Assembly (NCBI GenBank): GCA_020348265.1
Contig: CP070744.1
Location: forward strand, 4,993,559 to 5,057,558
Origin: Phycisphaerales bacterium
Lineage (GTDB): Bacteria > Planctomycetota > Phycisphaerae > UBA1845
Reading direction: 5' to 3'
DNA length: 64,000 nucleotides
Shown here: positions 1 through 64,000 of the stretch, piece after piece
How the letters are laid out: every line of letters starts with the position of its first letter
Numbering within the stretch: the first letter of the stretch is position 1
Program-made: the position numbers and the translations under genes
Notes under the pieces: generated by a model
What the model saw: the letters and a program-made list of their open reading frames with translations, nothing else
Told to the model about the DNA's origin: nothing
Database searches by the model: none

Positions 1-276
<276 letters not shown>

Positions 277-563
277 TCGCTTGAGGAGTATACGGACGAG
301 TCCTTCAACAACAGGTAGTCGGCGGCCGGACGACATCGGGCCGGCCGACACCGTCCTCGGGTTCTCCTGAGTTCAATCGCGGGTATCCAGCGTTGGGCGG
401 CTCAGGTGAACAAGCGAAAGTGAACCCGGATTGGGTTCTCACATTCGGTCATCCCGGTCGCCTCGTTGCATGTATCCGGGAAAGTGCTACGCTTAGACGA
501 CAGTAACCCGGCTGCGGAGCCGGGCATGCTTTCATTTATCGTGGGTATTGAGACTCAGCTGCC

Positions 564-1643
564 ATGAACGGACAACGAATGCTTTGGGCGACGTGTGTCG
601 TCCTGCCTCTTTTGGTCACAGGTTGTCAGACAACTCAGTCGCGCTCTTTGCAGCCCCTGGTGCAGTTTGACACGAATCTCGGCAAGATCACTCTTGAGCT
701 GGACGGCGAGCAGGCTCCCCGCGCCGTACTGAATTTCGTCGAGTATGTCGAGGACGGGTTCTACGATGGAACGGTCTTCCATCGCGTCCTGCAGGACTCG
801 CTGGTTCAAGGCGGTGGTTATACGCCGGATCTGGAGAAGAAGACTCAGAAACTGCGAGAGGGAATCCGGCGGGACCCCGACAACGGCCTGAGAAACACGC
901 GAGGCGCCATCGCTATGGTCCACGCGCCGGGCCGGACTGTGCCCATCCAGTCAGAGTTCTTCTTGAATGTCAGCGACAATCCGAGCCTCGACCAATGGCA
1001 GGGCGACAGTCCGGGATACACGGTTTTTGGGAAGGTCGTCGAAGGCATGGAGACGGTGGATCGGATAGGCGGGACGCCTCTGGGGCCTCATACGAACTAC
1101 GCTGGTGGACAACTGCCCGTCGTGCCGGTTGATGCCGTGGTGATCAGGAGCGCCAGGATGATGACCGCGTACAATCCGCGTGATCTCCGAGCGGTGATAG
1201 ACGCGGCTGAGGCTGAAGCACAACGCTTGCTCCGAGAGGCTGAAGAAGCCAGAGAGAGGGCTTTTCGCCAGAAAATAGAAGAGGTAGAAGCAGAGTATGG
1301 GAAGCTGACGACAACCGAGTCCGGGCTTCAGTATGTGGATATGCGCGTCGGAATCGGGCCCATGCCGTTGCCTGAAGATGCGGTGAGATTTCACTACCGG
1401 GCGACGTATTCTGACGGCACGGAGATCGCCGATTCGTGGCAGAGTGAGCCAAGGTCAAACCCTGTCAGCCGAATGCTGCCAGGCGTTCGGGAGGGGGTCC
1501 TGTCGATGAAGGAGGGTGGAAAGCGTTTTATGGTTATCCCCCCGGAGCTTGGCTACGGAAGTGAAGGCGTGAAGGGCAGGATTCGAGGCGGCGCTACCCT
1601 CCTCTTTGAAATCGAGCTGCTGGCTATAGAGGAGGCTGAGTAG
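564..1643 (+). CDS. dual-domain PPIase lipoprotein: N-terminal cyclophilin-type domain fused to C-terminal FKBP-type domain
   Basis: Lipoprotein signal (LLVTGCQ). Cyclophilin motifs: FHRVLQDSLVQGGG, TVFGKVVEGMETVDRI. The C-terminus (GLQYVDMRVGIGP...RFHYRATYSDGTEIADSW...LGYGSEGVKGRIRGGATLLFEIELLAI) is a typical FKBP fold. Confidence 0.85.
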   Translation: MNGQRMLWATCVVLPLLVTGCQTTQSRSLQPLVQFDTNLGKITLELDGEQAPRAVLNFVEYVEDGFYDGTVFHRVLQDSLVQGGGYTPDLEKKTQKLREGIRRDPDNGLRNTRGAIAMVHAPGRTVPIQSEFFLNVSDNPSLDQWQGDSPGYTVFGKVVEGMETVDRIGGTPLGPHTNYAGGQLPVVPVDAVVIRSARMMTAYNPRDLRAVIDAAEAEAQRLLREAEEARERAFRQKIEEVEAEYGKLTTTESGLQYVDMRVGIGPMPLPEDAVRFHYRATYSDGTEIADSWQSEPRSNPVSRMLPGVREGVLSMKEGGKRFMVIPPELGYGSEGVKGRIRGGATLLFEIELLAIEEAE

Positions 1644-1685
1644 TCCCCGTTAGCTACTGATGTCCAGTCCATTGACCACGCTACG

Positions 1686-2150
1686 GTGGCAGCACAGTCA
1701 AGCCGCCCCGCTGAATTGCGTATGTCCACGGAATCCCCTCATCCACTGAGCGATCGAGACGAAACGCCTCCGACTATGCCCCAGGCCGGGAATCGCGTAC
1801 GCCTGGCTCGCAAGTTTACGTTCGAGGCAGGACACCGGCTTCCCCACGCTCCGCCGGATCACAAGTGCCGGGGAATTCACGGGCACAGTTTCACGGTTGA
1901 AATCGTCTGCGAAGGGGAGATCGACCCGCAGTCCGGCTGGTTGATCGATTTTGCGGACATCAAACACGCATTTGCCCCGCTCCTTGCTAGACTCGATCAC
2001 CGCATGCTCAACGATATTGAGGGCCTCGAGAATCCCACGGTTGAGAACCTCGCCCGATGGATCTGGATCCGCCTGAAACCCCAACTACACGTGCTTGCGC
2101 AGGTCAACGTGTATGAAACCCACGCAGCTCGCTGCGAGTACAGGGGGTAG
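1686..2150 (+). CDS. queD: 6-carboxy-5,6,7,8-tetrahydropterin synthase (QueD / PTPS family)
   Basis: C-x3-HGH motif (HKCRGIHGHSF) and FTFEAGHRLP; overall PTPS-like. The real start may be the internal Met near nt 1722. Confidence 0.8.
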   Translation: MAAQSSRPAELRMSTESPHPLSDRDETPPTMPQAGNRVRLARKFTFEAGHRLPHAPPDHKCRGIHGHSFTVEIVCEGEIDPQSGWLIDFADIKHAFAPLLARLDHRMLNDIEGLENPTVENLARWIWIRLKPQLHVLAQVNVYETHAARCEYRG

Positions 2151-2227
2151 GAACGGGCGGATACGCCGGTGGCATGTGTTTGCTTGGCAGCGCCGTGACG
2201 GTGATACGGATTTTCTTCCGTGCGCAG

Positions 2228-2266
2228 AAAAAGGGCCGGCAGGTCGAATGATCGTCCTGCCGGCCC
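2228..2266 (-). terminator. intrinsic terminator for the giant minus-strand gene
   Basis: Perfect 11-bp stem GGGCCGGCAGG/CCTGCCGGCCC (2233-2243 / 2256-2266) with a 12-nt loop, followed on the minus strand by TTTTT (the AAAAA at 2228-2232 on the plus strand). It sits 35 nt downstream of the stop of the 2301-8618 gene. Confidence 0.5.
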
Positions 2267-2300
2267 GCGCTATTGCGCTAGTTGTGTGCTTCCCGACGTT

Positions 2301-5300
2301 CTACGGATAGACAAACGCCGTCTCGAACACCACATAACCCACCTGCTCGGTTGTGTGGTTGCGCTCGATGTCGCCGATTTGGTCCTCATCGATCACGACA
2401 TCCAGCGTTGTTGCTGTGGTCGGGTTTGCACCGTAGGTGTAGGACCAACCACCGTTTCCGCCGTCGACACCGGCCAGAGTGGTTACCGCCATCGTCGGTA
2501 CCGAAGCAAACGCTGTGTTGAACGTGTAGGTGAACGGTGGACCGTTGGTGATGCCACGCACGGTATCCGCACCTACCAGAGCCTCGAAGGCAACTCCGCC
2601 TATCGTGCCGTGACCGGCCTCGAAGACGATGAAGCCCACCGTCTCATCGGCCCGTGTCGTGTTCGTGTCCTCGGCTACCTCCTTACCCGTCTTCAATGCG
2701 CTAGCCGACGGCGGATTGGTCCGGAAAGTGCCCTGACACCAGAAGACAGACCAGAGCGGATCGTTCTCACTCATCACCTGGCCGATCACAACAGGGTTGG
2801 TGTAGGTGTTGCCGTACGTCTGGGTCTCACCCACCCAGCTGTTGTTCTCGTCCGTGACGGTCGAGAGATAAGTCTGGGCCTCGATGTCGACACCATCGAT
2901 CGTCCAGGCGCCTTCTTCGACCACCAAACAGCTGACATCCTCGGCCGCGACTGCACCACCTGACGGATTCTGCAGGCGGATGTCAAAGCTCGTGGACGTC
3001 ACGCTGCTGATGCGAGTTACCACTGGCGTGGTGTTGTTGGCGTACTCCGCCGAGCAAACCACAACCGGATTGACGTACGTGTTGGTCAGGTTTACCGTCA
3101 CGTAGCTAGCGCCCACGCTTACCGTGCCACCTTCCATCTGGGCAACAGGTCCGGTGAGACACTCGTCGTTCACTTCATCGCAGCCCTGTCCCGGACAGGG
3201 ATCGCTGCCCGCCTGGCAGAAGCCACCGACGCAAGTCTCCGCTCCGTTGCAGAAGAGCCCGTCGTCGCACTCGGGATTCGTCTCACAGTCATAGCAGCTG
3301 TCGCCGCCCTCGTCGCAGTACTGGCCCGGACACGGATCGCTACCGCCCTGGCAGTCCAGGGTGGCGTTGCAGACCTCCGCACCATCACAGAACGCGCCGT
3401 TATCGCAGTATGCGTCATTGGGCACGTTATCGCACGAGTCGGTGCCTTCGTTGCACGAGTCATCCGTGCATCCGACGCCGTCGTTGCAGTCAACGGTTGT
3501 ACCGGCCTGGCAGCCGAGCACCTCATCGCAGGTCTCGGCGCCGTCGCAGTACGCTCCATTGTCACAGTTGGCATTATCGGGCACATTGTCGCAGGAATCC
3601 GTGCCTTCATTGCAGGAATCGTCCGTGCAGGCAACGCCGTCGCCGCAATCAACGGCGGTTCCATCGACGCAGCTGCCGCTCACGCAGTCTTCGACACCGT
3701 TGCAGTACAGCCCGTCATCACAATCAGCCGGGACGCCGCATTCCGGCCCGGCCGATGCGGTCATGGCAACGTCATCGACGCAGATGTCGCTGGTATAGCT
3801 GGTACCGGTGACACCCCGGAAGCGTATCTTGATCAGCGTGCCGTCATAGGCGCTCAGATCCACGGCGGCCTGGTACCAGGTATCGCCCTGGTTTCCGGAC
3901 AGGCTCCACACTTCCGCCCAGTCAACGCAGTCCTCGGACACCTCCACATACAGAGTGCCCATAGCTGCACCGTACATGTGGTACCAGAAGGTCATCTCCG
4001 CGGCACTGGCTCCGGTGAAGTCGAAGCACGGTCCCTCGATGATGCCGGTCACGTTGGGATAGTTCGGGCTGGACGCTTCGGTGTACACGTAGTACGTACC
4101 GCCGTGAGCCCCGGACGGCCCCGTGCTGCTTGATGAAGTCGAACCGGTGTTTCGCGTCCAGTCCATTGCATCACCGCCGACGTTGACCCAATCTCCCCAT
4201 CCGCTTTCGTATCCTTCCGAATACGGGAAGGAGGAGATTTGGGTGGCGCAATCGTTGTAGCAGACACCGCTGACGCAAGTGTCGACCGTGCAGTCGTTTC
4301 CGTCATCGCACTGCCCGTTTTCGGTGCAGGGTATACAGACATCGCTCGCCTCATCGCAGCCCTGCATCGGGCAGGGATACGTGCCCGGCTGGCAGAATCC
4401 GCCGGCGCAGGTCTCCGCTCCGTTGCAGAAGAGGCCATCGTCGCACTCAGGATCGCCGCCGCAGGTAACCGCCGGCGTGATGGTCAGCGAGAGATCGTCA
4501 ATGGTCATATCACTGGTATAGCTGCTGCCCGTTACACCCCGCCAGCGCATCTTGACCTTCTGGAGCGCATATGCCGACAGATCGACGCTGGCCTGATACC
4601 AGGAGTTACCCTGATTCCCGGATAGACTCCACACCGTATCCCAGGTGACGCAGTCCTCGGATACCTCAAGGTTGAGCGTACCCATGGCGGTTCCGTACAT
4701 GTGGTACCAGAAGGTCAGGTCCGCGTCACTAGCTCCGGTGAAGTCGAAGCACGGGCCTTCGAGGATTGCCGTTTTACTGGGATAGTTGGGGCTGGAAGCC
4801 TCCGTGTAAACGTACCAGGTCCCACCATGAGCGGCCGATGGCCCTGTGCTGCTCGATGGAGTCCCGCCACTGTCGCGGGTCCAATCCATGTCATCGCCGC
4901 CGACATTGCCCCAATCACCCCAGCCACTCTCGAATCCTTCGGTGTAGGGGAACGTTGATACTTCAGTCGAGCAATCGTTGTAGCAGACGCCGTCTATGCA
5001 GTCGTCGACCGTGCAATCACTGCTATCGTCGCAATCTGCGGGTACGGCGCACTCTGCGGCCTCGCACTGGTCTGTAGTCTCGTTGCAGTACTGCGGGGCG
5101 CAGGGATCACCGCTTGATACGCAGTCCGAAACGGGATCACAACTTTCCGTGCCGTTGCAGAACAGCCCGTCGTCCGGGCAGTTGGTGTCGTTGGCTACGT
5201 TGTCACACGAGTCCGTTCCTTCGTTGCAGGAATCGTCCGTGCACCCCACGCCGTCGCTGCAATCGATGGCCGTTCCGGACCGGCAATCGAGCGTGGCATG

Positions 5301-8300
5301 GCAAATCTCTGTACCGTCGCAGTAAAGGCCGTTGTCGCAATTGGCATCGTTGGCGATGTTGTCGCACGAGTCCGTGCCCTCGTTGCAGGAATCGTCCGTG
5401 CACCCCACGGCGTCATTACAGTCGACGGCCGAGCCGGACTGGCAATCCAACGTTGTGTGGCAGGTCTCGGCTCCATCGCAGTACAGGCCGTTATCGCAGT
5501 TGGCGTTGTTGGCGATATTGTCACACGAATCCGTGCCTTCATTGCAGGAATCGTCCGTGCAGCCAACGCCGTCATTGCAGTCTACAGCCGTGCCAGCCTG
5601 GCAGGTCCCGCCCACGCATGTCTCTGCGCCATTGCAATACACGCCGTCATCGCAATCGGGATCGCCTCCACAGTCGTAGCAGAAATCGCCGCCCTCGTCA
5701 CAAAGTTGACCCGGACATGGATCGCTGCCCGCCCGGCAATCCAGCGTGGCGTGACAGGTCTCCGTCCCATCGCAGAACAGGCCATTATCGCAGTTGCCGT
5801 CGTCGGCGATGTTGTCGCAAGAATCCGTGCCTTCGTTGCACGAGTCGTTGGTGCAACCCACGCCATCATTGCAGTCGACGGTGGTTCCGGCTTGGCAGTC
5901 GGAGGTCGCATGGCACCATTCTGCACCATCGCAATACAGACCATTGTCACAGTTGGCATCGTTAGTGAGGTTATCACACGAGTCCGTACCTTCGTTGCAG
6001 GAGTCATCCGTGCAGCCCACACCGTCATTGCAGTCAACAGCCGTGCCGGACTGGCAATCCAACGTGGCATGGCAAGTCTCCGCGCCGTCGCAGTAGAGAC
6101 CATTATCGCAGTTGGCATCGTTGGCGACGTTGTCACACGAGTCCGTGCCTTCATTGCAGGAGTCGTCCGTGCATCCCACGCCGTCGTTGCAGTTGACGCT
6201 CGTTCCCGACTGGCAATCCAACGTAGCATGGCATGTTTCCGCGCCATCGCAGTAGAGGCCGTTATCGCAGTTGGCATCGATGGCGATGTTGTCGCAGGAA
6301 TCGGTGCCCTCGTTGCAGGAGTCATCCGTGCATCCTACGGCGTCGTTGCAGTCGACAGCCGTGCCGCTTTGGCAGTCACCGTACGCATCGCAGGTTTCCA
6401 CGCCGTTGCAGTAGGCCCCATCTGAGCAGGCGGCATCGTTGGTGCACTCGCACGCGGGGCAGGGTCCGCCACAGTCGATGCGATCCTCTCCCTGGTTCTG
6501 AATCCCGTCGCTGCAAGTCGCGGTGCCAGTGTTACGGCCCCAGATCTGCACGTCATCAATATTCCAGCCGCAGAACTGCCAGGAAGTGTCAGTCGTACCC
6601 ATGGTCCATCGGAGGTAGACGGTGGGTTGATTGTCCGCAATCGCGGAGATGTCGAACTCCTGGAGGGTCCAGGCGGTGTCAGCCACCTGGGCGCTGTTCT
6701 GCCATACCGTCGTCCAAGTGCTACCGTTGTTGCTCACCCTGAAATAAGCATGGTCGTAGGTGTTGACCTCGACGCCGAGCCAGCGCTGAAAGGTCACACT
6801 CACTTCCACCAGATCGGTGCAGTCAATTGCGGTCGTGGTCAAATGTGTCTCGGGAAGGCTGTTTTCATAGTCTCCGCTGAGGTTATAGCCGTACACGTTC
6901 GTGCCGGTGTATCCACTGGTCGGATCAGGCCCGCCATACTGTCCGCCACCGCCGGTCGGCTGCCCCCATGCCCAGAGCCCCTCGACCGACCACCCCGGAT
7001 TCGTGTTCATGGTCCATTCATACTGAACCGTTGGGGCCTCGACGCATTGGTCGTTCACTTCGTCACAGGACTGCCCCGGACAAGGATCGCTGCCCGCCTG
7101 ACAGGATTGCGACACGCAAGTCTCCGCACCATTGCAGAAGAGGCCGTCGTCGCAATCGGGATCGCCGGTGCAGGGAGCGAGCAAGTTCAACGTGTTGATC
7201 ACGTCGATGCGACCATACCCGTAGGCGCGGTCGAACCCGGCCGGGCCCATGTCGATGGCCCCGTCGCGGATGATCTGGCGTACCTCAGCGGGTGTAAGCG
7301 TCGGATCCACGTCCAAGACCAAGGCGACGAGACCGGCTACGGTGGGGCAGGACATGCTTGTGCCGCTCATACCCGTGATCGAGGCACCACCAGCAGCCGT
7401 GCTCGCGGACCAGATGTTCGCACCCGGGGCGGTCACGTCGAGATAGTCACTCTCGTTGCTGAAGCAGCCGACATCGTCCGTCTGAGGGGCATAGTCGGTG
7501 CAGATTCCCCAGTTCCAGTTTGTGGTGGGGTCTTCGCAAGTCGGATAGTCGTTCTTCCAGGTCATTCCCACGGCGATGACATCGACACCGCAGGCCGGCG
7601 AACCCATAGCGTTGCTGTAGTTCTCATTGCCGGAGGCGGCCACAGCCACGACGCCGTTAGCTACGGCATTATTCGCCGCGACAGCCCAGCTGTGTGTACA
7701 CGGCCCGCTGTAGTTCCCGGTGCCAATACTCATGCTGATAACGTCAGCCTGTGCACCGGATGCCGACTGGTCTGCGCAGTAGTCAATACCCGCGATGATG
7801 TCGCTGTCATAACCGCCGCCGGCAAAGTTCAGGACCTTGCACCCGATCAGTGTCGCTTCCGGAGCCACACCCTGGAATGGCATCGATCCTGTGCCGCAGG
7901 GGTCCCAGCTTATTCCGGTTCCACCGAGGGCAATGCCGGAACAGTGTGATCCGTGGCCGTTGTCGTCTTCAGGGTTGTTGTCATCGTTATAGAAGTCGTA
8001 CCCTTTCGACGTATCGATTCGATCAGAGTACATCACGTGATCCGAGTCGATCCCGGTGTCGACGACGCAGATGCGCACGCCGGCTCCGTCCGCGGACAAG
8101 CCCGCTCCAGTTATCTGACTCTGCAGGCCGCGAATCAAGGGAATGCTGTCGTGGAGTTTGAGGACGTTGGGATGATATTCATCCTTCTCGACTTTCACTA
8201 CACCTGGCATGTTCCTCAGTGCGTCAACCTGATCTTCCGGAATATCCCGCAGGTTGAGTACGTTGGGCATGGTGTCCCCGTACTCGTAATGCACTTTTCC

Positions 8301-8618
8301 TTTGTTTAGCGCGGCGAAGCTCCGGACATCTGCACGCTCGACCGCGTTGCGCGTGAACATCGGTTCCATGTAAACCAGCACGCTGACCAAGCCCGCTTTG
8401 GCTCGCGGACCGTCCATCGACATGGCATCTGCCGATTCCACAGCGCTAGGAACCGACATATCGGGGAGCGGAGTGTCATAATATGCTTCGTCAACCTGCA
8501 GGTTTATGGTCCCGGTATCGGAGCCTCCTGCTGACCAGTCCACACCGGTACCCAAGGCCAACACGGCGACCATAGCTGGCAGCCAGGTACATCTTTTTTG
8601 TTGAAGCACCCGTCTCAT
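2301..8618 (-). CDS. giant secreted multidomain subtilisin-like serine peptidase (S8) with I9-like propeptide, three MAM-like beta-sandwich domains, nine 53-aa Cys-rich repeat modules and an unassigned C-terminal domain
   Basis: Signal peptide MRRVLQQKRCTWLPAMVAVLALG (preferred start at 8618; the track ORF extends to 8705). Catalytic triad motifs VVDTGID, GHGSHCSG, GTSMSCP. MAM-like segments (FPYTEGFESGWGDW...). Repeated DCNDGVGCTDDSCNEGTDSCDN.ANDANCDNGLYCDGAETCHATLDCQSGTAV modules. Confidence 0.85.
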   Translation of the reverse strand: MRRVLQQKRCTWLPAMVAVLALGTGVDWSAGGSDTGTINLQVDEAYYDTPLPDMSVPSAVESADAMSMDGPRAKAGLVSVLVYMEPMFTRNAVERADVRSFAALNKGKVHYEYGDTMPNVLNLRDIPEDQVDALRNMPGVVKVEKDEYHPNVLKLHDSIPLIRGLQSQITGAGLSADGAGVRICVVDTGIDSDHVMYSDRIDTSKGYDFYNDDNNPEDDNGHGSHCSGIALGGTGISWDPCGTGSMPFQGVAPEATLIGCKVLNFAGGGYDSDIIAGIDYCADQSASGAQADVISMSIGTGNYSGPCTHSWAVAANNAVANGVVAVAASGNENYSNAMGSPACGVDVIAVGMTWKNDYPTCEDPTTNWNWGICTDYAPQTDDVGCFSNESDYLDVTAPGANIWSASTAAGGASITGMSGTSMSCPTVAGLVALVLDVDPTLTPAEVRQIIRDGAIDMGPAGFDRAYGYGRIDVINTLNLLAPCTGDPDCDDGLFCNGAETCVSQSCQAGSDPCPGQSCDEVNDQCVEAPTVQYEWTMNTNPGWSVEGLWAWGQPTGGGGQYGGPDPTSGYTGTNVYGYNLSGDYENSLPETHLTTTAIDCTDLVEVSVTFQRWLGVEVNTYDHAYFRVSNNGSTWTTVWQNSAQVADTAWTLQEFDISAIADNQPTVYLRWTMGTTDTSWQFCGWNIDDVQIWGRNTGTATCSDGIQNQGEDRIDCGGPCPACECTNDAACSDGAYCNGVETCDAYGDCQSGTAVDCNDAVGCTDDSCNEGTDSCDNIAIDANCDNGLYCDGAETCHATLDCQSGTSVNCNDGVGCTDDSCNEGTDSCDNVANDANCDNGLYCDGAETCHATLDCQSGTAVDCNDGVGCTDDSCNEGTDSCDNLTNDANCDNGLYCDGAEWCHATSDCQAGTTVDCNDGVGCTNDSCNEGTDSCDNIADDGNCDNGLFCDGTETCHATLDCRAGSDPCPGQLCDEGGDFCYDCGGDPDCDDGVYCNGAETCVGGTCQAGTAVDCNDGVGCTDDSCNEGTDSCDNIANNANCDNGLYCDGAETCHTTLDCQSGSAVDCNDAVGCTDDSCNEGTDSCDNIANDANCDNGLYCDGTEICHATLDCRSGTAIDCSDGVGCTDDSCNEGTDSCDNVANDTNCPDDGLFCNGTESCDPVSDCVSSGDPCAPQYCNETTDQCEAAECAVPADCDDSSDCTVDDCIDGVCYNDCSTEVSTFPYTEGFESGWGDWGNVGGDDMDWTRDSGGTPSSSTGPSAAHGGTWYVYTEASSPNYPSKTAILEGPCFDFTGASDADLTFWYHMYGTAMGTLNLEVSEDCVTWDTVWSLSGNQGNSWYQASVDLSAYALQKVKMRWRGVTGSSYTSDMTIDDLSLTITPAVTCGGDPECDDGLFCNGAETCAGGFCQPGTYPCPMQGCDEASDVCIPCTENGQCDDGNDCTVDTCVSGVCYNDCATQISSFPYSEGYESGWGDWVNVGGDAMDWTRNTGSTSSSSTGPSGAHGGTYYVYTEASSPNYPNVTGIIEGPCFDFTGASAAEMTFWYHMYGAAMGTLYVEVSEDCVDWAEVWSLSGNQGDTWYQAAVDLSAYDGTLIKIRFRGVTGTSYTSDICVDDVAMTASAGPECGVPADCDDGLYCNGVEDCVSGSCVDGTAVDCGDGVACTDDSCNEGTDSCDNVPDNANCDNGAYCDGAETCDEVLGCQAGTTVDCNDGVGCTDDSCNEGTDSCDNVPNDAYCDNGAFCDGAEVCNATLDCQGGSDPCPGQYCDEGGDSCYDCETNPECDDGLFCNGAETCVGGFCQAGSDPCPGQGCDEVNDECLTGPVAQMEGGTVSVGASYVTVNLTNTYVNPVVVCSAEYANNTTPVVTRISSVTSTSFDIRLQNPSGGAVAAEDVSCLVVEEGAWTIDGVDIEAQTYLSTVTDENNSWVGETQTYGNTYTNPVVIGQVMSENDPLWSVFWCQGTFRTNPPSASALKTGKEVAEDTNTTRADETVGFIVFEAGHGTIGGVAFEALVGADTVRGITNGPPFTYTFNTAFASVPTMAVTTLAGVDGGNGGWSYTYGANPTTATTLDVVIDEDQIGDIERNHTTEQVGYVVFETAFVYP
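3380..3700. repeat. tandem coding repeat block 2: two further copies of the same ~159-bp Cys-rich module unit
   Basis: The same DNA motif recurs at about 3430 and 3590; the protein shows DCGDGVACTDDSCNEGTDSCDN... and DCNDGVGCTDDSCNEGTDSCDN... Confidence 0.6.
5140..6430. repeat. tandem coding repeat block 1: about seven copies of a ~159-bp unit (one copy carries a 135-bp insert) inside the giant peptidase gene
   Basis: Near-identical DNA strings recur at ~155-160 bp spacing, e.g. gtcacacga(g/a)tccgtgccttc(g/a)ttgcagga(g/a)tcgtccgtgca at about 5205, 5365, 5520, 5815, 5980, 6135 and 6290. Coordinates are approximate. Confidence 0.7.
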
Positions 8619-8883
8619 GATCTGTTCACTCCAAAAATGTAGACCTATAGCCGTGGCCGAGCCGAGCATTGGCCGATATGAAAACCTGGCCCAGCCACCC
8701 TCCATTCAACCTTGCGTTCTCGATAGAAGAAGCATGACGCACGCAGTACAGACCGCCCCCGTACTTTGGCGTTGAAACACACCAACCGCGCTTGCCGATG
8801 CACAGCCATAGCTGGTGCGCGAATGAAGTGCCGGCAACAACGCAGCCCACACAGCGCATCCCGAGGGAGCGGTATAGTCCGCT

Positions 8884-8912
8884 AATATAGCGAATTACGG
8901 CGGGAGCTACAA
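8884..8912 (-). promoter_or_regulatory. sigma70-like promoter candidate upstream of the giant peptidase gene
   Basis: On the minus strand: TTGTAG (8912-8907), a 17-bp spacer, then TATATT (8889-8884). It is an AT-rich island in GC-rich DNA, between the stop of the CoA-transferase gene and the peptidase start. Confidence 0.3.
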
Positions 8913-8960
8913 GAAGATTTACATTTCCTTGCGATCGCGGAGCAGATCTTGTTGTCTCGC

Positions 8961-10160
8961 TTACGCAATGACGCCTGCGCGTCTGAGTTCCCCAATCTCA
9001 CGCTGTGAGAACCCTGCATCTTCCAGCACACGATCGGTATCGCGCCCATAGGTCGGGGCAAAGGGAAGCGTGCGCTTGCGGGCGGTCAGGTACGCCTGCT
9101 CAACGGCTGGCGGCGGAAGACGCACAGTCTGTCCGGAGGGGGTTTCCGTTCTCAAAAGCCGTTCTTTAATCGGCGGGAATTCCACAACCTGTGGAATCGT
9201 GTGAATCGGAGCGGCAACGAGCCCTTTGCTCGAAAACAGCTCAACAAGCTCAGCGGTGCTGAATCGGTTCGTGATCGAGCCTATCTCCACGTGAATCGCT
9301 TCTCTCTCTTTACGGCGTCCCTCGTTGGTGTCGCGCGTAGGTGATACCAGCGCGCTGAACTCTTCCATTGACGTCAAGCGAGCCCATTGTCCGTCGTTGC
9401 CAATCGCAAGATAGACGTAGCCGTCCGCGGACGGATAGACGTTTACGGGGATGAACTCGCGGTGCTCGTTTCCGCTTCGCCTCACCTCTTCTTGTGTATA
9501 TCCGAGGTCGAGCAGCGGAATGGTGGTCACCAGCCAGGAGGCGGCTGCTTGGGCCATGGAAACATCGATTCGCGAGCCTTCCCCCGTTTGTGTCTTCTTC
9601 GCCAGGGCAAGACACACATTCGCATAGACTTCGTCGCCGGCCTTCAGGTCAACGAAGGGCACGCCGCAAAGCGTGGGTGGGCCCTTGGGATCGCCGGTGA
9701 CCTCCATAAAGCCCGTCATGGCCTGGATTGCGGGGTCGTAACCTGGAGCGTCGGGATAATCCGGCCCCATCGCGGACAGTCCTGCCCAGATCAACCCGGG
9801 GTTGAGTGAGCTGAGTGTTTCGTAATCGATTCCCAGCTCCTTGTAGCGTTTGGGGAGCGTGTTGCTGGCGAACACATCCACCGGCAACTCAGTGATCAGC
9901 CGCTTGAGCGTTTCCCGGCCGGCCTCGTTTTTGAGGTTCAGGCTGATGGTTTCCTTGCCCACGTTTGGCCCAACGAAGTAGGCATGCAAGTCGGGACGTT
10001 CGCCCTCTTTGCCTACATAACGGTTGGGATCGCCCGGAAGCCGATCGCCGGAGGGCGTCGCTTCGATACGAATCACTCGCCAGCCCAGTTGTACGAAACG
10101 CTGGGTTGCGTGACAAAGGGAAAGTGCCTGCTCGAGGGAAAGTACGGTTAGCTTTTCGAT
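8961..10160 (-). CDS. CoA-transferase family III (CaiB/BaiF-like); N-terminus extends beyond the track ORF (8961-10076) and probably starts at a non-canonical ATC codon
   Basis: Family III hallmarks: VIRIEATPSGDRLPGD (cf. VIKVE.P.GD..R) and the internal LNPGLIWAGLSAMGP. In-frame upstream translation IEKLTVLSLEQALSLCHATQRFVQLGWR aligns with the conserved N-terminal [27 protein letters not shown] segment. It contains no ATG/GTG/TTG before a TAA. GGAG lies 8 nt upstream of ATC (10160-10158). Confidence 0.7.
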   Translation of the reverse strand: MEKLTVLSLEQALSLCHATQRFVQLGWRVIRIEATPSGDRLPGDPNRYVGKEGERPDLHAYFVGPNVGKETISLNLKNEAGRETLKRLITELPVDVFASNTLPKRYKELGIDYETLSSLNPGLIWAGLSAMGPDYPDAPGYDPAIQAMTGFMEVTGDPKGPPTLCGVPFVDLKAGDEVYANVCLALAKKTQTGEGSRIDVSMAQAAASWLVTTIPLLDLGYTQEEVRRSGNEHREFIPVNVYPSADGYVYLAIGNDGQWARLTSMEEFSALVSPTRDTNEGRRKEREAIHVEIGSITNRFSTAELVELFSSKGLVAAPIHTIPQVVEFPPIKERLLRTETPSGQTVRLPPPAVEQAYLTARKRTLPFAPTYGRDTDRVLEDAGFSQREIGELRRAGVIA

Positions 10161-10211
10161 GACTTGGGCTCCGTTAACAGATTATCACCCGATTGCGAGG
10201 AGCAGGCGTTC

Positions 10212-12632
10212 TCATTCGGCCGGCCGGCTGGCCGCTTTCAGGTGCGCCAATACCTTCTCCGGGGTGAGAGGCAACTCTCTGATGCGTACGCCAGCGGCGT
10301 TGTACACTGCGTTGGCTACCGCTGCCGCCACGGGGATCAGGGGCGACTCGCCGACCCCCTTTGCTCCGTATGGGCCTGCGGGATCATTCGTCTCGACGAA
10401 GGAGAGCTCCATCTCGGGCACATCCCACGTGGTCATTAGCTTGTAGTCGGTGAAAGAGGGATTGAGCACTCGTCCCTCGGACACCTTGACCTCTTCGGAC
10501 AGGCAGTATCCAAGACCCTGCACAATGCCACCCTCGATCTGACCTTCGAGTCCGAGGCGGTTGATCACCCTGCCTACATCATGGGTCGCGCACACCTTGA
10601 TCACCTTGACTACACCGGTGTCGAGGTCGACCTCCACCTCGGCGACATGGGTTCCGAAAGCGTAGCAGGCGGAGATGTCGCCCATTTGGTCCTCATCGGG
10701 CGCCGTACTCGGCGGCTCGTAGAAATCCGTGGTCATGATCAGCTCGTTCTTGCTGCCGAAGTGCAGGCCACGAATGATCTTGCCTATCGATTCGAGAGCT
10801 TCGCCGGTGGCGCCATCAACTACCTTTCCCTCGGAAAGGTCAAGCTGATCAGGTTCACGTTTCAAGCGGGCCGCAGCTGCTGCGAGGAGTTTACGTCTTG
10901 CCTCGCGCGCAGCTCTTAGAACGGAGTTGCCTGCTATAAACGTAGTTCTGCTGGCATGTACACCCACGTCCCACGGGGTCAGCTCCGTGTCATTGTTAAT
11001 TACGCGGATGTTCTTCATTGGGAGGCCTAACCCCTCGGCGACAATCTGGGCGAGGACCGTCTCGGAGCCCTGGCCGATCTCGGATGACCCGGTAAGAACC
11101 GTCACCGCGCCGAAGTCGTCGAGCTTCAGAATCGTGCCGCACCCGTCAGAGCGGTATATCTTGGCTCCGCCCCCGACGTGGAAGAAGGAAGCCATGCCCA
11201 CACCTCGCACCATGCTTCGACAATGAGAACAGGCGATGCCCGCTTGTTCCTTTGTCCGCTCCCTCACGGTCGCGGCTCGGTTTGGCGTTTCGGTTTGTTG
11301 ATTTCTCGATGCTTCGGCTTCTCTACGTTTGGTCTCCCAGCCGGCGTTGGCGGCCGATGTTTCGAGGCATTCCTTAAGCCCGCAAGTGCGCAGCACCATC
11401 CCTTGCCCGGTGGTTTCACCAGGCTTTTGGGCGTTTATGAGTCGAACGTCGAGGGGATCCATTCCCAGCTCATCCGCCAATTGATCGATCTGAGACTCGA
11501 GGGCGAAGGTAGCCTGCGGATTTCCGTAGCCCCTAAACGCGCACGCGTAAATGTTGTTTGTGTAGATTATGTCCGCGTGTTGGCGGACATGAGGCACGCG
11601 ATAGAGCGAGGAGAAGCTGCGCATCATGATCCAGGGAGTGGTTGCCCCCCAGGAAGTGCGCCCACCGTTGTCCAGGGTCATGCGCACATCACGGAAGGTA
11701 AACGTGCCGTCTTTCCGGGCACCGCTTCGCATGTATATAACAGCATTCTGGCGCGTCGGTGTGGCCAGGAACTCCTCTTCGCGGGTGAAGACGAGCTTCA
11801 CGGGCCGTGACGTCTTCATGGCCAGAAATATACAAATGGGCTCAAAGGGATGGATGTCCAGTTTGCTACCGAAGCCCCCGCCGATTGGTGGTTGGATGAT
11901 CCGGATTTTCTCCGGGGCTACCCCTACGATGCGCGCCAAATCGTTCTTGTACAGAAAAGGGACCTGGGTCAGAGAGTGTAGAGTCAATCTCCCGTCGGCA
12001 TCGAAGCTGGCGATGATTCCTGATGTACCCAGGCAACAGTGGGCCTGGCGTTGGAGCGTGTAGGTATCCTCGACGATGATGTGGGAATCTCCGACTCCTG
12101 CTTCTATGTCTCCATGCGAGTAGTCGTAGCGGAAGGGCGTGTTATCCGCGATTTTTTCATGGATGATCGGAGCGCCATCGGCAACGGCCTCTTCAGGCGA
12201 TGCAACCACCGGCAGATCTTCGTAGGTCACTCGAATGCGTTTGACGGCCTCCGCCGCTATCTCGGGTGTGTCAGCCGCCACCGCCGCCACCTCGTCGCGG
12301 ATGCACGTTACCTTGTCCGCTTTGAGGGCGGTGTTGTCTTGCCCGTATCCGAAAGGTACGAGGTTGATGTCCGCAGCGGTGATTACCGCCCGGACTCCTC
12401 GCATGGCCCTGGCAGCGGACGTATCGATACTGACGATGCGGGCATGAGGTCGATCGGCAAAGAGGATCTTCCCATAGAGCATGCGCGGGAAGTTGAGATC
12501 TTCGATGTAACGGGCGAGCCCTGTGGCTTTCTCAGGGGCGTCGAGCTTGGGGATTCGCCGTCCGATGAGAGTATCTTTCTTGGTCCTTCGTTTCGGGGTT
12601 GCTACGCTCGCGGCCTCAAACATCGTCAGCAC
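10212..12632 (-). CDS. xanthine dehydrogenase/aldehyde oxidase/CO-dehydrogenase-family molybdopterin-binding large subunit (CoxL-like)
   Basis: 806 aa. N-terminal a/b-hammerhead region (RIPKLDAPEKATGLARYIEDL), the IYACAFRGYGNPQ active-site loop, and a Mo-binding large-subunit architecture. Confidence 0.9.
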   Translation of the reverse strand: MLTMFEAASVATPKRRTKKDTLIGRRIPKLDAPEKATGLARYIEDLNFPRMLYGKILFADRPHARIVSIDTSAARAMRGVRAVITAADINLVPFGYGQDNTALKADKVTCIRDEVAAVAADTPEIAAEAVKRIRVTYEDLPVVASPEEAVADGAPIIHEKIADNTPFRYDYSHGDIEAGVGDSHIIVEDTYTLQRQAHCCLGTSGIIASFDADGRLTLHSLTQVPFLYKNDLARIVGVAPEKIRIIQPPIGGGFGSKLDIHPFEPICIFLAMKTSRPVKLVFTREEEFLATPTRQNAVIYMRSGARKDGTFTFRDVRMTLDNGGRTSWGATTPWIMMRSFSSLYRVPHVRQHADIIYTNNIYACAFRGYGNPQATFALESQIDQLADELGMDPLDVRLINAQKPGETTGQGMVLRTCGLKECLETSAANAGWETKRREAEASRNQQTETPNRAATVRERTKEQAGIACSHCRSMVRGVGMASFFHVGGGAKIYRSDGCGTILKLDDFGAVTVLTGSSEIGQGSETVLAQIVAEGLGLPMKNIRVINNDTELTPWDVGVHASRTTFIAGNSVLRAAREARRKLLAAAAARLKREPDQLDLSEGKVVDGATGEALESIGKIIRGLHFGSKNELIMTTDFYEPPSTAPDEDQMGDISACYAFGTHVAEVEVDLDTGVVKVIKVCATHDVGRVINRLGLEGQIEGGIVQGLGYCLSEEVKVSEGRVLNPSFTDYKLMTTWDVPEMELSFVETNDPAGPYGAKGVGESPLIPVAAAVANAVYNAAGVRIRELPLTPEKVLAHLKAASRPAE

Positions 12633-13107
12633 CTCTTACGGCCAGCGACAGGATGGCCTCGATGATCTTCTGATAGCCCGTACAACGGCAGAGATTGCCC
12701 TCCAGGCCGCGTTTGACTTCGTCCTCCGTTGGAGCGGGGTTTGACTCCAGCAACGCATAGGCAGCCATGATCATGCCCGGCGTGCAAAAGCCGCATTGTA
12801 CCGCACCGTAATCCACGAACGCCTTCTGGATCGGGTGGAGCTGTCCGTTGCTTTCCAACCCTTCGATGGTCAGGACTTTTGATCCTTCACATTCGACAGC
12901 CAACACCAGGCATGAGTTGACCACCCTACCATCGAGCAGCACGGAACACGCCCCACATTCGCCCTCGCCACAGCCGTACTTAGTGCCGGTGAGCTCGAGC
13001 CCGTTGCGGAGGACGTCCAGCAAGGTGGCCGTCGAGGGAGCCATAATGGTGACGGACTCGCCGTTGACGACCATGCCAATCTGGATTCGATCAAGAACTT
13101 GCGGCAC
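12616..13107 (-). CDS. [2Fe-2S]-binding small subunit of the molybdenum hydroxylase (CoxS-like)
   Basis: GCGEGECGACSV..., CGFCTPGMIM and NLCRCTGYQKI cysteine motifs; 163 aa. Confidence 0.9.
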   Translation of the reverse strand: MPQVLDRIQIGMVVNGESVTIMAPSTATLLDVLRNGLELTGTKYGCGEGECGACSVLLDGRVVNSCLVLAVECEGSKVLTIEGLESNGQLHPIQKAFVDYGAVQCGFCTPGMIMAAYALLESNPAPTEDEVKRGLEGNLCRCTGYQKIIEAILSLAVRGADDV

Positions 13108-13951
13108 GCTGCAATATCCTCCTCAACATCGCCGCTACGACATCGCGGCGGTACGCTTGAGAAGCTCGCACATCCGTGATTGGCTTGATCTCCTCACGAG
13201 CGGCGTTCTCACATCTGTTGATGACTTCCGGTGAGAGCGCCATGCCAAGCAACTCTGCTTCCGCGGCTTTTCCACGCAAGGGAACAGGTGCGACGGAGCC
13301 GTATCCCACGCGAGCCCGCGAAATCACGCCGCCCCCCAACTCAACCGCCACGCCAACAGATGCGACGGCAATCTCCATCGCAGGGCGCGTGCCGAACTTG
13401 TCCCAAGCGGAGAACGCGCCTTGAGGCACCGGTTTGAAGCGCAGATGAGTCACGATTTCTCCCGGTGCGACAACCGTGGCGCCGGGGCCTTTGAAGAACT
13501 CTTCAATGGGTACGGTACGGATGGTCGCACCGCTATCAGTATGCGTGGCAACCTCCACTTCCGCGTCGAGCAGTAGGAGGGGGATCGCGCTGTCTGCCGC
13601 CGGTGAGGCGTTACACAGGTTTCCGCCAATGCTAGCCCGATTCCGAATCTGCGGGCAGGCGACGCGCCCCACAGCCTCTGCCAAGATCGGTGCGGCGGCC
13701 CGGATCAGAGGGTCCGCCTCAATCTCGCTCATCGACGTACACGCCCCGATGCGGATATCGCCATTTGCGCGCGATACGCCCTTGAGGTCTTCGATGTGCT
13801 TCAAATCAACGATGGACGCGGGTCGGTCCTGCACACCCGCCGACCAACGTGGAAGCAGGTCCGTCCCACCCGCGAGGGGCGAAACGGGCCAGGCAGATCG
13901 CCCGATCAGCGACAGTGCCTCCTCGATTGTTTTGGGGCGATGATAGATCAA
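13091..13951 (-). CDS. FAD-binding medium subunit of the molybdenum hydroxylase (CoxM-like)
   Basis: MIYHRPKTIEEALSLI N-terminus, AGGTDLLP motif, 286 aa. Gene order M-S-L with 4-nt overlaps. Confidence 0.85.
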   Translation of the reverse strand: MIYHRPKTIEEALSLIGRSAWPVSPLAGGTDLLPRWSAGVQDRPASIVDLKHIEDLKGVSRANGDIRIGACTSMSEIEADPLIRAAAPILAEAVGRVACPQIRNRASIGGNLCNASPAADSAIPLLLLDAEVEVATHTDSGATIRTVPIEEFFKGPGATVVAPGEIVTHLRFKPVPQGAFSAWDKFGTRPAMEIAVASVGVAVELGGGVISRARVGYGSVAPVPLRGKAAEAELLGMALSPEVINRCENAAREEIKPITDVRASQAYRRDVVAAMLRRILQRAASS

Positions 13952-14340
13952 CCCGGAGCCAATCTATGCGGCCCGCTTGTCGAACATCTCGACTTCAGGG
14001 CCGTTCAAACCTCATGCGACCGTACCCACGCAGCCAAGCCGACTTTAATAATGCAGACCCGAACACGCCGCAAGCTCCGCATCTCCGCAACCTGACCAGA
14101 CTCGTTCTGTGACTTCCCTTGCGAGTCAATCTGCACTTAACCTTGAGCATTCGTGGTCAAGCAGTCTGATGTTGATTGGAAGGGATGGGAGGCAGCAGCC
14201 GGATACTCCGCAGGGTGTTTCAAAGGTCGACTTGCTGACGTACGATACCGCGTGCCGTGGATCATCACGAATGCTGACCCTGAGGGGTTCTCCGGGAAGA
14301 TGATTCGGCATTTTTCGTGCTCTGTAGCTTGTTGAGGAAC

Positions 14341-14405
14341 GTAGCGCCACCCCTTGTGGGTGGCGCCGTGCGGCGGTTCTCGCCGCCCACAGGGGGTGGC
14401 GCTAC
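14341..14405. repeat. palindromic repeat element, copy A (inverted arms GTAGCGCCACCCCTTGTGGGTGGCGCC / GCCGCCCACAGGGGGTGGCGCTAC)
   Basis: Left arm 14341-14367, right arm 14382-14405, spacer ~14 nt. Each arm is itself internally palindromic. The element ends 20 nt before the iorA start codon. Confidence 0.6.
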
Positions 14406-14425
14406 ACTTGGGTCGCCGGAACGGG

Positions 14426-16351
14426 ATGCGCGAGGAGGCGACGTTCGTGAGTGCTGCCCCGACCCATGAGATCCTGCAGGACAGCCCCGGCACCCGTTTA
14501 TGTCTATTGGGAAATGTGGCGATTGCCCGCGGGGCGCTTGAGGCAGGTGTCCAGTTCTTTTCCTGCTATCCGGGTACACCTTCCTCGGAGGTCGGCGACA
14601 CGTTTGCCCGCATCGCCGAGGAAGCCGGGGTCAAGTTCGAGTACTCCGTCAACGAGAAAATAGCCGTCGAGGTGGCCTTTGCCGCTTGTCTGACCGGGGC
14701 GCGCTCCATGTGCAGCATGAAGCACCTGGGTCTGAACTACGCTAACGACCCCATCTCCACCATGCCCTATGTCGGCGTGGAAGGAGGTATGGTTATCGTG
14801 TCGGCAGGCGACCCCTCAGCCATCACCAGCCCCAACGAGCAGGATCAGCGTCACTTCTGCAAGTTTCTTTACTATCCGGTGTTTGATCCAGGCACCCCGG
14901 ACGACGCCCTGCGCACGACCCGCTATGCGTTTGCATTCTCTGAACAAACGCGTCTGCCGGTTATCATACGCCCGACTACGCGCGTTTGTCATAGCAGCGG
15001 AATGGTCACGCTGGGCAAGCTACCCGGCGGGCGCAATGAGATACACTTCGACAAGGATCCATCCCGTTACGTGCCTATCCCGATCAATGCTCGACGCATG
15101 CGCAAAGAGCTGACCGAGAGGTTTGAGCTGGCATCGACCTTGTTGCGGGAGTCTGATTTCTACCCTCGAAGAGGTGAGGGGCGCCACGGTATCATGGCCA
15201 GTGGCGTCAGTTATGCTTACGCCTCTCAGATTCTCGATGACTTGGGACTATGGGATCAGGTTACTCTTCAGCAGATTGGGGCATATCCGATTCCCGAGTC
15301 GATACTCCGTGATTTCCTAGGTGCTGTTGACTCTGTTCTTCTTGTCGAGGAGCTCACCCCATATATGGAGGATTGGGTCGCCGAGGCGGCAAGTCGTGCT
15401 GCACAGCAAGTTCCTCTGTTCGGCAAGCGCACGGGACATTTTCCCATGGAGTTCGAGTATTCCCCTGATCTGGTCGAAGATGCTGTTCGACAGTATCTGG
15501 GGATGACATCACGTTCTTCACTGTCCGTGGATGTCCCCGAGCTTCCGGAACTTCCTCCGCGCCCGCCGGTGCTCTGCCCTGGGTGTCCGCACCGTGCTGC
15601 TTACTATCTTGTAAGGAAGGTATTCGGGAAAAACACAACATACTGTAATGACATTGGCTGCTATACGCTTGGATACGGCGAACCGCTCAATGTCTGTGAC
15701 GTCCTGTTGTGTATGGGAGCTTCCATCACACAGGCATCCGGAATCGCTCGAATGACGGGAAAGCGGACGGTGGCGTGCCTGGGTGATTCGACGTTCTTCC
15801 ATAGCGGGCTGCCTGCCCTTGCCAATGCACTGCAGGCTCGCGATGACGTAACGGTTATCATATTGGATAATTTCATAACGGCAATGACAGGGTTTCAGCC
15901 GAGTCTGACGAGCAATCGAGGGGATCGTGGCTCCGCTGGGCGACACGGTCCGTCGGTGTCCGGCATATCCAAGATGCGCTTTTCCATTGAGGGCGTAGTG
16001 CGCGGCCTCGGTGTCCAGGATATCTATTCTGTAGACCCCTACGACGAAGCGGCTATGACCGAAGCGCTCAAGCAAGCCAAGAGCGCAGAAGGTGTGAACG
16101 TACTCGTTTGCCATTCACCCTGCATGGTTAATGAAAGACGATTAGGTCATCACCAAGAACGCGTGCCTCTGAGAATCAATGTGGACAAGTGCAACGGCTG
16201 CTCATTGTGCGTGCGATTGCTGGGTTGTCCCGGGATCCTGGTGAGTGGCGGTCACTATATGATAGATGACGAGCTTTGTGTTGGCTGCGGCCTTTGTGCC
16301 AATGTGTGTAAACATGATGCCGTTGAGCCGATTGCGGTTGAGAAGATTTGA
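14426..16351 (+). CDS. iorA: indolepyruvate:ferredoxin oxidoreductase alpha subunit (IorA; TPP-binding, with C-terminal 2x[4Fe-4S] domain)
   Basis: CPGCPHRAAYY, GDSTFFHSG (TPP), CNGCSLCVRLLGCPGI and CVGCGLCANVC ferredoxin motifs. The track ORF start at 14354 reads through the repeat element; the Met at 14426 is preferred. Confidence 0.9.
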   Translation: MREEATFVSAAPTHEILQDSPGTRLCLLGNVAIARGALEAGVQFFSCYPGTPSSEVGDTFARIAEEAGVKFEYSVNEKIAVEVAFAACLTGARSMCSMKHLGLNYANDPISTMPYVGVEGGMVIVSAGDPSAITSPNEQDQRHFCKFLYYPVFDPGTPDDALRTTRYAFAFSEQTRLPVIIRPTTRVCHSSGMVTLGKLPGGRNEIHFDKDPSRYVPIPINARRMRKELTERFELASTLLRESDFYPRRGEGRHGIMASGVSYAYASQILDDLGLWDQVTLQQIGAYPIPESILRDFLGAVDSVLLVEELTPYMEDWVAEAASRAAQQVPLFGKRTGHFPMEFEYSPDLVEDAVRQYLGMTSRSSLSVDVPELPELPPRPPVLCPGCPHRAAYYLVRKVFGKNTTYCNDIGCYTLGYGEPLNVCDVLLCMGASITQASGIARMTGKRTVACLGDSTFFHSGLPALANALQARDDVTVIILDNFITAMTGFQPSLTSNRGDRGSAGRHGPSVSGISKMRFSIEGVVRGLGVQDIYSVDPYDEAAMTEALKQAKSAEGVNVLVCHSPCMVNERRLGHHQERVPLRINVDKCNGCSLCVRLLGCPGILVSGGHYMIDDELCVGCGLCANVCKHDAVEPIAVEKI

Positions 16352-17020
16352 ATGAGTTCACCAAAGTGTGAGTCTGACGCGAAGGGCTGGCGCATTTTGA
16401 TTGCTGGCACCGGTGGTCAGGGAGCGTTGACGGCCGCCCGCGTGTTATGTGGCGTGTTTGTACGGCGCGGGCATGATGTGGTGAGCGGCCAGTTGCACGG
16501 TATGGCTCAGCGGGGAGGAAGTGTGCAGTCGTCCGTGTTGATCGACACCGGGATCAGCCCGGTCATTGGAGCTGGTCAAGCCGACTGCGTGTTGGGTTTT
16601 GAGCCGGTTGAGACGGCACGTGCCCTTTCGTTGATGTCGAAGAACACCACAGTATACATGAACACGTGCGCGGTAGTTCCGTTTGTCGTCGGGCAGCAGT
16701 TGGCGCTAACGAGGGCGGGGGCCGGCTATCCAGCAGTGAAGGATCTCATAGACTGCCTGAAGAAGGTCGCGCAGCGAGTATTCTCATTTGATGCAATGCA
16801 GCGTGCCTTCGACGCTGGATCGCCCAAGGCGCTCAACATGGTTATGTTGGGGTGTCTGTTGGGGTCTGAAGCGCTGCCATGTACAGCAGATGAGTTTTGG
16901 ACCACGACGCTCAAGACCATGCCGTCGAAACTTAAACAGATCAATACTGCTGCGTTCTTTGCCGGCGTTGAATGGGCAAGGGAAGTAGGAAACGCTGCGG
17001 TGGAGGCAAGCGGATCATGA
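16352..17020 (+). CDS. iorB: indolepyruvate:ferredoxin oxidoreductase beta subunit (IorB)
   Basis: ILIAGTGGQGALTAARVL N-terminus, ~220 aa, immediately downstream of iorA (stop/start abut). Confidence 0.85.
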   Translation: MSSPKCESDAKGWRILIAGTGGQGALTAARVLCGVFVRRGHDVVSGQLHGMAQRGGSVQSSVLIDTGISPVIGAGQADCVLGFEPVETARALSLMSKNTTVYMNTCAVVPFVVGQQLALTRAGAGYPAVKDLIDCLKKVAQRVFSFDAMQRAFDAGSPKALNMVMLGCLLGSEALPCTADEFWTTTLKTMPSKLKQINTAAFFAGVEWAREVGNAAVEASGS

Positions 17021-19131
17021 CGATTAGAATCGGCATCGACGTTGGCGGTACCTTCACGGACTTTCTTGTCCTTCGAGATGACAAAGATCCGCAGATCTTT
17101 AAGGTGCTTTCCACACCCGCCGATCCTTCTATCGGTCTGATCAACGGCCTTACCGAGATCGCCGCGAGCTTTGATCTTAAGCTCGGTGAGCTTGCTACTT
17201 CGATCGACACAATTGTCCACGGGACGACCGTTACGACGAATGCAGTGTTGACGCACGGCGGTGCCCGGACAGGTCTTTTGACCACGGAGGGTGTGCGTGA
17301 TGTTCTGCAGATGCGTCGGGGGATACGCGAGGAGCAATACAATAACCGCTATACAAACGTGCCTCCTCTTGTGCCGCGCTATCTGCGCCGGCCGATCAAG
17401 GGGCGATTGAACTACTGCGGTGAGACCCTGCGAGCGCTTGACGTTGAGGGTGCCCTTGAGGCAATTCGCGTGTTTAAGAGGGAAGGCATTGAGGCTGTCG
17501 CCATCTGCTTCATGAATTCCTTCGCGAATCCGCAACAGGAGAAAGAGGCGGCCGAGCTTGTCCGCACGGAGCTGCCTGGTGCGTACTTGACGGTATCCTC
17601 GGATTTCCTTCCCTCAATACGCTTCTATGATCGGGTCAGCTCAACAGTGCTTAATTCTTATGTGGGTCCCAAGCTCAGCTCTTACCTTGATCGTCTGCGG
17701 TTTCGTCTCAAGGAGATTGAATTCGGAGGGATACTGTTACTTATGCAGTCCAATGGGGGCGTGATGGCTCCTGGCGTGGCCAGGGATAGTCCAGCACGTA
17801 CGTTGCTCTCCGGCCCGGCTGCTGGACCGGGCGCCGGGCTTGGGTATGTCCGCCTGCATGGATATGAAGACTGTATAACTGTGGATATGGGCGGTACAAG
17901 CTTTGATGCGGCTCTGGTGCGCGACGGTAAACCTATCGTGGTCACCGACGGCGAGATCAACCGTTACCGAATTGCGCTCCCCATGTTGGATATTGTGACC
18001 ATTGGGGCAGGCGGGGGTAGTATAGGATGGATCGACGAAGGAGGGTTGTTGCGCCTTGGACCACAAAGCGCAGGAGCGGATCCCGGACCGGTATGTTATG
18101 GAAAGGGAGGAACGCTGCCGACGTGTACGGACGCGGATCTTATTCTGGGTTATCTTGACGCCGACTTTTTTGCGGGTGGTAAGATCAGGCTAAATAAGGA
18201 TGCTGCTGCCGGCGCAATCGAGGGACATATCGCACGACCACTGAACATGTCCGTCGAAGAGGCGGCGGCAGGTATGTATCGCGTGATCAATACGAATATG
18301 GCCCAGGGTGTTCGACAGATTACCGTCAAGCGCGGCTTCGATCCCAGGGAGTTTCCATTGGTGGCTGCGGGTGGCGCTGGACCGTTGCATTCATGTATGA
18401 TCTGCCACGAGTTGGAAATCCCCATGTTCATTGTGCCTCGGGAATCTTCTATCTTCTGTGCTGCCGGGATGTTGATGAGTGACCTTCAGCACGACTTCGT
18501 CCGCTCCTTTGTCTCTGTCTTCGAGCATATTGAGTGGGCACAGCTCAACGCGGTGATTAGCGAGATGATGCAGGAGGGCGCTGAGCTTCTCAGGCAGGAG
18601 AATATTCCCGAGGAAAGGCGACGGTTCGTACTGAACTTGGATTGTAGGTATCTGAAGCAGTACCATGAGGTTTCCTTCCCCGTGGCATTAGAGACGGTTC
18701 GTAGGGCGGATGCGACGAGCATTTCCGAGGCGTTTCACGCCGAACATTTGAAGATGTATGGCTACTCTCTGGAAGAGGAGAAGGCTCCCGTCGAACTGAT
18801 TAACGTTCGCCTGCGGGCTGTCGGGGACACAGAGAAGCCTACCTTTGCTGAGGAGGCGTGCGTTGGAGCGGATCCTGAAGATGCGTTGAAGGGCCGCCGC
18901 GCCGTCTACGTTCCGGAAGAGCGGACCTTGCAGGATGTCGCCGTGTATGACGGACACCGGACGCGCTGCGGACACAACATCCCTGGCCCCGCCATAATCG
19001 AACAGGTCAATACGACCCTGTTCATCAGTTCATCTTACGACTGTCTCTGCGACTGTTATGGCAGTTTCGTGACATATCGAAAAGGGCAGGAGGATCGTCT
19101 TCCCGTGACGTTGCAGGAGATGAAGGTATGA
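17017..19131 (+). CDS. hydantoinase/oxoprolinase family protein, A (beta) subunit-like (HyuA/AcxA/CapA-like)
   Basis: MTIRIGIDVGGTFTDF N-terminus (hydantoinase_A hallmark). ATGA start/stop overlap with iorB. Confidence 0.85.
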   Translation: MTIRIGIDVGGTFTDFLVLRDDKDPQIFKVLSTPADPSIGLINGLTEIAASFDLKLGELATSIDTIVHGTTVTTNAVLTHGGARTGLLTTEGVRDVLQMRRGIREEQYNNRYTNVPPLVPRYLRRPIKGRLNYCGETLRALDVEGALEAIRVFKREGIEAVAICFMNSFANPQQEKEAAELVRTELPGAYLTVSSDFLPSIRFYDRVSSTVLNSYVGPKLSSYLDRLRFRLKEIEFGGILLLMQSNGGVMAPGVARDSPARTLLSGPAAGPGAGLGYVRLHGYEDCITVDMGGTSFDAALVRDGKPIVVTDGEINRYRIALPMLDIVTIGAGGGSIGWIDEGGLLRLGPQSAGADPGPVCYGKGGTLPTCTDADLILGYLDADFFAGGKIRLNKDAAAGAIEGHIARPLNMSVEEAAAGMYRVINTNMAQGVRQITVKRGFDPREFPLVAAGGAGPLHSCMICHELEIPMFIVPRESSIFCAAGMLMSDLQHDFVRSFVSVFEHIEWAQLNAVISEMMQEGAELLRQENIPEERRRFVLNLDCRYLKQYHEVSFPVALETVRRADATSISEAFHAEHLKMYGYSLEEEKAPVELINVRLRAVGDTEKPTFAEEACVGADPEDALKGRRAVYVPEERTLQDVAVYDGHRTRCGHNIPGPAIIEQVNTTLFISSSYDCLCDCYGSFVTYRKGQEDRLPVTLQEMKV

Positions 19132-20864
19132 GCGAAGTTGATCCGATCTTGTTGTCCGTATATGCACGTTCCTTCAAGTCCACCACGGATGAGATGAGTA
19201 TTTCGCTTCAGAAGACCACACGCTCACCTATTCTCTGCGAGGCAAAGGATTTTGTTACCGGTATTTACGACGCAGAGGGGAATATACTCGAGCAGACGGA
19301 AAACCTTCCTATACTGTCGTTTTCTCTCGGGCCGGTATGCAAGTATATTGTCGATTACTTTGGGGATAAGATCTACCCAGGCGACGTAATCTTCCATAAC
19401 GACGTTTTCAGCATGGGCAATCAAAACAACGACGTCGCCGTGTACAAGCCGATCTTCCTCGATGACAGGGTGGTGGCATGGTCGGCCTGCAAGGGACACC
19501 AGGCGGACATCGGTGGTGCGGTTGCCGGTGGTTACAACCCCAATGCTACGGAAGTGTGGCAGGAGGCGCTGCGCATTCCACCGGTGAAAGTATGTGAGAG
19601 AGGCGAGTTGCGCAAGGATGTATGGGATCTGATCTTCGCCAATATCCGCTTCGACATTGTGCAGCACGACCTGCGGGCGCAGATGGGTTCATGTGTGGTG
19701 GGGGAAAGGTGCATCCTGCGCCTGCTCGAGAAGTATGGACTGGAGTGCTTCGAGACGCACAAGAAAGCACTCTTCGAGGCGACTCGGCGTATGATGGAGG
19801 CTGAGATCGGAACGATCCCTAACGGTGAATACCGTGGGGAGTCAACGATTTACTTTGACGGGCGCAATCAGGACAGGCATTATCAAATCCGTGTGAAGAT
19901 CACAGTTGAAGACAGGCACATTAAGTTTGACTACACGGGTACCGATGCCCAGTCGAATGCTTTCGTAAACGGCACGTATACGTCGAGCGCGTCGGCCACC
20001 ATACTGACATTCCTTCAGATGGTTAACCCTGACATCCCCCATAATCAGGGAATGGTGGAGCCGATCGAGATTATTATTCCTGAGGGGACGATTCTGAATG
20101 CGGCATTTCCGGCTGCTACAACGTATGGGAATCATCTGTGCCCACCCAATGCGGATGCGATCGCCAGGGCTCTGGCTCCTGTGGTTCCCGATCGAGTGAC
20201 GGCAGGTTGGAATCACTTGCTCTGTTCGTTGACGACCGGAGTCGATCCGCGGAAAGACGACAAGTACGTGGACATTTGCTTTATGGGACTCAAAGGCGGG
20301 TCGGGGGCCTTGAACGGCGTGGATGGGTACGATCACATCGGCATGATCGACGCATCCGGGGGTTTGCTCGATCAAGACTATGAGATGTTCGAGCAACAGA
20401 CCCCGCATGTCTTGGTGAAGCATGAGTACCTATGCGACTCAGCCGGTGCGGGACAGTGGCGTGGTGGTCTGGGCGTCGAGACGATCTTCGAAATAGGCTC
20501 AGATAATACTCAGCTTGTGATCTTCGGCGACGGCGACGTTGAACCGGCGTTTGGACTTCTCGGCGGCGGCAAGGGCAGCCTTAACTCGATTTCGGTGCGC
20601 TATCCGGATGGGAGGGAGCACACACCATTGCCTCTGGATCTGCTCACCGGCGTACCCAAAGGAACCGTTTATCATCAGGTAGCCGGCGGTGGCGGCGGGT
20701 ATGGCGATCCGCATAAGCGCCGCAAGAATGAGGTCTTTGAGGAGGTGCGCAACGAGGTAATCTCGGTGGAAGCTGCGCGGGATGTATATGGTGTAGCTGT
20801 GGATCGTCAGATACTTGAGATCGACCAGGCTGCAACGAGTTTACTTAGGAACGGAGGAGGTTAG
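19128..20864 (+). CDS. hydantoinase/oxoprolinase family protein, B (alpha) subunit-like (HyuB-like)
   Basis: 578 aa, hydantoinase_B-like. ATGA overlap with the upstream A-subunit gene. Confidence 0.85.
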   Translation: MSEVDPILLSVYARSFKSTTDEMSISLQKTTRSPILCEAKDFVTGIYDAEGNILEQTENLPILSFSLGPVCKYIVDYFGDKIYPGDVIFHNDVFSMGNQNNDVAVYKPIFLDDRVVAWSACKGHQADIGGAVAGGYNPNATEVWQEALRIPPVKVCERGELRKDVWDLIFANIRFDIVQHDLRAQMGSCVVGERCILRLLEKYGLECFETHKKALFEATRRMMEAEIGTIPNGEYRGESTIYFDGRNQDRHYQIRVKITVEDRHIKFDYTGTDAQSNAFVNGTYTSSASATILTFLQMVNPDIPHNQGMVEPIEIIIPEGTILNAAFPAATTYGNHLCPPNADAIARALAPVVPDRVTAGWNHLLCSLTTGVDPRKDDKYVDICFMGLKGGSGALNGVDGYDHIGMIDASGGLLDQDYEMFEQQTPHVLVKHEYLCDSAGAGQWRGGLGVETIFEIGSDNTQLVIFGDGDVEPAFGLLGGGKGSLNSISVRYPDGREHTPLPLDLLTGVPKGTVYHQVAGGGGGYGDPHKRRKNEVFEEVRNEVISVEAARDVYGVAVDRQILEIDQAATSLLRNGGG

Positions 20865-20912
20865 TACGTAGCCAGAGGCACTTTGGGTTGCTGTCCAGGT
20901 GAGGATAGGTAA

Positions 20913-22043
20913 ATGAACTTCGAGTTGTCCGAAGAGCAGCGAATGGTGCGGGACACTTTTGTACGAGTGTGTGACGAAAGGATCAAACCTGCTGCTGCCC
21001 AGATTGACGAGGCCCACGAGTTTCCCCGCGATTTATTTACTGAACTGGGCAAACTGGGGCTGTTCGGTTTGCGCTATCCCGAATTACTCGGTGGTTCGGA
21101 TCTCGGGTTTACCGCAAGCTGTATAGCCATAAGTGAGGTCGCACGGGGTTCGATGTCGCTCGCAGCCGCGGCGACGATGCAGTCTCTGATGGCCACGGAT
21201 TTCCTCCATCGATACGGTAATGAGGACATTCACCGACGTCTGCTGGTTCCTGCGATCCAAGGCGAGAAAATCGGAGCGATCTGTATCACCGAACCTGACG
21301 CGGGTAGTGATCTGTCGTCAATTTCCACGTCCGCAGAGATAATCGATGGAGGCTATCGCCTGAATGGACAGAAGACGTGGATTACCGGAGCTCCTGTGGC
21401 GGATTTTTTTACCGTGTTTGCCCGGACCGGCGAGCAAAGCCAGCTAACCGTATTTCTGGTTGAGCGTGACTTTCCCGGTCTCGCAATAGGCAGGGCGATT
21501 GAGAAGATTGGATGTTGGGCGTTGCCTACTTCAGAGGTATTCTTCGACAACTGCTTCGTACCCACTGATTACCGTTTGGGTGAGGAAGGCGAAGGTGAGA
21601 AGAGCCTGCGCAGGATTCTCAATGAGATCCGCACGATAACTGGAGCGCTGGCTATAGGCTGTGGTCGTGGGGCACTTGAGGAGGCCATTCAATATGCGGC
21701 GGAAAGGAAGCAGTTTGGCAAGTTGATTAACCGTTTCCAGGCTATACAACTCAAGCTGGCCGAGATGGGCACTGCTCTGGAGGCCGCCATCCACCTCGTA
21801 CATTATGCTGCTTGGTTGAACGAGAATGAGAGACCTTGTACGCGTGAAGCGGCAATGGCCAAGCTCTTTGCCACCGAATGCGCCGTGGACATCTGCGACA
21901 AGGCCACGCGCATCCTGGGGTCGTACGGCTATGCCACGGAATTCGCAGCTCAGCGACACTTTCGGGATATCCGTTTCACGCTCTATGGTGGTGGGACCAG
22001 CGAGATTCTCAAACTTCTGATCGCCAGGGATATGACTGCGTGA
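20913..22043 (+). CDS. acyl-CoA dehydrogenase family protein
   Basis: ACAD N-, middle and C-domains (GAICITEPDAGSDL, QKTWITGA). The C-terminal motif reads LYGGGTSEI instead of the canonical YEGT. Confidence 0.85.
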   Translation: MNFELSEEQRMVRDTFVRVCDERIKPAAAQIDEAHEFPRDLFTELGKLGLFGLRYPELLGGSDLGFTASCIAISEVARGSMSLAAAATMQSLMATDFLHRYGNEDIHRRLLVPAIQGEKIGAICITEPDAGSDLSSISTSAEIIDGGYRLNGQKTWITGAPVADFFTVFARTGEQSQLTVFLVERDFPGLAIGRAIEKIGCWALPTSEVFFDNCFVPTDYRLGEEGEGEKSLRRILNEIRTITGALAIGCGRGALEEAIQYAAERKQFGKLINRFQAIQLKLAEMGTALEAAIHLVHYAAWLNENERPCTREAAMAKLFATECAVDICDKATRILGSYGYATEFAAQRHFRDIRFTLYGGGTSEILKLLIARDMTA

Positions 22044-22087
22044 GCCCTTACAGTGCGTCCGGGGTGTGCAAACAAGGAGGCAAGGTG

Positions 22088-22486
22088 ATGTCGCGAGAAA
22101 AGAGGGTGCGGGTACTTGTTGCAAAACCCGGATTAGATGGGCATGACGTAGGGGCTAAGGCCGTCGCCCGCACCTTGATGGATGCCGGCTTCGAAGTTGT
22201 CTATACCGGACTGAAAAAGTCCCCCGAGGAAATAGTTCTGCGGGCACGCGAAGAGAAGGTGGATGTACTTGGCCTGTCTATACTATCCGGCTCACACATT
22301 CCCATCTGCCAACAGATAAAGAACCTGCTGGATAAACACGAGGTGCCTCCTTTGCTATGGATCGTAGGTGGCAACATTCCACTCCAGGATCACGATGAAC
22401 TCAGGCGGATTGGAGTCGATGGCGTCTTCGCAGTTGGATCGTCTCTTCAGGAAATCATCGACTTCATCAACGAGAGAATATCATGA
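22088..22486 (+). CDS. B12-binding subunit of a methylmalonyl-CoA-mutase-family acyl-CoA mutase (small subunit)
   Basis: RVLVAKPGLDGHDVGAKAVARTLMDAGFEVVYTG (the DxHxxG cobalamin-binding motif). The track ORF is over-extended upstream to 21878. Confidence 0.8.
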   Translation: MSREKRVRVLVAKPGLDGHDVGAKAVARTLMDAGFEVVYTGLKKSPEEIVLRAREEKVDVLGLSILSGSHIPICQQIKNLLDKHEVPPLLWIVGGNIPLQDHDELRRIGVDGVFAVGSSLQEIIDFINERIS

Positions 22487-24093
22487 AATGGGAAGAGAGG
22501 TCTGAAGTTAGACCCGTGTTCAACGAGTCCGGGCTTGAAATCAAGCCGGTCTATTCGCCCGAGGATGTTGAGGAATCCGGGGGATGGAATAGCATCGGCT
22601 CTCCAGGGGAATTCCCCTTCACACGCGGAATTCATAAAGAAATGTATCGGAAACGCCCCTGGACCATGCGCCAGTATGCGGGTTTCGGCAAACCGGAGGA
22701 AACTAACGAGCGTTTTCGCTATCTCATAGCCAATGGGCAGACGGGTCTGAATGTGGCTTTCGATCTACCGACCCAGAGTGGGTTGGATTCGGATGACCCT
22801 GCCGCCCAGGGTGAGGTGGGCCGAGTGGGCATGGCTGTTGATACGCTCAAGGATTTCGAGATTGCATTCGACGGCATCGATCTCGATAAGATAACCGTGT
22901 CTCTGACGATTAACGGGGCCGCGGTTACTCTGATTGCCATGTACTTCGCCATGGCCAAGAAGCGCGGGTATGACATAAGCAAGCTGCGCGGGACCGCCCA
23001 GAACGATATTCTCAAGGAATTCGTTGGCCGGGGAACATGGGTCTTCCCGGTGGAACCTTCAATCAAACTTGTCGGTGACACCATCCTCTACTGTGCGGAG
23101 AATGCTCCTCTGTACAGCCCGGTCAGCGTTTGTGGTTACCATATTCGCGAATCAGGGGCCAATCCGATCCAAGAGATGGCTTATGCATTCTGCATTGCCA
23201 AAGCATACATTGACCACGTGCTTGAAAGAGGAATGGAGATTGACGAGTTTGCCTCGCGCCTCTCATTCAACTTCGACATTCATGGGAATATATTCGAACA
23301 GGTGGCCAAGTTTCGCGCAGGCAGGCGACTGTGGGCCAAGATCCTCAAGACGGACTATGGAACGCAGAATCCCAAGTCGATGTGGTTACGAATGATTGCG
23401 GGCGGCGGCGGCGGCGGCCTGACTATCGAGCAGCCCGAGAATAACATAATCCGAACGGCTTATTATGCGCTGGTCAGTGCTTTGTCGGGCACACAGACGA
23501 TGGCGCTGTGCTGCTACGACGAAGCATACACCATTCCCTCGGAGAAGGCCGCCCGTGTAGCGCTAAGAACAATGCAGATTCTCGTCGAAGAGATGGGATT
23601 GTGTGACACCGTGGATCCCCTGGCTGGATCATACTACATCGAGACGTTGACCAACCAAATGGAGGAGAAGATCCGCGCTCTTATGAAGGAGGTTGATGCA
23701 CAAGGAGGTATCGTAAAGGCCATCGCTGAGGGACATATACAGAACACCGTCTCCAAGCAGGCATTCGAGAACCTGCGGAAACTTCAAAGCGGTGAAACGC
23801 GCAAGGTGGGTGTCAACTGCTATCGAATCGAGGAAGAGCAGCAGGCTGTCGAGTTTCATCGATTCAAGGAGGAGGATTGCGCGGAGCAGATTGCCCGATT
23901 GAATAAGGCACGATCCGAACGGGATAGCGCGAGAGTGGGCAACGCATTGGCGACCGTATTGGATGAAGCCAAAGCGGGGCGCAACGTAATGCCTGCGATT
24001 ATCAATGCAGTGGAGGCTTATGCGACGGTCGGCGAGATCACTCAGTGCCTGGTGGATGTATACGGCCGGTATGAAGAGCCGGTACGTTTCTGA
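22483..24093 (+). CDS. methylmalonyl-CoA-mutase-family catalytic (substrate-binding TIM-barrel) subunit
   Basis: FPFTRGIHKEMYRKRPWTMRQYAGFG...NERFRYLIANGQTGLNVAFDLPTQ; 536 aa. ATGA overlap with the B12-subunit gene. Confidence 0.85.
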   Translation: MKWEERSEVRPVFNESGLEIKPVYSPEDVEESGGWNSIGSPGEFPFTRGIHKEMYRKRPWTMRQYAGFGKPEETNERFRYLIANGQTGLNVAFDLPTQSGLDSDDPAAQGEVGRVGMAVDTLKDFEIAFDGIDLDKITVSLTINGAAVTLIAMYFAMAKKRGYDISKLRGTAQNDILKEFVGRGTWVFPVEPSIKLVGDTILYCAENAPLYSPVSVCGYHIRESGANPIQEMAYAFCIAKAYIDHVLERGMEIDEFASRLSFNFDIHGNIFEQVAKFRAGRRLWAKILKTDYGTQNPKSMWLRMIAGGGGGGLTIEQPENNIIRTAYYALVSALSGTQTMALCCYDEAYTIPSEKAARVALRTMQILVEEMGLCDTVDPLAGSYYIETLTNQMEEKIRALMKEVDAQGGIVKAIAEGHIQNTVSKQAFENLRKLQSGETRKVGVNCYRIEEEQQAVEFHRFKEEDCAEQIARLNKARSERDSARVGNALATVLDEAKAGRNVMPAIINAVEAYATVGEITQCLVDVYGRYEEPVRF

Positions 24094-24169
24094 TCGGCTG
24101 CCTCTCATCTGCGAAGAAGACGCCGTGCCATTTAGCAGCTTGTTGAACAAGTTGCTTGTTGTGATCCAA

Positions 24170-24237
24170 GTGTAGCGCCACCCCTTGTGGGTGGCGTCTT
24201 TCGAGGCTTCACGTCGTCCACGAGGGGCGGCGCTACA
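24170..24237. repeat. palindromic repeat element, copy B
   Basis: GTGTAGCGCCACCCCTTGTGGGTGGCG (24170-24196)...GTCCACGAGGGGCGGCGCTACA (~24216-24237). It lies between the mutase stop and the M32 peptidase start, inside the 5' leader of the latter. Confidence 0.55.
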
Positions 24238-24294
24238 TTATTCAACAGGCTGTCAGACCACGACGGCACACTCAACAAGGACAAGGATAAGGGA

Positions 24295-25791
24295 ATGACG
24301 GACGCATATACAAAGCTCATGGAGCGGGTCAAGGATATTGGTCGATTGTCGTGTGTCGAACAACTCCTGGATTGGGATCAGCAGGTCTACATGCCCTCGG
24401 GCGGTGCGAACGCACGGGCGGAGCTGTCAGCTCTGATCGCGGGGATGGCGCACGAGAAACTAGTTGCCGACGAAACCGGCACGCTGCTCGGTGATGTTCA
24501 AACCGTGGAAGGCGACTTTGTCGTAGAGACGAATATGCGCGAGACACGGCGAGCATTTGAGCGGGCGTCGAAGGTGCCGACAGAGCTGGTGAAGGAGATC
24601 GCTTACACCAGTGCGCTGACCAAAGAAGCATGGGCGAAAGCACGCGAGGAATCTGATTTCGGGAAGTTCGCCCCGCACCTCGAGAAGCTGCTCGATCTGA
24701 AGAAGCAGGTCGCAGAACACATTGGGTACGAGACGGAAGCATACGATGCACTGATGGATGAATTCGAGCCGGGGGCAGAGGCTGCAGAGATTGAGAACGT
24801 CTTCTCGAACCTGCGCAGCGCTACCGTCGCACTTCTGGAGAGGCTCGGTAGTTCAACGACCAAACCCGACCGATCCATTCTCACGCGTCACTTTCCACGG
24901 GCTCAGCAGGAGGTTCTGTCACGACGAATGAGCGAGTCGCTCGGCTTTGACTACAAGTCGGGTCGCATAGACGTTACGGTGCACCCATTCTGTACAACAA
25001 TCGGCGGCCCAAGTGATATCCGCATTACCACACGGTATATGGAAAACTTCCTCTCAGGTGCCCTTTTCGGGACGCTCCATGAGACCGGCCACGCACTGTA
25101 CGAGCAGGGTCTGCCTGCTGAACACCTCTTCACGCCGATGGGGCAATACGTTTCATTGGGGATACACGAATCGCAGTCGAGGATGTGGGAAAACCTTGTC
25201 GGTCGAAGCCGGCCGTTTTGGCAGTGTCACTGGGAACAGGTCAAAGCCATGTTTCCCGAGGCGCTGGGCGATGTGTCGCTCGACGAGTTCTACGGTGCGA
25301 TCAACGCAGTAAGGCCGTCGTTCATCCGCGTCGAGGCTGATGAGCTTACCTATAACATGCACATCATCCTCCGGTTCGAGATCGAACGTGCGCTGTTCAC
25401 GGGTGAGCTTGCCGTTGTGGATATCCCCGCAGCTTGGAACGATAAGATGCAGGAGTTGTTGGGGGTCACGCCACCCAACGATCGCGAGGGCTGCCTGCAG
25501 GATATCCACTGGTCTATGGGCATCTTCGGTTATTTCCCGACTTACGCGCTGGGCAACCTTTACGCCGCGCAGTTCTTTGCGAAGGCCAAAGAGGATATCC
25601 CTGATCTGTTCGAGAGAATCGCCGGGAATGATCACACTCCGTTGCTTGACTGGCTCCGGGCCAACATCCACCAACACGGCCGGCGCTACCGAGCGAATGA
25701 ACTAGTCGAAGTCGTCACGGGTAAACCGTTATCCATCGCGCCGTTTGTGGACTACGCCACCGAGAAGTTCTCTGCGATCTACGGCGTGTAG
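24295..25791 (+). CDS. carboxypeptidase Taq-like metallopeptidase (family M32)
   Basis: HETGHALYEQG zinc motif, ~500 aa, and overall M32-like. The track ORF start at 24187 spans the repeat; the Met at 24295 is preferred. Confidence 0.85.
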   Translation: MTDAYTKLMERVKDIGRLSCVEQLLDWDQQVYMPSGGANARAELSALIAGMAHEKLVADETGTLLGDVQTVEGDFVVETNMRETRRAFERASKVPTELVKEIAYTSALTKEAWAKAREESDFGKFAPHLEKLLDLKKQVAEHIGYETEAYDALMDEFEPGAEAAEIENVFSNLRSATVALLERLGSSTTKPDRSILTRHFPRAQQEVLSRRMSESLGFDYKSGRIDVTVHPFCTTIGGPSDIRITTRYMENFLSGALFGTLHETGHALYEQGLPAEHLFTPMGQYVSLGIHESQSRMWENLVGRSRPFWQCHWEQVKAMFPEALGDVSLDEFYGAINAVRPSFIRVEADELTYNMHIILRFEIERALFTGELAVVDIPAAWNDKMQELLGVTPPNDREGCLQDIHWSMGIFGYFPTYALGNLYAAQFFAKAKEDIPDLFERIAGNDHTPLLDWLRANIHQHGRRYRANELVEVVTGKPLSIAPFVDYATEKFSAIYGV

Positions 25792-25848
25792 CCGCTACAC
25801 GTACTGCTGCTTAGCCGCACAGGGGCAGGGAAACCGGGAGTGGTTGAT

Positions 25849-26850
25849 CTACTGTGCATCGCGTCTCCACGATTGACCGGTGAAACGACTCCAAAGAGCT
25901 GCGCAAACGCCCCCCAGCATACCCGCGCCACGCCAAAACGCGCGGAGGAAACTCATCGCAGCGAATGCCTTGTAACGGAGCTGACGCTTGCGTTTGAGCA
26001 GGCGCCAGGTCATCGGTATCTGCGCACATCCGAGCACCAAGATGCAGCCTACCGGGATCCACTGGGTTTCTTCAAAGGAGGCCAAGGCTAAAGTGGCCAG
26101 CGTGAGCAGTGCCACGGGTGGCTGAATGTGATCGGTGAACTTGCTGTACGAGTCGCCGCGGCTGTGTCCACGATGCGTGAGATGAAGCCAGACCCGCCAG
26201 TGACCCTGCTGCCGTTGCGTACGCAGATAGCTTCGCAGCGCTACAGGATGAAAGTGCTTCACTCGCGAGTTCAACTCGAAACCCAGCTCGTATCCAGCCT
26301 CGAGCACTCGCCAGGACAACTCCGCGTCCTGTCCCTTGAGGAACCGTTCGTCAAAACCGTTCAACTCCTGGAGGATCGATCGGCGATAGAGCACGTTGAA
26401 GGTTGCCAGAACGTCGACCCGGGAGGGCATGGACATGTGTCTTTCGACTATCTCCTCATGGATCAAACATGCCAGGAGGGAATCTGATGCCATGTTGCCG
26501 TAGCTGCCCCCAACGGCCCCTACCTTCCGGTCGTCAAGATGGGGCAGGAGTAGCGTTAGGGCATCCGGCTCAGCCACACAATCAGAGTCAATGAACCAGA
26601 CCAGGGGATTCCGTGCGCGCTGCCAGCCGATGTTGCGGGCGGCACCTGCCCCTTTGCCGGTGCCAACAACGTACTGCACATCGTATCTCTTGACTATTTC
26701 CGCGGTAGCATCGGTCGAACCATCATCGACGAAGATGATCTCTTTCAGCGGTGTTGCCCCCACCAGAGGCACAACTGCATCGAGGCATTCACCGATTGTG
26801 GACGCGCAGTCGCGTCCGGGTATCACAAGGCTGACAGTATCCTGGGTCAT
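25849..26850 (-). CDS. family 2 glycosyltransferase with C-terminal TM helices (polyprenyl-phosphate sugar synthase / DPM1-Ppm1-GtrB-like)
   Basis: MTQDTVSLVIPGRDC...IIFVDDGSTDAT...FIDSDC (GT2 DxD) with 2-3 C-terminal hydrophobic helices. The track ORF extends to 26973. Confidence 0.75.
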   Translation of the reverse strand: MTQDTVSLVIPGRDCASTIGECLDAVVPLVGATPLKEIIFVDDGSTDATAEIVKRYDVQYVVGTGKGAGAARNIGWQRARNPLVWFIDSDCVAEPDALTLLLPHLDDRKVGAVGGSYGNMASDSLLACLIHEEIVERHMSMPSRVDVLATFNVLYRRSILQELNGFDERFLKGQDAELSWRVLEAGYELGFELNSRVKHFHPVALRSYLRTQRQQGHWRVWLHLTHRGHSRGDSYSKFTDHIQPPVALLTLATLALASFEETQWIPVGCILVLGCAQIPMTWRLLKRKRQLRYKAFAAMSFLRAFWRGAGMLGGVCAALWSRFTGQSWRRDAQ

Positions 26851-27041
26851 TTCCGCAAAGTGTATGATGAGTCGGGCGATCTCCCAAATGCCGGGATTCG
26901 CGGACCGACAGAAGCCGGCGCGATCCGCATCAAATGCCGTCGAGTTCGTCGCCGCATACATGAAAGGGCGCACGTTTTATCAGACCCGCGGCTTCCGAAC
27001 GGTAGGATCTCCGGCGGGTGGGCTCAATGATGCTCGGTTGT

Positions 27042-29153
27042 TCAATTACTGTTGGGGGATCCTTGCCGGACCAACCGGGCCTGGACCGCCTCAAGGGCAC
27101 GTTGCGCATCTGCGCTGTCTGGTTGGAGTTGCAGAACGATCTGGAATTCCTGGGCTGCTTCCCTGAACCGGCCCAGACCTTCCAGGGCTGCACCGAGGTT
27201 GAAGTGCGCACCGACGTTCCGCGGGTCAAGCCGAAGTGCCTGTCTCAGGGCGTCGGCAGCGGCTTCGAGCCGGCCTCGCCTGAGCAGTACGCCGCCCAGG
27301 GTCGCGTGGCCCGGGGCGTAGCTGGGATGAAACCGGAGCAGGGTTCGCAGTTGGCCGGCCGCGTCATCGAAAGCACCTTGACGCGCCAGCGTGACCGCAA
27401 GGTTGTACCGGCCTTCAAGGGAAGTCCGCTCTGTCCGGAGCGCCTCGCGATAGGCTGCGACAGCCTCGCTGGTTCGGCCAACCCTGCCCAGCACATTGCC
27501 CAGGTTAACCTGTGCATTGGTGTAACCGGGATCGATTTTCACGGCAGCCTGGTACTCACGGATGGCTTCATCGAACATGCCGTTCTCGTAGAACGTGTTG
27601 CCCAGGTCGAAGCGTGCGTCCGCGAAGCCCGCGTCGATTTCGATGGCTCTTAGGAACGCCTGGATTGCCTCATCGATCCGGCCGTTCCTTTTCAGGGCTT
27701 TGGCCAGACGGTAGTGCCCGCTCGCAAAGGTCGGATCGAGCGTTACCGACCGGCGACATGATTCGATGGCTTTCGCAACTTGGCCATCATCCAACAGGGC
27801 GACGCCCAGGTTGCAGTGCCCCCGCGCGTGGTCAGGCCTCTTCGCAACGACATCACTCCACATGCTCAAACGACTGTGATAGACCTTGTTCCGTTGTGCT
27901 GTCGCATAGCCCAGCCCGGCTGTTACAACGACCATCAAGCCCGCTGCTGTCCAGTACCTAGCTCGAGGTGTCGAGCCCAAGCGGGTCAGAAGGGCTCTTA
28001 GAATGTGGTGCCCGGCGAACACCACGAGTATGACCACCGCGGCGAGGGGCAAGTACATGCGATGCTCAAAGGCTGGATCCTTGATCGGTACGATGCTGGA
28101 AGTGGGCGCCAGAATGACGAAGAACCACGCCCCCAAGAAACCCAGCCAAGGCTTTCTATGTACACACCAGAGAGTACCTGCGAACAGTGCGCCGACCGCG
28201 AGCAAGGAGGGTATGATGGCAGCAAGCTCCTTCGCTACCGGCCACCCGTAATCCAGGCAGAGTCCGCTTGGCCAGAGTGCGAGTCTCAGGTAATGGAGTA
28301 CCACGCCTGGCTGAGTGAGAGCATACTCCAAGGGCGTAATCCCCTTGAAGCCGAAACCTACGTTGTCCGCACTCGAGGTCGAGTCCAAGACTCCGTGCAG
28401 GATTCCCAAAGGTATCAGCAGAAGCCATGTGGCTGCCAGGCCGGTGTAGAGAGGCCAGCGTTCTCGCAAGGCAACACGCACCGACGGAGCGACAATAAGT
28501 ACGTCAAACAGAACCGCAAGGAACGGAGCGGTTACCATGACCTCCTTGGATCCCATACCCAAGGCGCACGAAGCGATGGCGGCTATATACCACAATGTCC
28601 GCACGTGCGAATCGGACGCGCGAATCGTGCAGTAGAGTGTCAGCAGATAGAACAGGCCCATCAGCGATTCGCCGCGCTGAATGATATACGTGACGCTCTG
28701 AGTCTGCAGAGGGTGCACGGTCCAGATCAATGCCACACACGAGGCGATCCAGGGCGCGGAATCCCTGAAACGCCTTGCATACTTGGGCACGACGAGCGCT
28801 CGCCGTACGATTCCATAGAGCGTCAAACCCGCAAGGAGATGAACGACGAGGTTGAGCAGGTGATAGCTCCAGATATCCAGACCGCTGATGGCATGGTTGA
28901 GCGCCAAGGTGAATGTCACCACCGGACGTCGCCCGGGCAGCATTCTTGACAAGGGCCACATTCCGTGGATCTGGTCGTTGTTGACTATGCGGCCTATCTC
29001 ATCGAACATGAACGTCCCGTTGAAGCTCGTCGAGTACGCGCCGATACCGACTACGACCACAACCAGCGCGAGCAAGAGCGTACGAACGCGACGGTTCGGA
29101 CCGGTGCATCTGTCTTCAACAGTTGGCGTTTTCGGCTGCTTCATCGGGAGCAT
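27042..29153 (-). CDS. TMTC/PMT-like polytopic membrane protein (DUF1736-type) with C-terminal TPR repeat array
   Basis: N-terminal ~11 TM helices with SYHLLNLVVHLLAGL and VTAPFLAVLFD motifs. The C-terminal half holds ~9 TPR units (AIESCRRSVTLDPTFASGHYRLAKAL...). Confidence 0.8.
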   Translation of the reverse strand: MLPMKQPKTPTVEDRCTGPNRRVRTLLLALVVVVVGIGAYSTSFNGTFMFDEIGRIVNNDQIHGMWPLSRMLPGRRPVVTFTLALNHAISGLDIWSYHLLNLVVHLLAGLTLYGIVRRALVVPKYARRFRDSAPWIASCVALIWTVHPLQTQSVTYIIQRGESLMGLFYLLTLYCTIRASDSHVRTLWYIAAIASCALGMGSKEVMVTAPFLAVLFDVLIVAPSVRVALRERWPLYTGLAATWLLLIPLGILHGVLDSTSSADNVGFGFKGITPLEYALTQPGVVLHYLRLALWPSGLCLDYGWPVAKELAAIIPSLLAVGALFAGTLWCVHRKPWLGFLGAWFFVILAPTSSIVPIKDPAFEHRMYLPLAAVVILVVFAGHHILRALLTRLGSTPRARYWTAAGLMVVVTAGLGYATAQRNKVYHSRLSMWSDVVAKRPDHARGHCNLGVALLDDGQVAKAIESCRRSVTLDPTFASGHYRLAKALKRNGRIDEAIQAFLRAIEIDAGFADARFDLGNTFYENGMFDEAIREYQAAVKIDPGYTNAQVNLGNVLGRVGRTSEAVAAYREALRTERTSLEGRYNLAVTLARQGAFDDAAGQLRTLLRFHPSYAPGHATLGGVLLRRGRLEAAADALRQALRLDPRNVGAHFNLGAALEGLGRFREAAQEFQIVLQLQPDSADAQRALEAVQARLVRQGSPNSN

Positions 29154-29605
29154 TTGCCTCGGCAGTGTTTGTTCGACACCACCCGGATAGTAATCTCAAC
29201 AGGCTGGCAAGTGGAGCATCCCTAATGCTCCGAGCTTGCCTCAAATCGCTCATAACATCAAGAGTTCGCCGCCACGCGGATGGCAAGACGCCTTTGCGGT
29301 CTGCTCTGACATGGCCGGCGGGTTGACTGTCCGTCGAGGACCCTGCGACAAGGCCTGTTACACACGAGGTCTTTCAGTATCTCGGTAACACAGATAAGTA
29401 CACGCATCTAGGATCCGGGCGCTTGTCCAGCGGAGGCATCGGGTAGGACAGTGACATTGCGGTACCTGGCGTGGCGTCCTTCTCCTTTGGCGCAACGCAC
29501 GGTAATGTCAGATCACTCTCCGATCACCTGCTCTCGGTCAAATGTTGTAACGGCACAAATGCACAGCCCGGCGATCCATAGCTGAAGAGTAACGTTCAGC
29601 CTAGA

Positions 29606-30355
29606 ATGACGTTCATGTGTCTGACGCTGGAAGTGGCAAACCTGGGTAAGACGTACGATGCCGGTGGCGAGCCGGTGCGGGCTTTGGCAGGAGTCTCACT
29701 TCGTATTCAGCAGGGCGAGTTCGTCGCCATAATGGGTGCCAGCGGCTCGGGCAAGAGCACTCTGCTGCATCTCGTTGCCGGACTCGATAAGCCGACGACG
29801 GGTTCAGTAGTAGTTGAGGATCAGGATATAAGCCGAATGAGCGATCGTCAGCGCACGCTGTTCAGGCGTCGTCGGCTGGGCGTGGTGTTTCAAGCCTACA
29901 ACCTGTTGCCCACCCTGACTGCATTGGAGAACGTCACGCTGCCCGCTTTGATCGATGGCACGGATGGATCCCTCGCGGACAAGAAGGGCCGCCAACTCCT
30001 TCGCCTGGTGAACCTGGAGCATCGCGCCGGCCATCGACCCGATGCCCTCTCCGGCGGTGAGCAGCAACGTGTCGCGATCGCACGGGCTCTTATGAATGAT
30101 CCCGCGGTAGTCCTTGCGGATGAGCCGACCGGCAACTTGGACACTCAACACGCCGAATCGCTCTGGGAACTACTAATCCGGCTGAGGCGCGATGAGAGCC
30201 GGACCATCATTGCCGTTACGCACGAGCCTACAGGAGCGACCTATGCCGATCGTGTAGTGATGCTCAAGGATGGGCTGATCGTCGGCGAGATTGAACCGGG
30301 CGGAGAAGGACATGCGTCGTTTGTGGCAGCTCGCTATACGGAATTGGTCGGCTAG
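29606..30355 (+). CDS. ABC transporter ATP-binding protein (LolD/MacB-ATPase-like)
   Basis: Walker [10 protein letters not shown], signature [15 protein letters not shown], Walker [13 protein letters not shown]. Confidence 0.85.
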
Positions 30356-33233
30356 TCCGGGCCGCACCAGCGCCTCGGTCATTTCGGTGGCACTCGGTGT
30401 CTTTATTGTCGTCGCCATCACCAGCTTCTACGAGACTGCCCGCCGTGCGGTAGTCGACGAAGTCGTAGATCGCTGGCTGGGGCGCGCCCACCTCAGCATC
30501 CACCCGCCTGGCGCCCATTGGGGTAGCTTGCAGGCATCGTTTGCTGACAGGGTGGCGAAGGTTGAGAACGTTCGTCATGTGACAACGCGATTGAGACGCC
30601 ACGCCCGGATCATCTGCCCCGAGCAATCCGACAATCTAACCCCCACACGCTGGCTGCCCGTTGACGCGATAGGCGTTGACCCTAAGACCCAACATTGCTT
30701 TTACTCTATCCCGAACCTTGAAGGCCGCAGCATTGAACCCGATGAGCGGGGTGTGGCCGTTATCGACAAGCAAGCCGCGCAATTCAACGACACGAAGCTG
30801 GGAAGCTCGATCGTTCTTACGTCTCACTCCGGCGGGCCGCAGGTCAAACTCGAGGTGGTAGGGATCTTCACCAACGAGTTTTCCACAGGCTTCAAACCCC
30901 CGGGAGTCTACGTAGCACTCGCGGATATGTGGGAACTGACCGACGAGCCCGGAACCGCATCCGCGATTGATATTGTCCTCCACGATCCATCCGTCGAGGC
31001 AATCGCGGCTGCTCAGAGCGCCGTCGAACAGCTCATCGCCGAGACCGACCAACCGCATCGGTATCGCGTGGAATCGTCGGCTGCTACTCAGAAATTGCTG
31101 GACGAGGCGGATCGAATCACCCGTTTTCTCCTGGTCTTGGCCGCGGTTGTGGCCCTTCTCACATCATTCTTCATCATCCTGACAACGATGAGCACCAGCC
31201 TGGTTAAGCGACATGCCCAGCTTGGGATCATGCGCTGCGTGGGTCTCACACGAACGCAGCTTGCAGTTTTGCTTTTTCTGGAATTGGCGCCGCTGGGACT
31301 GCTTGGAACCGTACTTGGACTCGTGCTCGGCGCAGCCGGTGCGTTGACAGCTCCTCAATGGGTCGGTCACTCGGGGCAAGCTTATCTGAGTTTCTGGGGC
31401 CTGGTTTTGGCGGTCGCAAGTGGGTTCATCACCACGCTGATAACAACCTCGGCCCTTGTGGTGCACGTTTGCCGCATCTCCCCTCTGGCTGCTCTGCGAA
31501 GCGATGCGACCCCTCCGCGTCGAATCTACGCGTTAATAGCGGGCGCCATAGCAGTGCCACTGCTGGTTGTACATGAGTTGATCGTTGGCGCACCGGATCA
31601 GAGTAAGTGGCTTGACTCGCTCTTTACCAGCGTTGGTGTGAGTTCTTTGTACATAGGCTACATTCTCCTCGTCCCGGCTGTTGTAGTTTTGGCTGGGCCG
31701 CCGATTGCCTGGATTGTCGCCCCACTGTTTCGCCTGCACGGGAAGCTGGCGGATGAGCAATTCGTGCGCAGCCCATGGCGCGCCACGGGCGTATGTTGGG
31801 TGCTGATGGTCGGATTGTCGCTGATCGTCTACTTCGGCATCGGCTCCGAGGCCATCTATGCCGTCTGGGACTTCCCCGGCAGACTTCCCGAGGCGTTCGT
31901 CTGGTCGCGTGATTACGTACCCGCGGACGCAATTCAGCGCGTGCGGGAGCTGCCGGGTGTAGCCGAGACAACGACGCTCGTCGATGTCGACTGCGAGATC
32001 GTCACCCCGGACGTCGAACCGCGGTCAGCCACGGATTCCATTCTCCAAAGGTTCTTCAATGCGCTGACCAGATCCGTGTTCGTCGCCGCCGATCCGCAAG
32101 AGCTGCTTTCCATGACGAAGGTTTCCTTCATCGAAGGGTCGCGGGAAGATGTGGTGAATAAACTCCAGAGCGGCGGGTATGCCCTGATTCCCGTGCAGAC
32201 TTCGCGCAACAAAGATCTGCATGTGGGCGATCGCGTAACCATCGAAGCCAACGGCCGCTCTGCAGACTTTGAGATTGCCGGAGTATTGCAGTCGCCCGCT
32301 CTCGATCTGGCGGTCACCGCGTTCCAGGCCAGCAGTTACATGCAGCTGGCTGCGGCAAGTGTCGTCGTTGGGACACACAACGATCTGCGAGACAAGTTCG
32401 ATCTTGACGTGGTTTCGTTCCTGCTCTGCAACCTGGATATACCCGACGTTACACCTCCACCCGGCTTCAATCTCGATACGCTGCCGGACGTAGCCGACGA
32501 ACGGGCGGTCGCCCGCGCCGTGTTGGATTGGCAGGAGCACCTGCCTCTTGAAAGCGGGCTGCTTGCCGATATCGGTCCGGAGTTGGAGTCGTGGCTTGCG
32601 CTCAGCGATGATGTGCCCGCCTCGCCCGAGAGTAAGGGGACACTCCGTCGCTTCGCCCGGGCGATCTGGTCCGTCACCTGGCGGCGTAACCGGCTCTCGC
32701 CTCAGCAAGGTTGGGACCTGCTCCGCGAGCGCTTGTTGCTGATGAAGATCGCCGGCACCCTCGATCGACCGGAAGCGATAACCGGCTCACTTCGGCGACT
32801 CAAGCAGATGGTCGACCGAAGCTTGCGTTCCGCGTTCGGAGTATTGACATGGCTTCCGGCGATGGCGTTTGCCGTCGCGGCGATCGGGATAGGAAACTTG
32901 ATGATGGTGAGCATACAAACGCGCGCCCGGCAGATAGCAGTGTTGCGGGCGGTCGGTGCCCTCAAATCGCAGATCGTCAGAATGGTGCTTGTCGAGTCGG
33001 TCGCACTGGGACTTCTGGGCAGCGTCATGGGTGTAGCGTTGGGAATACACGAAGCCTATTCGGATAATCGTGTCAGCGGCGCGCTTATCGGTTTCTTCCC
33101 CGAGTTCATAATCCCCATCGGGACGGTTTCATTTGGGATTGCCCTTACCGTGGCCACCTGTCTTATTGCGGGCATCCTTCCGGCTTACCGCGCCTCACGC
33201 AGTAACATCGTCGCAGCGATGCAGAGTGTCTGA
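30312..33233 (+). CDS. large FtsX-family ABC permease with two FtsX domains
   Basis: ~970 aa with two clusters of 4 TM helices separated by large periplasmic domains. It overlaps the ATPase gene end. Confidence 0.8.
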   Translation: MRRLWQLAIRNWSASPGRTSASVISVALGVFIVVAITSFYETARRAVVDEVVDRWLGRAHLSIHPPGAHWGSLQASFADRVAKVENVRHVTTRLRRHARIICPEQSDNLTPTRWLPVDAIGVDPKTQHCFYSIPNLEGRSIEPDERGVAVIDKQAAQFNDTKLGSSIVLTSHSGGPQVKLEVVGIFTNEFSTGFKPPGVYVALADMWELTDEPGTASAIDIVLHDPSVEAIAAAQSAVEQLIAETDQPHRYRVESSAATQKLLDEADRITRFLLVLAAVVALLTSFFIILTTMSTSLVKRHAQLGIMRCVGLTRTQLAVLLFLELAPLGLLGTVLGLVLGAAGALTAPQWVGHSGQAYLSFWGLVLAVASGFITTLITTSALVVHVCRISPLAALRSDATPPRRIYALIAGAIAVPLLVVHELIVGAPDQSKWLDSLFTSVGVSSLYIGYILLVPAVVVLAGPPIAWIVAPLFRLHGKLADEQFVRSPWRATGVCWVLMVGLSLIVYFGIGSEAIYAVWDFPGRLPEAFVWSRDYVPADAIQRVRELPGVAETTTLVDVDCEIVTPDVEPRSATDSILQRFFNALTRSVFVAADPQELLSMTKVSFIEGSREDVVNKLQSGGYALIPVQTSRNKDLHVGDRVTIEANGRSADFEIAGVLQSPALDLAVTAFQASSYMQLAAASVVVGTHNDLRDKFDLDVVSFLLCNLDIPDVTPPPGFNLDTLPDVADERAVARAVLDWQEHLPLESGLLADIGPELESWLALSDDVPASPESKGTLRRFARAIWSVTWRRNRLSPQQGWDLLRERLLLMKIAGTLDRPEAITGSLRRLKQMVDRSLRSAFGVLTWLPAMAFAVAAIGIGNLMMVSIQTRARQIAVLRAVGALKSQIVRMVLVESVALGLLGSVMGVALGIHEAYSDNRVSGALIGFFPEFIIPIGTVSFGIALTVATCLIAGILPAYRASRSNIVAAMQSV

Positions 33234-33537
33234 CCTGAAGTGGACACGGAGGATTCCCGGACGAGGGGCTCCGGGATGTCTCGAAACCGGCAAGCCTGGC
33301 CAATAATCCGCTTGCCGCTGTATGATCTCGGGATATTGGACTTCGCCATCGGTCTGCGGTACATGAGGTGGACTGGAGACGCCGTCACTCGAATCCCGCG
33401 GAGTATGGGACTGCGCTTCGCTTTTGTGACGGCTGAGGCCCAAGGTCCTATTCGAGAGGATAATTGCGGAGGATGTTGAGTCCTTCGGCGGACTTCTTCG
33501 ATCTGACGGGCTAGGATAAGCCGGGGAGGGGGAATCT

Positions 33538-35058
33538 ATGTTCAGATTATATGTATGTGCGATTGTCCTGTTTGGCGTTGCCACGAGCGCCGCGCAGGCA
33601 CAGACAGTATTCTATGTCGATGCCGATGCCACCAGCCCGTCGTACGACGGAGCAAGTTGGTGCACGGCTTTCAAGTACCTCCAGGATGCCCTGGCTGTGG
33701 CGACCGCCTCTGACGAGATTCGGATGGCGGACGGGGTCTACCTGGCGGATAAGTCGACGTGCGTCATAGATGACGATTGCGGCGACGCTTCGGACACCTG
33801 TGTGGCAGGACTCTGTCAGTGGCAGTCTCCGAGAGAGCAGAGTTTCGATCTCATCGACGGCGTAGCCATCCGCGGAGGGTATGCCGGATGCGGCGCGCCG
33901 GATCCCGATGAGCGCGATTTGAAACTACATGAGACAATCCTCAGCGGCGACCTTAACGGTGACGACCATTTGAGGGGTGACAACAGCGAGAATACCTATC
34001 GCATAATCAACGCCCAGGATCTTGGCGATACCACGGTTCTAGACGGGCTGACCGTCACCGGCGCAAACGCGAATGGGTTCCTGCCGGCTAACCTCGGGGG
34101 GGGAATGCTCAATGACGCCTCCAGTCCGGTCATAACCAACTGCGCGTTCATCGACAATACCGCGGTTTTTGCCGGTGGGGCGCTTTACAACAGGAAAGGA
34201 AGCAATCCTGAGATTACCGGATGCCGTTTCCTCAATAACTTGGCGCCTTTCGGCGCTGCCATACGCAACTATGCCAGCGCTCCGGTTGTGACCGACTGCA
34301 CTTTCACGGGGAATTCCGCGGAGAATCGCGGTGCGGGAGTATACAACACGGATTCCTCCGACACCCACCTGATCAACTGTTTCTTTAGCGAGAACGAGGC
34401 CTTCGATGGGGCAGCCGTATACAACGAGTTAAGCAGTTTGACGTTGAGCAACTGTACGATAACCGACAACCATGCAGCCTTTGTCGGCGGTGTGCTCAGC
34501 TACAACGCCTCCCCGACGATAGAGAACTGTATTCTCTGGGGCAATAGCGACAAGACGGGCACCGGTGAGGCGGCTCAGGTCAAAGTCGACGTCGGTACGC
34601 TTACAATCGGCCACTCTTGCGTTCAGGGGTGGACCGGAACTCTCGGCGGCGCGGGCAACCACGGAGACGATCCACTTTTCGTTCCCGGCCCGCTGGGGTG
34701 CTATTACCTGAGTCAGACAGTCGCGGGCCAGCTTGATGATAGCCCGTGCGTGGACGCCGGAAGTGACGATGCCGCAACGTTGGGGTTTGATACCGTTACA
34801 ACACGGGGCGATGAAGCCGTCGACACGGGCACCGTGGATATGGGCTATCATTACGCTGTTACCGGTGATCCGTTGAATCTCGGCGACTTCGACAGCAGCG
34901 GCACCGTCAACCTGTTCGACTTTGCCCAGCTCCAGCTATGCTTCACCGGGGAGGATGCACCCAATGATAATCCCTGTGTCCGCAAGTTCGACTTCGACTG
35001 CGATGCCGATGTCGACCTTGAGGACTACGCTGCCTTTCAAGCCTATTTCCAGGATTAG
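33538..35058 (+). CDS. secreted right-handed parallel beta-helix (PbH1) repeat protein with C-terminal dockerin-like Ca-loop module
   Basis: Signal peptide; repeated ...N.AxxGGA.YN... beta-helix rungs. C-terminus GDFDSSGTVNLFDFAQLQLCFTG...FDFDCDADVDLEDYAAFQAYF. Confidence 0.75.
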   Translation: MFRLYVCAIVLFGVATSAAQAQTVFYVDADATSPSYDGASWCTAFKYLQDALAVATASDEIRMADGVYLADKSTCVIDDDCGDASDTCVAGLCQWQSPREQSFDLIDGVAIRGGYAGCGAPDPDERDLKLHETILSGDLNGDDHLRGDNSENTYRIINAQDLGDTTVLDGLTVTGANANGFLPANLGGGMLNDASSPVITNCAFIDNTAVFAGGALYNRKGSNPEITGCRFLNNLAPFGAAIRNYASAPVVTDCTFTGNSAENRGAGVYNTDSSDTHLINCFFSENEAFDGAAVYNELSSLTLSNCTITDNHAAFVGGVLSYNASPTIENCILWGNSDKTGTGEAAQVKVDVGTLTIGHSCVQGWTGTLGGAGNHGDDPLFVPGPLGCYYLSQTVAGQLDDSPCVDAGSDDAATLGFDTVTTRGDEAVDTGTVDMGYHYAVTGDPLNLGDFDSSGTVNLFDFAQLQLCFTGEDAPNDNPCVRKFDFDCDADVDLEDYAAFQAYFQD

Positions 35059-35178
35059 AGCGTCTTCGTCTGTTGTGTAGCGGGTCAGGAGTTGGGTGCC
35101 ATACCCAAGCGAAGCGCCGGCATGCAGTAGGCCAGCTACAAAACATCCGAACCTGCCATAGGGTATTCTCGTCTGTCG

Positions 35179-35245
35179 TGTAGTGTCACTCTTTGTGGGT
35201 GACGAGGGAATCGCAAGGACGCCGCCCACAAGGGACGGCGCTACA
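35179..35245. repeat. palindromic repeat element, copy C (diverged)
   Basis: TGTAGTGTCACTCTTTGTGGGTGACG (35179-35204)...GCCGCCCACAAGGGACGGCGCTACA (35221-35245). It lies between the convergent beta-helix and flotillin genes. Confidence 0.5.
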
Positions 35246-35434
35246 ATCGCTACACGGAATCCGAGTCTGCTCCAGTACTATGTCTCGCGACTCCAGCGGC
35301 TGTCGATGAGAGATCAGCCGCAGGCCTTAACCTACGCGGATGTCCGTGTGGGCTCAAGCCTGCGGCTAACGTCGTCGTAGAACTTGTGAAACACGGTGCT
35401 CGTCACATGGTACATTCGTCCGTGATTCTTCGTA

Positions 35435-36793
35435 CTACGCTGATGACACGGCCGTGTCGGTCTGCCGAGTGCCAGGATCATGACCGTTGGCTTTTGTGAT
35501 GTTGCCCGCAATGGTTTTCGTAAGGTCGCGGAAATCGACGCCGAGGATCGTCTCCAAGGTGGCGAGCGAATCGCTGAGCGTTCGTGCCCGGCTCATGGCG
35601 GCCCCGCTGATGGCTTTTCCGTCGCCGCTGTCAATGACCGTCACTTCGCCGAGTGAGATGTTGTTGACGCTCTTGGCGACTTGTTCGACCACGCTGGGCA
35701 TAAGCTCAACGAGCATGACCTTCAGTGCGTCGGGGTGCTTCTGGATTGCCTGGCCGATGCATTCGACGGCGGCCGCACGGGCCTTGCCCTCCTCCATCAC
35801 AGAAGCGGCATCACCCTCGGCCTTGGCCCGGGCTACGTCGCGCTCGGCAAGAGCGGCCTGAACCTCCGTTGCCTGCAGGCGAGCCTCCTCGGCCTTGGCA
35901 GCAGCTTCTTGTTGTTCGGCCTCCTTGAAGGCGGCTTCGCGGGCTAACTCCGCCTTGCGGATGCGCAGGGCGTTCTCGGCTTCAGCGATGGATTTTTCCG
36001 CAACCAAGCGGGCTTCCTCCGCTTTGCGATGAGAGACGGCCTCGGCTGTCTTCGCCTCAGCGTCACGTTCTGCCTGAGCCTTCCGTGCGGAGGCAGAAGC
36101 CTCGGCCTCTTTGATGGATGCTTCCGCTGCCCGTTCCGCCTCTGATTTGCGGGCAGCCGCCAAGACCTCCGCGGTCGCTTTCCGGGCGATCGACTCCAAG
36201 TATTCCTGCTCATCGTGGACGTTCTGGATGTTGACGCTATCTATGATCAGGCCCAGCTTGCGGAAGTCGTCAGTGACCTCCTGCATGACCGTCTGAACGA
36301 ACTTGTCGCGATCTTCGACGATGTCTTCGGGGATCATCTTGCCGATGACCGCGCGCAGGCCGCCTTCGAGCGTTTCACGCGCCACCCGTTGGAGTTCCTG
36401 CGCGGGTTGGTCCAGGAAACGTTCAATCGCGTTGGCACGCTCGGTGGGGTCGGACGACACCTTCACGTTAGCCACACCGGTTACGATGACCGGCATCATC
36501 GTGCCCCCACCCGCCTGGGCCTTGACCTCCAAGGCCACCTGCATATTCCGCAGGCTAAGCCGGGATACTTTCTCAATGATGGGAATCACCAGAGTTCGCC
36601 CGCCGATCAGCGTGCGGTATCCCTGTCCGTCGCGCTGCCTCTTACCGCTGATGATCAGCATCTCGCTGGGGTTTCCCACGATCATCAGATTGGCGATGAT
36701 CACGATCAGTGCAACCACGGCAAACAGTGCGGCGATACCGATTATGATCCCGACCGAAGCCTGCGAACTTGCTGCGAGAATAGCTGTGTTCAC
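35435..36793 (-). CDS. flotillin / SPFH (band 7) domain protein
   Basis: N-terminal TM helix, an SPFH domain, and a long Ala/Glu-rich coiled coil (EAEAKTAEAVSHRKAEEARLVAEK...). Confidence 0.85.
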   Translation of the reverse strand: MNTAILAASSQASVGIIIGIAALFAVVALIVIIANLMIVGNPSEMLIISGKRQRDGQGYRTLIGGRTLVIPIIEKVSRLSLRNMQVALEVKAQAGGGTMMPVIVTGVANVKVSSDPTERANAIERFLDQPAQELQRVARETLEGGLRAVIGKMIPEDIVEDRDKFVQTVMQEVTDDFRKLGLIIDSVNIQNVHDEQEYLESIARKATAEVLAAARKSEAERAAEASIKEAEASASARKAQAERDAEAKTAEAVSHRKAEEARLVAEKSIAEAENALRIRKAELAREAAFKEAEQQEAAAKAEEARLQATEVQAALAERDVARAKAEGDAASVMEEGKARAAAVECIGQAIQKHPDALKVMLVELMPSVVEQVAKSVNNISLGEVTVIDSGDGKAISGAAMSRARTLSDSLATLETILGVDFRDLTKTIAGNITKANGHDPGTRQTDTAVSSA

Positions 36794-36805
36794 AATCTGC
36801 CTCCT

Positions 36806-37489
36806 CTAATCTTGGTTTGTGAGGAACTCGAATTCCTCGCGGGAGACTACTGTGGCGATGCCACCTGCGTAGTCCACAACAGCCACCTCATCTCCACGCC
36901 GGAACTTCGAGTCCTCGCGTTTCGAGACGGCTGGAACAAACCGTTCGGTCCGTCCGACACGAACGGCAACTTCACCCTTACCGTTGTGGGCTACGTCGAT
37001 CGTGACGCGCCCGAGCTTGTTGATGTAATCCGCCAGTTGCGGTGTGCTATTGCCCGACGAGCGACGGAGCTTACGCAAGACCTGATGGGCGCCTTGACCG
37101 GCGAAGAGTCCACCTATCGCCGCGATGCCCAGGGTCGGTGCGGGGCCTACCCCGGTCAGATGCGTGAGGGTGACACCGATGACCCCGAAAATGGCCATGA
37201 AGAAGACTACGAACTGCATGGAGAACCAGTTGGCCAGGGATGTCGCCCCGGCGTGTCCGCCGTCCACCTCCGTGGACATGTCGGTGTCCACGTCGATGTC
37301 CGTCCCAACGTCGGCATCCACGGAGATGTCCCCACCGAAGTCGGCGCCGACGTCAGCATCGGCGTCGCCTCCCCCGACACAGGAGATCAGCAGCAGGCCT
37401 CCGCCGAGGATCAAGAAGACCCAATAGGCTGTCGCCACTAGCGAGAACACGCTCGTCATATCCATGAGTGTCAGAGCCGGATCAACCAT
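36806..37489 (-). CDS. NfeD/YqiJ-like membrane protein (flotillin-associated)
   Basis: Two TM regions, an acidic Asp-rich segment, and a C-terminal OB-fold-like region (GEVAVRVGRTERFVPAVS...GDEVAVVDYAGGIATV). It sits immediately upstream of flotillin on the same strand. Confidence 0.7.
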   Translation of the reverse strand: MVDPALTLMDMTSVFSLVATAYWVFLILGGGLLLISCVGGGDADADVGADFGGDISVDADVGTDIDVDTDMSTEVDGGHAGATSLANWFSMQFVVFFMAIFGVIGVTLTHLTGVGPAPTLGIAAIGGLFAGQGAHQVLRKLRRSSGNSTPQLADYINKLGRVTIDVAHNGKGEVAVRVGRTERFVPAVSKREDSKFRRGDEVAVVDYAGGIATVVSREEFEFLTNQD

Positions 37490-37910
37490 GACTTAACCTC
37501 CGGACTGCCGCTGGGTGGTCACCGATGACCACCTCGAGGCAATCGCACCACCTTGAATATAAGACGCGGGATTACCGGCGCCTATTTGAATTCCAGGCTC
37601 TTTTCATAATCGACCAAAACCGCCCTGCAAAGAGGCAGTCGAAAAACCGGATGTAATAACCCGTCCGGTGATTATCTGAGGCCTCGGAACGGCGTTTTTA
37701 ACCGTCTGGGCGACCTGCCACCACCCCGACCGGCAGTTGGCTGGGTGGGTTCGTCTGACGATCCATTGTCAGGATGTCGGGAATGACCGTGCAACGGCTT
37801 AGGCCGCGACTCATTCCATCCAGCCGCGTTGATTCGCCAGGGGTATCCAGGTACGGTAAACGTGAGATCAAGTGCGACAGACAAGGTCCAGTAACGCAAA
37901 GGCACGCTCA

Positions 37911-40034
37911 ATGGCCAACGATCCCGCCCAGCCAACTGCAGCACGGCTTGCCGGTTCGATCTGGGCGCCGGTTTTGTTGTTGGTAGTCATAACCGCAGTG
38001 GCCTACCTGCCGGTCGTGTCCTGCGGGTTCATCTGGGATGACGATTCCTATGTCCAGGAGAACCAGACTCTGCGCTCGGTCAGCGGGTTGAGCCGGATTT
38101 GGTTTGAACTCGGCGCTACCCTTCAGTACTACCCCCTGGTCCACACGACCTATTGGCTTGAGTACAGGCTTTGGGGATTGAACCCTACCGGCTATCACGT
38201 GGTCAACATACTCTTGCACGCGCTCGGCGCTGTGCTGCTTTGGCGGGTGTCGAGATTCCTTAGTGTACCAGCCGCGTGGGTGGTAGCTGCCGTCTTTGCT
38301 TTGCATCCCGTGCACGTAGAATCGGTTGCATGGATCACCGAACGCAAGAACGTTCTGTCGGGCGTTTTCTACTTCGGTGCGGCGTTGGCCTTCCTGCGCT
38401 TCGCACTCTCGCCACAGGAGACAGCAGTGCCAAAGGGGAAGAGGCGCTGGCTCTATGTGGCGGCATTGGTGTTGTTCCTCTGCGCGCTGCTCAGCAAAAC
38501 GGTGACCTGCACGCTTCCGGCGGCGTTGCTGGTGGTTCTCTGGTGGCATCGCAAGGGCATCCGTTGGGCGGACGCGCTTCAGTTGGCGCCCTTTTTCATT
38601 CTGGGAATAGCCCTGGGTCTGTTGACCGTCTGGATGGAGAGGCACGAGGTCGGTGCCATCGGAGAAGAGTGGAGCTTATCGCCTGTCGAACGCTGCCTGA
38701 TTGCCGGACGGGCCCTGTTCTTCTACACAGGCAAGCTTGTCTGGCCACACCCGTTGATATTCGTCTATCCGCGATGGGGAATCGATGCGACAATCTGGTG
38801 GCAGCACGTCTATCCGGTCATGGCCGTCATCGTTGTGATTGTGCTCTGGCTGTGTCGACGCCGCATCGGTCGCGGTCCATTGGCGGCCGTGTTGCTTTTC
38901 GGCGGGACTCTGGTGCCAGCTCTAGGCTTCTTCGACATATATCCCATGCGCTATTCCTTCGTTGCCGATCACTTCCAGTACCTGGCAGGCGTCGGTGTCA
39001 TAGCACTAGTGGTAGTCGCCGGCTATCGCGCCCTGGATGGACTCGGGACTTGGGGAACGCGCTTAGCACCTGCGGTGGCGATTGTTGCGTTGGTGACACT
39101 CGGTGCATTGACCTGGCGTCAGGGACGCGTCTATCTGGATGCGGAAACGCTCTGGCGTGATACGCTCAGCAAGAACCCCGACGTGTGGCTTGCGCACAAC
39201 AACCTCGGCAACATACTCGAAAGACAGGGCAAGCTCGACGAGGCGATAGACCATCATCAACAGGCCCTTCAGGTCGAGCCGCGATTCGCGCTAAACGTCG
39301 CCCACTCTCATTACAACTTGGGCAACGCGTTGGCCGCACAACGCAAGTTCACCGAGGCGACAAAGCACTATCGTGAGACACTTCGGAACAAACCCGATTA
39401 TGTCGACGCCCGCGTCAATCTGGGAAACATGCTGCTAAAGCAGGGCAATCTGGATGAGGCGGTCAGGCAATATCGCCAGGCGGTTAAGGACACGCCCAAG
39501 TCATCCAATGCTCACTACAACTTGGGCACTGCCTTGTTCAGGCAAGGTAAACTGGAAGAGGCTTCGGCACATTTTCGCCAGGCGGTCGAGATCAACCCCG
39601 GCCTGGCAAGGGCGCATTACATGCTCGGATTGGCCCAGGCGGGATTGGGGCTGTTTTCCGAGGCGCTTCAGCAGTTTCGTGAGGCGGCGCGCATTAAACC
39701 TGATTGGCCGGCACCTTTGGCCAAGGCTGCGTGGATTATGGCCGTAAACCCGGACGCATCCATCCACGACGAGACGGAGGCAATCCGAATGGCCGAGCGT
39801 GCTGCCGATATGACCGGGCGTCGCAACGGCCCGATTCTTGACACTCTGGCGGCTGCCTACGCTGCAGCAGGTCGGTTCGATCAGGCCGTCGCGACAGAGC
39901 AAGCCGCAATCGACTTGGCATCTCAACGCCGCGACGACCGTCTGCTGGAGCACATGCGCCTGCGACTTGATCTCTACAAGCAGGAGAGGCCCTATCAAGA
40001 AATCGAGCCGCCCGGAAGCGGAGTGCGTCCTTAG
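37911..40034 (+). CDS. TMTC/PMT-like polytopic membrane protein (DUF1736-type) with C-terminal TPR array, second paralog
   Basis: GFIWDDDSYVQENQTLRSV, YYPLVHTTYWLEYRLWGLNPTGYHVVNILLHALGAV and LHPVHVESVAWITERKNVLSG (DUF1736 hallmarks). The C-terminal TPRs include AHNNLGNILERQGKLDEAIDHHQQALQVEP. Confidence 0.8.
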   Translation: MANDPAQPTAARLAGSIWAPVLLLVVITAVAYLPVVSCGFIWDDDSYVQENQTLRSVSGLSRIWFELGATLQYYPLVHTTYWLEYRLWGLNPTGYHVVNILLHALGAVLLWRVSRFLSVPAAWVVAAVFALHPVHVESVAWITERKNVLSGVFYFGAALAFLRFALSPQETAVPKGKRRWLYVAALVLFLCALLSKTVTCTLPAALLVVLWWHRKGIRWADALQLAPFFILGIALGLLTVWMERHEVGAIGEEWSLSPVERCLIAGRALFFYTGKLVWPHPLIFVYPRWGIDATIWWQHVYPVMAVIVVIVLWLCRRRIGRGPLAAVLLFGGTLVPALGFFDIYPMRYSFVADHFQYLAGVGVIALVVVAGYRALDGLGTWGTRLAPAVAIVALVTLGALTWRQGRVYLDAETLWRDTLSKNPDVWLAHNNLGNILERQGKLDEAIDHHQQALQVEPRFALNVAHSHYNLGNALAAQRKFTEATKHYRETLRNKPDYVDARVNLGNMLLKQGNLDEAVRQYRQAVKDTPKSSNAHYNLGTALFRQGKLEEASAHFRQAVEINPGLARAHYMLGLAQAGLGLFSEALQQFREAARIKPDWPAPLAKAAWIMAVNPDASIHDETEAIRMAERAADMTGRRNGPILDTLAAAYAAAGRFDQAVATEQAAIDLASQRRDDRLLEHMRLRLDLYKQERPYQEIEPPGSGVRP

Positions 40035-40208
40035 CTATTGTCCGCTGCGGTACGATGGCTGTATACTCTGCCCATCGGCGTCGGTTTCGCAACCCCGGCC
40101 GCCAGGGAGATTGGTTCAAGGAGCCTTCCCGCGAGTGTTCTGCGAGAGTGCACGACGGTAGTGTCACTGGTCAGTCACGGACGGATTGGACTCGAGAGCA
40201 GATTAGTG

Positions 40209-42215
40209 ATGACCAGCTTCACCCCAGGTGCATTCAATCCTTCAGACTACATCAGCTCGATCCAAAGACCACACGGGCCCGCTGGACCGCTGCCCATGAC
40301 CCTCGACGAGGCACAAAAGCGAGGATGGGATGAGCTTGACGTGGTCTTCGTCACGGGTGACGCCTATGTCGACCATCCCAGCTTCGCAACCGCCATTTTG
40401 GCCCGCGTGCTGGAAGCCGCCGGCTTCCGCGTTGGGATCATCGCTCAGCCTAACTGGCACAGCTGCGATTCGTTCAAGGCCTTCTCTCGACCGAGACTCT
40501 GCTTCGCCATCAGCGCCGGCAACATGGACGCGATGCTCAACCACTACACCGCCAGCCGCAAGGTGCGCAACGACGATGCCTACTCACCCGGCGGACGGAT
40601 CGGGCTTCGTCCGGATCGGGCCACCATCGTCTATTGCCAACGTGCCCGCGAAGCATACAGCGGTGTGCCGATCATCGCCGGTGGCGTCGAAGCGAGCCTG
40701 CGCCGCTTGGCCCACTATGACTATTGGAGCGATACGGTCAGACGATCCATCCTGTTCGATTCGAAGGCGGACCTGGTCGTCTTCGGCATGGGCGAGTCTG
40801 CAATCGTGGAGATAGCTCGCCGCCTTGATCGTGGCGAGACGGTCCGCGACCTGCGAGATATGCGCGGTGTTGCCTTCGCAATGGGGACGAAGGAGACACC
40901 TCCCAAGGGTGATCGTGTCGCCGTGCTGCCTTCATACGAGCAGATAAGAGCAGACAGGTTCGCATTTGCTGAAGCGACGCGTCTGACCCACATGGAAACA
41001 AACCCATACAACGCCCGGACGTTAGTACAATGGCACGATCGACAGGTCGTGGTGTGCAACCCTCCAAGGTTACCTGAGTCTCAGGATGCAATGGACTTCT
41101 TCTATAGTCTTCCCTTCACGCGCAAACCCCACCCCAGTTACACGGAATGCATTCCCGCCCACGAAGTCATCAAGGATTCCATCACCATTATGCGGGGTTG
41201 CTTGGGTGGTTGCGTGTATTGCTCGATCACCACACACCAGGGACGAATAGTCCAATCGCGCAGTAGAGGGTCCGTCGTTCGCGAGGTGGCGGGCTTGACG
41301 CGAGAAGAAGAATTCAAAGGGATTGTGTCTGACCTGGGTGGTCCCACAGCAAACATGTACGAAATGCGCTGCCTCAAACCCGAAATAGAGGCAGTGTGCA
41401 GGAGACTTTCATGCATACACCCTAAGGTGTGTTCGTTGCTCGGCACGGATCATGGCCCGCTCGTCGAACTTATGAAGGAAGCTCGCGCGCAAGATGGGAT
41501 CCGCAAGGTGCTCATCGCCAGCGGTGTGAGGATGGATCTGGCCGGACTCTCGCCCGAGTACATTGAGGAGCTAGTTGCCCACCATGTCGGCGGCCATCTG
41601 AAAGTCGCCCCCGAGCACGCTGACAACAAGACGCTGTCTTTGATGAAACGTCCCCCGCTGGAGAGCTTCGAGGCATTCGCCGGAGAGTTTGACAAAAGGT
41701 CAAACGAAGCTGGCAAGGAGCAGTACCTTGTTCCCTACTTCATCGCTTCGCATCCTGGTTGCGATCTGAGCGCGGCAATCGAACTGGCGATCTTCCTGAG
41801 ACAGCGGGGATACAGGCCCGAGCAGGTACAGGATTTCATCCCCACTCCGATGGACATTGCCGCGTGTATGTACCACACCGGTCTGGATCCGATGACAAAG
41901 AAGCCGGTCTACGTGGCGAAGTTCTTGCGCGATCGCAGGCTACAGCGCGCACTCCTGCAGTTCTTCAAACCCGAGAACTACTTTCTCGTTCGAAAAGCGC
42001 TTGTGCAGGCGGGCAGAGAGGATCTGATAGGTAGTGGCGGCAACTGTCTGATACCTGCCAAACCGCCTGCAGCGGCGCTTAAGCTGCATCGCGAGCCATC
42101 GAAACGCAGGACCATCAGGGTTAAACGACGTGAACCACGCCGGAAACCTGCAGGAAAAGGCTACCGCCCGGGTCGGGCGACCGCGCCCCGCAGATCACGC
42201 AAGAGAAGCTCGTGA
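40209..42215 (+). CDS. ygiQ: YgiQ-family radical SAM protein (UPF0313)
   Basis: N-terminal [47 protein letters not shown], radical-SAM Cys cluster [10 protein letters not shown], and a basic C-terminal tail. The track ORF start at 40038 is over-extended. Confidence 0.85.
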
Positions 42216-42305
42216 TGCGCGGACGGGGTTATTTCCGAAGGAGCCGGATATCCGTGCACAAGAGCGTACACTTCAAAACATATACGAATACTGTGTGAAG
42301 TCGTT

Positions 42306-42722
42306 CTACGTCGCGAGCGCTTCGCAACGTTGCGAGCCTCGCAGTGCAGCCACTGCCCGCTCGATGTCATCGACGCTGAGTACCAACATGGAGGGCGAAC
42401 CTGGAACCCCCGCTCCGTAGACGAAGTTGATATTGACATTGGCCTCGGCGAGTTTCGAGGCGACGCACTCCAGGTCCCCAGGCTCATTCCCAATCCGCAC
42501 CTTCAACACTTGCTCTGAAAGGAAGCGGTAGCCGGCCTCACCCAGGGCGTGTTCGGCAGCTTGACCATCGGAGGTTACGAGGTTCACCCAGCAGCACTCG
42601 TCGTCGTCGGAGACGCACAGAGCCTCGATGTTGATCTTAGCCTTGGTGAGAGTCCCGCAGAGCTTGGCGAGCATTCCCGGCCTGTTGTCCAGGCCAACGC
42701 AGAACTGGGTCGTCTCGATCAT
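42306..42722 (-). CDS. tandem ACT-domain protein
   Basis: Two ACT-like beta-alpha-beta-beta-alpha-beta units (VGLDNRPGMLAKLCGTLTKAKINIEAL...; RIGNEPGDLECVASKLAEANVNINFV). Start taken at MIETTQF. Confidence 0.65.
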   Translation of the reverse strand: MIETTQFCVGLDNRPGMLAKLCGTLTKAKINIEALCVSDDDECCWVNLVTSDGQAAEHALGEAGYRFLSEQVLKVRIGNEPGDLECVASKLAEANVNINFVYGAGVPGSPSMLVLSVDDIERAVAALRGSQRCEALAT

Positions 42723-42918
42723 AGTACGCCTCCCGCCCTGACAGCAACGCGAACGCAGTAGCCGGGCAACATCGTGACGCGTCAAGCCCGGACGCCACCG
42801 AACCTGACTGCCGGAAATTATACACCGTTTTCAGCTACGCGTGAAGCCTGTGGCGCAGGGAGCGGCTCTTTCGATGGCAACACCGCACCACGCGGAATGC
42901 CACGTAGTGCAACTGTGT

Positions 42919-42931
42919 GGGGGGGGGGGGG
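42919..42931. repeat. homopolymeric G13 tract in the divergent intergenic region
   Basis: tgtGGGGGGGGGGGGGaatcc, read directly. Confidence 0.9.
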
Positions 42932-43090
42932 AATCCTGCCCGCCTCAGTGCATTTATTCCATTTCTGCTGCCGCTGGCAGGTGGTGCGCACCCGGAACGA
43001 ACGTCATGTCACGAATCTACGCCTGTTGCTCAGTCCGAACGCCTGATGGGCAAGCTTGCGGTACACACAACAGGAGTTCATCATCGAAAC

Positions 43091-43684
43091 ATGCTTCTGA
43101 CGAAACGCGAGTTGCCGATCCTCGTTTTTAATCTGATCTACGTCGGCATCTTCACCGCGGTGGCGCTCGGCGGGAGCAATCACGAGTTCGTCCTTTACGC
43201 CGGAGTGATCGTGTTACTCGTGGCGCTGGTTGTCATCAAACAGCAGACGTTGAAGTTCGATCCGACGATTCTGTGGGGACTGAGCCTCTGGGGTCTGCTG
43301 CACATGGCCGGGGGGAATCTGCACGTCCGCGGCACCGTGCTTTACTCGCTGCAGTTGATTCCAATCATCCCCAGTTACGAGATCCTCCGCTACGACCATG
43401 CCGTGCACATGTTCGGGTTTGGAGTCGCAACACTGATCTGTCACCATCTTCTCCGCCCGTACGTGAAGACCGATGTTGAGCGCTGGCGCACGCTGGCGCT
43501 ACTGATCGTGCTGATGGGATCAGGCGTCGGAGCGCTCAACGAGATTATCGAGTTTGTGGCCGTTGTTACCGTGCCCGAGACGGGTGTGGGGGGATACGAG
43601 AACACGATGCTCGACTTGGTCTTCAACCTCCTCGGCGGGCTTATGGCAGTAGCGTGGTTGACGTGGCACCGAAGGCCGGCATGA
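43091..43684 (+). CDS. DUF2238-like integral membrane protein
   Basis: Six or so TM helices (ILVFNLIYVGIFTAVALGG, YAGVIVLLVALVV, LALLIVLMGSGVGALNEIIEFVAV). Confidence 0.55.
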   Translation: MLLTKRELPILVFNLIYVGIFTAVALGGSNHEFVLYAGVIVLLVALVVIKQQTLKFDPTILWGLSLWGLLHMAGGNLHVRGTVLYSLQLIPIIPSYEILRYDHAVHMFGFGVATLICHHLLRPYVKTDVERWRTLALLIVLMGSGVGALNEIIEFVAVVTVPETGVGGYENTMLDLVFNLLGGLMAVAWLTWHRRPA

Positions 43685-43909
43685 AGTCGGCCGGAGCAGC
43701 TTTGCCCGACGGCGGAGCAGTCCATAAGATCCTCCAGGGCGTGTGAAGGGTCCGGGAGACGGCACGTACCCGAGACAGGCGCCCCTTAGTCAGGCGCGAT
43801 AGCAGCACAGTCGCTTCCGTATTGAGGCTACCTTAGTCTTGCGGGTGTGGGCGACTCGATTAACATGCCGCGCCGGGTCAACGTCAAACCAACGTAAGCG
43901 CATTAGGAG

Positions 43910-44491
43910 ATGAGGCAAATGATTAAGCGAAGCTCTCTGCGAACAATCGGTCTAACGTGTAGCTGCTTGTTGCTAACAGGGTGCATGCCCAAGTTCACCA
44001 TCGAAGATATCAAGAACATGACCCCCGAGCGACCTGTCGAGATCGACAAGCTTGAGATGTTCGTAGGCACGTGGGAGACTGAGGCGGAAATGAACATGTC
44101 GGGTCTAGACGAGGTTCTTACGGGTACCGGCGTCGGCACGATGAGTTGGAAAGCTGATAAGCGATACCTCGTGGAAGAGTCCGAGTTTGATATGGGGGAA
44201 CTGGGAAAGATGTCCGGCATGGGCATGTGGACCTACGATCCCAAGAGCAGGAAGTACCGCAACTACTGGTTCGACAGCCACGGCAGCGTTGGCCGGGGAA
44301 CCTCCAAGTACTGTGAGGAATCGCGCACCTGGTATACGAAGGCAACGAGCCGAGGCCCCTGGGGAAAAACCAAGGGCAAGGGGACCACAAAGTTCGTGGA
44401 CGACAACACCATTGAATGGTCCTGGACGGAGTGGGACGGGAGCGGCCTGTTCAAGGTCATGGACGTGAGCGGTACCAGCAGACGTAAGTAG
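43910..44491 (+). CDS. small lipoprotein of unknown function (DUF1579-like, possibly lipocalin-like)
   Basis: Lipobox LLTGC; FVGTWETEAEM and WSWTEWDGSGLFKV motifs. Confidence 0.6.
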   Translation: MRQMIKRSSLRTIGLTCSCLLLTGCMPKFTIEDIKNMTPERPVEIDKLEMFVGTWETEAEMNMSGLDEVLTGTGVGTMSWKADKRYLVEESEFDMGELGKMSGMGMWTYDPKSRKYRNYWFDSHGSVGRGTSKYCEESRTWYTKATSRGPWGKTKGKGTTKFVDDNTIEWSWTEWDGSGLFKVMDVSGTSRRK

Positions 44492-44615
44492 AATCCCTTC
44501 CGGGAGCATTCGCACAGAAACGAGGGGGCTCAGGCAGTCTGCCGCCTCCACGTTTGATGCCGATTCCAGTGGAGAGCTGTCAACAGGGGTACGTTGCGAA
44601 ATGTGGGACGCCCCA

Positions 44616-45986
44616 CTATCCCTTCGCATGCCATTCGGGGAGCGCTGAAGGGCCCGTGGGCCGCCGTCCGTAGAAGAGATCATCCGCCAGCAGCGCGAGG
44701 CGCCGCGCAATCGCGCTACGCGGCAGTGTCCGGCGTACCATGTTATGAAGAGAAGTGGTGGGGTGCGCATACGGGCACACTCGCATACAGAGGGCACAGT
44801 CCGTGCCCTGCACGCGCCAGAATCGGTAGCAGCGTTCCTGATGCGTCTGCCACTTCTCGACACCGTTGTGAACCGCTTTGTCACCTGAATCCACCGCCCC
44901 TGACGGACAACAAGTAGCGCATTTCTTGCAGAACTCGCAGAAGTGCTGCACGCCGATCGCGACGGGTTCGTCCTGGACGAGAGGCAGGTTCGTGGTGACA
45001 ACGGAGAGGCGCACCCGAGGGCCGAACCGTGGGGTCATCAGCACGCCGAGTCGGCCCAGTTCGCCTAGACCCGCGTCAACCGCAACGGGAACACAGAGCA
45101 CCCGGTAATTCCCGTCGACATGTGCCCGAGCTTCGTAGCCCAGAAGGTTGATATACCGGGCTATGATCATTGCGATCTTGGCTGCTTCAAAGTACTTGAA
45201 TGCCGTCTCCGTGATCGTCGTGCTGTCCGGAGCGTGGCGCACCATGTCAAAGCTCATCTCAACACCGATCGCGACCGCGTGAGTATGGTCCAGCTCAATC
45301 GGCTCTCCCCATTCCCCCGGCGAGCGCCCAATGTGACTGTATACGTGGGCCGGGTTCAGCTTCGTGGTGCCCACCATCTTTGCCCCGAGGTAGTGGGCAA
45401 AACCCTTGATTCGACGCGTGGACTCCGCAGCTGTGAGTTCCACCGGAGCGCCCTCGACCGGCTCAGGAGTCCAATCGACCTCACGCGTGATTCGGTCCAA
45501 CACATCCGACGCGGCACTCTGGAAGGGAGAGGTAGTACTGTGATATGTTCGCGAGCCGGGATACCCCAGGGGCGCCTGCGAACGGACCTTTTCATCGAAA
45601 GCCGTCTTGTCCGGATGTTCCCGATAGTACTCGTCGAACTCGGGCGAGCCGGGCTTGAGGCGGTAAAAGCGGTGGAAGATGGCGTCCCGCTCGTCAATTC
45701 GTTGCGGATCACCGGGAATCTGTAGTCGAGGAATCGGACCGGTTGGCACAAGAACCACCACGACGCCGATAAACACCGCCAGGACGACAGCAAGAATGAT
45801 CCAAGGCTTGGCTGGAAAGTCCACCAAAAGGGCGGCAGCGGATAGCGCAAGCGCAGGGCAAAACAGAGTGAAAGCCACGCCCGCGGGTCGCCATCTCCTT
45901 TCCCGCAGAGAGGTGATCACGAATGCCACCGCCGTCAGGGAGACAACGGCAAAACAAACCCATCCTGCGATCGGAATCCAATCCAT
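44616..45986 (-). CDS. membrane-anchored reductive-dehalogenase-like (RdhA/QueG-superfamily) iron-sulfur protein
   Basis: Two N-terminal TM helices. C-terminal CEFCKKCATCCP (Cx2Cx2Cx3CP) and CALCMRVCP (Cx2Cx3CP) cluster motifs. Start taken at MDWIPIAGW; the track ORF extends to 46091. Confidence 0.65.
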   Translation of the reverse strand: MDWIPIAGWVCFAVVSLTAVAFVITSLRERRWRPAGVAFTLFCPALALSAAALLVDFPAKPWIILAVVLAVFIGVVVVLVPTGPIPRLQIPGDPQRIDERDAIFHRFYRLKPGSPEFDEYYREHPDKTAFDEKVRSQAPLGYPGSRTYHSTTSPFQSAASDVLDRITREVDWTPEPVEGAPVELTAAESTRRIKGFAHYLGAKMVGTTKLNPAHVYSHIGRSPGEWGEPIELDHTHAVAIGVEMSFDMVRHAPDSTTITETAFKYFEAAKIAMIIARYINLLGYEARAHVDGNYRVLCVPVAVDAGLGELGRLGVLMTPRFGPRVRLSVVTTNLPLVQDEPVAIGVQHFCEFCKKCATCCPSGAVDSGDKAVHNGVEKWQTHQERCYRFWRVQGTDCALCMRVCPYAHPTTSLHNMVRRTLPRSAIARRLALLADDLFYGRRPTGPSALPEWHAKG

Positions 45987-46142
45987 CTGTTCACCTTTGT
46001 GCAAGCAGCTTCTACGTTCCTCCGCACGTGCGTATAAATCATACTGGATGGAGAGTGCTGGGACAGCCGACCCAGGATTGACCAGCGGCAACGGCCAACC
46101 GAGAATCCAACAGGCAAGCGGAGCTGTTGCCTGCGGAAGATA

Positions 46143-46994
46143 TTGGAATTCGGAAGGAAACTCCCCGTGCCACCGGAACGCCGTCTCAAGCGAAGCCGCG
46201 AGAAAACGATCCTGCGCGTGATTATCGCCGTACTATTGCTCTGCTCGGCCGGTGCCATCGGTTTTCGCGTCTGGCAGTGGGGGGTCGTGCCGGGTGATGC
46301 GCCGATCATTGGACTGTCGCTTGACACCGCTTGGCACAGTCGGCTTGGGTTTACCAGCAAGACCTATGAAACCGCGCTTTCCCGAGTGGACGCACGAGTC
46401 CGGTCGATCCGTCCGGACATGCATTCAGCCAAAGACGTCTTGGACGACGTTCATGCGTTGATTCTATCAGGCGGCGGTGATGTCGATCCGGCGTTGTCCG
46501 GTGCGGATCCGAGCAGTTCGCGGTTCGTGGATCGTGAGCGAGATGAGCTGGAGATGGCCCTGATCCAAGGAGCCATCGAACGACGCATGCCCATCTTGGG
46601 AATCTGCCGCGGAATTCAGATACTGAATGTCGCCCACGGCGGCACGCTCCGTGGGCTGCGCAACGACCCATTCCTGCATGATATTCACGGAGTGACATGG
46701 GACAGTCTCAGCGCGCACGACGTGACCATTATGGACGACTCGCTCTTGGCGCGAATCGTGGGGGCAGGTGAGCACAGCGTAAACTCAATGCATGAGCAGG
46801 CGGTGGATCAACTCGGCGAAGGACTTCGCGCGGTTGCCCGATCCCCGGACGGAACGATCGAGGCATTGGAGCGGACGGATCGGCGATTCGTGATCGGCAT
46901 TCAATGGCACCCGGAGATCCTGTCTCTGGAGGACTCCAGTGCCCTGGCGGTGTTTCGGGCGCTTGTCCACGAGGCAAACGCCTACAGGGAATGA
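46143..46994 (+). CDS. class I glutamine amidotransferase-like / gamma-glutamyl hydrolase (peptidase C26, PuuD-like) with N-terminal TM anchor
   Basis: ILGICRGIQILNVAHGGTL (catalytic Cys), HALILSGGGDVDP, IQWHPE. Confidence 0.8.
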   Translation: MEFGRKLPVPPERRLKRSREKTILRVIIAVLLLCSAGAIGFRVWQWGVVPGDAPIIGLSLDTAWHSRLGFTSKTYETALSRVDARVRSIRPDMHSAKDVLDDVHALILSGGGDVDPALSGADPSSSRFVDRERDELEMALIQGAIERRMPILGICRGIQILNVAHGGTLRGLRNDPFLHDIHGVTWDSLSAHDVTIMDDSLLARIVGAGEHSVNSMHEQAVDQLGEGLRAVARSPDGTIEALERTDRRFVIGIQWHPEILSLEDSSALAVFRALVHEANAYRE

Positions 46995-47000
46995 AACTAG

Positions 47001-48656
47001 CTAATCCTGCCTGTCGCCGCGCCGCTGTCGCAGCGCCAGCACCGCACAGAAATACAGGAACAGGAAGTTAAGCGCGTGATAGCCTGCATGGGCAATTGCC
47101 CCGGCAATCGTGCCGAGGTCCTCGGCATCACCAAAAAGACGCGACGCCAGCCTCGAGGGCCAGGCGAGCAACCATCCAAGATTGTTGCTGGTTGGTTCCC
47201 AGTTTATCAGAAAGATCGACGTTGCGAACAGGAGTGAGGTAAGCAGAAGAACTCCCCAGGTAGGTCGGCGAAGCATGTCCCGCAAGCGCCGGCGTGGTCT
47301 TTCCGTCTCCAGATCTTCCTCGGAGGTGAGCACGCCCATCGACAGCTTGCCGTGTTTGAGGGCCAGCGCGATCGGATAAAGTACGCCCAGGGCGGGCTTG
47401 GGATCGTCAGCCTGAATAACGTCGCTGATCGTGTCCTGGTGCTTCTCGAACATACCTTTCAGGTACGCACTCAAATCCTTGGGGTCGGCGGCCTGTTTCA
47501 GAGCGTCCCAGAAGGGCCTGAGCCGTATGCTCTGCAGGTCTGATCGGCCAACAACCTTGAGTTCGCGGTACACCTTTTCGAAGCGACGCAGGCGCTCTTT
47601 GTCGTGGGCGATTTCCTGCAACGTCGCCACCAGCCCGGTGATGGGCGTCTCCGTCCGCTTGTCATAGTCCACCTCGGGTACTGCGTCGATTTGTTCTCCG
47701 CAGGCAATACGGAACAACAGATGTGGATAATCGACGTTGGCGGCAATGGCCTGGGACAACCCCCCGAAAAACCGGGGATTCAGTTCAATCAAAAACACGG
47801 GACCATCCGGGGCGCCGCGGAAATCCAGCTCAGCTATTCCGTGCCATGCGAGATGATCGAGCAGTCTTCGTGCGGCCCGTTCCGCCTCAGGAAGTTGTAC
47901 GGTCTCGCGCAAGGCTCCTGCGCCCGTATCTCTCGGAAAGGAACGCACGTTGCGATATGTCATCCCCGCAACATATCTGCCGTGGTCGTAGAGCATGGTC
48001 GTGCAGTAGTCCTCCCCCTCGACGAACTGCTGCACGATCGGGTATTCCGACGGTTCGAGGCCGAAGCCGGTGACGAAGTCCTTGAAAGATGAAGTCAGCT
48101 CTTCTGGTGAGCTTACTCTCTTGAGCCCCACACCGGCGGCACCTTCACGCACTTTGAGAAACGCTGGAAAACCCAGTTCCGGGACTGCCCGATACAGTTC
48201 GTCGGTGCTGGTGAACTGTCGCGTAGGCGGAGTCGGGATTCCCAACTCTGCAGCCAAGGACGCCAGCTTACCCTTATCATGCGTGCGGACCATGTTCTCG
48301 TGTGTGGTAAGCGCCAGTCTGACATGCGGCTCGAATCGCTGTCGATGCTGGGCGATCAGCCACGTCTCTTTGTGCACGGGGATAAGAACGTAGGGTTCGT
48401 CCGCAGTGAGCTTCAGCTCCCCGACCTTCTGCTCGAGAGCATCAAGAAAAGCCGCGGGTTGGTCGGATACCGAGGGGTATTGAAAGTCGCCCGTGCAGTA
48501 TCGCGAGAAGAAGCAAGGGGCGAAGGGAGCTTCTTCCCCGCAGTACACCTCGATTCCCCGGCGTCCGAGACTCCGTGTGATGGCCAACGCATGCCAACCG
48601 CGCGCGTATGTGACGATCGCTCGAGCCATAGCCTTCTCCGAAGCGTAGAGTCGCAC
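47001..48656 (-). CDS. ATP-grasp domain protein with C-terminal transmembrane segment
   Basis: ATP-grasp fold signatures (GFPAFLKVREGAAGVGLKRV, ELNPRFFGG) and C-terminal hydrophobic helices (WGVLLLTSLLFATSIFLINW). Confidence 0.7.
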   Translation of the reverse strand: MRLYASEKAMARAIVTYARGWHALAITRSLGRRGIEVYCGEEAPFAPCFFSRYCTGDFQYPSVSDQPAAFLDALEQKVGELKLTADEPYVLIPVHKETWLIAQHRQRFEPHVRLALTTHENMVRTHDKGKLASLAAELGIPTPPTRQFTSTDELYRAVPELGFPAFLKVREGAAGVGLKRVSSPEELTSSFKDFVTGFGLEPSEYPIVQQFVEGEDYCTTMLYDHGRYVAGMTYRNVRSFPRDTGAGALRETVQLPEAERAARRLLDHLAWHGIAELDFRGAPDGPVFLIELNPRFFGGLSQAIAANVDYPHLLFRIACGEQIDAVPEVDYDKRTETPITGLVATLQEIAHDKERLRRFEKVYRELKVVGRSDLQSIRLRPFWDALKQAADPKDLSAYLKGMFEKHQDTISDVIQADDPKPALGVLYPIALALKHGKLSMGVLTSEEDLETERPRRRLRDMLRRPTWGVLLLTSLLFATSIFLINWEPTSNNLGWLLAWPSRLASRLFGDAEDLGTIAGAIAHAGYHALNFLFLYFCAVLALRQRRGDRQD

Positions 48657-49391
48657 AGTAACGGCACAACAGAAGAGCTTTATCGGGCAGGCTTGTCAAC
48701 CTATCCGAACGGCTGCTTGTCACTCACGGGAGGCCACTTGTTGTGTGCTATACTCGTCGAAGTCACCCTCTCGGTGAGGGCCCTTCTTGCTCGGTCCGAG
48801 CTTGCAGTCCCAATCGCTGCAGATCCATGATGCGTGGCCGTGCAGGTACAGAGTGTGTGAAGTGCCACTCTTATGTCGCTATACTGACGTTCCTGAGGGA
48901 TCGGGCTTCCGGCCTACAACGACTCAAGATTGCCGAGGCCATGCGTCAATCGCATCCACAAGCAGTCTCGGATCGAAGGGCATAGCGCTTCCCCTCCGAC
49001 TGGCGTGATCGACATTCGCACGATTCAACCGCCGGACAGCCAGCCGCCCGATGTTCGGGAAGAGAGAAGAACGTCCGATAATGCAGCCGCGCCGCTGTCG
49101 GGCTGGTGGGTCTCTGTGATCCCTAAACGCTTCCGTGGCAATCGGGGCGCAGTTGGGGACCCGACGTGGCTAGGTTATTCCGTAAGAATCTGTCAGGCTC
49201 TGGGAGATAATGTTAGGTTTCGTTAGCTCGATTCGGTACAATTCTCGCATTGATGTACCGGTACGCGCGTTTTCTACGGAGAAGGCGCGCGAACGACTGA
49301 GGGGCCACTAAGGCGTCAGCGGATAAGATTAAGACCGGGTTTGCGCCACGTAGGTCTGAGTCTTGTCTATGGAGAATGGGGGTATCGAGAA

Positions 49392-52121
49392 ATGTCGTTC
49401 AACAGCTCATCCCGTTTTGCTAAGCGTGCATTCCTGGATTGTGCCACTGCGTGTGTGACAATCTTTGCGATCACTTCTGCCGCGATCGCTCATCCGCCGA
49501 CGGGCGCAGGAGGCAAGGAACAACGGCCTATGTGCGGGCACGCCCGGGCCATGCTGCAGCGATTCCGGGCGGAGCAGGCGGCCAAGGAGGCTGATACGAC
49601 TGGCGAGGTTGCGATGGCGTTGCGCGAGGCCATGAACGAGACCGACGTCCTGCACTACGACCTCGACATCGAGATCAGCGACATCGATACGGGTGCAGAG
49701 ACTTTCTCCATTGCGGGCAGCAACCGTATTACCATACGCAGTCTGGTGCCGGATCTTACGGAGTTCACGTTCAGGCTCCACGACGTGTACGCCGTTAGCG
49801 CTGCTTATGTCAACGACACGACACCCATCGTGGTTACCATCACGAGTGCGACCACACGAGTGGCGACGCTGGATCGAACCTACGGAGTCGATGAAGAATT
49901 CACCCTCACGATCGAGTACAGCGGGACATACGCGACGGATACACCCTACGGTGGGTACGTGTTCATAACCACCCAGGCGGGCATTCCGGTTATTGCCACG
50001 ATGAGCGCGGCTTACGGCGCGTTCACATGGTGGCCCTGCAAGGATGGGGACTACGAAGCGCTGGGGGACAATTCCGACAAGGCCCTGACGGAGTTTTCCA
50101 TAACTGTGGCGGACAACTTTTTTGTTCCTTCCAACGGCGTATTGCAGAGTACCGAGCCGCTGCTTGACAATCGCGTACGCTACACTTGGGCAACGATCAA
50201 CCCTATGACCACATATCATCTCTGCTTCGCGGTAAGTGAATACGAGTCGTGGCACGATACGTACGACTATTCAAGGGGATCGATGCCGGTCGATTTCTAC
50301 ATCTGGGCTGTAGACAATACGGCGGCGCATCGTGCTGTTTGGAATCTTAACCTCGACATGCTCCCCGTTTTCTCCAGTCTCTGGGGAGAATACCCTTTCG
50401 TAGACGAGAAATACGGGATCTACGAGGCGCCGTGGTATGGCGGAATGGAGCACCAGACCATGACCGGCCAGGGGGGCGCCTGGGGATGGCAGGAGTGGCT
50501 TAACGCCCATGAGCTGGCCCACAGCTGGTGGGGCAACATGATCACCTGCGAGACCTGGAGTGACACTTGGCTAAACGAAGGGTTCGCGGTTCTTGGCGAG
50601 GCACTTTGGTTTGAGTTCAAATATGGGACGCAGGACGTGGAAGCGTACATCGCCAGCATGCAGGATAATAGACCTTTCGGCGCCGGCGCCGGTAACACGG
50701 TGTACATATATCCGGAAGACTTGACTGAATGGCGTATATGGAATCACGATTACACGTATAACAAGGCCGCCTGGGTGCTGCACATGCTCCGCCACTTGGT
50801 GGGTGATGCGACTTTCTTCGACATCATCGCCAACTACCGGGCGGCGTATGAATACGATGCAGCTACTACCGAGGAGTTCATCGCTGTCGTGTCGAGTACC
50901 TACGGACAGGATCTTCACTGGTTCTTCGACCAATGGGTCTACAACGCCGGGGCTCCTACGTACAGGTATGGCTGGCAGAGCGTAGACGTGTACGGGCAGA
51001 ATTGCCTTCACTTGCAGATCGAGCAAGTCCAGAACATCGCCTATCCGGTGTTCACCATGCCCGTGGATGTCGTCGCAACGATCGACGGAAGTCCGCAGAC
51101 CCTCACGGTGTGGAACGACGCGCGCTCCCAGCGGTTTACCGTTCCCGTTAATGGCGCGGTGACTGACGTCCAGTTCGATCCAATGCCTTGGATTCTACGT
51201 AATAGCGTGCCTTACGAGCAGTTCTCGATCATGGTGGGTGATACTGATGGGAATCTCGCTATAGACATGGATGACTTTGCCGTTCTTGAAGGATGCTACA
51301 CGGGACCGGGTGTGCAGCTTGCAGCGGGTTGTGAGGCGCTGGACTTTGACGGTGATGGTGACATCGACTGCATCGATTGGCGGCAGTTTGCCGAGGCTTG
51401 GACAGGTCCCGGTGAACGGCCCACCTTCGGACCCTGCCCCTATGAAGGTCCCCTGGCAGCGCCCGCACCGCACGATACAAGGAAAAACCGCTACATCTCG
51501 TTCGACCCGAGTAACGAAGATGCCGTTGCGTTTCAGGTGGAGTTGGCCGAGGGACCCGGCGCTACCGGTGCGCTGGGTTGGGTCGGTGAGCCGATCGATC
51601 CGAGTTGCCAGAATGAAGACGGCAGCCCCAACGGGAATCCTTGCGACGGTGTAGATTTCGTCGCGAGAGTGGTGGACACACCGGCAATCCGCACGTGGAA
51701 CGAGGAGACGGTGCATCTGACCGGCTGCGAGATCGTACCGGTTGCCACCTACGAACTGCGGGCTTCACCTGACGGTGTCGTGCTGACCCTCCCGCTTGAA
51801 GTGGGGACAATCATCAAACCCACCGTCTGGTATTACGGCGATACGGTAGGCGTGGGCACCGGTGAGTTACTGCCCGCTATGGGCTATACGGCGCCAAACC
51901 AGATAGTCAATGTCAACGATGTGACAGCTTACCTCCTGACCGTGGATGGAGATACCAGTCCCAGTGTGCACCCCACCTGGGTGGATCTGCATGGGTTAAG
52001 CGCTGGCGCCGTGCCGAACTACATTCTGAATGTCTCTGACCTGCAGCGGATCCTCTTTGGCTTGGAAGGCCAGGAGTACACCGATGCATCGGATCAGTTC
52101 AATCCGGCAGACTGTCCGTAG
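49392..52121 (+). CDS. secreted M1-family (gluzincin) aminopeptidase-like protein with internal dockerin-like module and C-terminal extension
   Basis: GGMEH (GxMEN) plus HELAHSWWGN...x18...E zinc motif. Signal peptide after Met 49392. Internal DTDGNLAIDMDDFAVLEGCYTGPG...LDFDGDGDIDCIDWRQFAEAWTG. Confidence 0.8.
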   Translation: MSFNSSSRFAKRAFLDCATACVTIFAITSAAIAHPPTGAGGKEQRPMCGHARAMLQRFRAEQAAKEADTTGEVAMALREAMNETDVLHYDLDIEISDIDTGAETFSIAGSNRITIRSLVPDLTEFTFRLHDVYAVSAAYVNDTTPIVVTITSATTRVATLDRTYGVDEEFTLTIEYSGTYATDTPYGGYVFITTQAGIPVIATMSAAYGAFTWWPCKDGDYEALGDNSDKALTEFSITVADNFFVPSNGVLQSTEPLLDNRVRYTWATINPMTTYHLCFAVSEYESWHDTYDYSRGSMPVDFYIWAVDNTAAHRAVWNLNLDMLPVFSSLWGEYPFVDEKYGIYEAPWYGGMEHQTMTGQGGAWGWQEWLNAHELAHSWWGNMITCETWSDTWLNEGFAVLGEALWFEFKYGTQDVEAYIASMQDNRPFGAGAGNTVYIYPEDLTEWRIWNHDYTYNKAAWVLHMLRHLVGDATFFDIIANYRAAYEYDAATTEEFIAVVSSTYGQDLHWFFDQWVYNAGAPTYRYGWQSVDVYGQNCLHLQIEQVQNIAYPVFTMPVDVVATIDGSPQTLTVWNDARSQRFTVPVNGAVTDVQFDPMPWILRNSVPYEQFSIMVGDTDGNLAIDMDDFAVLEGCYTGPGVQLAAGCEALDFDGDGDIDCIDWRQFAEAWTGPGERPTFGPCPYEGPLAAPAPHDTRKNRYISFDPSNEDAVAFQVELAEGPGATGALGWVGEPIDPSCQNEDGSPNGNPCDGVDFVARVVDTPAIRTWNEETVHLTGCEIVPVATYELRASPDGVVLTLPLEVGTIIKPTVWYYGDTVGVGTGELLPAMGYTAPNQIVNVNDVTAYLLTVDGDTSPSVHPTWVDLHGLSAGAVPNYILNVSDLQRILFGLEGQEYTDASDQFNPADCP

Positions 52122-52278
52122 AAGGCCAGCCGTTTAGACAACCTCTTCCTGCGCTTGTCAGCGAATAGTATCTCTCGCTTGCCGGTGCATGCTTGAAGCA
52201 CCCACGCCCCCGGGGTAGGATAGCGTCTTGATGCTCTATGAATGGGAACCGTAGGCTCCAAGACAACCCGCCGGAATC

Positions 52279-53067
52279 ATGACCATAGGTCTTTCATCTT
52301 CGATCATTATGATTGCCGTAGTCCTGGCCCCGACCGTCGAGGGGCCTGACGACGCCCCTGAGGCGTACCACAGCACGGCTTACGGCTACCATCTCGAGGT
52401 ACCGCCCGGATGGGTTGAGATCCCCAAAGACGCGATGGAAATGATGTCCGCTTTTCTGCTGAACCAGGATGTTGAGCAGAAGATCATCCATGATGCAGGG
52501 TTCCAGCTTGCCTCCGCCGGGCACTGGCTTGAGTACCCATATGTTCTCGTACAACCGGTTATGTATGCCGACTATGGTCTGCACCGACAGATTAACGAGG
52601 ACGAGTTTCCCAGGCATGTGCAGTTGATGACCGGACTGGATGTCGACGAGCTTACCGAAGACGCCCTCTCCTCCCATGCACGCCAGCTTTTGGTCGACTT
52701 GGATGCCGAACGCCCGGAACTCGACGTTGTCCGTCGCCGATATCTCTGGCATCTGAACATGGATGCTAAGGGGTTTGGGCCAGTTCGTGGTCTTATTGCC
52801 GGTCACTTCGGGCGCGACTCCGTCGTTCAGGTCGCGTTCTACTCTCTTCGTTCTGATTGGGATCGCTACGCCGAGGTGCGGAGTGCGATCATCGACTCGT
52901 TCCGTTTCGATCCGGAAAAAGCGTATAGCATTGCCGTCGCACAGGCCAATCCTACCCCACCCCCCAGGTGGCACAGTGTTCTTAGAGGGGCCCTTATTGG
53001 CGCGATAGTTGGCGCCCTCTGGGGTGTGATTGGGATGATGAAGCGTAAGAGGAAAGTCCGCACCTAG
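52279..53067 (+). CDS. hypothetical secreted/membrane-anchored protein
   Basis: N-terminal hydrophobic signal, acidic body, and a C-terminal TM anchor (LRGALIGAIVGALWGVIGMM) with a basic tail. No family recognised. Confidence 0.5.
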   Translation: MTIGLSSSIIMIAVVLAPTVEGPDDAPEAYHSTAYGYHLEVPPGWVEIPKDAMEMMSAFLLNQDVEQKIIHDAGFQLASAGHWLEYPYVLVQPVMYADYGLHRQINEDEFPRHVQLMTGLDVDELTEDALSSHARQLLVDLDAERPELDVVRRRYLWHLNMDAKGFGPVRGLIAGHFGRDSVVQVAFYSLRSDWDRYAEVRSAIIDSFRFDPEKAYSIAVAQANPTPPPRWHSVLRGALIGAIVGALWGVIGMMKRKRKVRT

Positions 53068-53630
53068 GCACACAATCAAAGAACATGCAATCCGCCTCAC
53101 TTGCACGCACCGAAGCAGTTGACGCCCCATCGTGCATTCGATCGCATTGGGGTGGGTGACGCAGCCCCGCGGCACAGACCCACGTCGTCTGCAGTATCGG
53201 ATCTGTGGTGCCTGATCGCCGGAGGGGAGGGGTGTGAGGGCATCCCGCCCCCACATGGGCCGAAGCCGCCGGCAGTCACCCGGCCACGACTTGTCCGTCG
53301 AGTGTCCAAGGTTGCGGGTCAATCCGACACCACTCCAGGCCGATCGATTCGCGAGCGCGGCGGTGGTACACGGGCGTTTGCCTTTGGCGAGTGTCATACG
53401 TACATTCCTCTGCCCGACCGCGCCGGGTCTCCGACCAGCGATGGTACGCTGTTTGCAGGGCGCTCTTGAGGACGACACACGGGTTGCGGTGCGCGGCGAC
53501 AAGCGGCGGGATCGTACCGGTCGGCCAAATACAAGCGCCGGGTGGAAGGATGCTTCGAAGCAGTTATGCACAGCTACGGACTCGGACCCTGAGTCGAGGT
53601 CTGTAGCGTAAATCTCTTGGAGTTTTATCA

Positions 53631-54812
53631 GTGTCCAAACGGAAGATTGTAGCGATGCCCGGAGACGGGATCGGTAAGGTAGTCCTGCCCAGCGCTATTC
53701 GGGTGCTGGATGCCGTTGGGTTCGAGGCCGAGTATGTCCATGCAGATATCGGCTGGGAGTTCTGGATCAGGGACGGAAACGCCCTTCACCAGCGAACCAT
53801 CGACCTGCTGGCTGAGTACAAGTTGGGCTTGTTCGGAGCAATCACCTCCAAGCCGAAGGATCAGGCCGCCGCCGAGTTGTCGCCTGAGCTAAAGGACAAA
53901 GGCTACGTTTACAGTAGCCCAATCGTGGGATTGCGTCAGCACTTTGATCTGGACATCTGCATTCGACCTTGCCGGTCGTTCAAGGGTAACCCGCTGAACT
54001 TCATCCGCCGCGACGGCGATGGTTTCGCCGAGCCGCCGGTGGATGCGGTCATCTTCCGCCAGAACACCGAGGGACTCTATGCCGGGGTCGAGTGGACTGA
54101 TCCGCCACCCAACGTGCGTACGGCCCTCGAATCTCATGCCAGGATGGCGCGGTTCAAGGATACCCCGGGCAAGGACCTTGCCGTATCTACGCGCATCTTC
54201 ACCCGAAGGGCCTGCCAAAGAGTAACGCGGGAGGCTTTCGCCTACGCGAAGAAGTTCGGGTACCGCTCCGTTACGGTGTGTGAGAAGCCCAATGTGATCC
54301 GCGAGACCTCCGGAATGCTGCGGGCTGAGGCCCAGGCGGTCGCCAAGGAGTATCCAGAGATCGCCCTTTGGGAGACGAACATTGATGCCCAGATGATGTG
54401 GCTGACCAAGAACCCCGAAGACTACGGCGTGCTGGTATGCGGGAACATGTTCGGGGACATCGTCTCGGACGGGTTCGCCGGGCTGGTGGGCGGCCTCGGG
54501 TTTGCGTGCAGCGCCAACATAGGCCCGGAGGTAGCCGTCTTTGAGCCGACACACGGGTCGGCGCCGAAATACGAGACATTCGATCCGTCAATCGTCAACC
54601 CAATAGCAATGATTCTGTCGGCCTGCATGATGCTGGATCACATCGGCGAGAAGGATAAGTCTGATCGAATCCGGGCAGCCGTGGGTGCCGTCGTTGCGGA
54701 GGGAAAGACCCGCACCTACGACATGCTTCGCTTGCCCGGCCGGCAGGAAGTCCTCGAGCAGGGTGCAGCCAACACCACCCAAATGACCGACGCGATCATC
54801 GAGAGACTGTAG
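53631..54812 (+). CDS. isocitrate/isopropylmalate/homoisocitrate dehydrogenase-family beta-decarboxylating dehydrogenase (GTG start)
   Basis: KIVAMPGDGIGKVV N-terminal motif and NMFGDIVSDGFAGLVGGLG (the family's substrate/metal-binding D-x-x-D region). Confidence 0.85.
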   Translation: MSKRKIVAMPGDGIGKVVLPSAIRVLDAVGFEAEYVHADIGWEFWIRDGNALHQRTIDLLAEYKLGLFGAITSKPKDQAAAELSPELKDKGYVYSSPIVGLRQHFDLDICIRPCRSFKGNPLNFIRRDGDGFAEPPVDAVIFRQNTEGLYAGVEWTDPPPNVRTALESHARMARFKDTPGKDLAVSTRIFTRRACQRVTREAFAYAKKFGYRSVTVCEKPNVIRETSGMLRAEAQAVAKEYPEIALWETNIDAQMMWLTKNPEDYGVLVCGNMFGDIVSDGFAGLVGGLGFACSANIGPEVAVFEPTHGSAPKYETFDPSIVNPIAMILSACMMLDHIGEKDKSDRIRAAVGAVVAEGKTRTYDMLRLPGRQEVLEQGAANTTQMTDAIIERL

Positions 54813-54825
54813 CCGGAGTACGCAA

Positions 54826-56802
54826 TTGTCACAGAATCTCGTGGAGAAGATCGCTCAGCGGTACGCCGTAGGGCTTGCCGACGGGCAGACCGTGCGTGCA
54901 GGGGACTTTCTGTCCGTAAGGCCCGCACATGTCATGACGCACGATAACACCGCGGCCGTCATACCTAAGTTCGAAAGCATGGGGGCGTCGCGTGTGGCGG
55001 ATTCAAAGCAGCCCGTCTTCACCCTAGACCACGACATACAAAACGAGAGTGAAGGGAATCTGGCCAAGTACGCCAAGATCAAGACGTTTGCTAAGGAGCA
55101 GGGCGTCGCCTTTTTCCCGGCCGGGCGGGGAATCGGGCATCAGGTGATGGTCGAAGAAGGGTTCGTCCTTCCGGGCACGTTCGTGGTCGCCTCCGACTCG
55201 CATTCTAACCTGTATGGCGGGCTCGGTGCGCTGGGAACACCTGTGGTACGAACCGACGCGGCTGCAATCTGGGCGACGGGACGGACGTGGTGGCAGGTTC
55301 CCCCGGTAGTCCGCGTGCAACTCAGTGGCAAACTCGCCCCCGGCGTTACCGGCAAGGACGTTATCATCGCACTCATCGGTGTGTTCAATAAGGACGAGGT
55401 GCTCAACTGCTGCCTGGAGTTCACGGGTGCCGGCGTAGCTAGCCTGCGAATCGACGAGCGTTTGGCAATTGCCAACATGACCACGGAGTGGGGGGCGCTT
55501 GCGGGCGTGTTTCCATGCGATGAGGTAACAAAGGAATTCCTGCTTTTCCGGGCTGAGATAATGCGTAAGCGGGGCGATACTGCGCCGACACTCACTCCCG
55601 AACTCGTCGTGAGAGCGGTCGAGGATTGTCCGGTCGCCGACGCGGATGCCGTTTACGAGAAGGACCTTGAATTGGACTTATCCGCCGTTACGCCCTTTGT
55701 TGCCGGTCCCAACGAGGTAAAGACAATCACCCCCCTTCCCGAAATCGAAGAGAAGCGGGTCAAAATCCACAAGGCCTATCTGCTGAGTTGCGTCAACGGC
55801 AGGTTGGAGGATTTCGCCAGCGCCGCCGAGGTGCTCAAAGACAAGAAGGTCGCAGACGGGGTTACTCTATACGTGGCCGCTGCATCAAGCGAGGTTCAGT
55901 CCGAGGCCGCCCGCCTGGGCTATTGGGACACGCTTTTGCAGGCAGATGCCACTGCTTTGCCTCCGGGTTGCGGCCCGTGTATCGGTCTTGGAGATGGTGT
56001 GCTCAAAGAGAATGAAGTCGGCATCTCCGCGACCAATCGGAACTTCAAGGGGCGTATGGGGGCACCCAGTTCGCAGGTTTATCTGGCCAATCCGGCGGTC
56101 GTTGCTGCTTCGGCTGTTGCGGGTTACATCACCGCTCCGCCTCGCGGCGCGGATTCGCCAAATGCAGGGACGCTTCGGGAAGCTCTGCAGCGCGGCAGCT
56201 CGGTTCGTACTTCAGCACGTCCCGCGGAGGGGGCGAGGGAAGTCAAGCTGGTCGGCGGCTTCCCAGCCACCATCGAGGGCGAGCTGCTCTTTGTCCCCAA
56301 GGACAACATGAACACCGACGGAATCTACGGGAAGGAGTTCACCTATCAGGATGGGCTCGCACCGCAAGAGATGGGCAGCAAGGCCATGCTCAACTACGAT
56401 CCGCAGTTCCAGCGGTTGGCCCGGGATGGTGACATTCTGGCCGGCGGCTACAACTTCGGATCGGGCTCTTCACGAGAACAGGCTGCGACCGCCCTGAAGT
56501 TCCGCGGTCTGCAGATGGTGATCGCCGGTTCCTACTCGCAGACCTACAAGCGGAACGCGTTCAACAATGGGTACGTCGTTATCGAGTGCCCCGAGCTGAT
56601 TGAGGATCTTAAGGCCGCGCACACCGGCGCCGATGCGCTGAGCATCCGTACCGGGACACGCGTGATTGTTGACTTCACGCACGCGCGAATCACGGCCAAC
56701 GGAAAGGACTATGCTTTCGCTCCTCTGGGCGAAGTGGCCCAGGAGCTGATTACCAAGGGTGGGTTTGAGGCACTGATCCGTGAGCAGATTGCACAGTTGT
56801 AG
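54826..56802 (+). CDS. aconitase-family hydro-lyase, fused large (LeuC-like) and small (LeuD-like swivel) domains
   Basis: 658 aa. VVASDSHSNLYGGLGA (Fe-S ligand region). C-terminal GDILAGGYNFGSGSSREQAATALKFRGLQMVIAGSYSQTYKRNAFNNG is LeuD/aconitase swivel-like. Confidence 0.8.
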   Translation: MSQNLVEKIAQRYAVGLADGQTVRAGDFLSVRPAHVMTHDNTAAVIPKFESMGASRVADSKQPVFTLDHDIQNESEGNLAKYAKIKTFAKEQGVAFFPAGRGIGHQVMVEEGFVLPGTFVVASDSHSNLYGGLGALGTPVVRTDAAAIWATGRTWWQVPPVVRVQLSGKLAPGVTGKDVIIALIGVFNKDEVLNCCLEFTGAGVASLRIDERLAIANMTTEWGALAGVFPCDEVTKEFLLFRAEIMRKRGDTAPTLTPELVVRAVEDCPVADADAVYEKDLELDLSAVTPFVAGPNEVKTITPLPEIEEKRVKIHKAYLLSCVNGRLEDFASAAEVLKDKKVADGVTLYVAAASSEVQSEAARLGYWDTLLQADATALPPGCGPCIGLGDGVLKENEVGISATNRNFKGRMGAPSSQVYLANPAVVAASAVAGYITAPPRGADSPNAGTLREALQRGSSVRTSARPAEGAREVKLVGGFPATIEGELLFVPKDNMNTDGIYGKEFTYQDGLAPQEMGSKAMLNYDPQFQRLARDGDILAGGYNFGSGSSREQAATALKFRGLQMVIAGSYSQTYKRNAFNNGYVVIECPELIEDLKAAHTGADALSIRTGTRVIVDFTHARITANGKDYAFAPLGEVAQELITKGGFEALIREQIAQL

Positions 56803-56820
56803 GTAGAAGGAATATCAGGA

Positions 56821-57366
56821 ATGCGTAACGAGATTATCGAATTGTTTCCCGAACTCAAGGAACTCTCCGATGCGGCGCTCCGCGAGAAGGTCATAGACGT
56901 TTGGGAGGACTCTATCAGAACGGGCGGCTGGCAGCCCAAGGAACTACTTGAGATACCGTTTACGCTGCTTGCCGGCGAGATCGAGATGAAGTTCATCGAG
57001 CACGTTCGCTCATGCGCCCGCATGTGCCTTGTTGTTGAGAAGGTGCTGCGCGAAATCTGGGGTAATCGGATGCCCATCCATCACGACCACTTGCTCGCCG
57101 GGGCGTTGCTCGCCGATGTGGGCAAGCCCATCGAGTACGCCAAGCAAGACGGCAAGATCGTAAAGGGGCAGCGGGGTGATCACCTGCGACACCCGTTTAG
57201 TGGAGTAGGAATGTGCTGGAAGCACGGCTTACCCGATGAGGTGATGCATATCGTCGCCACCCACTCGAAGGAGGGGGACCATGTGCAGCGAACTACTGAG
57301 TCAATAATCTTCCACCACGCGGATTTCATCAACTTCGATATCGCGTGTGGACTGGGTAAGAAATAG
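56821..57366 (+). CDS. HD-domain metal-dependent phosphohydrolase
   Basis: HDHLLAGALLADVGK (HD motif); 181 aa. Confidence 0.7.
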   Translation: MRNEIIELFPELKELSDAALREKVIDVWEDSIRTGGWQPKELLEIPFTLLAGEIEMKFIEHVRSCARMCLVVEKVLREIWGNRMPIHHDHLLAGALLADVGKPIEYAKQDGKIVKGQRGDHLRHPFSGVGMCWKHGLPDEVMHIVATHSKEGDHVQRTTESIIFHHADFINFDIACGLGKK

Positions 57367-57375
57367 GGGGACGAC

Positions 57376-58749
57376 ATGGGTACCTTGACCGAACGACTTT
57401 CCCGTTGGGCGTGTGATCTGCAGTACGAAGACCTTAGCGCAGACGCCATCGATGCAGCCAAGCGCTTTCTCTTCGATTCTATCGGATGCGCTCTAGGGGG
57501 CTACCAGACTGAAGACGTGCGGACCTTTCTTGGCTACTACCGAGACCTTGGGCAGCCGGGGGATTGCACGGTCATCGGAGCCGGCGACCAAATGAATGTC
57601 GTTGCAGCTGCAATGCTCAACGCTCTTATGATCCGGGCGATGGATTATAATGACATCTATTGGAAGCAAGATCCAGCCCATCCCAGCGACTTGCTTTCCG
57701 CTCCTTTGGCGCTTGCTCAGCGTGATCACAAGAGTGGTAAAGACCTTATCCTCGCAACGGTCCTGGCCTATGAGGTCGCCATGCGACTTTGCCACATAGC
57801 TGAGCCGGGGATCCGCGAGCGCGGTTGGCATCACGCAACGCTTATGGGTTATGCCTCGCCCATCGTTGCCAGCCGCATCCTGGGGCTTGATTGGCAGCAG
57901 ATGCAGCATGCCATCGGGATCGCCAGCTGTCATTGCTTCACGCTTGGTTGCGCGGTTGCGGGCAAGCTCACCATGATGAAGAACACGGTGAGTCCTATGG
58001 CTACGCGGGACGGTGTCGAAGCTGCCCTGCTCGCTCAGAAGGGTTACACGGGGCCAGAAGGAGTAATCGACGGCAAGGAAGGCATGGAGCACTGCTTGGG
58101 GGATTCCTGGGACTACTCCTGGATCACCGACACGCTGGGCAAGCGCTTCATGATTACGGACTGCGGAATGAAGTCCTTCCCCGTGGAGGCGTTGATGCAT
58201 TCGCCACTCTCCGCCACTCTGCATCTGCTCCACGAGCACAGCCTCAAAGCAGAGGACATCAAGGAGGTTTTGGTCGAGAGCATTGCTCGGGCGGCGGACA
58301 TTCTCAGCGATCCTGCCAAGTATGACCCGCAGAGTAAGGAGTCTGCAGACCACAGCCTGCCCTACAGTATCGCTGCAGCAGTGGCTGAAGGTCGTGTCAC
58401 CCCCCGCGAATTCACCGAGAAGAAACTTTGGGATGAGCGTCTACGTGCACAGATGGCCAAAGTCAAGGTCGTGGCCAATGAGGAGTTTGAGCGAGCTTTT
58501 CCGGTCAAGCAGTGCACACGCGTGACCATCACCACGGTGGATGGACAGAAGTTCTCCCACGCGGTCGACGTGCCCAAGGGCGATCCGCGCGACCCCATGA
58601 CCGAGGTGGAGCTTACTGTCAAGTTCGACTCCCTGGCTGAACCGGTGATGAGTGAATCACGTCGAAAGGACCTCAAAGACACGATTCTCTCCCTGGAGCA
58701 GCTGGACGATGTGGGGAAGTTGATGGCGCATACCATTGCGGACAAGTAA
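57376..58749 (+). CDS. MmgE/PrpD-family protein (2-methylcitrate dehydratase-like)
   Basis: 457 aa, MmgE/PrpD fold signatures (FLFDSIGCALGG, GWHHATLMGYASPIVAS). Confidence 0.85.
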   Translation: MGTLTERLSRWACDLQYEDLSADAIDAAKRFLFDSIGCALGGYQTEDVRTFLGYYRDLGQPGDCTVIGAGDQMNVVAAAMLNALMIRAMDYNDIYWKQDPAHPSDLLSAPLALAQRDHKSGKDLILATVLAYEVAMRLCHIAEPGIRERGWHHATLMGYASPIVASRILGLDWQQMQHAIGIASCHCFTLGCAVAGKLTMMKNTVSPMATRDGVEAALLAQKGYTGPEGVIDGKEGMEHCLGDSWDYSWITDTLGKRFMITDCGMKSFPVEALMHSPLSATLHLLHEHSLKAEDIKEVLVESIARAADILSDPAKYDPQSKESADHSLPYSIAAAVAEGRVTPREFTEKKLWDERLRAQMAKVKVVANEEFERAFPVKQCTRVTITTVDGQKFSHAVDVPKGDPRDPMTEVELTVKFDSLAEPVMSESRRKDLKDTILSLEQLDDVGKLMAHTIADK

Positions 58750-58812
58750 GGCTATCACCCGTAGGGAGAGGTTCTGAGGAGTAAGAACCACAAACCAAGG
58801 TATCCGAAGAAT

Positions 58813-60024
58813 ATGACGACTACAACAACCAGCCAAATCGCCGAAGCAAGTCGGCGCGGTGAGGACGTCCGCTCCGACTGCTGGGTCGAGATTACTCTTG
58901 CCGACTCCGGGGGGATCGACCTTGCGCTTACAACAAAGGTCGAGTCTATGTACGGGGAATCGACCAGGCAGCTCGTCCGCGACGAGCTGGCCGCGCTGGG
59001 TGTAACCCACGCCAGGGTGGAGATCGAGGACGCCGGCGCTTTGCCGTTTGTCATTACCGCCCGGGTCGAGGCAGCTGTACGCCGGCTCGGATTCGACGTT
59101 GGTGATGGATACCTGGTGGAGTGTGGTCCGGGTACGGATTACGCAACGCAGCGGGATCGCTTCCGTCGGTCTCGTTTATACTTGCCGGGCAACGAACCCA
59201 AGTTTGCGATCAACGCGGGAGTTCATCAGCCGGATGGAATCATCCTGGATCTGGAGGATAGCGTAGCTCCGCCCCAGAAGGACGAGGCCAGGCTGATCGT
59301 GCGTAATGCTCTTCGCACCATTGACTTCAAAGGTGCGGAGCGCATGGTGCGGATCAACCAGGGTGATCGAGGCTTGGAGGACTTGGACTTCATCGTGCCA
59401 CACAACGTGCACCTGCTGTTGATCCCCAAAGTGGAAAGCGCGGAGCAGGTCAGGGTGGTCGATGCACGCACGCGGGAGATTCTCCACGAACGCCGGATAA
59501 ACACTCGCGTATACTTAATGCCGATTGTGGAGAGCGCCCTCGGAGCCCTTCGTGCGTTTGAAATTGCATCAGCCACCGACAGAGTAGTAGCGCTTACCAT
59601 CGGTCTGGAAGACTACACAGCCGATATCGGAACGGCACGTACGAAGGAAGCGTGGGAGAGTTTCTGGGCTCGGTCGCAAGTGGTTAACGCCGCCCGCGCC
59701 GCCGGGGTGCAACCGATCGACAGCGTTTTCTCCGACGTTGCAGACACCGAAGGCCTGCGCCGAAATGTCCTGGAATCGAAAAGCCTCGGATTCGACGGCA
59801 TGGGCTGCATCCACCCCAGACAGATCGCCGTCATCCACGAAGCCTTTGCTCCTGCGGATGAGGAACTAGCCAAGGCGAGGCGAATCGTGGAAGCCTTTGA
59901 AGAAGCGCAGCGAAGGGGCTTGGGCGTTGTATCGCTCGGTAGCAAGATGATCGACCCTCCGGTGGTCAAGCGTGCCCAGCGAGTCGTGCGGCTGGCTGAG
60001 GCGATGGGGATGCCGCGGAGCTAG
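58813..60024 (+). CDS. fused citrate-lyase acyl-carrier (CitD-like, N-terminal ~95 aa) and citrate-lyase beta / citryl-CoA-lyase (CitE, HpcH/HpaI aldolase fold)
   Basis: N-terminus ITLADSGGIDLALTTKVESMYGE...ARVEIEDAGALPFVITARVEAAVRR (CitD pattern). Remainder SRLYLPGNEPKFAINAGVHQPDGIILDLEDSVAP (CitE). Confidence 0.8.
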   Translation: MTTTTTSQIAEASRRGEDVRSDCWVEITLADSGGIDLALTTKVESMYGESTRQLVRDELAALGVTHARVEIEDAGALPFVITARVEAAVRRLGFDVGDGYLVECGPGTDYATQRDRFRRSRLYLPGNEPKFAINAGVHQPDGIILDLEDSVAPPQKDEARLIVRNALRTIDFKGAERMVRINQGDRGLEDLDFIVPHNVHLLLIPKVESAEQVRVVDARTREILHERRINTRVYLMPIVESALGALRAFEIASATDRVVALTIGLEDYTADIGTARTKEAWESFWARSQVVNAARAAGVQPIDSVFSDVADTEGLRRNVLESKSLGFDGMGCIHPRQIAVIHEAFAPADEELAKARRIVEAFEEAQRRGLGVVSLGSKMIDPPVVKRAQRVVRLAEAMGMPRS

Positions 60025-60047
60025 AGTTTTTCCAGGATTATCCAGAG

Positions 60048-61628
60048 ATGTCGACGAAAGTACTCGATATGGGAATCGAACTGTTGGAGAACGCGGCCGG
60101 GCGACTCGTACCGGCCGAGGTCAACGGTAAACCCGCAACGCCTTTCCAAGGCGTCAGGAAGTACAAGCCTACCGGCAACAAGACCGCACCGCCGGTGCGC
60201 TCCTGCGCAGACTATCCAGCCGATGGCAATAAGGTCGTTACCGGTTTGAAGACAGCACTTGTTAACGCCGGCCTGCGCGACGGCATGACCATCTCGACGC
60301 ACCACCACTTCCGCAATGGGGACATGGTTGGCAACGCGATCTTCGATGCCGCTGCGGCGATGGGAGTGAAGGACTTGATGTGGTTTCCAAGCGCATCGTT
60401 TCCTTGTAATGCCCCGATTGTGGACCATCTTGACAACGGCGTGGTGCACCACATTGAGGGAAGCATGAATGGGTCGCTGGGCGACTATTGCTCGCGCGGC
60501 AAGATGCGAGGGATGGGCGTGTTGCGTTCGCACGGCGGCCGATGGCAGGCGGTGCAGGACGGAGAAGTGCACATCGACGTCGCAGTGATCGCGGCACCAA
60601 CGGCTGATCCATTTGGGAACGCGAACGGTGTAACCGGTCCGAGCGCCTGCGGGCTGCTGGGCTTCGCCCTGGTAGATTCGATCTATGCCGATCACGTGAT
60701 AGTGGTTACGGACAACCTGGTCGATTTCCCCTGCCTGCCCTGGCAGATTCAGGGCAACAACGTGGATCAGGTTGTGGCGATGGATTCCATCGGTGATCCG
60801 TCGAAGATCGTCTCGGGTACCACGCAGTTGACCAAGAGTCCGGATCGTCTGCTCATTGCGGAGATGGCAGCGAAGTTCGTCCGTGACGCGGGGATCATGC
60901 GTGACGGCTTCTCTTTTCAGGCAGGCGCGGGTGGTACCGCTCTGGGATTTGCCATCTTTCTGCGGGAGATGATGAAGAAAGCCGGGGTCAAGGCCCGGTT
61001 CATTCGCGGGGGCAGCACCAAGTATCTGGTGGAGATGTTGGAGGAAGGCTTGACCGACTACATTCTCGACGGGCAGACATTCGATTTGGACGGCGTCCGC
61101 TCGATGCGCGACAACCCCGGCCATCAGGACACCAGCCCGTTCACCAGCTACAACTTCCACGGCAAAGGGTGTTTTGCATCGATGCTCGACGCTACAGTCC
61201 TGGGCGCAACAGAGGTAGATGTAGATTTCAATGCCAACGTAGTGACACATTCGGACGGGAGACTCCTGCACGGCATCGGCGGGTGGCAGAACTGCCTCGC
61301 GGGCAAGTGCGTCATTCTCCCGATTCCGTCGGTCCGCGACCGCATCCCTGTTATCGTGGATCGCGTGACCACCCTCTGCGGACCGGGTGAACTCGTCGAT
61401 GTAGTCGTGACCGAACGTGGAATCGCCATAAACCCGTGGCGGACGGATCTCCTGGAGGCGGCAAAGGGTTCGGATCTTCCCATCCGTCCTATCCAGGACA
61501 TCAAGGCCGAGGTGGAAGCCCTCTGCGGCGGACCACCCGCGGCGCCGAAGCTGGGTGAGAAGATCGTCGCAGCCGTCAAATGGGTCGACGGCACGGTAAT
61601 CGACTGCGTGCGCCAAACTGGAGGATGA
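60048..61628 (+). CDS. citF: citrate lyase alpha subunit (citrate CoA-transferase, CitF)
   Basis: 526 aa CitF-like (TISTHHHFRNGDMV, GGWQNCLAG). Confidence 0.85.
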   Translation: MSTKVLDMGIELLENAAGRLVPAEVNGKPATPFQGVRKYKPTGNKTAPPVRSCADYPADGNKVVTGLKTALVNAGLRDGMTISTHHHFRNGDMVGNAIFDAAAAMGVKDLMWFPSASFPCNAPIVDHLDNGVVHHIEGSMNGSLGDYCSRGKMRGMGVLRSHGGRWQAVQDGEVHIDVAVIAAPTADPFGNANGVTGPSACGLLGFALVDSIYADHVIVVTDNLVDFPCLPWQIQGNNVDQVVAMDSIGDPSKIVSGTTQLTKSPDRLLIAEMAAKFVRDAGIMRDGFSFQAGAGGTALGFAIFLREMMKKAGVKARFIRGGSTKYLVEMLEEGLTDYILDGQTFDLDGVRSMRDNPGHQDTSPFTSYNFHGKGCFASMLDATVLGATEVDVDFNANVVTHSDGRLLHGIGGWQNCLAGKCVILPIPSVRDRIPVIVDRVTTLCGPGELVDVVVTERGIAINPWRTDLLEAAKGSDLPIRPIQDIKAEVEALCGGPPAAPKLGEKIVAAVKWVDGTVIDCVRQTGG

Positions 61629-61782
61629 CGCCACGGTATTGACAAACAGAGCCTTTGGCACGAGAACTGCTCCCGTTAATGTGCCGTCGGCGATACATCC
61701 GGCGCGAACTGAAGCGGATCCGCCTGCGGGTATTCGAGCCTTTCGGTTGAGAGTACTTGCAGGGCGCAGAGGGAGTGATCGA

Positions 61783-62394
61783 ATGCAAGGGTACCCAAAG
61801 GTTGTGAAACTAAAGGACGGCCGGAACGTCACACTGCGCCTGCTTGCCAACGGAGATTTTGAGAAGCTCTACGCGTTCTTCCAGGATCTAGAGGAGGCGG
61901 ACAGGCTTTTCCTAAGAGACAACGTTGCTGATCCCGCTTTGATTCGAAAGTGGACCGAAAACATCGATTGCGAGCGCGTCGTTCCCATCGTGGCAGAGGA
62001 CGGCGAGACAATCGTGGCAGACGCCACACTGCATAACAGGCCCCATGGCTGGGCGCAGCACGTTGGGCTGATTCGCCTGGTGGTCGCCGGATCGCACCGC
62101 GATGTCGGCCTTGGCACGCTGTTGGCTAGGGAGCTCGTAGGGCTGGCGGAGGAACGTGGACTCGAGAAGCTGCAGGCCAACGTCATCGAAGATGATCAGG
62201 CCATGCTGAAGACGTTCGAAGCCATGGGCTTTGGAAAGGAGGCGGTTGTGCGCGAGGCGGTCAAGGACCAGCACGGCAACAAGCACAACCTTGCCATTTT
62301 GATTAACGACGTCGCCGATCTGGGTCGATCACTGGAGGACTGGATCTCCGATACGATGATTCCGTCCTTTCGAGTTCCCGGAGCAGGGGCATAG
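61783..62394 (+). CDS. GNAT-family N-acetyltransferase
   Basis: LVVAGSHRDVGLGTLLARELVGLAEERGLEKLQANV (acetyl-CoA-binding motif A-like). The track ORF start at 61639 is over-extended. Confidence 0.6.
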   Translation: MQGYPKVVKLKDGRNVTLRLLANGDFEKLYAFFQDLEEADRLFLRDNVADPALIRKWTENIDCERVVPIVAEDGETIVADATLHNRPHGWAQHVGLIRLVVAGSHRDVGLGTLLARELVGLAEERGLEKLQANVIEDDQAMLKTFEAMGFGKEAVVREAVKDQHGNKHNLAILINDVADLGRSLEDWISDTMIPSFRVPGAGA

Positions 62395-62596
62395 TGTAAC
62401 CGATTGGGAGGATTCAGCGACCCTGTGCTGCTAATCCGAGATGTGCTCATTCGCGTGCTGTTAGGATCGAAGGACCTGTGGAGTTACGCCCCGCCATCTG
62501 TAGATACGAAAGGCTCCGCCAAAGACGCAAGTGACAGATAGTGCCGTCAACCGGTTACAGATTCGGATAAGTTTGCCAGAATTGAGAGTTCCAGCC

Positions 62597-62893
62597 ATGA
62601 ACGAAGGCTCCGAAGAGTCCACCGACCCTGGTGAACAGGCGGCCAAACCTCGAAAGAGAACCCAAGGCGTTGTGTCCATTGACACGGAGCGCTGTAAGGG
62701 CTGCTGCTACTGTGTCGAGTTCTGCCCGATGCACGTGTTGATCATGTCCTCCAAGTTCAACGCCAAGGGCCACCATTACCCTGAAGTCGATCCGGACGGG
62801 AAGTGCACGGCTTGTGACCTCTGTGGAATGTTCTGCCCGGATTTTGCGATTCACGCACAGCGCGTTTCCAAGCCGGATTCGACGAAGGAGTGA
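62597..62893 (+). CDS. 2x[4Fe-4S] ferredoxin, delta subunit of a 2-oxoacid:ferredoxin oxidoreductase (KorD/PorD-like)
   Basis: CKGCCYCVEFCP and CTACDLCGMFCP; ~98 aa, directly upstream of korA. Confidence 0.75.
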   Translation: MNEGSEESTDPGEQAAKPRKRTQGVVSIDTERCKGCCYCVEFCPMHVLIMSSKFNAKGHHYPEVDPDGKCTACDLCGMFCPDFAIHAQRVSKPDSTKE

Positions 62894-62899
62894 AGTCGA

Positions 62900-64000
62900 G
62901 TGTCTATTACTAACGGCAGACCTCTCACCGGCGCCTTCTACTTGGATGGCGACCAAGCTGTAGCCGAAGGAGCAATCGCCGCGGGCTGCAACTTCGTGGC
63001 CGGTTATCCGATTACACCGTCGACGGAGATCGTCGAGCGGCTGGCGGCCAGGTTCCCGAGCACCGGTGGGACTTTTATCCAGATGGAGGATGAGATTGCT
63101 TCATCCATTGCCATTCAAGGCGCCGTCTGGGGCGGGGCGAAAGCCATGACGGTGAGTTCGGGTCCGGGCATCTCCTTGATGATGGAGCACATCGGATTTG
63201 CAGCTATGACCGAGGTGCCTTGTGTGTTCGTCAATGTCCAGCGGGGCGGACCGTCGACCGGACTCCCAACCTTGCCCGCTCAGGCTGATATGATGCAGGC
63301 CCGCTGGGGATCGCATGGCGACTACGAGATCATCGCCCTTTCACCCACCAGTCCGCAGGATTGCTTTGACCTGATCATCCACGCCTTCAATCTCTCCGAG
63401 AAGTACCGCGTGCCTGTGATGTTCATGATGGACGAGAGTGTGGGGCATCTTACCGAAAAGGTAGTGATCCCACCCCGCGACCAGATCGAAGTGACTCCCC
63501 GCCGGTACACCAAGTTGCCCCCGGGGGAGTACGAACCCTATAGAACGGGCGAAGATCTAGTTCCAGAGTTCGCCAGGGCTGGGCGAGGGTATCGTTTCCA
63601 CATCACCGGCCTGACTCACAATGAAAAGGGCTATCCGGTCATGGATGCCGGTTGCCAGGAGGCGTTGGTCAATCGCCTCGTAGACAAGATCAGGAATAAC
63701 GTCGACGAGATCTCCCTGTACAGCGAGGACGGCGTTGAGGATGCCGACATCGTGGTTATCACCTACGGTATAAGCTCCCGCGTGAGCAGGCCGGCAATTC
63801 GCCAGGCCCGTGCAAAGGGAGTAAAGGTGGGACACTTGCGCTTGACGGTGGTGTGGCCTTTCCCCGAGCAACACATCCGTGAACTCGCCGGCAGAGTAAA
63901 AGCCCTCGTCGTTCCCGAGCTAAACCTCGGGCAGATAGTCCTCGAGGTCGAGCGCTGTTCCGCCGGCAAGTGTAACGTGCGCTCCGTTCCTCACGCTGGG
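62900..64000 (+). CDS. 2-oxoacid (2-oxoglutarate/pyruvate):ferredoxin oxidoreductase alpha subunit, 5' part (runs off the window end; absent from the supplied ORF track)
   Basis: GTG start at 62900. Manual translation: VSITNGRPLTGAFYLDGDQAVAEGAIAAGCNFVAGYPITPSTEI...GPGISLMMEHIGFAAMTEVPCVFVNVQRGGPSTGLPT. Open to nt 64000 with no stop. Confidence 0.8.
   Translation, partial: MSITNGRPLTGAFYLDGDQAVAEGAIAAGCNFVAGYPITPSTEIVERLAARFPSTGGTFIQMEDEIASSIAIQGAVWGGAKAMTVSSGPGISLMMEHIGFAAMTEVPCVFVNVQRGGPSTGLPTLPAQADMMQARWGSHGDYEIIALSPTSPQDCFDLIIHAFNLSEKYRVPVMFMMDESVGHLTEKVVIPPRDQIEVTPRRYTKLPPGEYEPYRTGEDLVPEFARAGRGYRFHITGLTHNEKGYPVMDAGCQEALVNRLVDKIRNNVDEISLYSEDGVEDADIVVITYGISSRVSRPAIRQARAKGVKVGHLRLTVVWPFPEQHIRELAGRVKALVVPELNLGQIVLEVERCSAGKCNVRSVPHAG

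Follow-up and report, generated by a model that had tools for sequence, protein, structure and literature searches.

The window analysed here, i.e. 64,000 nucleotides of DNA from an uncultured Phycisphaerales bacterium, carries on its minus strand a gene for a protein of more than two thousand residues, most of which lies outside the catalytic domain. This raises the question of what kind of enzyme is encoded and what its long extension is for. The reading frame itself is real: the ORF listing and its translation gave an unbroken frame from 2301 to 8705 (2,134 aa), and the ATG at 8618, which has a GGAG 10 nt upstream, yields a product of 2,105 aa that exactly matches NCBI UCE59670.1 ("MAG: S8 family serine peptidase [Phycisphaerales bacterium]"), encoded on a 5.67 Mb contig. 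The surrounding genes are unrelated housekeeping genes, and this neighbourhood differs between relatives.

The module-coding DNA has a period of 159 nt (Tandem Repeats Finder scores 559-833), and long, near-repetitive DNA is of the type that assemblers mishandle. A frame that is chimeric, a risk already flagged in the original prediction, or that contains collapsed or expanded repeats is nevertheless extremely improbable, and the check for a chimera excluded it. Repeat copies are just 55-86 % identical at the DNA level, and different module copies share the codon at only 56 % of identical residues, which indicates ancient copies whose protein sequence has been conserved, and not an assembly artefact. 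Besides the size of the contig that carries the identical protein, homologues from independent assemblies are collinear and follow the same cassette grammar (e.g. P0005, 1,904 aa, with an identical domain order).

Judged from its sequence, the gene product is most likely a secreted pre-pro S8 endopeptidase (Table 1). A Sec signal peptide is probable at the N-terminus, where MRRVLQQKR is followed by the hydrophobic core LPAMVAVLALG and then by TG; in the homologues P0003, P0010 and P0012, the N-terminus is a canonical signal peptide. The prediction of a secreted, multi-domain subtilase was confirmed for the catalytic part by Pfam (PF00082, Peptidase_S8, aa 178-469, 164.9 bits for a gathering cut-off of 21.8, E=3.4e-48) and by the presence, in order, of the catalytic Asp, His and Ser together with the oxyanion Asn (VVD187TG, H222GSH, SGN331 and GTS421M). 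A Cys-containing insertion (aa ~352-390) separates the Asn and Ser motifs, and the best solved relative of the domain is Tk-SP (3afg/9ues, E~1e-27). The I9-like propeptide is putative: Inhibitor_I9 matches this region below threshold (E=0.03-0.04, 15 bits for a cut-off of 21.2), and of 14 family members examined, 6 match it at E<=1, the best with 0.0077. In this protein, the similarities to I9, H_lectin, Dicty_CTDC and scytovirin all lie under the curated thresholds.

Table 1. Features of the subtilase gene, all on the minus strand, with window coordinates and residue numbers
Feature	Coordinates	Residues (aa)	Basis or remark
CDS, pre-pro S8 peptidase with ~1,600-aa non-catalytic extension	2301..8618	2,105 + stop	complete
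Probable Sec signal peptide	8547..8618	1 to ~24	read from sequence
Propeptide region, I9-like	8109..8546	25 to ~170	sub-threshold Inhibitor_I9
Peptidase_S8 catalytic domain	7212..8087	178-469	Pfam and motifs
Cassette 1, type BC	7044..7172	483-525	8 Cys; regex segmentation
MAM0, distant MAM / choice-of-anchor-J-like beta-sandwich	6519..7040	527-700	hhalign
Separate 4-Cys motif CSDGIQNQGEDRIDCGGPCPAC	6450..6515	702-723	seen in sequence
Cassette 2, type B(AB)4C	5679..6446	725-980	40 Cys; modules 1-4
Cassette 3, type B(AB)3C	5064..5672	983-1185	32 Cys; modules 5-7
A'-type unit CDDSSDCTVDDCIDGVCYNDC	4971..5051	1190-1216	6 Cys; directly precedes MAM1
MAM domain 1	4464..4970	1217-1385	Pfam MAM E=1.2e-41, best stretch aa 1229-1379
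Cassette 4, type BC + A' unit	4248..4463	BC 1386-1428, A' 1431-1457	
MAM domain 2	3741..4247	1458-1626	second stretch of Pfam MAM match
Cassette 5, type B(AB)2C	3294..3740	1627-1775	24 Cys; modules 8-9; AlphaFold-modelled segment
Cassette 6, type BC	3159..3287	1778-1820	8 Cys
C-terminal domain, three tandem H-type-lectin-like beta-sandwiches	2304..3152	1823-2105	~283 aa

Regex segmentation and Cys positions resolve the Cys-rich parts into units of three kinds, arranged by the grammar B(AB)nC. B units (e.g. CDNGLYCDGAETCHATLDC) are built on a four-Cys core, C-x5-C-x5-C-x5-C, A units on the pattern C-x-D-G-x2-C-T-x-D-x-C-x6-C, and the C unit is a cap, DPCPGQxCDExxDxC. There are six such cassettes, each with a number of Cys that is a multiple of 8. 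The nine 53-aa modules predicted at the outset were all located (starting at aa 757, 810, 863, 916, 1014, 1067, 1120, 1658 and 1711), in agreement with the 159-nt periodicity of the DNA (4.3 copies in cassette 2 and 2.6 in cassette 3). Each nevertheless holds eight Cys instead of six, and the supposed tandem of seven is really four plus three, split by ~45 aa that correspond to a cap unit and a start unit. Module length is well kept in homologues, 264 of 280 modules being exactly 53 aa long, and the cassettes found there are of types BC (47), BABABC (33) and BABABABC (22). The separate motif CSDGIQNQGEDRIDCGGPCPAC, conserved in the homologue P0003, had no family match in the Pfam and NCBIfam searches. 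Within 461 aa, the rods contain no Lys and two Arg, for a net charge of -99. The AlphaFold2 model of cassette 5 (pLDDT 94.0) is a run of beta-hairpins, one per unit; a Foldseek comparison of this model with solved structures returned no significant match (E at least 0.011), the best of the non-significant ones being the Cys-rich heavy chain of the Entamoeba Gal/GalNAc lectin.

From their C-x-D-G-x-x-C-T-D-D-S-C pattern, the modules had been likened to the Myxococcales-type cysteine-rich repeat (DUF4215, or TIGR02232 myxo_disulf_rpt); both are Asp/Gly-rich Cys repeats, and DUF4215 repeats and B/C units do occur together in the relative P0060. This likeness is superficial, and the assignment hardly tenable. 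Neither PF13948 nor TIGR02232 matched the whole protein or its isolated Cys-rich pieces at E<=10, and PF13948 matched none of 32 cassettes. P0060 served as a positive control: the DUF4215 model recognised that protein's own CGDG..EECDDGN repeat (aa 377-410) and nothing else, skipping the adjoining B/C run. Membership of DUF4215/myxo_disulf_rpt is thus refuted at the HMM level, and the cassettes show instead weak similarities to Dicty_CTDC and to scytovirin. Dicty_CTDC (Pfam) matches 6 of the 32 cassettes (best E=3.9e-4); its best match in the present protein is the A' unit at aa 1437-1457 (E=0.026, 14.8 bits for a cut-off of 27), and its threshold is exceeded in relatives and members of the cassette family, e.g. 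P0244 (38.5 bits).

The similarity to scytovirin, a disulfide-rich high-mannose lectin (PMC3407925), opens another possibility for the cassettes, namely a multivalent carbohydrate-binding array in which B units would be scytovirin-like knots and the protease would be carried by a long polyvalent lectin. Searched against PDB sequences, the cassette profile matches scytovirin alone (E=0.2, below significance), with all four Cys of the B core in register and the aligned motif CxxxxxCDGAxTCxxxxxCQGT. Pfam SVN (PF20888) is a joint top family among the cassettes (6/32, best E=0.0082), a comparison of the B profile with a scytovirin fragment by hhalign reached a probability of 78 % at 40 % identity, and the Entamoeba Gal/GalNAc lectin heads the Foldseek matches. 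All of these matches are however non-significant, Pfam SVN scoring 11.9 bits in this protein for a cut-off of 27, and the alignment is confined to scytovirin's disulfide core, with no demonstrable extension to the aromatic residues that contact the sugar. We consider such an array unlikely, and prefer to regard the cassettes as spacers.

Among the three MAM-like domains announced in the original prediction, two are bona fide. Pfam MAM (PF00629) matched two stretches (aa ~1229-1379 and ~1470-1620) with 142.7 bits, above its gathering score, choice_anch_J exceeded its cut-off of 30 over MAM2 (aa 1469-1618, 43.8 bits), and the closest solved match, over aa 1483-1620 of MAM2, is the MAM domain of MDGA1 (5oj2). 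The first is MAM-like in a distant sense only: MAM0 (aa 527-700) has no Pfam match, and the NCBIfam model choice_anch_J gave 22 bits for its cut-off of 30 (E=1.5e-4). Profile-profile comparison of the MAM0 and MAM1/2 families (hhalign) yielded a probability of 96 % (E=4.3e-9) over the C-terminal 99 columns only, and points to MAM0 as probably a distant relative of MAM.

The C-terminal domain, originally described as of unknown type, indeed has no Pfam model. Its structural model (pLDDT 97.4) has the H-lectin beta-sandwich fold, and in structural comparison it is closest to H-type lectins and to phage/pyocin receptor-binding domains. Pfam H_lectin (PF09458) scores 17.4 bits in this protein for a gathering score of 24, and matches 38 of 64 members of the C-terminal-domain family at E<=0.1 (best 6e-6). 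The domain is widespread, with 50-80 % identity across bacterial phyla, and is elsewhere joined to fn3, PKD, cadherin-like and CBM6/35 domains, combinations typical of a mobile binding module of extracellular proteins. H-type lectins function as trimers, with GalNAc bound where protomers meet (PMC6048534). Since their fold has been repurposed for peptide binding in CofB, a sugar ligand is not assured for the C-terminal domain.

Taken together, these features suggest, with moderate confidence, that the protease is secreted and directed to glycans or glycoproteins, and that the rods act as rigid, proteolysis-resistant spacers. Once the protein has been exported by Sec and its I9-like propeptide lost, the catalytic domain (D187/H222/N331/S421), now active, would sit on a tail of ~1,600 aa with four beta-sandwich modules: the two canonical MAM domains, the distant one, and a C-terminal module in which three H-type-lectin-like sandwiches are fused. 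These modules may bind ligands, and are separated by the six disulfide-rich, extremely acidic B(AB)nC cassettes, which are predicted to form disulfide rods from a stack of hairpins and could keep the binding modules apart. The lectin-like and MAM modules may then dock the enzyme on glycans or glycoproteins of particles, algal or microbial surfaces, or exopolymer, and docking would concentrate proteolysis on the bound substrate. In the protein P0035, B(AB)nC cassettes and C-terminal domains follow a different protease-like N-terminus (HEWGHG), which argues for the tail being a portable targeting device.

The 'surface' location formerly ascribed to the protease was not borne out, as no membrane or cell-wall anchor was found in the 2,105-aa protein. 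The same absence leaves lectin-mediated retention as the sole visible means of attachment for a protein that would be mainly an adhesin or aggregation factor, its lectin-like C-terminal domain holding the producer's envelope glycans and its S8 domain serving only self-maturation or shedding. Binding or spacer sequence outside the catalytic domain makes up about three quarters of the protein, and the C-terminal domain and cassettes also occur in proteins devoid of a protease domain. However, the ~35 close homologues retain the entire S8 domain with its catalytic residues, which argues for selection on proteolysis, and binding to the cell's own surface is without evidence; we therefore deem this role quite unlikely, and retain the targeted protease as the preferred reading.

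The description of an unusual giant protease is valid in relative terms only: besides the ~35 close homologues of the whole protein, the cassette profile matches 12,703 protein clusters, the majority of which come from MAGs of Phycisphaerae. The protein belongs to a sizeable family that has already been auto-annotated, and its accessory modules alone lack curated descriptions. A bolder and rather doubtful proposal is that these modules represent two uncurated extracellular domain types, i.e. a start-alternate-cap B(AB)nC rod with scytovirin-type glycan-binding B units, forming polyvalent lectin arrays, and a single-chain pseudo-trimeric H-type lectin conserved at the above level across phyla, which jointly would make up a portable glycan-harpoon. 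If so, uncultured Phycisphaerae would bolt this harpoon onto different hydrolases.

Each part of the protein can be compared with a known system. The A unit bears the signature of the Dictyostelium CTDC repeat (PF00526), but here A units strictly alternate with a unit B to which they have no detectable homology, and the best score stays below the cut-off. The B unit shares with scytovirin (2qsk/2jmv), a cyanobacterial lectin, its Cys spacing and the CDGAxTC...CQ.GT motif; this match is below significance, and the B unit is part of long rods and not of a 95-aa two-domain lectin. Unlike H-type lectins such as Helix pomatia agglutinin, discoidin I and SLL-2, which are homotrimers, the C-terminal domain has three diverged copies in one chain, a composite for which Pfam holds no model; the H-lectin-like receptor-binding tips of phage tailspikes, R-pyocin fibres and CofB belong to the same comparison. 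With respect to MAM and choice-of-anchor J (NF038128), two domains exceed the Pfam and NCBIfam thresholds, whereas the first copy is linked by profile-profile comparison solely; the partner of these bacterial MAM domains is a subtilase instead of a metalloprotease (meprin, InhA) or a receptor. Finally, the protein shares with multi-domain subtilases of bacteria and archaea (MEROPS S8A), such as Tk-SP of Thermococcus kodakarensis, the Peptidase_S8 fold, the D-H-N-S residues in standard order, the logic of an N-terminal propeptide (here putative) and C-terminal non-catalytic beta-sandwich extensions, but differs from them by the Cys-containing insertion in the catalytic domain and by an extension five times the size of that domain, which combines MAM, B(AB)nC disulfide rods and a module of three H-lectin-like sandwiches.

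The protease is encoded by a single uninterrupted ORF on the minus strand (window 2301..8705), in which an ATG at window 8618, with GGAG 10 nt upstream, opens a 2,105-aa protein identical to NCBI UCE59670.1 ("MAG: S8 family serine peptidase [Phycisphaerales bacterium]", 5,666,113-bp contig). The protease itself is of an ordinary kind, already carries an automatic S8 annotation and is unsurprising to specialists; Tk-SP is the closest solved relative of its Peptidase_S8 domain. The protein is rich in Cys (158 residues, 7.5%) and has a net charge of -286 (Asp+Glu 337 vs Lys+Arg 51), an acidity that could relate to a saline habitat, to the binding of cations or to protection against proteolysis. 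The domains were delimited along the whole chain, and what had originally been observed was borne out with small corrections.

Domain map of the protease (protein numbering from M at window 8618; A, B and C, types of Cys-rich unit; A', A-type unit preceding a canonical MAM domain)
Feature	Position	Strand	Basis
Signal-peptide-like N-terminus	aa 1 to ~24	-	sequence
I9-like propeptide, sub-threshold	aa 25 to ~170	-	15 bits vs 21.2; 6/14 relatives match
Peptidase_S8 with D187, H222, N331, S421	aa 178-469	-	E=3e-48
Cys cassette BC	aa 483-525	-	unit segmentation
Diverged MAM-like sandwich	aa 527-700	-	hhalign vs MAM1/2 family 96%, E=4e-9
Separate 4-Cys motif CSDGIQNQGEDRIDCGGPCPAC	aa 702-723, window 6450-6515	-	sequence
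Cassette B(AB)4C	aa 725-980	-	unit segmentation
Cassette B(AB)3C	aa 983-1185	-	unit segmentation
A' unit	aa 1190-1216	-	unit segmentation
MAM1	aa ~1217-1385	-	Pfam MAM E=1e-41, two stretches
Cassette BC, then A' unit	aa 1386-1428, 1431-1457	-	unit segmentation
MAM2	aa ~1458-1626	-	
Cassette B(AB)2C	aa 1627-1775	-	unit segmentation
Cassette BC	aa 1778-1820	-	unit segmentation
C-terminal domain	aa 1823-2105, window 2304-3152	-	

Nine 53-aa modules had been counted, and nine were found (starts at aa 757, 810, 863, 916, 1014, 1067, 1120, 1658 and 1711); each contains eight Cys rather than the six first proposed. The first seven, described as tandem, are all present in a 4+3 arrangement, split by a cap and a start unit. 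Each module is made up of two unlike units, A (C-x-D-G-x2-C-T-D-D-S-C-N-E-G-T-D-S-C) and B (C-D-[ND]-G-x2-C-[ND]-G-x-E-x-C-x5-C), while a third unit, C (DPCPGQxCDExxDxC), ends every cassette. The possibility that A and B are diverged copies of one unit was rejected (hhalign probability 0.1%). Among 60 homologues the cassettes followed a strict B(AB)nC grammar (BC 47 times, BABABC 33, BABABABC 22 and BABC 8), and 264 of 280 AB modules were exactly 53 aa long. In every cassette of the protease the number of Cys is a multiple of eight, which fits complete internal disulfide pairing. Module copies share 55-86% DNA identity and use the same codon at just 56% of conserved residues, indicating an old, protein-constrained array; an assembly artefact as the source of the repeats was thereby ruled out. 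No further cassette-bearing ORF was found in the 64-kb window.

These cassettes, hereafter rods, are extremely acidic and nearly devoid of Lys and Arg (0 Lys and 2 Arg in the 461 aa of aa 725-1185). AlphaFold2 modelling of a B(AB)2C cassette, using an alignment of 32 cassettes, gave one short beta-hairpin per unit (pLDDT 94.0, pTM 0.64); in a Foldseek search of this model against the PDB no structure reached E<=0.001, and the Entamoeba Gal/GalNAc lectin heavy chain came closest (E=0.011). The original interpretation held for the architecture, stays conjectural as to a surface location and failed for the family: neither DUF4215 (PF13948) nor myxo_disulf_rpt (TIGR02232) matched the whole protein, its pieces or the cassettes at E<=10. 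In the relative P0060, the DUF4215 model matched that protein's own CGDG..EECDDGN repeat (aa 377-410) and skipped the adjoining B/C run.

The strongest of the weak signals came from Dicty_CTDC and scytovirin. Dicty_CTDC matched A and A' units (top E=0.026 in the protease) and 6 of the 32 cassettes (lowest E 3.9e-4), with some relatives passing its threshold. Scytovirin, a 95-aa lectin with five disulfides, Cys20-Cys32 among them (PMC3407925), was the sole PDB match of the cassette profile (E=0.2), on B units; Pfam SVN likewise matched 6/32 cassettes (lowest E 0.0082), and one-to-one hhalign with the B unit gave 78% probability and 40% identity, all four Cys being in register. Both resemblances are leads and not memberships. 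In a rival reading, the rods would be polyvalent scytovirin-like lectins in their own right.

The diverged MAM-like sandwich had no Pfam match, choice_anch_J reaching 22 bits against a cut-off of 30. Directly C-terminal to it, the CSDGIQNQGEDRIDCGGPCPAC motif is kept in the homologue P0003, falls outside the B(AB)nC grammar and had no match in Pfam or NCBIfam.

The 283-aa C-terminal domain retrieved 229 proteins (50-80% identity) from Planctomycetota, Desulfobacterales, Verrucomicrobiota, Sumerlaeia, Actinomycetia and one MMETSP eukaryote transcript (P0178). The domain has no Pfam model, and nearly all 229 proteins lack Pfam annotation. Such identity across phyla suggests either that the domain has spread horizontally or that its ligand is very constrained. 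Elsewhere the domain is joined to fn3, PKD, cadherin-like and CBM6/35 domains. AlphaFold2 predicted it very confidently as all-beta (pLDDT 97.4), its thirds were linked by hhalign (R1-R2 85%, R2-R3 63%), and Pfam H_lectin matched 38 of 64 family members; taken together, these results make it best read as three H-lectin-like sandwiches in one chain. H-type lectins are homotrimers with GalNAc sites at their interfaces, and CofB binds a peptide at the same site (PMC6048534); the packing of the C-terminal domain would be pseudo-trimeric.

About 35 close homologues (1,200-2,300 aa, 50-70% identity), mostly from MAGs of Phycisphaerae and other Planctomycetota, share the order S8, MAM, cassettes and C-terminal domain, with varying cassette number; P0010 and P0012 have two C-terminal domains each. 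In P0035 (1,900 aa), cassettes and two C-terminal domains follow a HEWGHG metalloprotease-like N-terminus instead of S8, so the tail behaves as a portable module. Of 1.84 billion cluster representatives, 12,703 matched the cassette profile at E<=1e-3, and 2,177 still did so at E<=1e-30. The profile also matched at least 520 stretches in genomes that represent species, mostly Phycisphaerae, the others including MAGs of Acidobacteriota, Gemmatimonadota, Myxococcota, Binatia, Thermodesulfobacteriota, Woesearchaeota and Promethearchaeota. Four cassette-encoding loci (L034, L045, L054 and L060) belong to MAGs that bear the labels Methanococcoides, Promethearchaeota and Woesearchaeota, which could mean either genuine transfer into archaea or contamination during binning.

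Neighbours of the protease gene in the window (cyclophilin-FKBP PPIase, PTPS, CoA-transferase and molybdo-dehydrogenase genes) are unrelated to it. None recurred around the homologues P0005 and P0003, except that a PTPS-family gene lies ~5 kb from P0003, and these two neighbourhoods had nothing in common with each other; the protease gene stands alone. A terminator scan 3' of it gave one weak site only, on the opposite strand. The PPIase ORF (window 564-1643, plus strand, 359 aa) fuses cyclophilin-type and FKBP-type domains. Window 8961-25791 holds a catabolic run made up of family III CoA-transferase, xanthine-dehydrogenase-family molybdopterin and FAD subunits, TPP/ferredoxin oxidoreductase, hydantoinase/oxoprolinase A and B, acyl-CoA dehydrogenase and methylmalonyl-CoA mutase; it may be a degradation cluster with no relation to the protease.

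In the protease the S8 catalytic apparatus is intact, MAM and H-lectin-like folds are present, and the rods show their unit grammar, even Cys counts and extreme acidity. The protein would be exported by Sec, folded with the help of its propeptide and autoprocessed; the cassettes would fold oxidatively into stiff spacers resisting its own activity, and the MAM and lectin-like modules would dock on glycans or glycoproteins, focusing proteolysis on bound material. In a second rival reading, the protein would chiefly be an adhesin, retained at the surface of its producer.

Phycisphaerae are abundant, mostly uncultured bacteria that degrade marine and sediment organic matter, and their large secreted enzymes probably help to set which polymers are attackable. 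Our literature search returned no paper on this protease architecture or on the cassette, only general H-lectin and scytovirin papers. Two widespread modules, the B(AB)nC cassette and the ~283-aa triple H-lectin-like domain, are without description in curated libraries, and the value of the finding for domain annotation is moderate for that reason. Defining both would allow thousands of metagenomic proteins to be annotated better and could provide new, stable scaffolds of lectin or spacer type. The protease exemplifies a standard subtilase lengthened by binding modules that are spaced by disulfide rods.

Follow-up and report, generated by a model that had tools for sequence, protein, structure and literature searches.

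Layout of the locus

The locus lies within a 64-kb window, which denotes the whole stretch of DNA that was analysed, and comprises eleven genes arranged in two divergent units (Table 1). All eleven were confirmed by Pfam and NCBIfam scans, each with the expected domains, and the first-pass annotation had placed them correctly. The three ATGA stop/start overlaps that it listed (17017, 19128, and 22483) can likewise be read directly from the sequence. The plus-strand unit is translationally coupled: the first base of iorB directly follows the iorA stop codon, and the iorB stop codon overlaps the start of the hyuA-like gene in the ATGA at 17017. On the minus strand, the genes of the molybdenum (Mo) hydroxylase subunits mutually overlap by 17 nt when the mechanical ORF starts are used. 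No sigma-70 consensus site was found in the intergenic region between the two units.

Several start codons deviate from the mechanical ORF calls. For iorA, the start is most likely the GTG at 14447, which lies behind a GAGGAGG motif, rather than the mechanical TTG at 14354, and the start of the small mutase subunit was corrected to the ATG at 22088. The mechanical ORF of the CoA-transferase starts with the GTG at 10076; however, its frame is conserved for 28 codons further upstream. Its orthologs begin with ATG or GTG at the aligned codon, which here is ATC (10160) and would yield a protein of 399 aa if used as the start. Because it lacks a canonical start codon, expression of the CoA-transferase could be impaired.

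Table 1. Features of the locus, with window positions, strand, and the evidence for each
Feature	Position	Strand	Evidence
Family III CoA-transferase, IaaL ortholog (phenylsuccinyl-CoA transferase type)	8961..10160	-	PF02515, 216.8 bits
Mo-binding large subunit of XO-family hydroxylase (iaa Mo enzyme), 806 aa	10212..12632	-	Ald_Xan_dh_C + MoCoBD_1/2
Two-[2Fe-2S] small subunit of Mo hydroxylase, 163 aa	12616..13107	-	Fer2 + Fer2_2
FAD-binding medium subunit of Mo hydroxylase, 286 aa	13091..13951	-	FAD_binding_5 + CO_deh_flav_C
Divergent intergenic region between Mo/CoA-transferase unit and iorA unit; presumed promoter region	13952..14446	.	Read directly
65-nt perfect palindrome, REP-like, close upstream of iorA	14341..14405	.	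RNA fold -61.2 kcal/mol, z = -8.3
IorA, indolepyruvate:ferredoxin oxidoreductase alpha subunit	14447..16351	+	TIGR03336, 659 bits
IorB, indolepyruvate:ferredoxin oxidoreductase beta subunit	16352..17020	+	PF01558
Hydantoinase_A-type subunit, IaaC ortholog (ATP-binding subunit of lactam-opening hydrolase)	17017..19131	+	Pfam
Hydantoinase_B-type subunit, IaaE ortholog	19128..20864	+	PF02538, 475.7 bits
Acyl-CoA dehydrogenase, IaaF subclass (decarboxylating benzylmalonyl-CoA dehydrogenase)	20913..22043	+	GGG motif, IaaF clade
B12-binding small mutase subunit (IaaG/H pair)	22088..22486	+	PF02310
Catalytic subunit of coenzyme-B12 acyl-CoA mutase (phenylsuccinyl-CoA/benzylmalonyl-CoA mutase type)	22483..24093	+	PF01642, 646 bits
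Second copy of the 65-nt palindrome, right after mutase stop	24172..24236	.	Fold -48.9 kcal/mol, z = -8.2

Enzyme families of the encoded proteins

IorA scores above the cutoff of its indolepyruvate:ferredoxin oxidoreductase (IOR) model (650.9 bits) and contains the GDS..N motif for TPP binding as well as C-terminal Cys clusters (two [4Fe-4S] motifs). The best matches of IorB are IOR-beta models, yet it remains under their cutoffs. Characterised IORs also accept phenylpyruvate and 4-hydroxyphenylpyruvate, and the enzyme can run anabolically in methanogens; its substrate range cannot be read off the sequence. The HyuA-like protein shows both ATP-phosphate motifs, P1 (DVGGTFTD) and P2 (DMGGT), as defined in the literature. 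Among its PDB matches, caprolactamase (506 bits) ranks above acetophenone carboxylase (349), and with the CapA/CapB equivalog models the HyuA/HyuB-like pair reaches scores of 667 and 395, short of the cutoff of 1000.

The acyl-CoA dehydrogenase (ACAD) carries GGG in place of YEG (...FTLYGGGTSEIL), which is the stated subclass hallmark of the IaaF enzymes, all of them encoded in iaa operons (PMC8360864). Of the 86 ACADs that the genome scan yielded, 82 carry this motif, and in the ACAD tree the window protein is placed in one clade with the Aromatoleum IaaF orthologs. The small mutase subunit contains the DxHxxG motif as DGHDVG. The catalytic subunit keeps the Tyr, Arg, and His of the methylmalonyl-CoA mutase (MCM) carboxylate site, of which the Tyr/Arg part fits a succinyl-type substrate.

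For the large subunit of the Mo hydroxylase, every NCBIfam equivalog scores under its cutoff: XdhA as the best one with 586 of 780, the alpha subunit of 4-hydroxybenzoyl-CoA reductase (4-HBCR) with 582 of 995, and CO dehydrogenase (CODH) with 329–369 of 950–991. The best PDB match is 4-HBCR alpha (395 bits), with CoxL at 275. The motifs GGGFGSK-L, FRGYGNPQ, and GVGE are present together with the catalytic Glu, and the small subunit has its eight Cys at the canonical positions. A motif check of the FAD subunit found no CxxC cluster; therefore, it has no Fe-S insertion of the 4-HBCR type. Within the cluster, conservation is lowest in the Mo subunits, which are expected to determine ring specificity and form two divergent lineages within the Planctomycetota (L002/L069 versus the group of the window and L003). 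The enzyme is proposed to act as a hydroxylase on C2 of the indole ring.

Relation to the iaa operon and the 5' entry module

The iaa operon for anaerobic indoleacetate degradation was reportedly described in Aromatoleum aromaticum and Azoarcus evansii by Ebenau-Jehle (2012) and Schuhle (2016, 2021). The identities given here refer to the A. toluclasticum locus (L059) and not to the biochemically studied proteins of A. aromaticum EbN1. The order of this reference locus equals the published one: thiolase, ligase, C/E, F, G/H, Mo enzyme, L, and the binding protein M; the same order of thiolase, AMP-ligase, HyuA, HyuB, ACAD, mutase, Mo medium, small, and large subunits, CoA-transferase, and binding protein is found in a further Aromatoleum sp. 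(L061). To this locus, the window proteins are 64% (HyuA), 74% (HyuB), 65% (ACAD), 71% (catalytic mutase subunit), 52% (small mutase subunit), 40% (FAD subunit), 52% ([2Fe-2S] subunit), 55% (Mo large subunit), and 57% (CoA-transferase, coverage 1.0) identical, with a coverage of at least 0.9 in all comparisons. Nine window genes are orthologous to Aromatoleum genes, namely iaaC, iaaE, iaaF, iaaG, iaaH, iaaL, and those of the three Mo enzyme subunits.

The same eleven genes occur together in at least seven other contigs and in two arrangements, so that their grouping is not due to chance. In the Planctomycetota loci L002, L003, L055, L087, and L088, they form one collinear operon in the order IorA–IorB–HyuA–HyuB–ACAD–small and catalytic mutase subunits–Mo medium, small, and large subunits–CoA-transferase, which follows the Aromatoleum order; the L055 contig ends inside the Mo large subunit gene, before the CoA-transferase. 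A thiolase is added at the operon end in L003, L087, and L088. The divergent layout of the window recurs in L068, and decayed copies of the cluster are present in related genomes.

The only systematic difference between these clusters lies at the 5' end, which holds the thiolase IaaA and the indoleacetate-CoA ligase IaaB in Proteobacteria, and IorA–IorB in Planctomycetota and one Chromatiales MAG. Among the type-I loci, the entry module is IorAB in 8 and IaaA–IaaB in 13, and the two are mutually exclusive. IorA orthologs of 63–69% identity occupy the same position in L002, L003, L054, L055, and L068, and a tblastn search of the 64-kb window found no IaaB-like ligase. IORs of other kinds accompany more distant clusters: an IorAB of 35% identity stands at the 5' end in Desulfobacterales (L032, L038, and L042) and Chloroflexota (L047), and a fused PRK13029-type IOR follows iaaL/iaaM in the Betaproteobacteria L056 and L058.

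The first-pass annotation, which had assigned the region to an iaa-like pathway fed by an IOR, was largely right. The pathway assignment is borne out by the 40–74% identities, the GGG motif and clade of IaaF, and the order shared with relatives, and comparative genomics supports the feeding role of the IOR, since IorAB takes the place of IaaA–IaaB of Proteobacteria. The start from free indoleacetate needs refinement, as the current published model begins with indoleacetyl-CoA formed by IaaB. This is exactly the product expected of an IOR and counts for IorAB as the entry; it also means that the IOR substitutes a known step and adds none. Replacement of the ligase by an IOR suggests tryptophan, and not free auxin, as the starting compound in this organism. 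Taken together, the region is probably an iaa-type operon for oxygen-independent indoleacetyl breakdown in Phycisphaerales with a two-subunit IOR as the entry, which would extend an already described pathway, with its usual CoA ligase replaced, to the Planctomycetota as a new phylum.

In the proposed pathway, an aminotransferase encoded elsewhere would convert tryptophan to indole-3-pyruvate, which IorAB would oxidatively decarboxylate to indoleacetyl-CoA and reduced ferredoxin. The three-subunit Mo hydroxylase would then oxidize C2 of the pyrrole ring to the 2-oxo (lactam) form, and the ATP-dependent hydantoinase-like pair would open the lactam to (2-aminophenyl)succinyl-CoA; these are the substrates that we infer for the three enzymes. 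By analogy with the literature on the Aromatoleum enzymes, the family III CoA-transferase may shift the CoA onto the correct carboxyl group, the split B12 mutase may rearrange the skeleton to (2-aminobenzyl)malonyl-CoA, and the IaaF-type dehydrogenase may oxidize and decarboxylate it to 2-aminocinnamoyl-CoA. β-Oxidation enzymes encoded beyond the window would yield 2-aminobenzoyl-CoA and acetyl-CoA; the 64-kb window contains no pathway aminotransferase, ETF, enoyl-CoA hydratase/dehydrogenase, thiolase, transporter, or regulator.

An iaa-type pathway could also serve another aryl- or heteroaryl-pyruvate-derived CoA ester, such as a substituted indole or another N-heterocyclic acetyl-CoA, with tryptophan and indoleacetate not being the physiological substrates. 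The low identity of the Mo subunits and their two lineages would agree with this, as would the range of IOR enzymes, which are generally broad for arylpyruvates and act in peptide fermentation. It is nonetheless unlikely, since the 64–74% identity of HyuA, HyuB, ACAD, and the catalytic mutase subunit is a level that usually conserves the substrate, lactam opening followed by a mutase and a decarboxylating dehydrogenase is sensible only for an indole-3-acetyl-type skeleton, and the GGG motif of IaaF is retained. That IorAB is a mere neighbour or has some other role, for instance in the general fermentation of aromatic amino acids, in reducing ferredoxin, or in carboxylating arylacetyl-CoA reductively for anabolism, while a ligase or CoA-transferase encoded elsewhere activates free indoleacetate, appears improbable. 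Peptidase genes are plentiful in the window, IORs are common in peptide fermentation and reversible in methanogens, and IaaL-type transferases are also capable of intermolecular CoA transfer (PMC8360864). However, the ATGA shared by iorB and the hyuA-like gene, the constant 5' position of IorAB in eight loci of two phyla despite rearrangement of the remaining operon, its mutual exclusivity with IaaA–IaaB, and the two other IOR kinds linked to iaa-like clusters argue against this reading.

Unrelated chemistry built from the same families is already disfavoured and very improbable, although family-level Pfam matches are common to all these enzymes, and the best Mo matches are 4-HBCR alpha and XdhA. 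Acetone/acetophenone carboxylase was rejected because the ApcC equivalog (368) lies far under its cutoff (1500), no carboxylase gamma subunit is present, and HyuA is nearer to the ATP-dependent lactamases. A propionate-type MCM was rejected on its equivalog score (538, cutoff 876). CODH, xanthine dehydrogenase (XDH), and 4-HBCR fail on scores and signatures alike: a motif check of the large subunit found no CODH loop VAYRCSFR, the equivalent of XDH Glu802 is Leu, and the FAD subunit lacks the Fe-S insertion. Hence, none of the carboxylase, MCM, CODH, and XDH identities that the first-pass annotation had named as counterevidence is supported, and the gene order agrees with that of the iaa operon.

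Comparison with known systems

With the iaa operon of Aromatoleum/Azoarcus, the cluster shares the nine core genes for IaaC/E, IaaF with its GGG motif, IaaG/H, the three-subunit Mo hydroxylase, and IaaL, and the Aromatoleum gene order matches that of the close relatives of the window. In contrast, the window cluster is devoid of the ligase IaaB, the thiolase IaaA, the binding protein IaaM, and the GntR/AraC regulators, has IorAB at its 5' end, and has the Mo/CoA-transferase block inverted into a divergent unit. Its host is a Phycisphaerales MAG (Planctomycetota) as opposed to a denitrifying betaproteobacterium. The resemblance to Aromatoleum noted in the first-pass annotation thus stands, whereas its account of the pathway as one of denitrifiers is to be widened, as iaa-like clusters of Desulfatiglans, other sulfate reducers, and Ferroglobus were already known (PMC8360864). 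These clusters of strict anaerobes contain the same enzyme families, including an ACAD with the GGG motif, and some also begin with IorAB (Desulfobacula sp. L038, Desulfobacterales L032/L042, and Chloroflexota L047). However, they are far more distant from the window (ACAD 44–48%, HyuA 34%, and IorA 35% identity) and have the order CoA-transferase–ACAD–mutase–Hyu–Mo; the window clade joins the proteobacterial type instead.

By structural and HMM matches, the HyuA/HyuB-like pair is most closely related to the ATP-dependent lactamases (caprolactamase CapAB, N-methylhydantoinase, and 5-oxoprolinase), with which it shares both ATP-phosphate motifs. The pair differs in scoring under the CapA/CapB cutoffs, and its context and the 64–74% identity to IaaC/E orthologs indicate a lactam substrate of the 2-oxoindole type. 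IorAB resembles the two-subunit enzyme of peptide-fermenting archaea and anaerobes in domain layout, in passing TIGR03336 with IorA, and in its TPP and ferredoxin-type cluster motifs. Unlike in these organisms, IorB falls under the equivalog cutoffs, and IorAB is translationally coupled to ring-degradation genes rather than to an ADP-forming acyl-CoA synthetase yielding free arylacetate.

Gene content of the cluster

The cluster consists of two divergent units, and its inventory as proposed in the first-pass annotation, with four minus-strand and seven plus-strand genes, was borne out by an ORF listing and by Pfam and NCBIfam profile scans. The ATGA overlaps noted therein at 17017, 19128 and 22483 are real, as read from the sequence, and the first base of iorB is the base right after the iorA stop. 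The start of iorA was reset to GTG 14447, which is preceded by GAGGAGG, and that of the small mutase subunit to the codon listed in the table. The N terminus of the CoA-transferase is conserved 28 codons upstream of its first canonical start. At the start position (10158-10160, minus strand), an ATC follows a GGAG; orthologs have ATG or GTG, and no ATG, GTG or TTG is present here. Possible explanations for the ATC are use of a rare start codon, mutation of the start codon and an error in the sequence. Scans for sigma-70 promoters and terminators at both operon ends were uninformative. Within the 64-kb window, no aminotransferase, ETF, hydratase/dehydrogenase, thiolase, transporter or regulator for the pathway was found.

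Features of the window. Cluster genes are listed in gene order within each unit; letters in parentheses are those of the anaerobic indoleacetate (iaa) pathway. Identities (tblastn, coverage at least 0.9) refer to the Aromatoleum toluclasticum locus L059 and not to the biochemically studied EbN1 proteins.
Feature	Position	Strand	Identity to L059	Basis
MoM, FAD subunit, xanthine oxidase (XO)-family Mo enzyme	13951-13091	-	40%	ORF + profile scan
MoS, 2x[2Fe-2S] subunit, XO-family Mo enzyme	13107-12616	-	52%	ORF + profile scan
MoL, Mo-binding subunit, XO-family Mo enzyme	12632-10212	-	55%	ORF + profile scan
CoAT, family III CoA-transferase (IaaL)	end 8961	-	57%	ORF + profile scan
IorA		+		profile scan
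IorB		+		profile scan
HyuA, Hydantoinase_A-type (IaaC/E pair)		+	64%	profile scan
HyuB, Hydantoinase_B-type (IaaC/E pair)		+	74%	profile scan
ACAD, acyl-CoA dehydrogenase (IaaF)		+	65%	profile scan
MutS, B12-binding protein, 132 aa (IaaG/H)	start ATG 22088	+	52%	profile scan
MutL, MM_CoA_mutase catalytic subunit, 536 aa (IaaG/H)	end 24093	+	71%	profile scan
Palindrome, copy 1	14341-14405			
Palindrome, copy 2	24172-24236			
Palindrome, copy 3	35181-35244			
Subtilase with MAM domains, 2134 aa	2301-8705	-		
M32 carboxypeptidase	24187-25791	+		
C26 peptidase	46143-46994	+		
M1 aminopeptidase	49341-52121	+		
Organic-acid gene group	53631-60024	+		

The subtilase gene adjoins that of the CoA-transferase, and the M32 carboxypeptidase gene directly follows the mutase. 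Together with the C26 peptidase and the M1 aminopeptidase, they make up a peptidase-rich neighbourhood, which fits a lifestyle of degrading proteins and peptides. The organic-acid group encodes an isocitrate/isopropylmalate dehydrogenase, an aconitase-family protein, an MmgE/PrpD protein and a citrate-lyase-like HpcH/HpaI aldolase-ACP fusion, and may be a methylcitrate or related cluster.

Relation to the Aromatoleum iaa operon and enzyme signatures

IaaF-type dehydrogenases carry GGG instead of the catalytic YEG, and all of them lie within iaa operons (PMC8360864). The window ACAD likewise has GGG replacing YEG (...RDIRFTLYGGGTSEIL) in an iaa-type cluster and hence belongs to the IaaF subclass. 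For comparison, iaa loci (L numbers) were obtained by searching the ACAD against a 50%-representative library, aligning the GGG-type relatives (five sequences) and scanning one genome per GTDB species, and the 11 window proteins were run by tblastn against the 80 loci recovered. The core set co-occurs in the window, namely HyuA and HyuB, an IaaF-type ACAD, a split B12 mutase, a three-subunit Mo hydroxylase and the CoA-transferase, and its proteins are 40-74% identical to those of the two Aromatoleum loci (L059 and L061) at a coverage of at least 0.9. The proteobacterial gene order is thiolase, AMP-ligase, HyuA, HyuB, ACAD, MutS, MutL, MoM, MoS, MoL, CoA-transferase and periplasmic binding protein. 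It is common to L059, whose flanking genes were confirmed by Pfam, L061, several other Rhodocyclales and Burkholderiales, Candidatus Desulfobacillus and others, and it agrees with the published letters (IaaB ligase, IaaC/E hydantoinase-like pair, IaaF ACAD, IaaGH mutase, IaaL transferase and IaaM binding protein). In a neighbour-joining tree of 86 ACADs, the Planctomycetota clade stands beside a small group of Gemmatimonadota, Chromatiales and Bacteroidetes MAGs; the proteobacterial IaaF clade including Aromatoleum branches next, with the Desulfobacterales, Desulfatiglandales, NaphS2 and Rokubacteria types at a much greater distance. The motif, the core set, the identities and the tree support the earlier assignment of the cluster to the iaa pathway. 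Iaa-like clusters of strict anaerobes have already been reported (PMC8360864). In a plasmid collection, the best tblastn match to the ACAD (44.6%, Massilia putida) lies in an unrelated beta-oxidation/ETF cluster.

The first-pass annotation had named identities that would speak against this assignment: a CO or xanthine dehydrogenase, an acetone or acetophenone carboxylase with its gamma subunit, and a bona fide methylmalonyl-CoA mutase (MCM) in a propionate context. In the Mo large subunit, the catalytic Glu is present (GVGE), as is an FRGYGNPQ segment, and none of the equivalog models comes near its cutoff. Neither the form I loop (VAYRCSFR) nor the form II loop (AYRGAGR) of aerobic CO dehydrogenases (CoxMSL) was found, the segment aligned there being NIYACAFRGYGNPQ, and CO dehydrogenase models score 329-369 on the Mo subunit against cutoffs of 950-991. 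The substrate-binding Glu of xanthine dehydrogenase, which we take to be bovine Glu802, comes right after GGGFGGK; herein the window has GGGFGSK-L, with Leu in place of Glu, and reaches 586 against 780 for XdhA (NF043082). A 4-hydroxybenzoyl-CoA reductase is closer in structure, its alpha subunit being the nearest solved structure to the Mo large subunit, which fits a CoA-ester substrate. The scores nevertheless stay below the cutoffs of this family too (alpha, 582 versus 995; beta, 120 versus 405; gamma, 177 versus 258), and the FAD subunit of 286 aa has no CxxC and is thus devoid of the extra [4Fe-4S] insertion of the reductase beta subunit.

HyuA contains both ATP-phosphate motifs as defined in the caprolactamase paper. 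Among PDB entries, it scores higher with caprolactamase (506) and N-methylhydantoinase (485) than with acetophenone carboxylase (Apc, 349) and acetone carboxylase (Acx, 257). The ApcC and ApcD models reach 368 and 102, each against 1500; no gene for a gamma/epsilon carboxylase subunit was found, and there is no extra small-subunit gene in 17017-20913. With the lactamases closer and the gamma subunit absent, the pair does not have the features of these carboxylases. The mutase, built from separate B12-binding and catalytic subunits with split HcmA as the best PDB match, fails the MCM equivalog cutoff (NF006944, 538 versus 876). The Tyr, Arg and His residues that MCM has in its carboxylate site are conserved in it, in line with a succinyl-type substrate, e.g., (2-aminophenyl)succinyl-CoA, whereas 2-hydroxyisobutyryl-CoA mutase has Ile and Gln in place of the Tyr and Arg.

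Conservation and layout in relatives

The best 120 protein clusters listed as ACAD homologs all show at least 70% identity, and those with a source name come from Phycisphaerae or Planctomycetota. Five loci (L002, L003, L055, L087 and L088) contain a single collinear operon IorA-IorB-HyuA-HyuB-ACAD-MutS-MutL-MoM-MoS-MoL-CoAT; the sequence of L055 stops inside MoL, before the CoA-transferase, and in the other four the order iaaC-E-F-G-H-(Mo MSL)-L is exact. In the window and in L068, a Phycisphaerae MAG, the Mo/CoA-transferase block is inverted upstream. Since both show the same divergent layout, the gene set stays together through rearrangement, and this is a good argument for a functional unit.

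Conservation is lowest in the Mo subunits, which fall into two lineages within Planctomycetota. MoM/MoS/MoL/CoAT are about 40/54/59/57% identical to the window proteins in L002 and L069, and 56-62/67-74/74-79/74-75% in L003, L052, L055 and L068; the Hyu, ACAD and mutase genes are uniformly close across both. This suggests that the Mo/CoA-transferase block may have been exchanged as a module.

A thiolase, 56% identical to the Aromatoleum IaaA-type thiolase as measured in L003, follows the operon in L003, L087 and L088. In the latter two, the gene of a 649-aa FadH/old-yellow-enzyme-type Fe-S flavoprotein comes after the thiolase at the 3' end (L087, 20541-21131; L088, 20664-21131); its product may serve the downstream steps as an enoyl- or dienoyl-CoA reductase. 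The same two loci carry a nucleotidyltransferase/HEPN (HepT-like) toxin-antitoxin pair, in L088 within the operon at the junction of mutase and Mo genes (13427-14093) and in L087 directly after the thiolase (19646-20363). Decayed clusters occur in other Phycisphaerales: L005/L081 (CP070685) has only a 212-aa HyuB fragment and is devoid of IorAB, HyuA and CoA-transferase, and L086 (CP070827) lacks Mo genes, its POR and mutase sequences being fragments of 92 aa and 161 aa. Some genomes of this order seem to be losing the pathway.

A near-perfect palindrome of ~65 nt (GTAGCGCCACCCCTTGTGGG...CCCACAGGGGGTGGCGCTAC) occurs in three copies in the window, and its RNA folds have z-scores of about -8. 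The iorA-to-mutase block is flanked exactly by two of the copies, which raised the question of whether they had caused its inversion. Such a role is unsupported: the element was found in none of the other loci fetched, its third copy lies at 35.2 kb, and the likewise divergent L068 has repeats differing in kind and place. These form another REP-like palindrome family (CCCCCCTTGGCAAGGGGGG...GGTCCGCACAGCGGACC; 3300-3431 and 11215-11444), located upstream of iorA and in the interval between the ACAD and small mutase subunit genes. The window palindrome looks like a lineage-specific REP-like element. An Rfam scan of 8-26 kb gave only sub-threshold miRNA-model matches on the palindrome and hence no riboswitch.

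Entry module and predicted tryptophan route

Upstream of the core, the window has IorAB, a probable two-subunit indolepyruvate:ferredoxin oxidoreductase (IOR). IorA passes TIGR03336 (659.0, cutoff 650.9), a family model from which the substrate is not readable; IorB scores 157.5 at best against a cutoff of 238, and its top matches are all IOR-beta models. With the L059 ligase and thiolase as tblastn queries, neither an IaaB-like indoleacetate-CoA ligase nor an IaaA thiolase was found in the 64-kb window; IorAB holds that position. Among type-I loci, i.e., the close clade including the window and Aromatoleum, entry modules were counted where sequence upstream of the core was available. The 5' module is IorA-IorB in eight of these loci, seven from Planctomycetota (window counted) and one from an uncultured Chromatiales MAG (L054, IorA identity of 63%), and thiolase plus ligase in 13, all from Proteobacteria; the two modules never co-occur. 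Both this shared position across eight loci and the overlap at 17017 uphold the earlier view that the IOR belongs to the operon.

Beyond this clade, a two-subunit IorAB of ~35% identity stands at the 5' end of iaa-like clusters from Desulfobacula sp. (L038), Desulfobacterales (L032 and L042) and a Chloroflexota MAG (L047), its IorA being at or near the TIGR03336 cutoff. Two betaproteobacterial iaa operons with retained ligase (L056, 18680-20236; L058, 14290-15540) have a gene of the fused ~1200-aa-type IOR family (PRK13029) directly after iaaL/iaaM. In L062, an Acidiferrobacteraceae MAG, a TetR regulator and a TrpB-like PLP enzyme (NF009057, 732 bits versus cutoff 366) are encoded directly upstream of the HyuA-type gene (368-2609); as far as its sequence is available, this iaa-type cluster contains neither a ligase nor IorAB, and its TrpB-like gene provides a further connection to the metabolism of tryptophan or indole.

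IOR converts arylpyruvates to arylacetyl-CoA and is also able to run anabolically. The published scheme starts from indoleacetyl-CoA, the product of IaaB (PMC8360864). With an IOR forming an arylacetyl-CoA, the simplest reading of the gene content is that IorAB replaces the ligase, so that the pathway would be entered one step earlier, from the product of tryptophan transamination. Tryptophan would then be the likely feedstock, and the ATP-to-AMP ligation cost would be spared with a yield of reduced ferredoxin. The literature searched contains no description of an IOR inside an iaa cluster; the primary iaa papers lie outside it, and an earlier report is possible.

The comparisons support the cluster being the known iaa pathway in a modified form, entered through an IOR and not through the ligase, in a phylum not known to have been linked with it before. 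A further, tentative proposal, to which we give slightly less than an even chance, is that Phycisphaerae and some Chromatiales, Desulfobacterales and Chloroflexota possess a ligase-free, fully CoA-bound anaerobic tryptophan route, in which IOR would form indoleacetyl-CoA for the iaa enzymes. The Mo hydroxylase and the hydantoinase-like hydrolase would then use CoA thioesters and not free acids; for the first two iaa steps, a cluster with no ligase but an enzyme predicted to form the CoA ester would favour the CoA-ester route. The cluster supplies candidate enzymes both for anaerobic tryptophan catabolism and for the question of free acids versus CoA esters. Judged from genes, Phycisphaerae would be assigned a role in anoxic tryptophan breakdown, a candidate answer to the fate of protein-derived tryptophan carbon past the indoleacetate stage in anoxic sediments. 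To our knowledge, oxygen-independent breakdown of the indole side-chain skeleton is biochemically described only for the iaa system of Aromatoleum/Azoarcus, which is presented as a route of auxin degradation. If the proposed route is true, this "auxin" pathway would in nature primarily serve tryptophan or peptide catabolism, with AMP-ligase, two-subunit IOR and fused IOR as interchangeable entry modules.

Follow-up and report, generated by a model that had tools for sequence, protein, structure and literature searches.

Three intergenic sites in the 64-kb stretch of DNA analysed here (the window) are most probably copies of one dispersed, non-coding family of GTAG-tagged REPs, arranged as head-to-head dimers in a REPIN- or BIME-like manner. 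The elements are 66 nt long and lie at 14341-14406 (copy A), 24172-24237 (copy B) and 35180-35245 (copy C), and each consists of two inverted 25-nt arms with a 15-nt spacer between them. Every arm is built from an unpaired 5' GTAG tag, an 8-bp GC-rich stem (CGCCACCC / GGGTGGCG) and the 5-nt loop CTTGT; the right arm is the reverse complement of the left one and ends in CTAC(A), which places the tags outermost (head-to-head). The preliminary description of these sites had claimed two arms of about 25 nt that are mutual reverse complements and are each internally palindromic, and this is how the sequence reads at all three. Its coordinates hold to within 2 nt, and the leading GT of its consensus is present in copies B and C but not in copy A, which has AC there.

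Anatomy of the three copies

The left REP of copy A, GTAGCGCCACCCCTTGTGGGTGGCG (14341-14365, plus strand), is the exact family consensus, with GTAG, CGCCACCC, CTTGT and GGGTGGCG following each other. The 15-nt spacer CCGTGCGGCGGTTCT (14366-14380), of which the family conserves the length and not the sequence, leads to the right REP CGCCGCCCACAGGGGGTGGCGCTAC (14381-14405, minus strand), which reads GTAG... on the minus strand with two mismatches to the consensus; the two arms of this copy are 92% complementary. In copy B the left REP (24172-24196, plus strand) is identical to the consensus, and the right REP (24212-24236, minus strand) has a different stem type, CGTCGTCC...GGGCGGCG, which makes this copy a heterodimer. 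The left REP of copy C, GTAGTGTCACTCTTTGTGGGTGACG (35180-35204, plus strand), carries a compensatory C-G to T-A stem change relative to copies A and B, and its right REP is GTAGCGCCGTCCCTTGTGGGCGGCG in minus-strand reading (35220-35244, minus strand).

A repeat search of the window placed the three copies, all in the same orientation, in one 66-nt family, with the other two 82% and 67% identical to copy A, and it also listed the arm pairs as inverted repeats. The arm occurs four times in the window with up to three mismatches, against 0.00 occurrences expected from 100 dinucleotide shuffles, and all six arms are recovered when up to six mismatches are allowed. A covariance model built from 37 dimers scores 72-79 bits at the three sites and 10 bits at the next-best match in the window; since the three copies were in its training set, these scores show only the absence of further window copies. 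Neither this model nor a GTAG-hairpin scan nor a loop-centred scan found a fourth copy in the window. An unrelated 29-nt inverted repeat (37726-37754 / 37918-37946, 83% complementary, 163 nt apart) straddles the gene start at 37872.

Distribution across genomes

A scan of species-representative genomes (596 Gb) with the arm pattern GTAGCGCCNNCCCNNGTGGNNGNCG, which has 18 specified bases, matched at least 112 genome stretches (hereafter loci, numbered with the prefix L). Among the matches listed, about 20 Planctomycetota/Phycisphaerae MAGs account for at least about 82 stretches, and 13 of these MAGs have several loci (at least 15 each in JAZGDL01 and CAZYEX01, at least 10 in JAZDHF01 and at least 9 in CBDUZO01), and at least seven further loci belong to one MAG labelled Hydrogenedentes. 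Other phyla are represented among the matches listed by single hits, mostly inside genes and in about the number that chance would give for 18 bases in 596 Gb. Copy numbers per genome are lower bounds, and the window alone has three copies per 64 kb. The preliminary description had named a lack of further copies and of conserved pairing as the outcome that would speak against it; we find many further copies, with the pairing potential kept.

The GTAG-hairpin anatomy is found in all six window arms and in more than 150 arms of the loci. Altogether the window and the 112 loci contain 117 elements, 48 of them head-to-head dimers and 69 singlets. The dimer spacers measure 11-17 nt in 38 of the 48 (13-17 nt in 37 of these, mostly 13-15 nt) and are not conserved in sequence across subfamilies. 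Across the family, hardly any variation affects the head GTAGCG and the loop CTTGT, while the stems vary by compensatory change (CCAC/GTGG, TCAC/GTGA, CCGC/GCGG, TCGC/GCGA). Some arms have the inner stem swapped wholesale (GGGG/CCCC, CCGCC/GGCGG), with the GTAGCGCC head and the CTTGT loop kept. An identical 25-mer is present in at least 14 assemblies.

Several other repeat arrangements were seen along the way. A variant arm, GTAGCGCCCGCCCTTGTGGCGGGCG, has the family head and loop on a different stem and occurs in six loci of the Hydrogenedentes-labelled MAG (L007, L019, L050, L059, L081 and L112) and also in L075, from a MAG labelled Nitrospirales; its multiple copies in a bin of another phylum reflect either mis-binning or a wider superfamily sharing head and loop. 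Dimer units form tandem arrays at L084:3159-3400 (three units at an 88-nt period, in two of which the right arm is truncated) and L087:6476-6626 (84-nt period, two units), resembling the REP clusters described for other GTAG families. Single REPs (L015, L029, L040, L047, L088, L104, L107) are often followed by a module GATCAGAGCCGCGAGCG..AAGC..CGCGG that holds further short hairpins, and L015 and L040, which come from different MAGs, share more than 100 nt past the REP. Unrelated GTAG-tagged head-to-head dimers, for example GTAGGACGGACCTCCGGTCCGTC, were found on metagenomic contigs (L114:6777-7139, L137:5157-5214, L191:696-767), and dimers of this layout are evidently common among environmental bacteria.

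For several arms the end of the contig is less than about 150 nt away, and five contigs (L001, L035, L042, L060, L082) end at or just before repeats. The Logan contig SRR14739665_822031 (L196) stops 67 nt after the stop codon of the gene upstream of copy C, and two proteins of the window have identical counterparts on short Logan contigs of the same run, SRR14739665. Evidently, the repeat family fragments MAG assemblies. Viral contigs gave two matches, both by chance and inside other sequence, and the plasmid collection contained nothing like the 125-nt unit described below. No Rfam family matched over the window at the gathering threshold or at a permissive one, the best sub-threshold match being a eukaryotic miRNA hairpin model with 27.6 bits against a gathering score of 88.

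Composite units around the dimers

In two subfamilies the dimer sits inside a longer palindrome. Copy B is part of a 125-nt unit (24132-24256, plus strand) consisting of a left outer TIR TTAGCAGCTTGTTGAACAA (24132-24150, plus strand; family consensus CTAGCAGCCTGTTGAAGAA), a 21-nt linker, the REP dimer and a right outer TIR TTATTCAACAGGCTGTCAG (24238-24256, plus strand). Its subfamily is characterised by a unit of about 125 nt with 19-bp outer inverted repeats, CTAGCAGCCTGTTGAAGAA...TTCTTCAACGGGCTGCTAG; 15 units from other genomes align with copy B (alignment A1), and blastn matches cover 24131-24252. The composite unit of copy C (35159-35275, plus strand) comprises a decayed outer inverted repeat, the REP dimer and a module CTACACGGAATCCGAG...CTCCAG. 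Outer repeats of about 27 nt ending in CGTGTAG / CTACACG define this second subfamily, which was aligned with L031, L092 and L084 (alignment A3), and blastn matches cover 35168-35275. To the left of copy A we note, on a weak basis, a possible decayed outer-repeat module, CTGTAGCTTGTTGAGGAAC (14322-14340, plus strand), which by eye agrees with the left TIR of copy B at 13 of 17 positions and has no partner to the right of copy A.

Within one genome the 126-nt composite units are 83-94% identical and their flanks 16-57%, and because identity collapses right outside them, the composite units are discrete dispersed units. A REPIN is a doublet that replicates as a unit with unrelated flanks, and the within-genome units have this property. 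At L058:~590-660, outer repeats of the 19-bp copy B type (GGCAGCCCGTTGAGAAAG...CTTTTCAACAGGCTGCTA) enclose another palindrome and no GTAG REP, and with such a different cargo the outer repeats would be an independent module or a preferred target.

What then is the unit that moves? One could suppose that it is a MITE of about 120-125 nt, moved by a DDE transposase through its outer TIRs (CTAGCAGCCTGTTGAAGAA...TTCTTCAACGGGCTGCTAG in copy B, TTAGAGCA..CTCGG..TTTCGTGTAG in copy C), with the REP dimer as cargo or a later insertion. These TIRs are kept in 16 units from at least six assemblies and in the copy C subfamily, the unit boundaries coincide with the TIR ends (beyond which the sequence is random), the ends TA(G/A)CAGCC...GGCTG(C/T)TA would allow a TA duplication, and L058 has the same TIRs around a different hairpin cargo. 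However, TIRs of the 15-30 bp typical of MITEs are found in copy B (19 bp) and the copy C subfamily (about 27 bp) but not in copy A, on its right side, nor in most other REP dimers or any of the singlets, and the copies of SCS3bin.42 (JAZGDL01) carry other flanks. The common denominator across genomes is instead the GTAG hairpin, which covaries. A target-site duplication is not separable from the palindromic ends (TA...TA), no autonomous or parent IS with these TIRs was seen, and REP dimers nested in longer palindromes are, in the published text on GTAG REPs, already known for RAYT-type repeats (PMC3733652). We therefore regard mobility of the whole unit as a MITE as unlikely and the GTAG-tagged REP dimer as the more probable defining element.

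Gene context of the copies

All three window copies are intergenic according to the GC3-based gene map and Pfam. Copy A occupies a 495-nt divergent spacer between a CO-dehydrogenase-type flavoprotein gene (13091-13951, minus strand) and an iorA-like gene. The latter probably starts at GTG 14447, with GAGGAGG in front of it, and the end of the copy is 41 nt upstream of this GTG. Copy B follows a methylmalonyl-CoA-mutase-family gene (stop at 24093) and precedes an M32 carboxypeptidase gene, 57 nt upstream of the start of the latter (ATG 24295). Copy C separates a beta-helix protein gene (stop at 35058) from a convergent SPFH/Band-7 gene (stop at 35435). The placement of copy C between convergent genes is thus as originally described, and so is that of copy A 5' of iorA, although its divergent spacer with the minus-strand flavoprotein gene had been overlooked. 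The longest ORFs start inside the elements, at TTG 14354 for iorA (copy A) and GTG 24187 for the M32 peptidase (copy B). Pfam favours the downstream starts, with Peptidase_M32 aligning from residue 8 counted from ATG 24295 and POR_N from residue 29 counted from GTG 14447, in agreement with the earlier claim that over-extended ORF calls had swallowed both copies. Elsewhere in the window, a 2134-aa Cys-rich ORF (2301-8705, minus strand) is composed of tandem 159-nt (53-aa) modules of repeat families D1-D4, and similar repeats are present in L049, from a Phycisphaerae MAG.

In the window and the 112 loci, 103 of the 117 elements (about 88%) are intergenic or at gene edges, although about 81% of the sequence is coding, which matches the extragenic distribution given in the published text on REPs (PMC3733652). 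The contexts, assigned in the loci with a crude GC3-based gene caller, are tandem for 48 elements, convergent for 25 and divergent for 12. The window resembles Phycisphaerae DNA, and the only clear ortholog of one of its genes among the loci is in L103, from a Phycisphaerae MAG (73% nucleotide and 72.6% amino-acid identity). Of the REP-bearing loci, none shares synteny with the window sites, with the exception of L103, whose contig breaks off at the expected position.

The copies might alternatively be host-selected RNA or DNA signals, such as terminators, stabilisers of mRNA 3' ends or protein-binding sites, kept for their function. The hairpins are indeed very stable, they are depleted in divergent promoter regions (12 of 85), and the identical 25-mer in at least 14 assemblies compares with only 72.6% identity in the one orthologous protein compared. 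In 10 of 12 tandem-context dimers from other genomes the sense-strand RNA is the more stable one, a trend that is suggestive but, the gene calls being crude, does not count as evidence here. Against this, the copies also lie upstream of start codons and in divergent regions, their positions are non-syntenic between genomes, and tandem arrays and mosaic clusters (L084, L087) typify amplifying repeats. The preliminary description had proposed copy C as a bidirectional terminator, a role that our results do not support: the hairpin has no T-run behind it on either of the strands, and a terminator scan gave no terminator-like signal at any of the three copies, whose tails are CACTTGGG, TTATTCAA and ATCGCTAC. 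An intrinsic (Rho-independent) terminator consists of a GC-rich hairpin followed directly by a T/U run, a combination lacking at all three. We consider an origin as host signals quite improbable; it is compatible with the REP explanation and does not exclude it.

A related thought is that the hairpin might go beyond a selfish repeat and be a site that a conserved protein recognises and that hosts throughout the class have domesticated. Its basis is the exact 25-mer common to at least 14 species-level Phycisphaerae/Planctomycetota assemblies (the one orthologous protein compared being only about 73% identical), with an invariant GTAGCGCC head and CTTGT loop, on stems that change only by compensatory substitutions, and the partner could be a long-lived RAYT or another factor binding ssDNA or RNA. 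If this is true, the site may serve to mark the 3' ends of transcripts or to organise the chromosome; terminators are poorly defined in this phylum. This, too, seems to us rather a long shot.

The single hairpin as the conserved unit

The plus-strand RNA of copies A, B and C folds with -61.2, -48.9 and -31.3 kcal/mol and z-scores of -8.3, -8.2 and -2.5, which means that copies A and B are far more stable than their shuffles (z of about -8) and copy C modestly so. For copies A and B and for the plus strand of copy C, the minimum-free-energy fold is one long hairpin; on the plus strand of copy A it reaches -56.1 kcal/mol, against -33.6 kcal/mol for a three-way fold with two hairpins. We also observed that at 14339-14407, 24170-24238 and 35178-35246 the plus-strand RNA folds better than the minus-strand RNA by 6-9 kcal/mol, because G-T mismatches there become G-U pairs.

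Which of the two folds is conserved can be read from covariation in an alignment of 37 dimers (A2). With two short hairpins and an outer GTAG/CTAC stem, 96.8% of cells are paired, stem pairing within the arms reaches 97-98% with compensatory changes, and 49 cells are doubly changed against 18.7 expected, a number reached by none of 500 shuffles. The changes are most easily seen at pairs 9-25 (CG 19 / UA 15), 11-23 (AU 24 / GC 11), 47-63 (CG 30 / UA 6) and 49-61 (GC 19 / AU 16). These counts overstate the number of independent events, since copies within a genome share descent. For the single long hairpin, 91.5% of cells are paired with only three doubly changed cells, all 500 shuffles do at least as well, and 12-19 of the 37 sequences are unpaired at the variable positions. 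Moreover, 30 of the 37 dimers are heterodimers, and the TA, CG and TG stem types are never self-paired. Covariation within and not between the arms, together with the prevalence of heterodimers, points to the short hairpin as the selected unit. It appears from the alignment that the single REP hairpin, and not the long doublet hairpin, is what selection or amplification history has preserved.

It had been proposed that the elements work by alternative folds, as an attenuator- or riboswitch-like switch between one long and two short hairpins, and both folds are physically possible; with variable stems that covary only within arms, heterodimers that weaken the long hairpin, a gene context that is not conserved and no Rfam family at threshold, this idea appears largely refuted on the alignment evidence, and we give it hardly any credence. 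Integron attC sites (no GTTRRRY core, no cassette arrays), CRISPR repeats (the copies are not arrayed) and chance palindromes (none expected) were rejected.

Relation to known repeat families

The REP/BIME likeness noted in the preliminary description was correct and can now be made more precise, namely as head-to-head dimers of GTAG-tagged REPs. Di Nocera, De Gregorio & Rocco (2013; PMC3733652) described a GTAG REP superfamily that includes the SMAGs of S. maltophilia and families of R. baltica, and their text covers dimers of the HH type, heterodimers, REPs nested in longer palindromes and an occurrence in Planctomycetes (R. baltica), with stems of 5-13 bp and loops of 2-20 nt. As in the elements of that text, the family analysed here has an unpaired tag at one end of the stem-loop (with an 8-bp stem and a 5-nt loop), tags on the outside of the dimers, heterodimers, tandem and convergent locations, occasional nesting and a host in the PVC superphylum. 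The consensus GTAGCGCCACCCCTTGTGGGTGGCG and the Phycisphaerae host set it apart from the GTAG REPs as described in the text of that paper, and it is possible that the GTAGCGCCACCCCTTGTGGGTGGCG family is one of the R. baltica families among the 24 consensus sequences published there (PMC3733652). The centring of the dimer in a longer palindrome (copies B and C) is also like the GTAG-15 dimers of Anabaena variabilis and the CGTC-1 dimers of H. neapolitanus, which have other outer sequences; outer repeats around another cargo, as in L058, are not reported in the text descriptions of these two families (PMC3733652). The literature searched made no mention of REPs in Phycisphaerae, and a search with the consensus string returned irrelevant matches only.

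In P. fluorescens SBW25, REPINs likewise consist of two inverted REPs with a short spacer, able to form one hairpin, and they are dispersed, extragenic, within-genome populations of similar copies (Bertels & Rainey, 2011; PMC3116915). Their definition includes a single-copy RAYT with the same REPs on its flanks (PMC3116915); such a gene was not found here in the sampled DNA, and unlike in SBW25, the pairing between arms is not the conserved feature. The sequence comparisons support REP membership on structural grounds; strict REPIN membership would need linkage to a RAYT. With the BIMEs of E. coli (REP types Y, Z1 and Z2) the family shares inverted pairs of different REP subtypes, in a Y/Z-like alternation, and the GTAG tag, the feature recognised by E. 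coli TnpA_REP (PDB 4ER8). Unlike in the BIMEs, the spacers of 13-15 nt show no recognisable IHF-type motifs, there is no sequence similarity, and the nearby Y1 protein discussed below is of the TIRYT type. Every structural feature of the family has a precedent in the GTAG REP literature, and it is not a new kind of element.

Search for the mobilising enzyme

We searched for a RAYT by tblastn with the E. coli TnpA_REP sequence, which was checked against the 4ER8 alignment, and by scanning the window and the 112 loci for the HUH...YxxxNP motif. Neither the window nor 885 kb of sequence around REPs yielded a RAYT flanked by REPs of the family. A single Y1 transposase is encoded in this DNA, at L095:772..<1(-), 2 kb from a dimer. 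It matches Pfam Y1_Tnp (4e-18) and NCBIfam REP_Tyr_transpos (81.2 bits against a cutoff of 80), and 4ER8 only at E=0.002. The region L095:1-900 (minus strand) encodes a Y1/HUH transposase with a C-terminal extension and is preceded by five tandem CATCAAAGGGGTCA motifs, with AAAGGGGTCA repeats upstream of the transposase. The best 80 relatives of the transposase from metagenomes have AAAGGGG[AT][CG]AG...CCCCTTT palindromes, and not GTAGCGCC REPs, on either side. The text of two papers gives GGGG[AT][CG]A[CG] as the signature of TIRYT / subclass 2.1 (PMC3733652, PMC6006769); the flanks of its relatives thus place the L095 protein in this group, and with its own, different repeats we rejected it as the cognate enzyme. 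The AAAGGGG[AT][CG]AG palindromes make up a further system of hairpin repeats in these organisms, unrelated to the REP family. A 21-aa N-terminal fragment beside the L076 element (E=0.07) is too weak to count as a trace of a RAYT, and none of the ORFs between paired arms in L001, L028, L037, L053, L071, L079 and L102 is transposase-like.

Possible mechanism

In E. coli, RAYT (TnpA_REP) transposases of the HUH/Y1 type recognise the GTAG tag and the hairpin, and elsewhere in bacteria such hairpins stabilise upstream mRNA or modulate the expression of flanking genes. Work by Nunvar in 2010, by Messing in 2012 (PDB 4ER8) and by Bertels & Rainey in 2011 is said to be the basis for RAYT recognition of the tagged hairpin. 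How could the present family have spread then? Its basic unit is the 25-nt DNA hairpin with GTAG tag, 8-bp stem and CTTGT loop, two of which, head to head with GTAG outside and 13-15 nt apart, make up the REPIN, BIME or 'HH dimer' arrangement seen in the window and in most relatives. Within a genome, such units may spread in the form of single-stranded hairpins. A RAYT, the REP-associated tyrosine transposase of the HUH/Y1 type, would read the GTAG tag together with the hairpin and do the cutting and rejoining in trans, and copies would persist in intergenic DNA. By our analysis, the chances that a RAYT did mobilise the family are roughly even. Copies that are transcribed would add a very stable RNA hairpin to the message; copy B, between co-oriented genes, and copy A, upstream of iorA, are probably transcribed, and the copies may have an effect at the RNA level.

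Implications

The repeat is of the well-known REP/REPIN/BIME kind, and the family itself, which is common to many Phycisphaerae genomes, appears to be previously undescribed. In practical terms, the repeats lead to ORF calls that are over-extended (iorA and the M32 peptidase in the window) and break short-read assemblies of Phycisphaerae MAGs, and recognising GTAGCGCCACCCCTTGTGGGTGGCG head-to-head dimers 13-15 nt apart allows such ORF calls and assembly breaks to be corrected. The family also provides a clean example in which covariation marks the single hairpin, and not the doublet hairpin, as the conserved unit. With it, the known range of the GTAG REP/REPIN system comes to include a class of the Planctomycetota that has been little studied and, if a cognate RAYT is found, this clade would be well suited for testing the proposed long-term vertical persistence of REPIN-RAYT pairs.

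Follow-up and report, generated by a model that had tools for sequence, protein, structure and literature searches.

'Hybrid' putative reductive dehalogenases, in which N-terminal transmembrane (TM) helices precede the catalytic domain, were described by Jochum (2018) and Atashgahi (2019, PMC6797604), and since 2018-2019 numerous bacteria of anoxic sediments have been listed as carriers. Members of the class carry, ahead of an RdhA domain and fused to it, one to three N-terminal TM helices (most often three), and have neither a Tat signal nor an rdhB gene (Atashgahi 2019). It also goes by the name 'transmembrane respiratory RdhA-like', under which it was counted in 287 MAGs from 33 phyla (Microbiome 2025, PMC12219181). 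The other systems to be compared are the menaquinol:organohalide oxidoreductase DhPceA2B2 (8Q4H; Cimmino 2023), the soluble NpRdhA of Nitratireductor pacificus (4RAS/6ZY1) and the epoxyqueuosine reductase QueG.

We compare with these systems a gene found in a stretch of 64,000 nucleotides (hereafter the window) of a Phycisphaerales bacterium. Judged by its sequence, the encoded protein falls within the published hybrid/transmembrane RdhA class, of which it is an ordinary member. The gene is already auto-annotated in GenBank as a reductive dehalogenase, and the class is a known one that is biochemically uncharacterised: our search of the literature up to mid-2026 turned up neither a biochemical or physiological test of the TM-fused class nor an assayed member. 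The earlier note on this DNA was therefore fair in calling such homologues under-explored. The gene adds a Phycisphaerales example on a closed 5.67-Mb contig; cultured carriers of the class (Marinifilum, Caldithrix) already exist, and the present gene is no easier test case.

The gene and its catalytic core

All features described below lie on the minus strand of the window. An open reading frame starting at the first TTG covers positions 44616-46091 (491 aa), the span that the earlier note had assigned to the gene. The reading frame is real, but its coding part begins at 45986: the true start is almost certainly the ATG at this position, since a Shine-Dalgarno sequence, AAGGTG (45992..45997), lies 5 nt upstream, and the GenBank record and every homologue start at an equivalent Met. 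The TTG-initiated form was rejected in favor of this ATG, and positions 45987-46091 were assigned to an in-frame, non-coding 5' leader. The resulting CDS (44616..45986) encodes 456 aa plus a stop codon, and its product has the same sequence as the GenBank entry UCE59694.1, 'MAG: reductive dehalogenase [Phycisphaerales bacterium]'. Promoter and terminator scans of the locus gave nothing above shuffle expectation, an Rfam search of the window returned no cobalamin riboswitch and no other Rfam family, and no paralogue of the gene was found within the 64 kb.

The layout is monocistronic. Upstream lies a divergent gene for a Peptidase_C26 protein (E=1.8e-51) whose N-terminus forms a hydrophobic anchor, and downstream a convergent DUF1579 gene; the earlier description of a divergent membrane C26 neighbor and no adjacent rdhB thus matches on both points. 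The same isolation was seen in a survey of 84 loci, where ORFs were called and clustered all-vs-all: it produced no rdhB, rdhC, rdhK or rdhT, no reductase or ferredoxin gene and no conserved neighbor. Only generic response regulators recur near the gene (16 of 84 loci), at variable distance.

Both sequence comparison and the predicted structure support placing the protein within the RdhA/QueG cobalamin-[4Fe-4S] superfamily, which the earlier note had named from the cysteine motifs, and there on the RdhA branch. The NCBIfam model TIGR02486 scores 174.1 bits against a curated cutoff of 160.35 (E=6.1e-51), while the QueG model TIGR00276 scores 36.1 bits against a cutoff of 200. Sequence matches in the PDB rank NpRdhA (5e-54) ahead of SmPceA (6e-41), DhPceA (3e-32) and QueG (3e-5), and the bit scores of 187 for NpRdhA versus 144 for SmPceA make NpRdhA the closest core. 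With E-values such as those of TIGR02486 and NpRdhA, chance is ruled out. Of the two profiles proposed earlier as checks, TIGR02486 passes and Pfam PF13486 'Dehalogenase' fails, with 14.1 bits against a gathering threshold of 24.3 and a match limited to the last third of the profile; a precomputed PF13486 match is also absent from most homologues. The AlphaFold model (pLDDT 86.8, pTM 0.87) was compared with known structures using Foldseek. The top 36 matches are all RdhA structures (E~1e-19), followed by QueG (E about 6e-7, TM 0.33), weaker than NpRdhA, SmPceA and DhPceA by about 12 orders of magnitude, and then by the B12 chaperones CblC/CblD. Superposition on 6ZY1/4RAS gives an rmsd of 2.5-3.1 Å across about 300 columns.

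The model and its Foldseek matches predict a nitroreductase-like cobalamin-binding core, which the alignment with NpRdhA and SmPceA and the conservation pattern place at residues ~186-335 (44982..45431). Within it, the predicted catalytic residues are Tyr265 (45192-45194), aligned with NpRdhA Y426 and SmPceA Y246, and Arg326 (45009-45011), aligned with NpRdhA K488 and SmPceA R305. The Cx2Cx2Cx3CP and Cx2Cx3CP motifs reported earlier are indeed present, at residues 350-361 and 397-405. The first, CEFCKKCATCCP (C350, C353, C356, C360, P361; 44904..44939), is invariant in 96 of 96 relatives; the second, CALCMRVCP (C397, C400, C404, P405; 44772-44798), is joined by the candidate ligand C386 in a segment spanning 44772..44831. 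Tyr265, Arg326 and all eight Fe-S cysteines are retained in every one of the 96 relatives. Arg388 aligns with NpRdhA R552 and is an arginine in 66 of the 96. The organism itself uses cobamides, as indicated by a methylmalonyl-CoA mutase encoded in the window. The assignment would have been undermined had QueG or a generic ferredoxin matched better, or had the cobalamin core been missing; we looked for each and found none of these.

Membrane anchor and topology

The protein contains no RRxFxK twin-arginine motif, as had been noted earlier, and starts instead with a TM helix. The N-terminal membrane anchor of the earlier note is also present, with a different number of helices, three rather than two: hydropathy merges the second and third, and the AlphaFold model separates them. 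TM helix 1 (residues 3-28; 45903..45980) is seen both in hydropathy and as a helix with pLDDT >90; the model places TM helix 2 at residues 32-54 (45825..45893) and TM helix 3 at residues 60-79 (45750..45809).

Which side of the membrane does the catalytic domain face? Across the 96 relatives, Lys and Arg together average 3.14 residues in loop 1, against 0.38 in the N-tail and 0.81 in loop 2. Loop 1, 'ERRWR' (residues 29-33; 45888..45902), is accordingly predicted to be cytoplasmic (see also Atashgahi 2019), and the short acidic N-tail and the uncharged loop 2 (DFPAKP, ahead of TM helix 3) are predicted to lie outside. From the positive-inside rule, together with the Tat requirement for exporting cofactor-loaded proteins, we infer that the N-terminus lies outside and that the catalytic domain sits on the cytoplasmic side, pressed to the membrane. 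Corrinoid and Fe-S proteins acquire their fold in the cytoplasm, and Sec cannot thread them across.

The anchor contains strongly conserved positions. Glu29 in loop 1 is found in 95 of 96 relatives, the remaining one having a gap. The second position of the EXE motif of the TM1-TM2 loop is Arg here, and Glu, Arg or Lys in 28, 36 and 20 of the 96 relatives, respectively. In the juxtamembrane linker RxDERDAIFHRFYRL, D98-E99-R100 (45687..45695) is invariant (96/96).

One idea about the anchor is a fusion of RdhB to RdhA, the TM module being an RdhB homologue. Our searches gave no sign of this, although with TM proteins this short a remote homology may escape them: neither the single sequence (phmmer) nor a 19-sequence profile detected homology with PceB among all PDB chains at E<=10, where 8Q4H chain B (PceB) is assumed to be included. 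The best PDB matches of the module were Kv channels (E~0.25), and no reductive dehalogenase chain was hit. When the module and its linker were searched in 1.84 billion representatives, the 449 matches had it fused only to this catalytic domain. Short matches that might have been a stand-alone form of the module were rejected, as they are N-terminal pieces colinear with full-length genes (unaligned tail with a median of 16 aa).

Electron donor and function

Two C-terminal helices (residues 412-439; 44670..44753), identified in the AlphaFold model and by alignment with 8Q4H chain A, bear on the electron donor. H414, R418 and D435 fall in the same alignment columns as the menaquinone-head residues of DhPceA, H495, R499 and D515 (8Q4H chain A numbering +48), whose roles in the pocket are given by Cimmino 2023, and Y439 is one column off DhPceA Y520. 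These residues are kept in 95 (H414), 95 (R418), 92 (D435) and 94 (Y439) of the 96 relatives; the cytosolic NpRdhA has Gly/Ala in place of H414/R418. Retention of the menaquinone-pocket residues H414, R418 and D435 suggests a quinol as donor. The pocket residues are also conserved in RdhAs from quinone-lacking organisms (Cimmino 2023), so that their conservation is no proof of quinol use.

The explanation we favor, and to which we give slightly better than an even chance, is that of a hybrid-class reductase with a corrinoid and two [4Fe-4S] clusters, held by its own three-helix anchor, facing the cytoplasm, fed by (mena)quinol and acting as a dehalogenase. The anchor would replace both the Tat signal and a separate RdhB. 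The (mena)quinol pool of the membrane would supply electrons through a pocket made up of the helices carrying H414, R418, D435 and Y439, the TM helices and Glu29, and the electrons would pass through the distal and then the proximal [4Fe-4S] cluster to cob(I)alamin. This would reductively strip the halogen from a probably natural organohalide, with Tyr265 as putative proton donor and Arg326 stabilizing Tyr265. With quinol oxidation and substrate reduction on one side of the membrane, the cytoplasmic (N) side, the enzyme by itself would not be electrogenic, and its role may be that of an electron sink or detoxifier rather than of a proton-motive terminal reductase. The architecture would then mirror that of PceA2B2 rather than simply fuse PceB to PceA. 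On thermodynamic grounds, menaquinol (about -75 mV) donates poorly to the Co(II)/Co(I) couple, and an enzyme that is not located on the P side has no obvious route for using the membrane potential. It also counts against this explanation that we found no report, in the literature up to mid-2026, of dehalogenation by any TM-fused member, as do the failure of PF13486, the lack of detectable similarity between the TM module and PceB, and a conservation across phyla that is unusually high for an RdhA specialized on one substrate.

Another reading is a catabolic or detoxifying dehalogenase that resembles NpRdhA in all but its membrane tether: it would take electrons from a soluble, low-potential donor of the cytoplasm (ferredoxin or flavodoxin) rather than from quinol, and its TM helices would serve only to localize it near lipophilic substrates. 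We consider this unlikely, while taking it seriously. The potential of ferredoxin is far better suited than that of menaquinol to Co(II)/Co(I) reduction, several ferredoxin-reducing 2-oxoacid oxidoreductases are encoded in the window, the catalytic domain is predicted to be cytoplasmic and the core is closest to that of NpRdhA, by bit score as by rmsd (2.5-3 Å). However, none of the 84 loci offers a linked reductase or ferredoxin gene, the TM module and the Glu of loop 1 are more invariant than would be expected of a passive tether, the quinone-pocket His and Arg of DhPceA are invariant here and missing in NpRdhA, and the NpRdhA-type duplicated domain is absent. The earlier note had gone further and filed the protein with the non-respiratory, catabolic RdhAs of marine aerobes. 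We do not retain this filing: the protein is an integral membrane protein with neither the duplicated domain nor a reductase module or partner, the 2-oxoacid oxidoreductases of the window are of the ferredoxin-linked, anaerobe type, and the protein groups with the hybrid class of anoxic sediments.

Does the protein act on organohalides at all? Its relatives share 39-74% identity across Planctomycetota, Bacteroidota, Myxococcota, KSB1, Zixibacteria and others, with a median of 56% across phyla and a uniform length of ~457 aa. Such high cross-phylum conservation is atypical for substrate-specialized RdhAs. Together with a single-copy, stand-alone gene lacking a regulator or rdh accessory genes, its carriage by fermentative taxa with no known organohalide respiration, the silence of the literature on dehalogenation and the precedent of QueG in the superfamily, it lends some weight to a conserved, quasi-housekeeping corrinoid reductase. 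This enzyme would act as QueG does, reducing for instance an epoxide or some other leaving group, and its substrate would be ubiquitous, non-halogenated and possibly membrane-associated. We hold this to be improbable, as the RdhA-specific Tyr/Arg pair is invariant, the RdhA model passes its curated cutoff where the QueG model fails, and the context points to no other substrate.

A broader proposal, also improbable in our eyes, is that the whole TM-fused family is not a pollutant-type dehalogenase but a conserved, constitutive, quinol-linked corrinoid reductase, which works at the membrane's cytoplasmic face and whose anchor is unrelated to RdhB. Its mirror-image relation to PceA2B2 would be kept, and it would have a single natural substrate of ubiquitous occurrence: an organobromine common in the sea, or else a compound without halogen that is reduced in the manner of QueG. 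This would account for its single-copy, regulator-free and highly conserved spread over dozens of phyla, including fermenters.

The classical alternative, a respiratory RdhA whose catalytic domain faces the periplasm, seems very improbable. TMHMM predicted an exoplasmic location for about half of the hybrid class, many members being marked 'exoplasmic' in Table 1 of Atashgahi 2019 (PMC6797604), and the 2025 survey (PMC12219181) calls the class 'respiratory'. Against this stand the missing Tat motif, the unfitness of cytoplasm-folded corrinoid and Fe-S proteins for Sec, and the consistent charge bias of the 96 relatives (+3.1 in loop 1, below 1 in the N-tail and loop 2), which puts the domain following TM helix 3 inside. 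Finally, that the protein is QueG or a generic ferredoxin-domain protein has next to no probability: Fer4_7 is the sole Pfam domain above threshold in the 456 aa and JGI labels many homologues 'ferredoxin', but the 36 bits of TIGR00276 against 200, the QueG structures at E~1e-6 (TM 0.33) against ~1e-19 for RdhAs, and a complete RdhA-type core with its catalytic Tyr/Arg led us to reject both.

Should the class prove active, no type of reductive dehalogenase would be more widespread in anoxic sediments (33 phyla in one survey), and it would bear on natural halogen cycling. If the cytoplasm-facing, possibly quinol-fed architecture is correct, these enzymes would be sinks for electrons, or detoxifiers, and not proton-motive terminal reductases, and metagenomic counts of rdhA genes would have to be read differently.

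Comparison with known systems

QueG shares with the present protein the superfamily (cobalamin plus two [4Fe-4S]), a cytoplasmic location and the lack of a Tat signal. It differs in that its HMM score lies far under the cutoff and its fold match is weak; moreover, its tRNA-binding HEAT domain is missing here, and QueG itself is not membrane-bound.

NpRdhA is the closest solved core (E=5e-54, ~29% identity), is likewise cytoplasmic and devoid of a Tat signal, and has its Tyr426 and Arg552 matched in our protein. However, NpRdhA is a soluble protein of ~700 aa with a duplicated, vestigial cobalamin domain, whereas the present one has 456 aa and a single core; residues 58-223 of NpRdhA align only as a weak second match to the same query region. 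NpRdhA also has Lys488 where we find the PceA-like Arg326, lacks the His and Arg of the quinone-pocket helices, and is oxygen-tolerant and from an aerobe. The fused or linked NAD(P)H reductase of the NpRdhA type has no counterpart here, either in cis or nearby.

With DhPceA2B2, the protein shares the catalytic fold and cofactors, the C-terminal two-helix element with aligned His, Arg and Asp, and a membrane attachment through three TM helices. Here, however, the anchor is fused rather than carried by a separate PceB subunit, to which it has no detectable homology, and the loop with the acidic motif is the one joining TM1 to TM2, not the one joining TM2 to TM3. The Tat signal is lacking, the catalytic domain is predicted to be cytoplasmic versus periplasmic in DhPceA2B2, and identity is 23%. 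The marks of prototypical respiratory RdhAB systems, an RRxFxK signal and an adjacent rdhB with or without rdhC/K/T, are absent.

As for the hybrid class, the protein is homologous over nearly its full length to loci of MAGs from Table 1 of Atashgahi 2019, namely SM23_31 (40%), KSB1 4572_119 (54%) and KSB1 4484_87 (49%). It has the length of about 450-460 aa, the three N-terminal TM helices (3-28, 32-54 and 60-79), both Fe-S motifs and the conserved Glu in the TM1-TM2 loop, with no Tat signal and no rdhB. The differences from the class as described are that Planctomycetota/Phycisphaerae are not on the 2019 list, and that loop 1 reads E-R-R instead of E-x-E, the second Glu being found in 28 of 96 relatives.

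Gene and family assignment

The open reading frame pointed out in the earlier note is present on the minus strand (44616-46091; 491 aa counted from the first TTG), but its start has to be moved: the most plausible start codon, judged from the sequence, is the ATG at 45986, with AAGGTG five bases upstream, and the equivalent position is used by all homologues in the family alignment. The 456-aa product (44616-45986) is identical to the GenBank entry UCE59694.1, 'MAG: reductive dehalogenase [Phycisphaerales bacterium]', encoded on a 5.67-Mb contig. As previously described, the upstream neighbour is a divergent membrane C26 amidotransferase (Peptidase_C26/GATase with an N-terminal anchor) and no rdhB lies beside the gene; downstream, a DUF1579 lipoprotein is encoded convergently. 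This arrangement makes the gene monocistronic.

The proposed RdhA-family assignment is borne out by profile, sequence and fold. Of the two models suggested for checking it, TIGR02486 (NCBIfam, reductive dehalogenase) reaches 174.1 bits and so clears its curated cutoff of 160.35, while Pfam PF13486 stays at 14.1 against a threshold of 24.3. Many homologues carry the JGI label 'ferredoxin' because PF13486 fails and Fer4_7 is the only Pfam family to pass. The best PDB sequence matches are NpRdhA, the soluble catabolic enzyme of Nitratireductor pacificus (5e-54), SmPceA (6e-41) and DhPceA (3e-32); QueG, the epoxyqueuosine reductase, follows at 3e-5. The AlphaFold model is confident (pLDDT 86.8, pTM 0.87), and its top 36 Foldseek matches are all RdhA structures (E~1e-19), with a core rmsd of 2.5-3 Å against NpRdhA. 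Identity with QueG was rejected: TIGR00276 gives 36 bits against a cutoff of 200, and QueG ranks after the RdhAs in Foldseek (~1e-6, TM 0.33), with CblC/CblD, B12 chaperones sharing the cobalamin-binding fold, coming next.

Both expected C-terminal Fe-S motifs are seen, CEFCKKCATCCP (residues 350-361) and CALCMRVCP (397-405), together with a further cysteine, C386. Tyr265 aligns with NpRdhA Y426 and SmPceA Y246, Arg326 with NpRdhA K488 and SmPceA R305, and Arg388 with NpRdhA R552.

Distribution, conservation and membrane anchor

At E<1e-10 the protein matches over 1,100 database clusters; nearly all of the top 120 are 450-475 aa long, with full-length identities of 55-74%. Searching one genome per species yielded 320 relatives; the 80 kept (one locus per MAG) belong to Phycisphaerae/Planctomycetota, Myxococcota/'Deltaproteobacteria', Bacteroidota, Fibrobacterota, KSB1, Zixibacteria, Ignavibacteria/Kapaibacteria, Chloroflexota, Acetothermia, Calditrichota and others. 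The closest homologue (73% identity, locus L004) comes from a MAG labelled CSMAG_386. PF13486 misses the whole TM-fused clade, which falls below its gathering threshold, and TIGR02486 catches it. Pfam-based pipelines therefore give these homologues names such as 'ferredoxin' or 'hypothetical', and a PF13486-based count of rdhA genes will come out too low for the class.

In an alignment of 96 sequences (39-100% identity, median 56%), the eight Fe-S cysteines, Y265, R326 and the juxtamembrane D98-E99-R100 are invariant; Glu29 (loop 1), H414 and R418 are each found in 95, Y439 in 94 and D435 in 92. The DER triplet (45687-45695) lies directly after TM3 within RxDERDAIFHRFYRL, where the model's confidence is lowest (pLDDT below 50 for residues 103-106).

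The anchor comprises three helices in the AlphaFold model (3-28, 32-54 and 60-79) rather than the two first counted, and the protein sequence contains no twin-arginine motif, as already remarked. Among the 150 best of 449 representative hits, the TM+linker module is always joined to the RdhA catalytic domain, short hits being colinear fragments. Mean K+R counts (n=96) are 0.38 for the N-tail, 3.14 for loop 1 (here ERRWR), 0.81 for loop 2 and 4.24 for the segment following TM3, from which the positive-inside rule gives a predicted topology with the N-terminus outside and the catalytic domain in the cytoplasm. It is also established that a cofactor-loaded domain lacking a Tat signal could adopt no other orientation. 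On both grounds, the mixed TMHMM calls ('cytoplasmic/exoplasmic') tabulated by Atashgahi 2019 (PMC6797604) are probably prediction noise.

Genomic context

Neighbours differ wholly between homologue loci: this gene sits near C26 and ATP-grasp, its counterpart in a 3.9-Mb Phycisphaerales genome near arginase and DAO, and that in another genome near PQQ propellers and cytochrome bd. Clustering all ORFs of 84 loci revealed no recurrent partner except generic response regulators (16 loci). The window contains no paralogue, and an Rfam scan of it found neither a cobalamin riboswitch nor any other family. A B12-dependent methylmalonyl-CoA mutase at 22483-24093 (+) (PF01642, E=5e-194) implies that the organism has access to cobamides and uses them. 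Several 2-oxoacid:ferredoxin oxidoreductase-type genes, at 14354-17020 (+) (TPP_enzyme_C/POR_N/Fer4) and 62900-64000 (+) (POR_N/PFOR_II), indicate a ferredoxin-linked, anaerobe-type metabolism.

The membrane-anchored Peptidase_C26/gamma-glutamyl hydrolase-like protein (46143-46994 (+), E=1.8e-51) is convergent with a 551-aa ATP-grasp ligase (47001-48656 (-), ATPgrasp_Ter E=1.4e-11) bearing hydrophobic C-terminal helices. The two may form a membrane-bound peptide-ligase/hydrolase pair. They recur together at one homologue locus (L001) but show no linkage to rdhA homologues at other loci. The window also holds an 806-aa xanthine-dehydrogenase-type molybdenum hydroxylase subunit (10212-12632 (-), MoCoBD_1/2 and Ald_Xan_dh_C), adjoined by ORFs of 163 and 286 aa (within 10212-13951 (-)) that are candidate 2Fe-2S and FAD subunits by position. 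Next to these ORFs are a hydantoinase A gene (Pfam; 16972-19131) and an adjoining ORF (19128-20864). Other features are a giant 2,134-aa ORF (2301-8705 (-)) and a YgiQ-type radical SAM protein (Radical_SAM_N plus DUF3362; 40038-42215 (+)), directly preceded by a 720-aa protein that is hydrophobic in its N-terminal half and carries TPR repeats in its C-terminal half (37872-40034 (+)).

Relation to known reductive dehalogenases

Grouping the protein with NpRdhA-type catabolic enzymes of marine aerobes, as initially proposed, is not the best fit. Jochum et al. 2018 described the same architecture, and Atashgahi 2019 (PMC6797604) reviewed it as 'hybrid putative RDases with N-terminus TMHs': like our protein, these have ~450 aa, three TMHs, no Tat signal and no rdhB. 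Three MAGs of that table (bacterium SM23_31, KSB1 4572_119 and KSB1 4484_87) were recovered among our homologous loci. A 2025 survey (PMC12219181) named the clade 'transmembrane respiratory RdhA-like' (287 MAGs, 33 phyla); we found no biochemical test of any member in the literature up to mid-2026. The protein had already been annotated automatically; it is a Phycisphaerales member of a class that is published, widespread and as yet uncharacterised, and the remaining novelty concerns the class (donor, substrate, sidedness) rather than this locus.

Is the electron donor a quinol? In the cryo-EM structure of the menaquinol:organohalide oxidoreductase DhPceA2B2 (Cimmino 2023; PDB 8Q4H), menaquinone is bound between two C-terminal helices of PceA and TMH2/3 of the membrane subunit PceB; K489, H495, R499 and D515 lie close to its head group, and Y520 forms part of the pocket wall (chain A numbering +48 equals that of the paper, as confirmed by seven landmarks: S, W, K, H, R, D, Y). 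H495, R499 and D515 align exactly with our H414, R418 and D435, K489 aligns with H408, and Y520 is one column away from Y439, whereas the His and Arg positions are occupied by Gly and Ala in cytosolic NpRdhA. This comparison speaks for a quinol-linked enzyme rather than a free catabolic one, although Cimmino 2023 cautions that the same residues are conserved in quinone-free organohalide respirers too.

Sequence comparison does not support the idea that the fused helices resemble RdhB: PDB searches with the single sequence and with a 19-member profile both miss PceB. The conserved acidic residue of our protein lies in the TM1-TM2 loop, predicted to be cytoplasmic, whereas PceB E61/E63 lie in the P-side TM2-TM3 loop (Atashgahi 2019; Cimmino 2023). 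Quinol oxidation on the N-side would release protons into the cytoplasm, so that the enzyme would act as an electron sink and not as a pmf-generating reductase. Given the missing PceB match and the acidic residue in another loop and on the other side, anchor and catalytic domain would together be no more than an N-side, mirror-image counterpart of PceA2B2.
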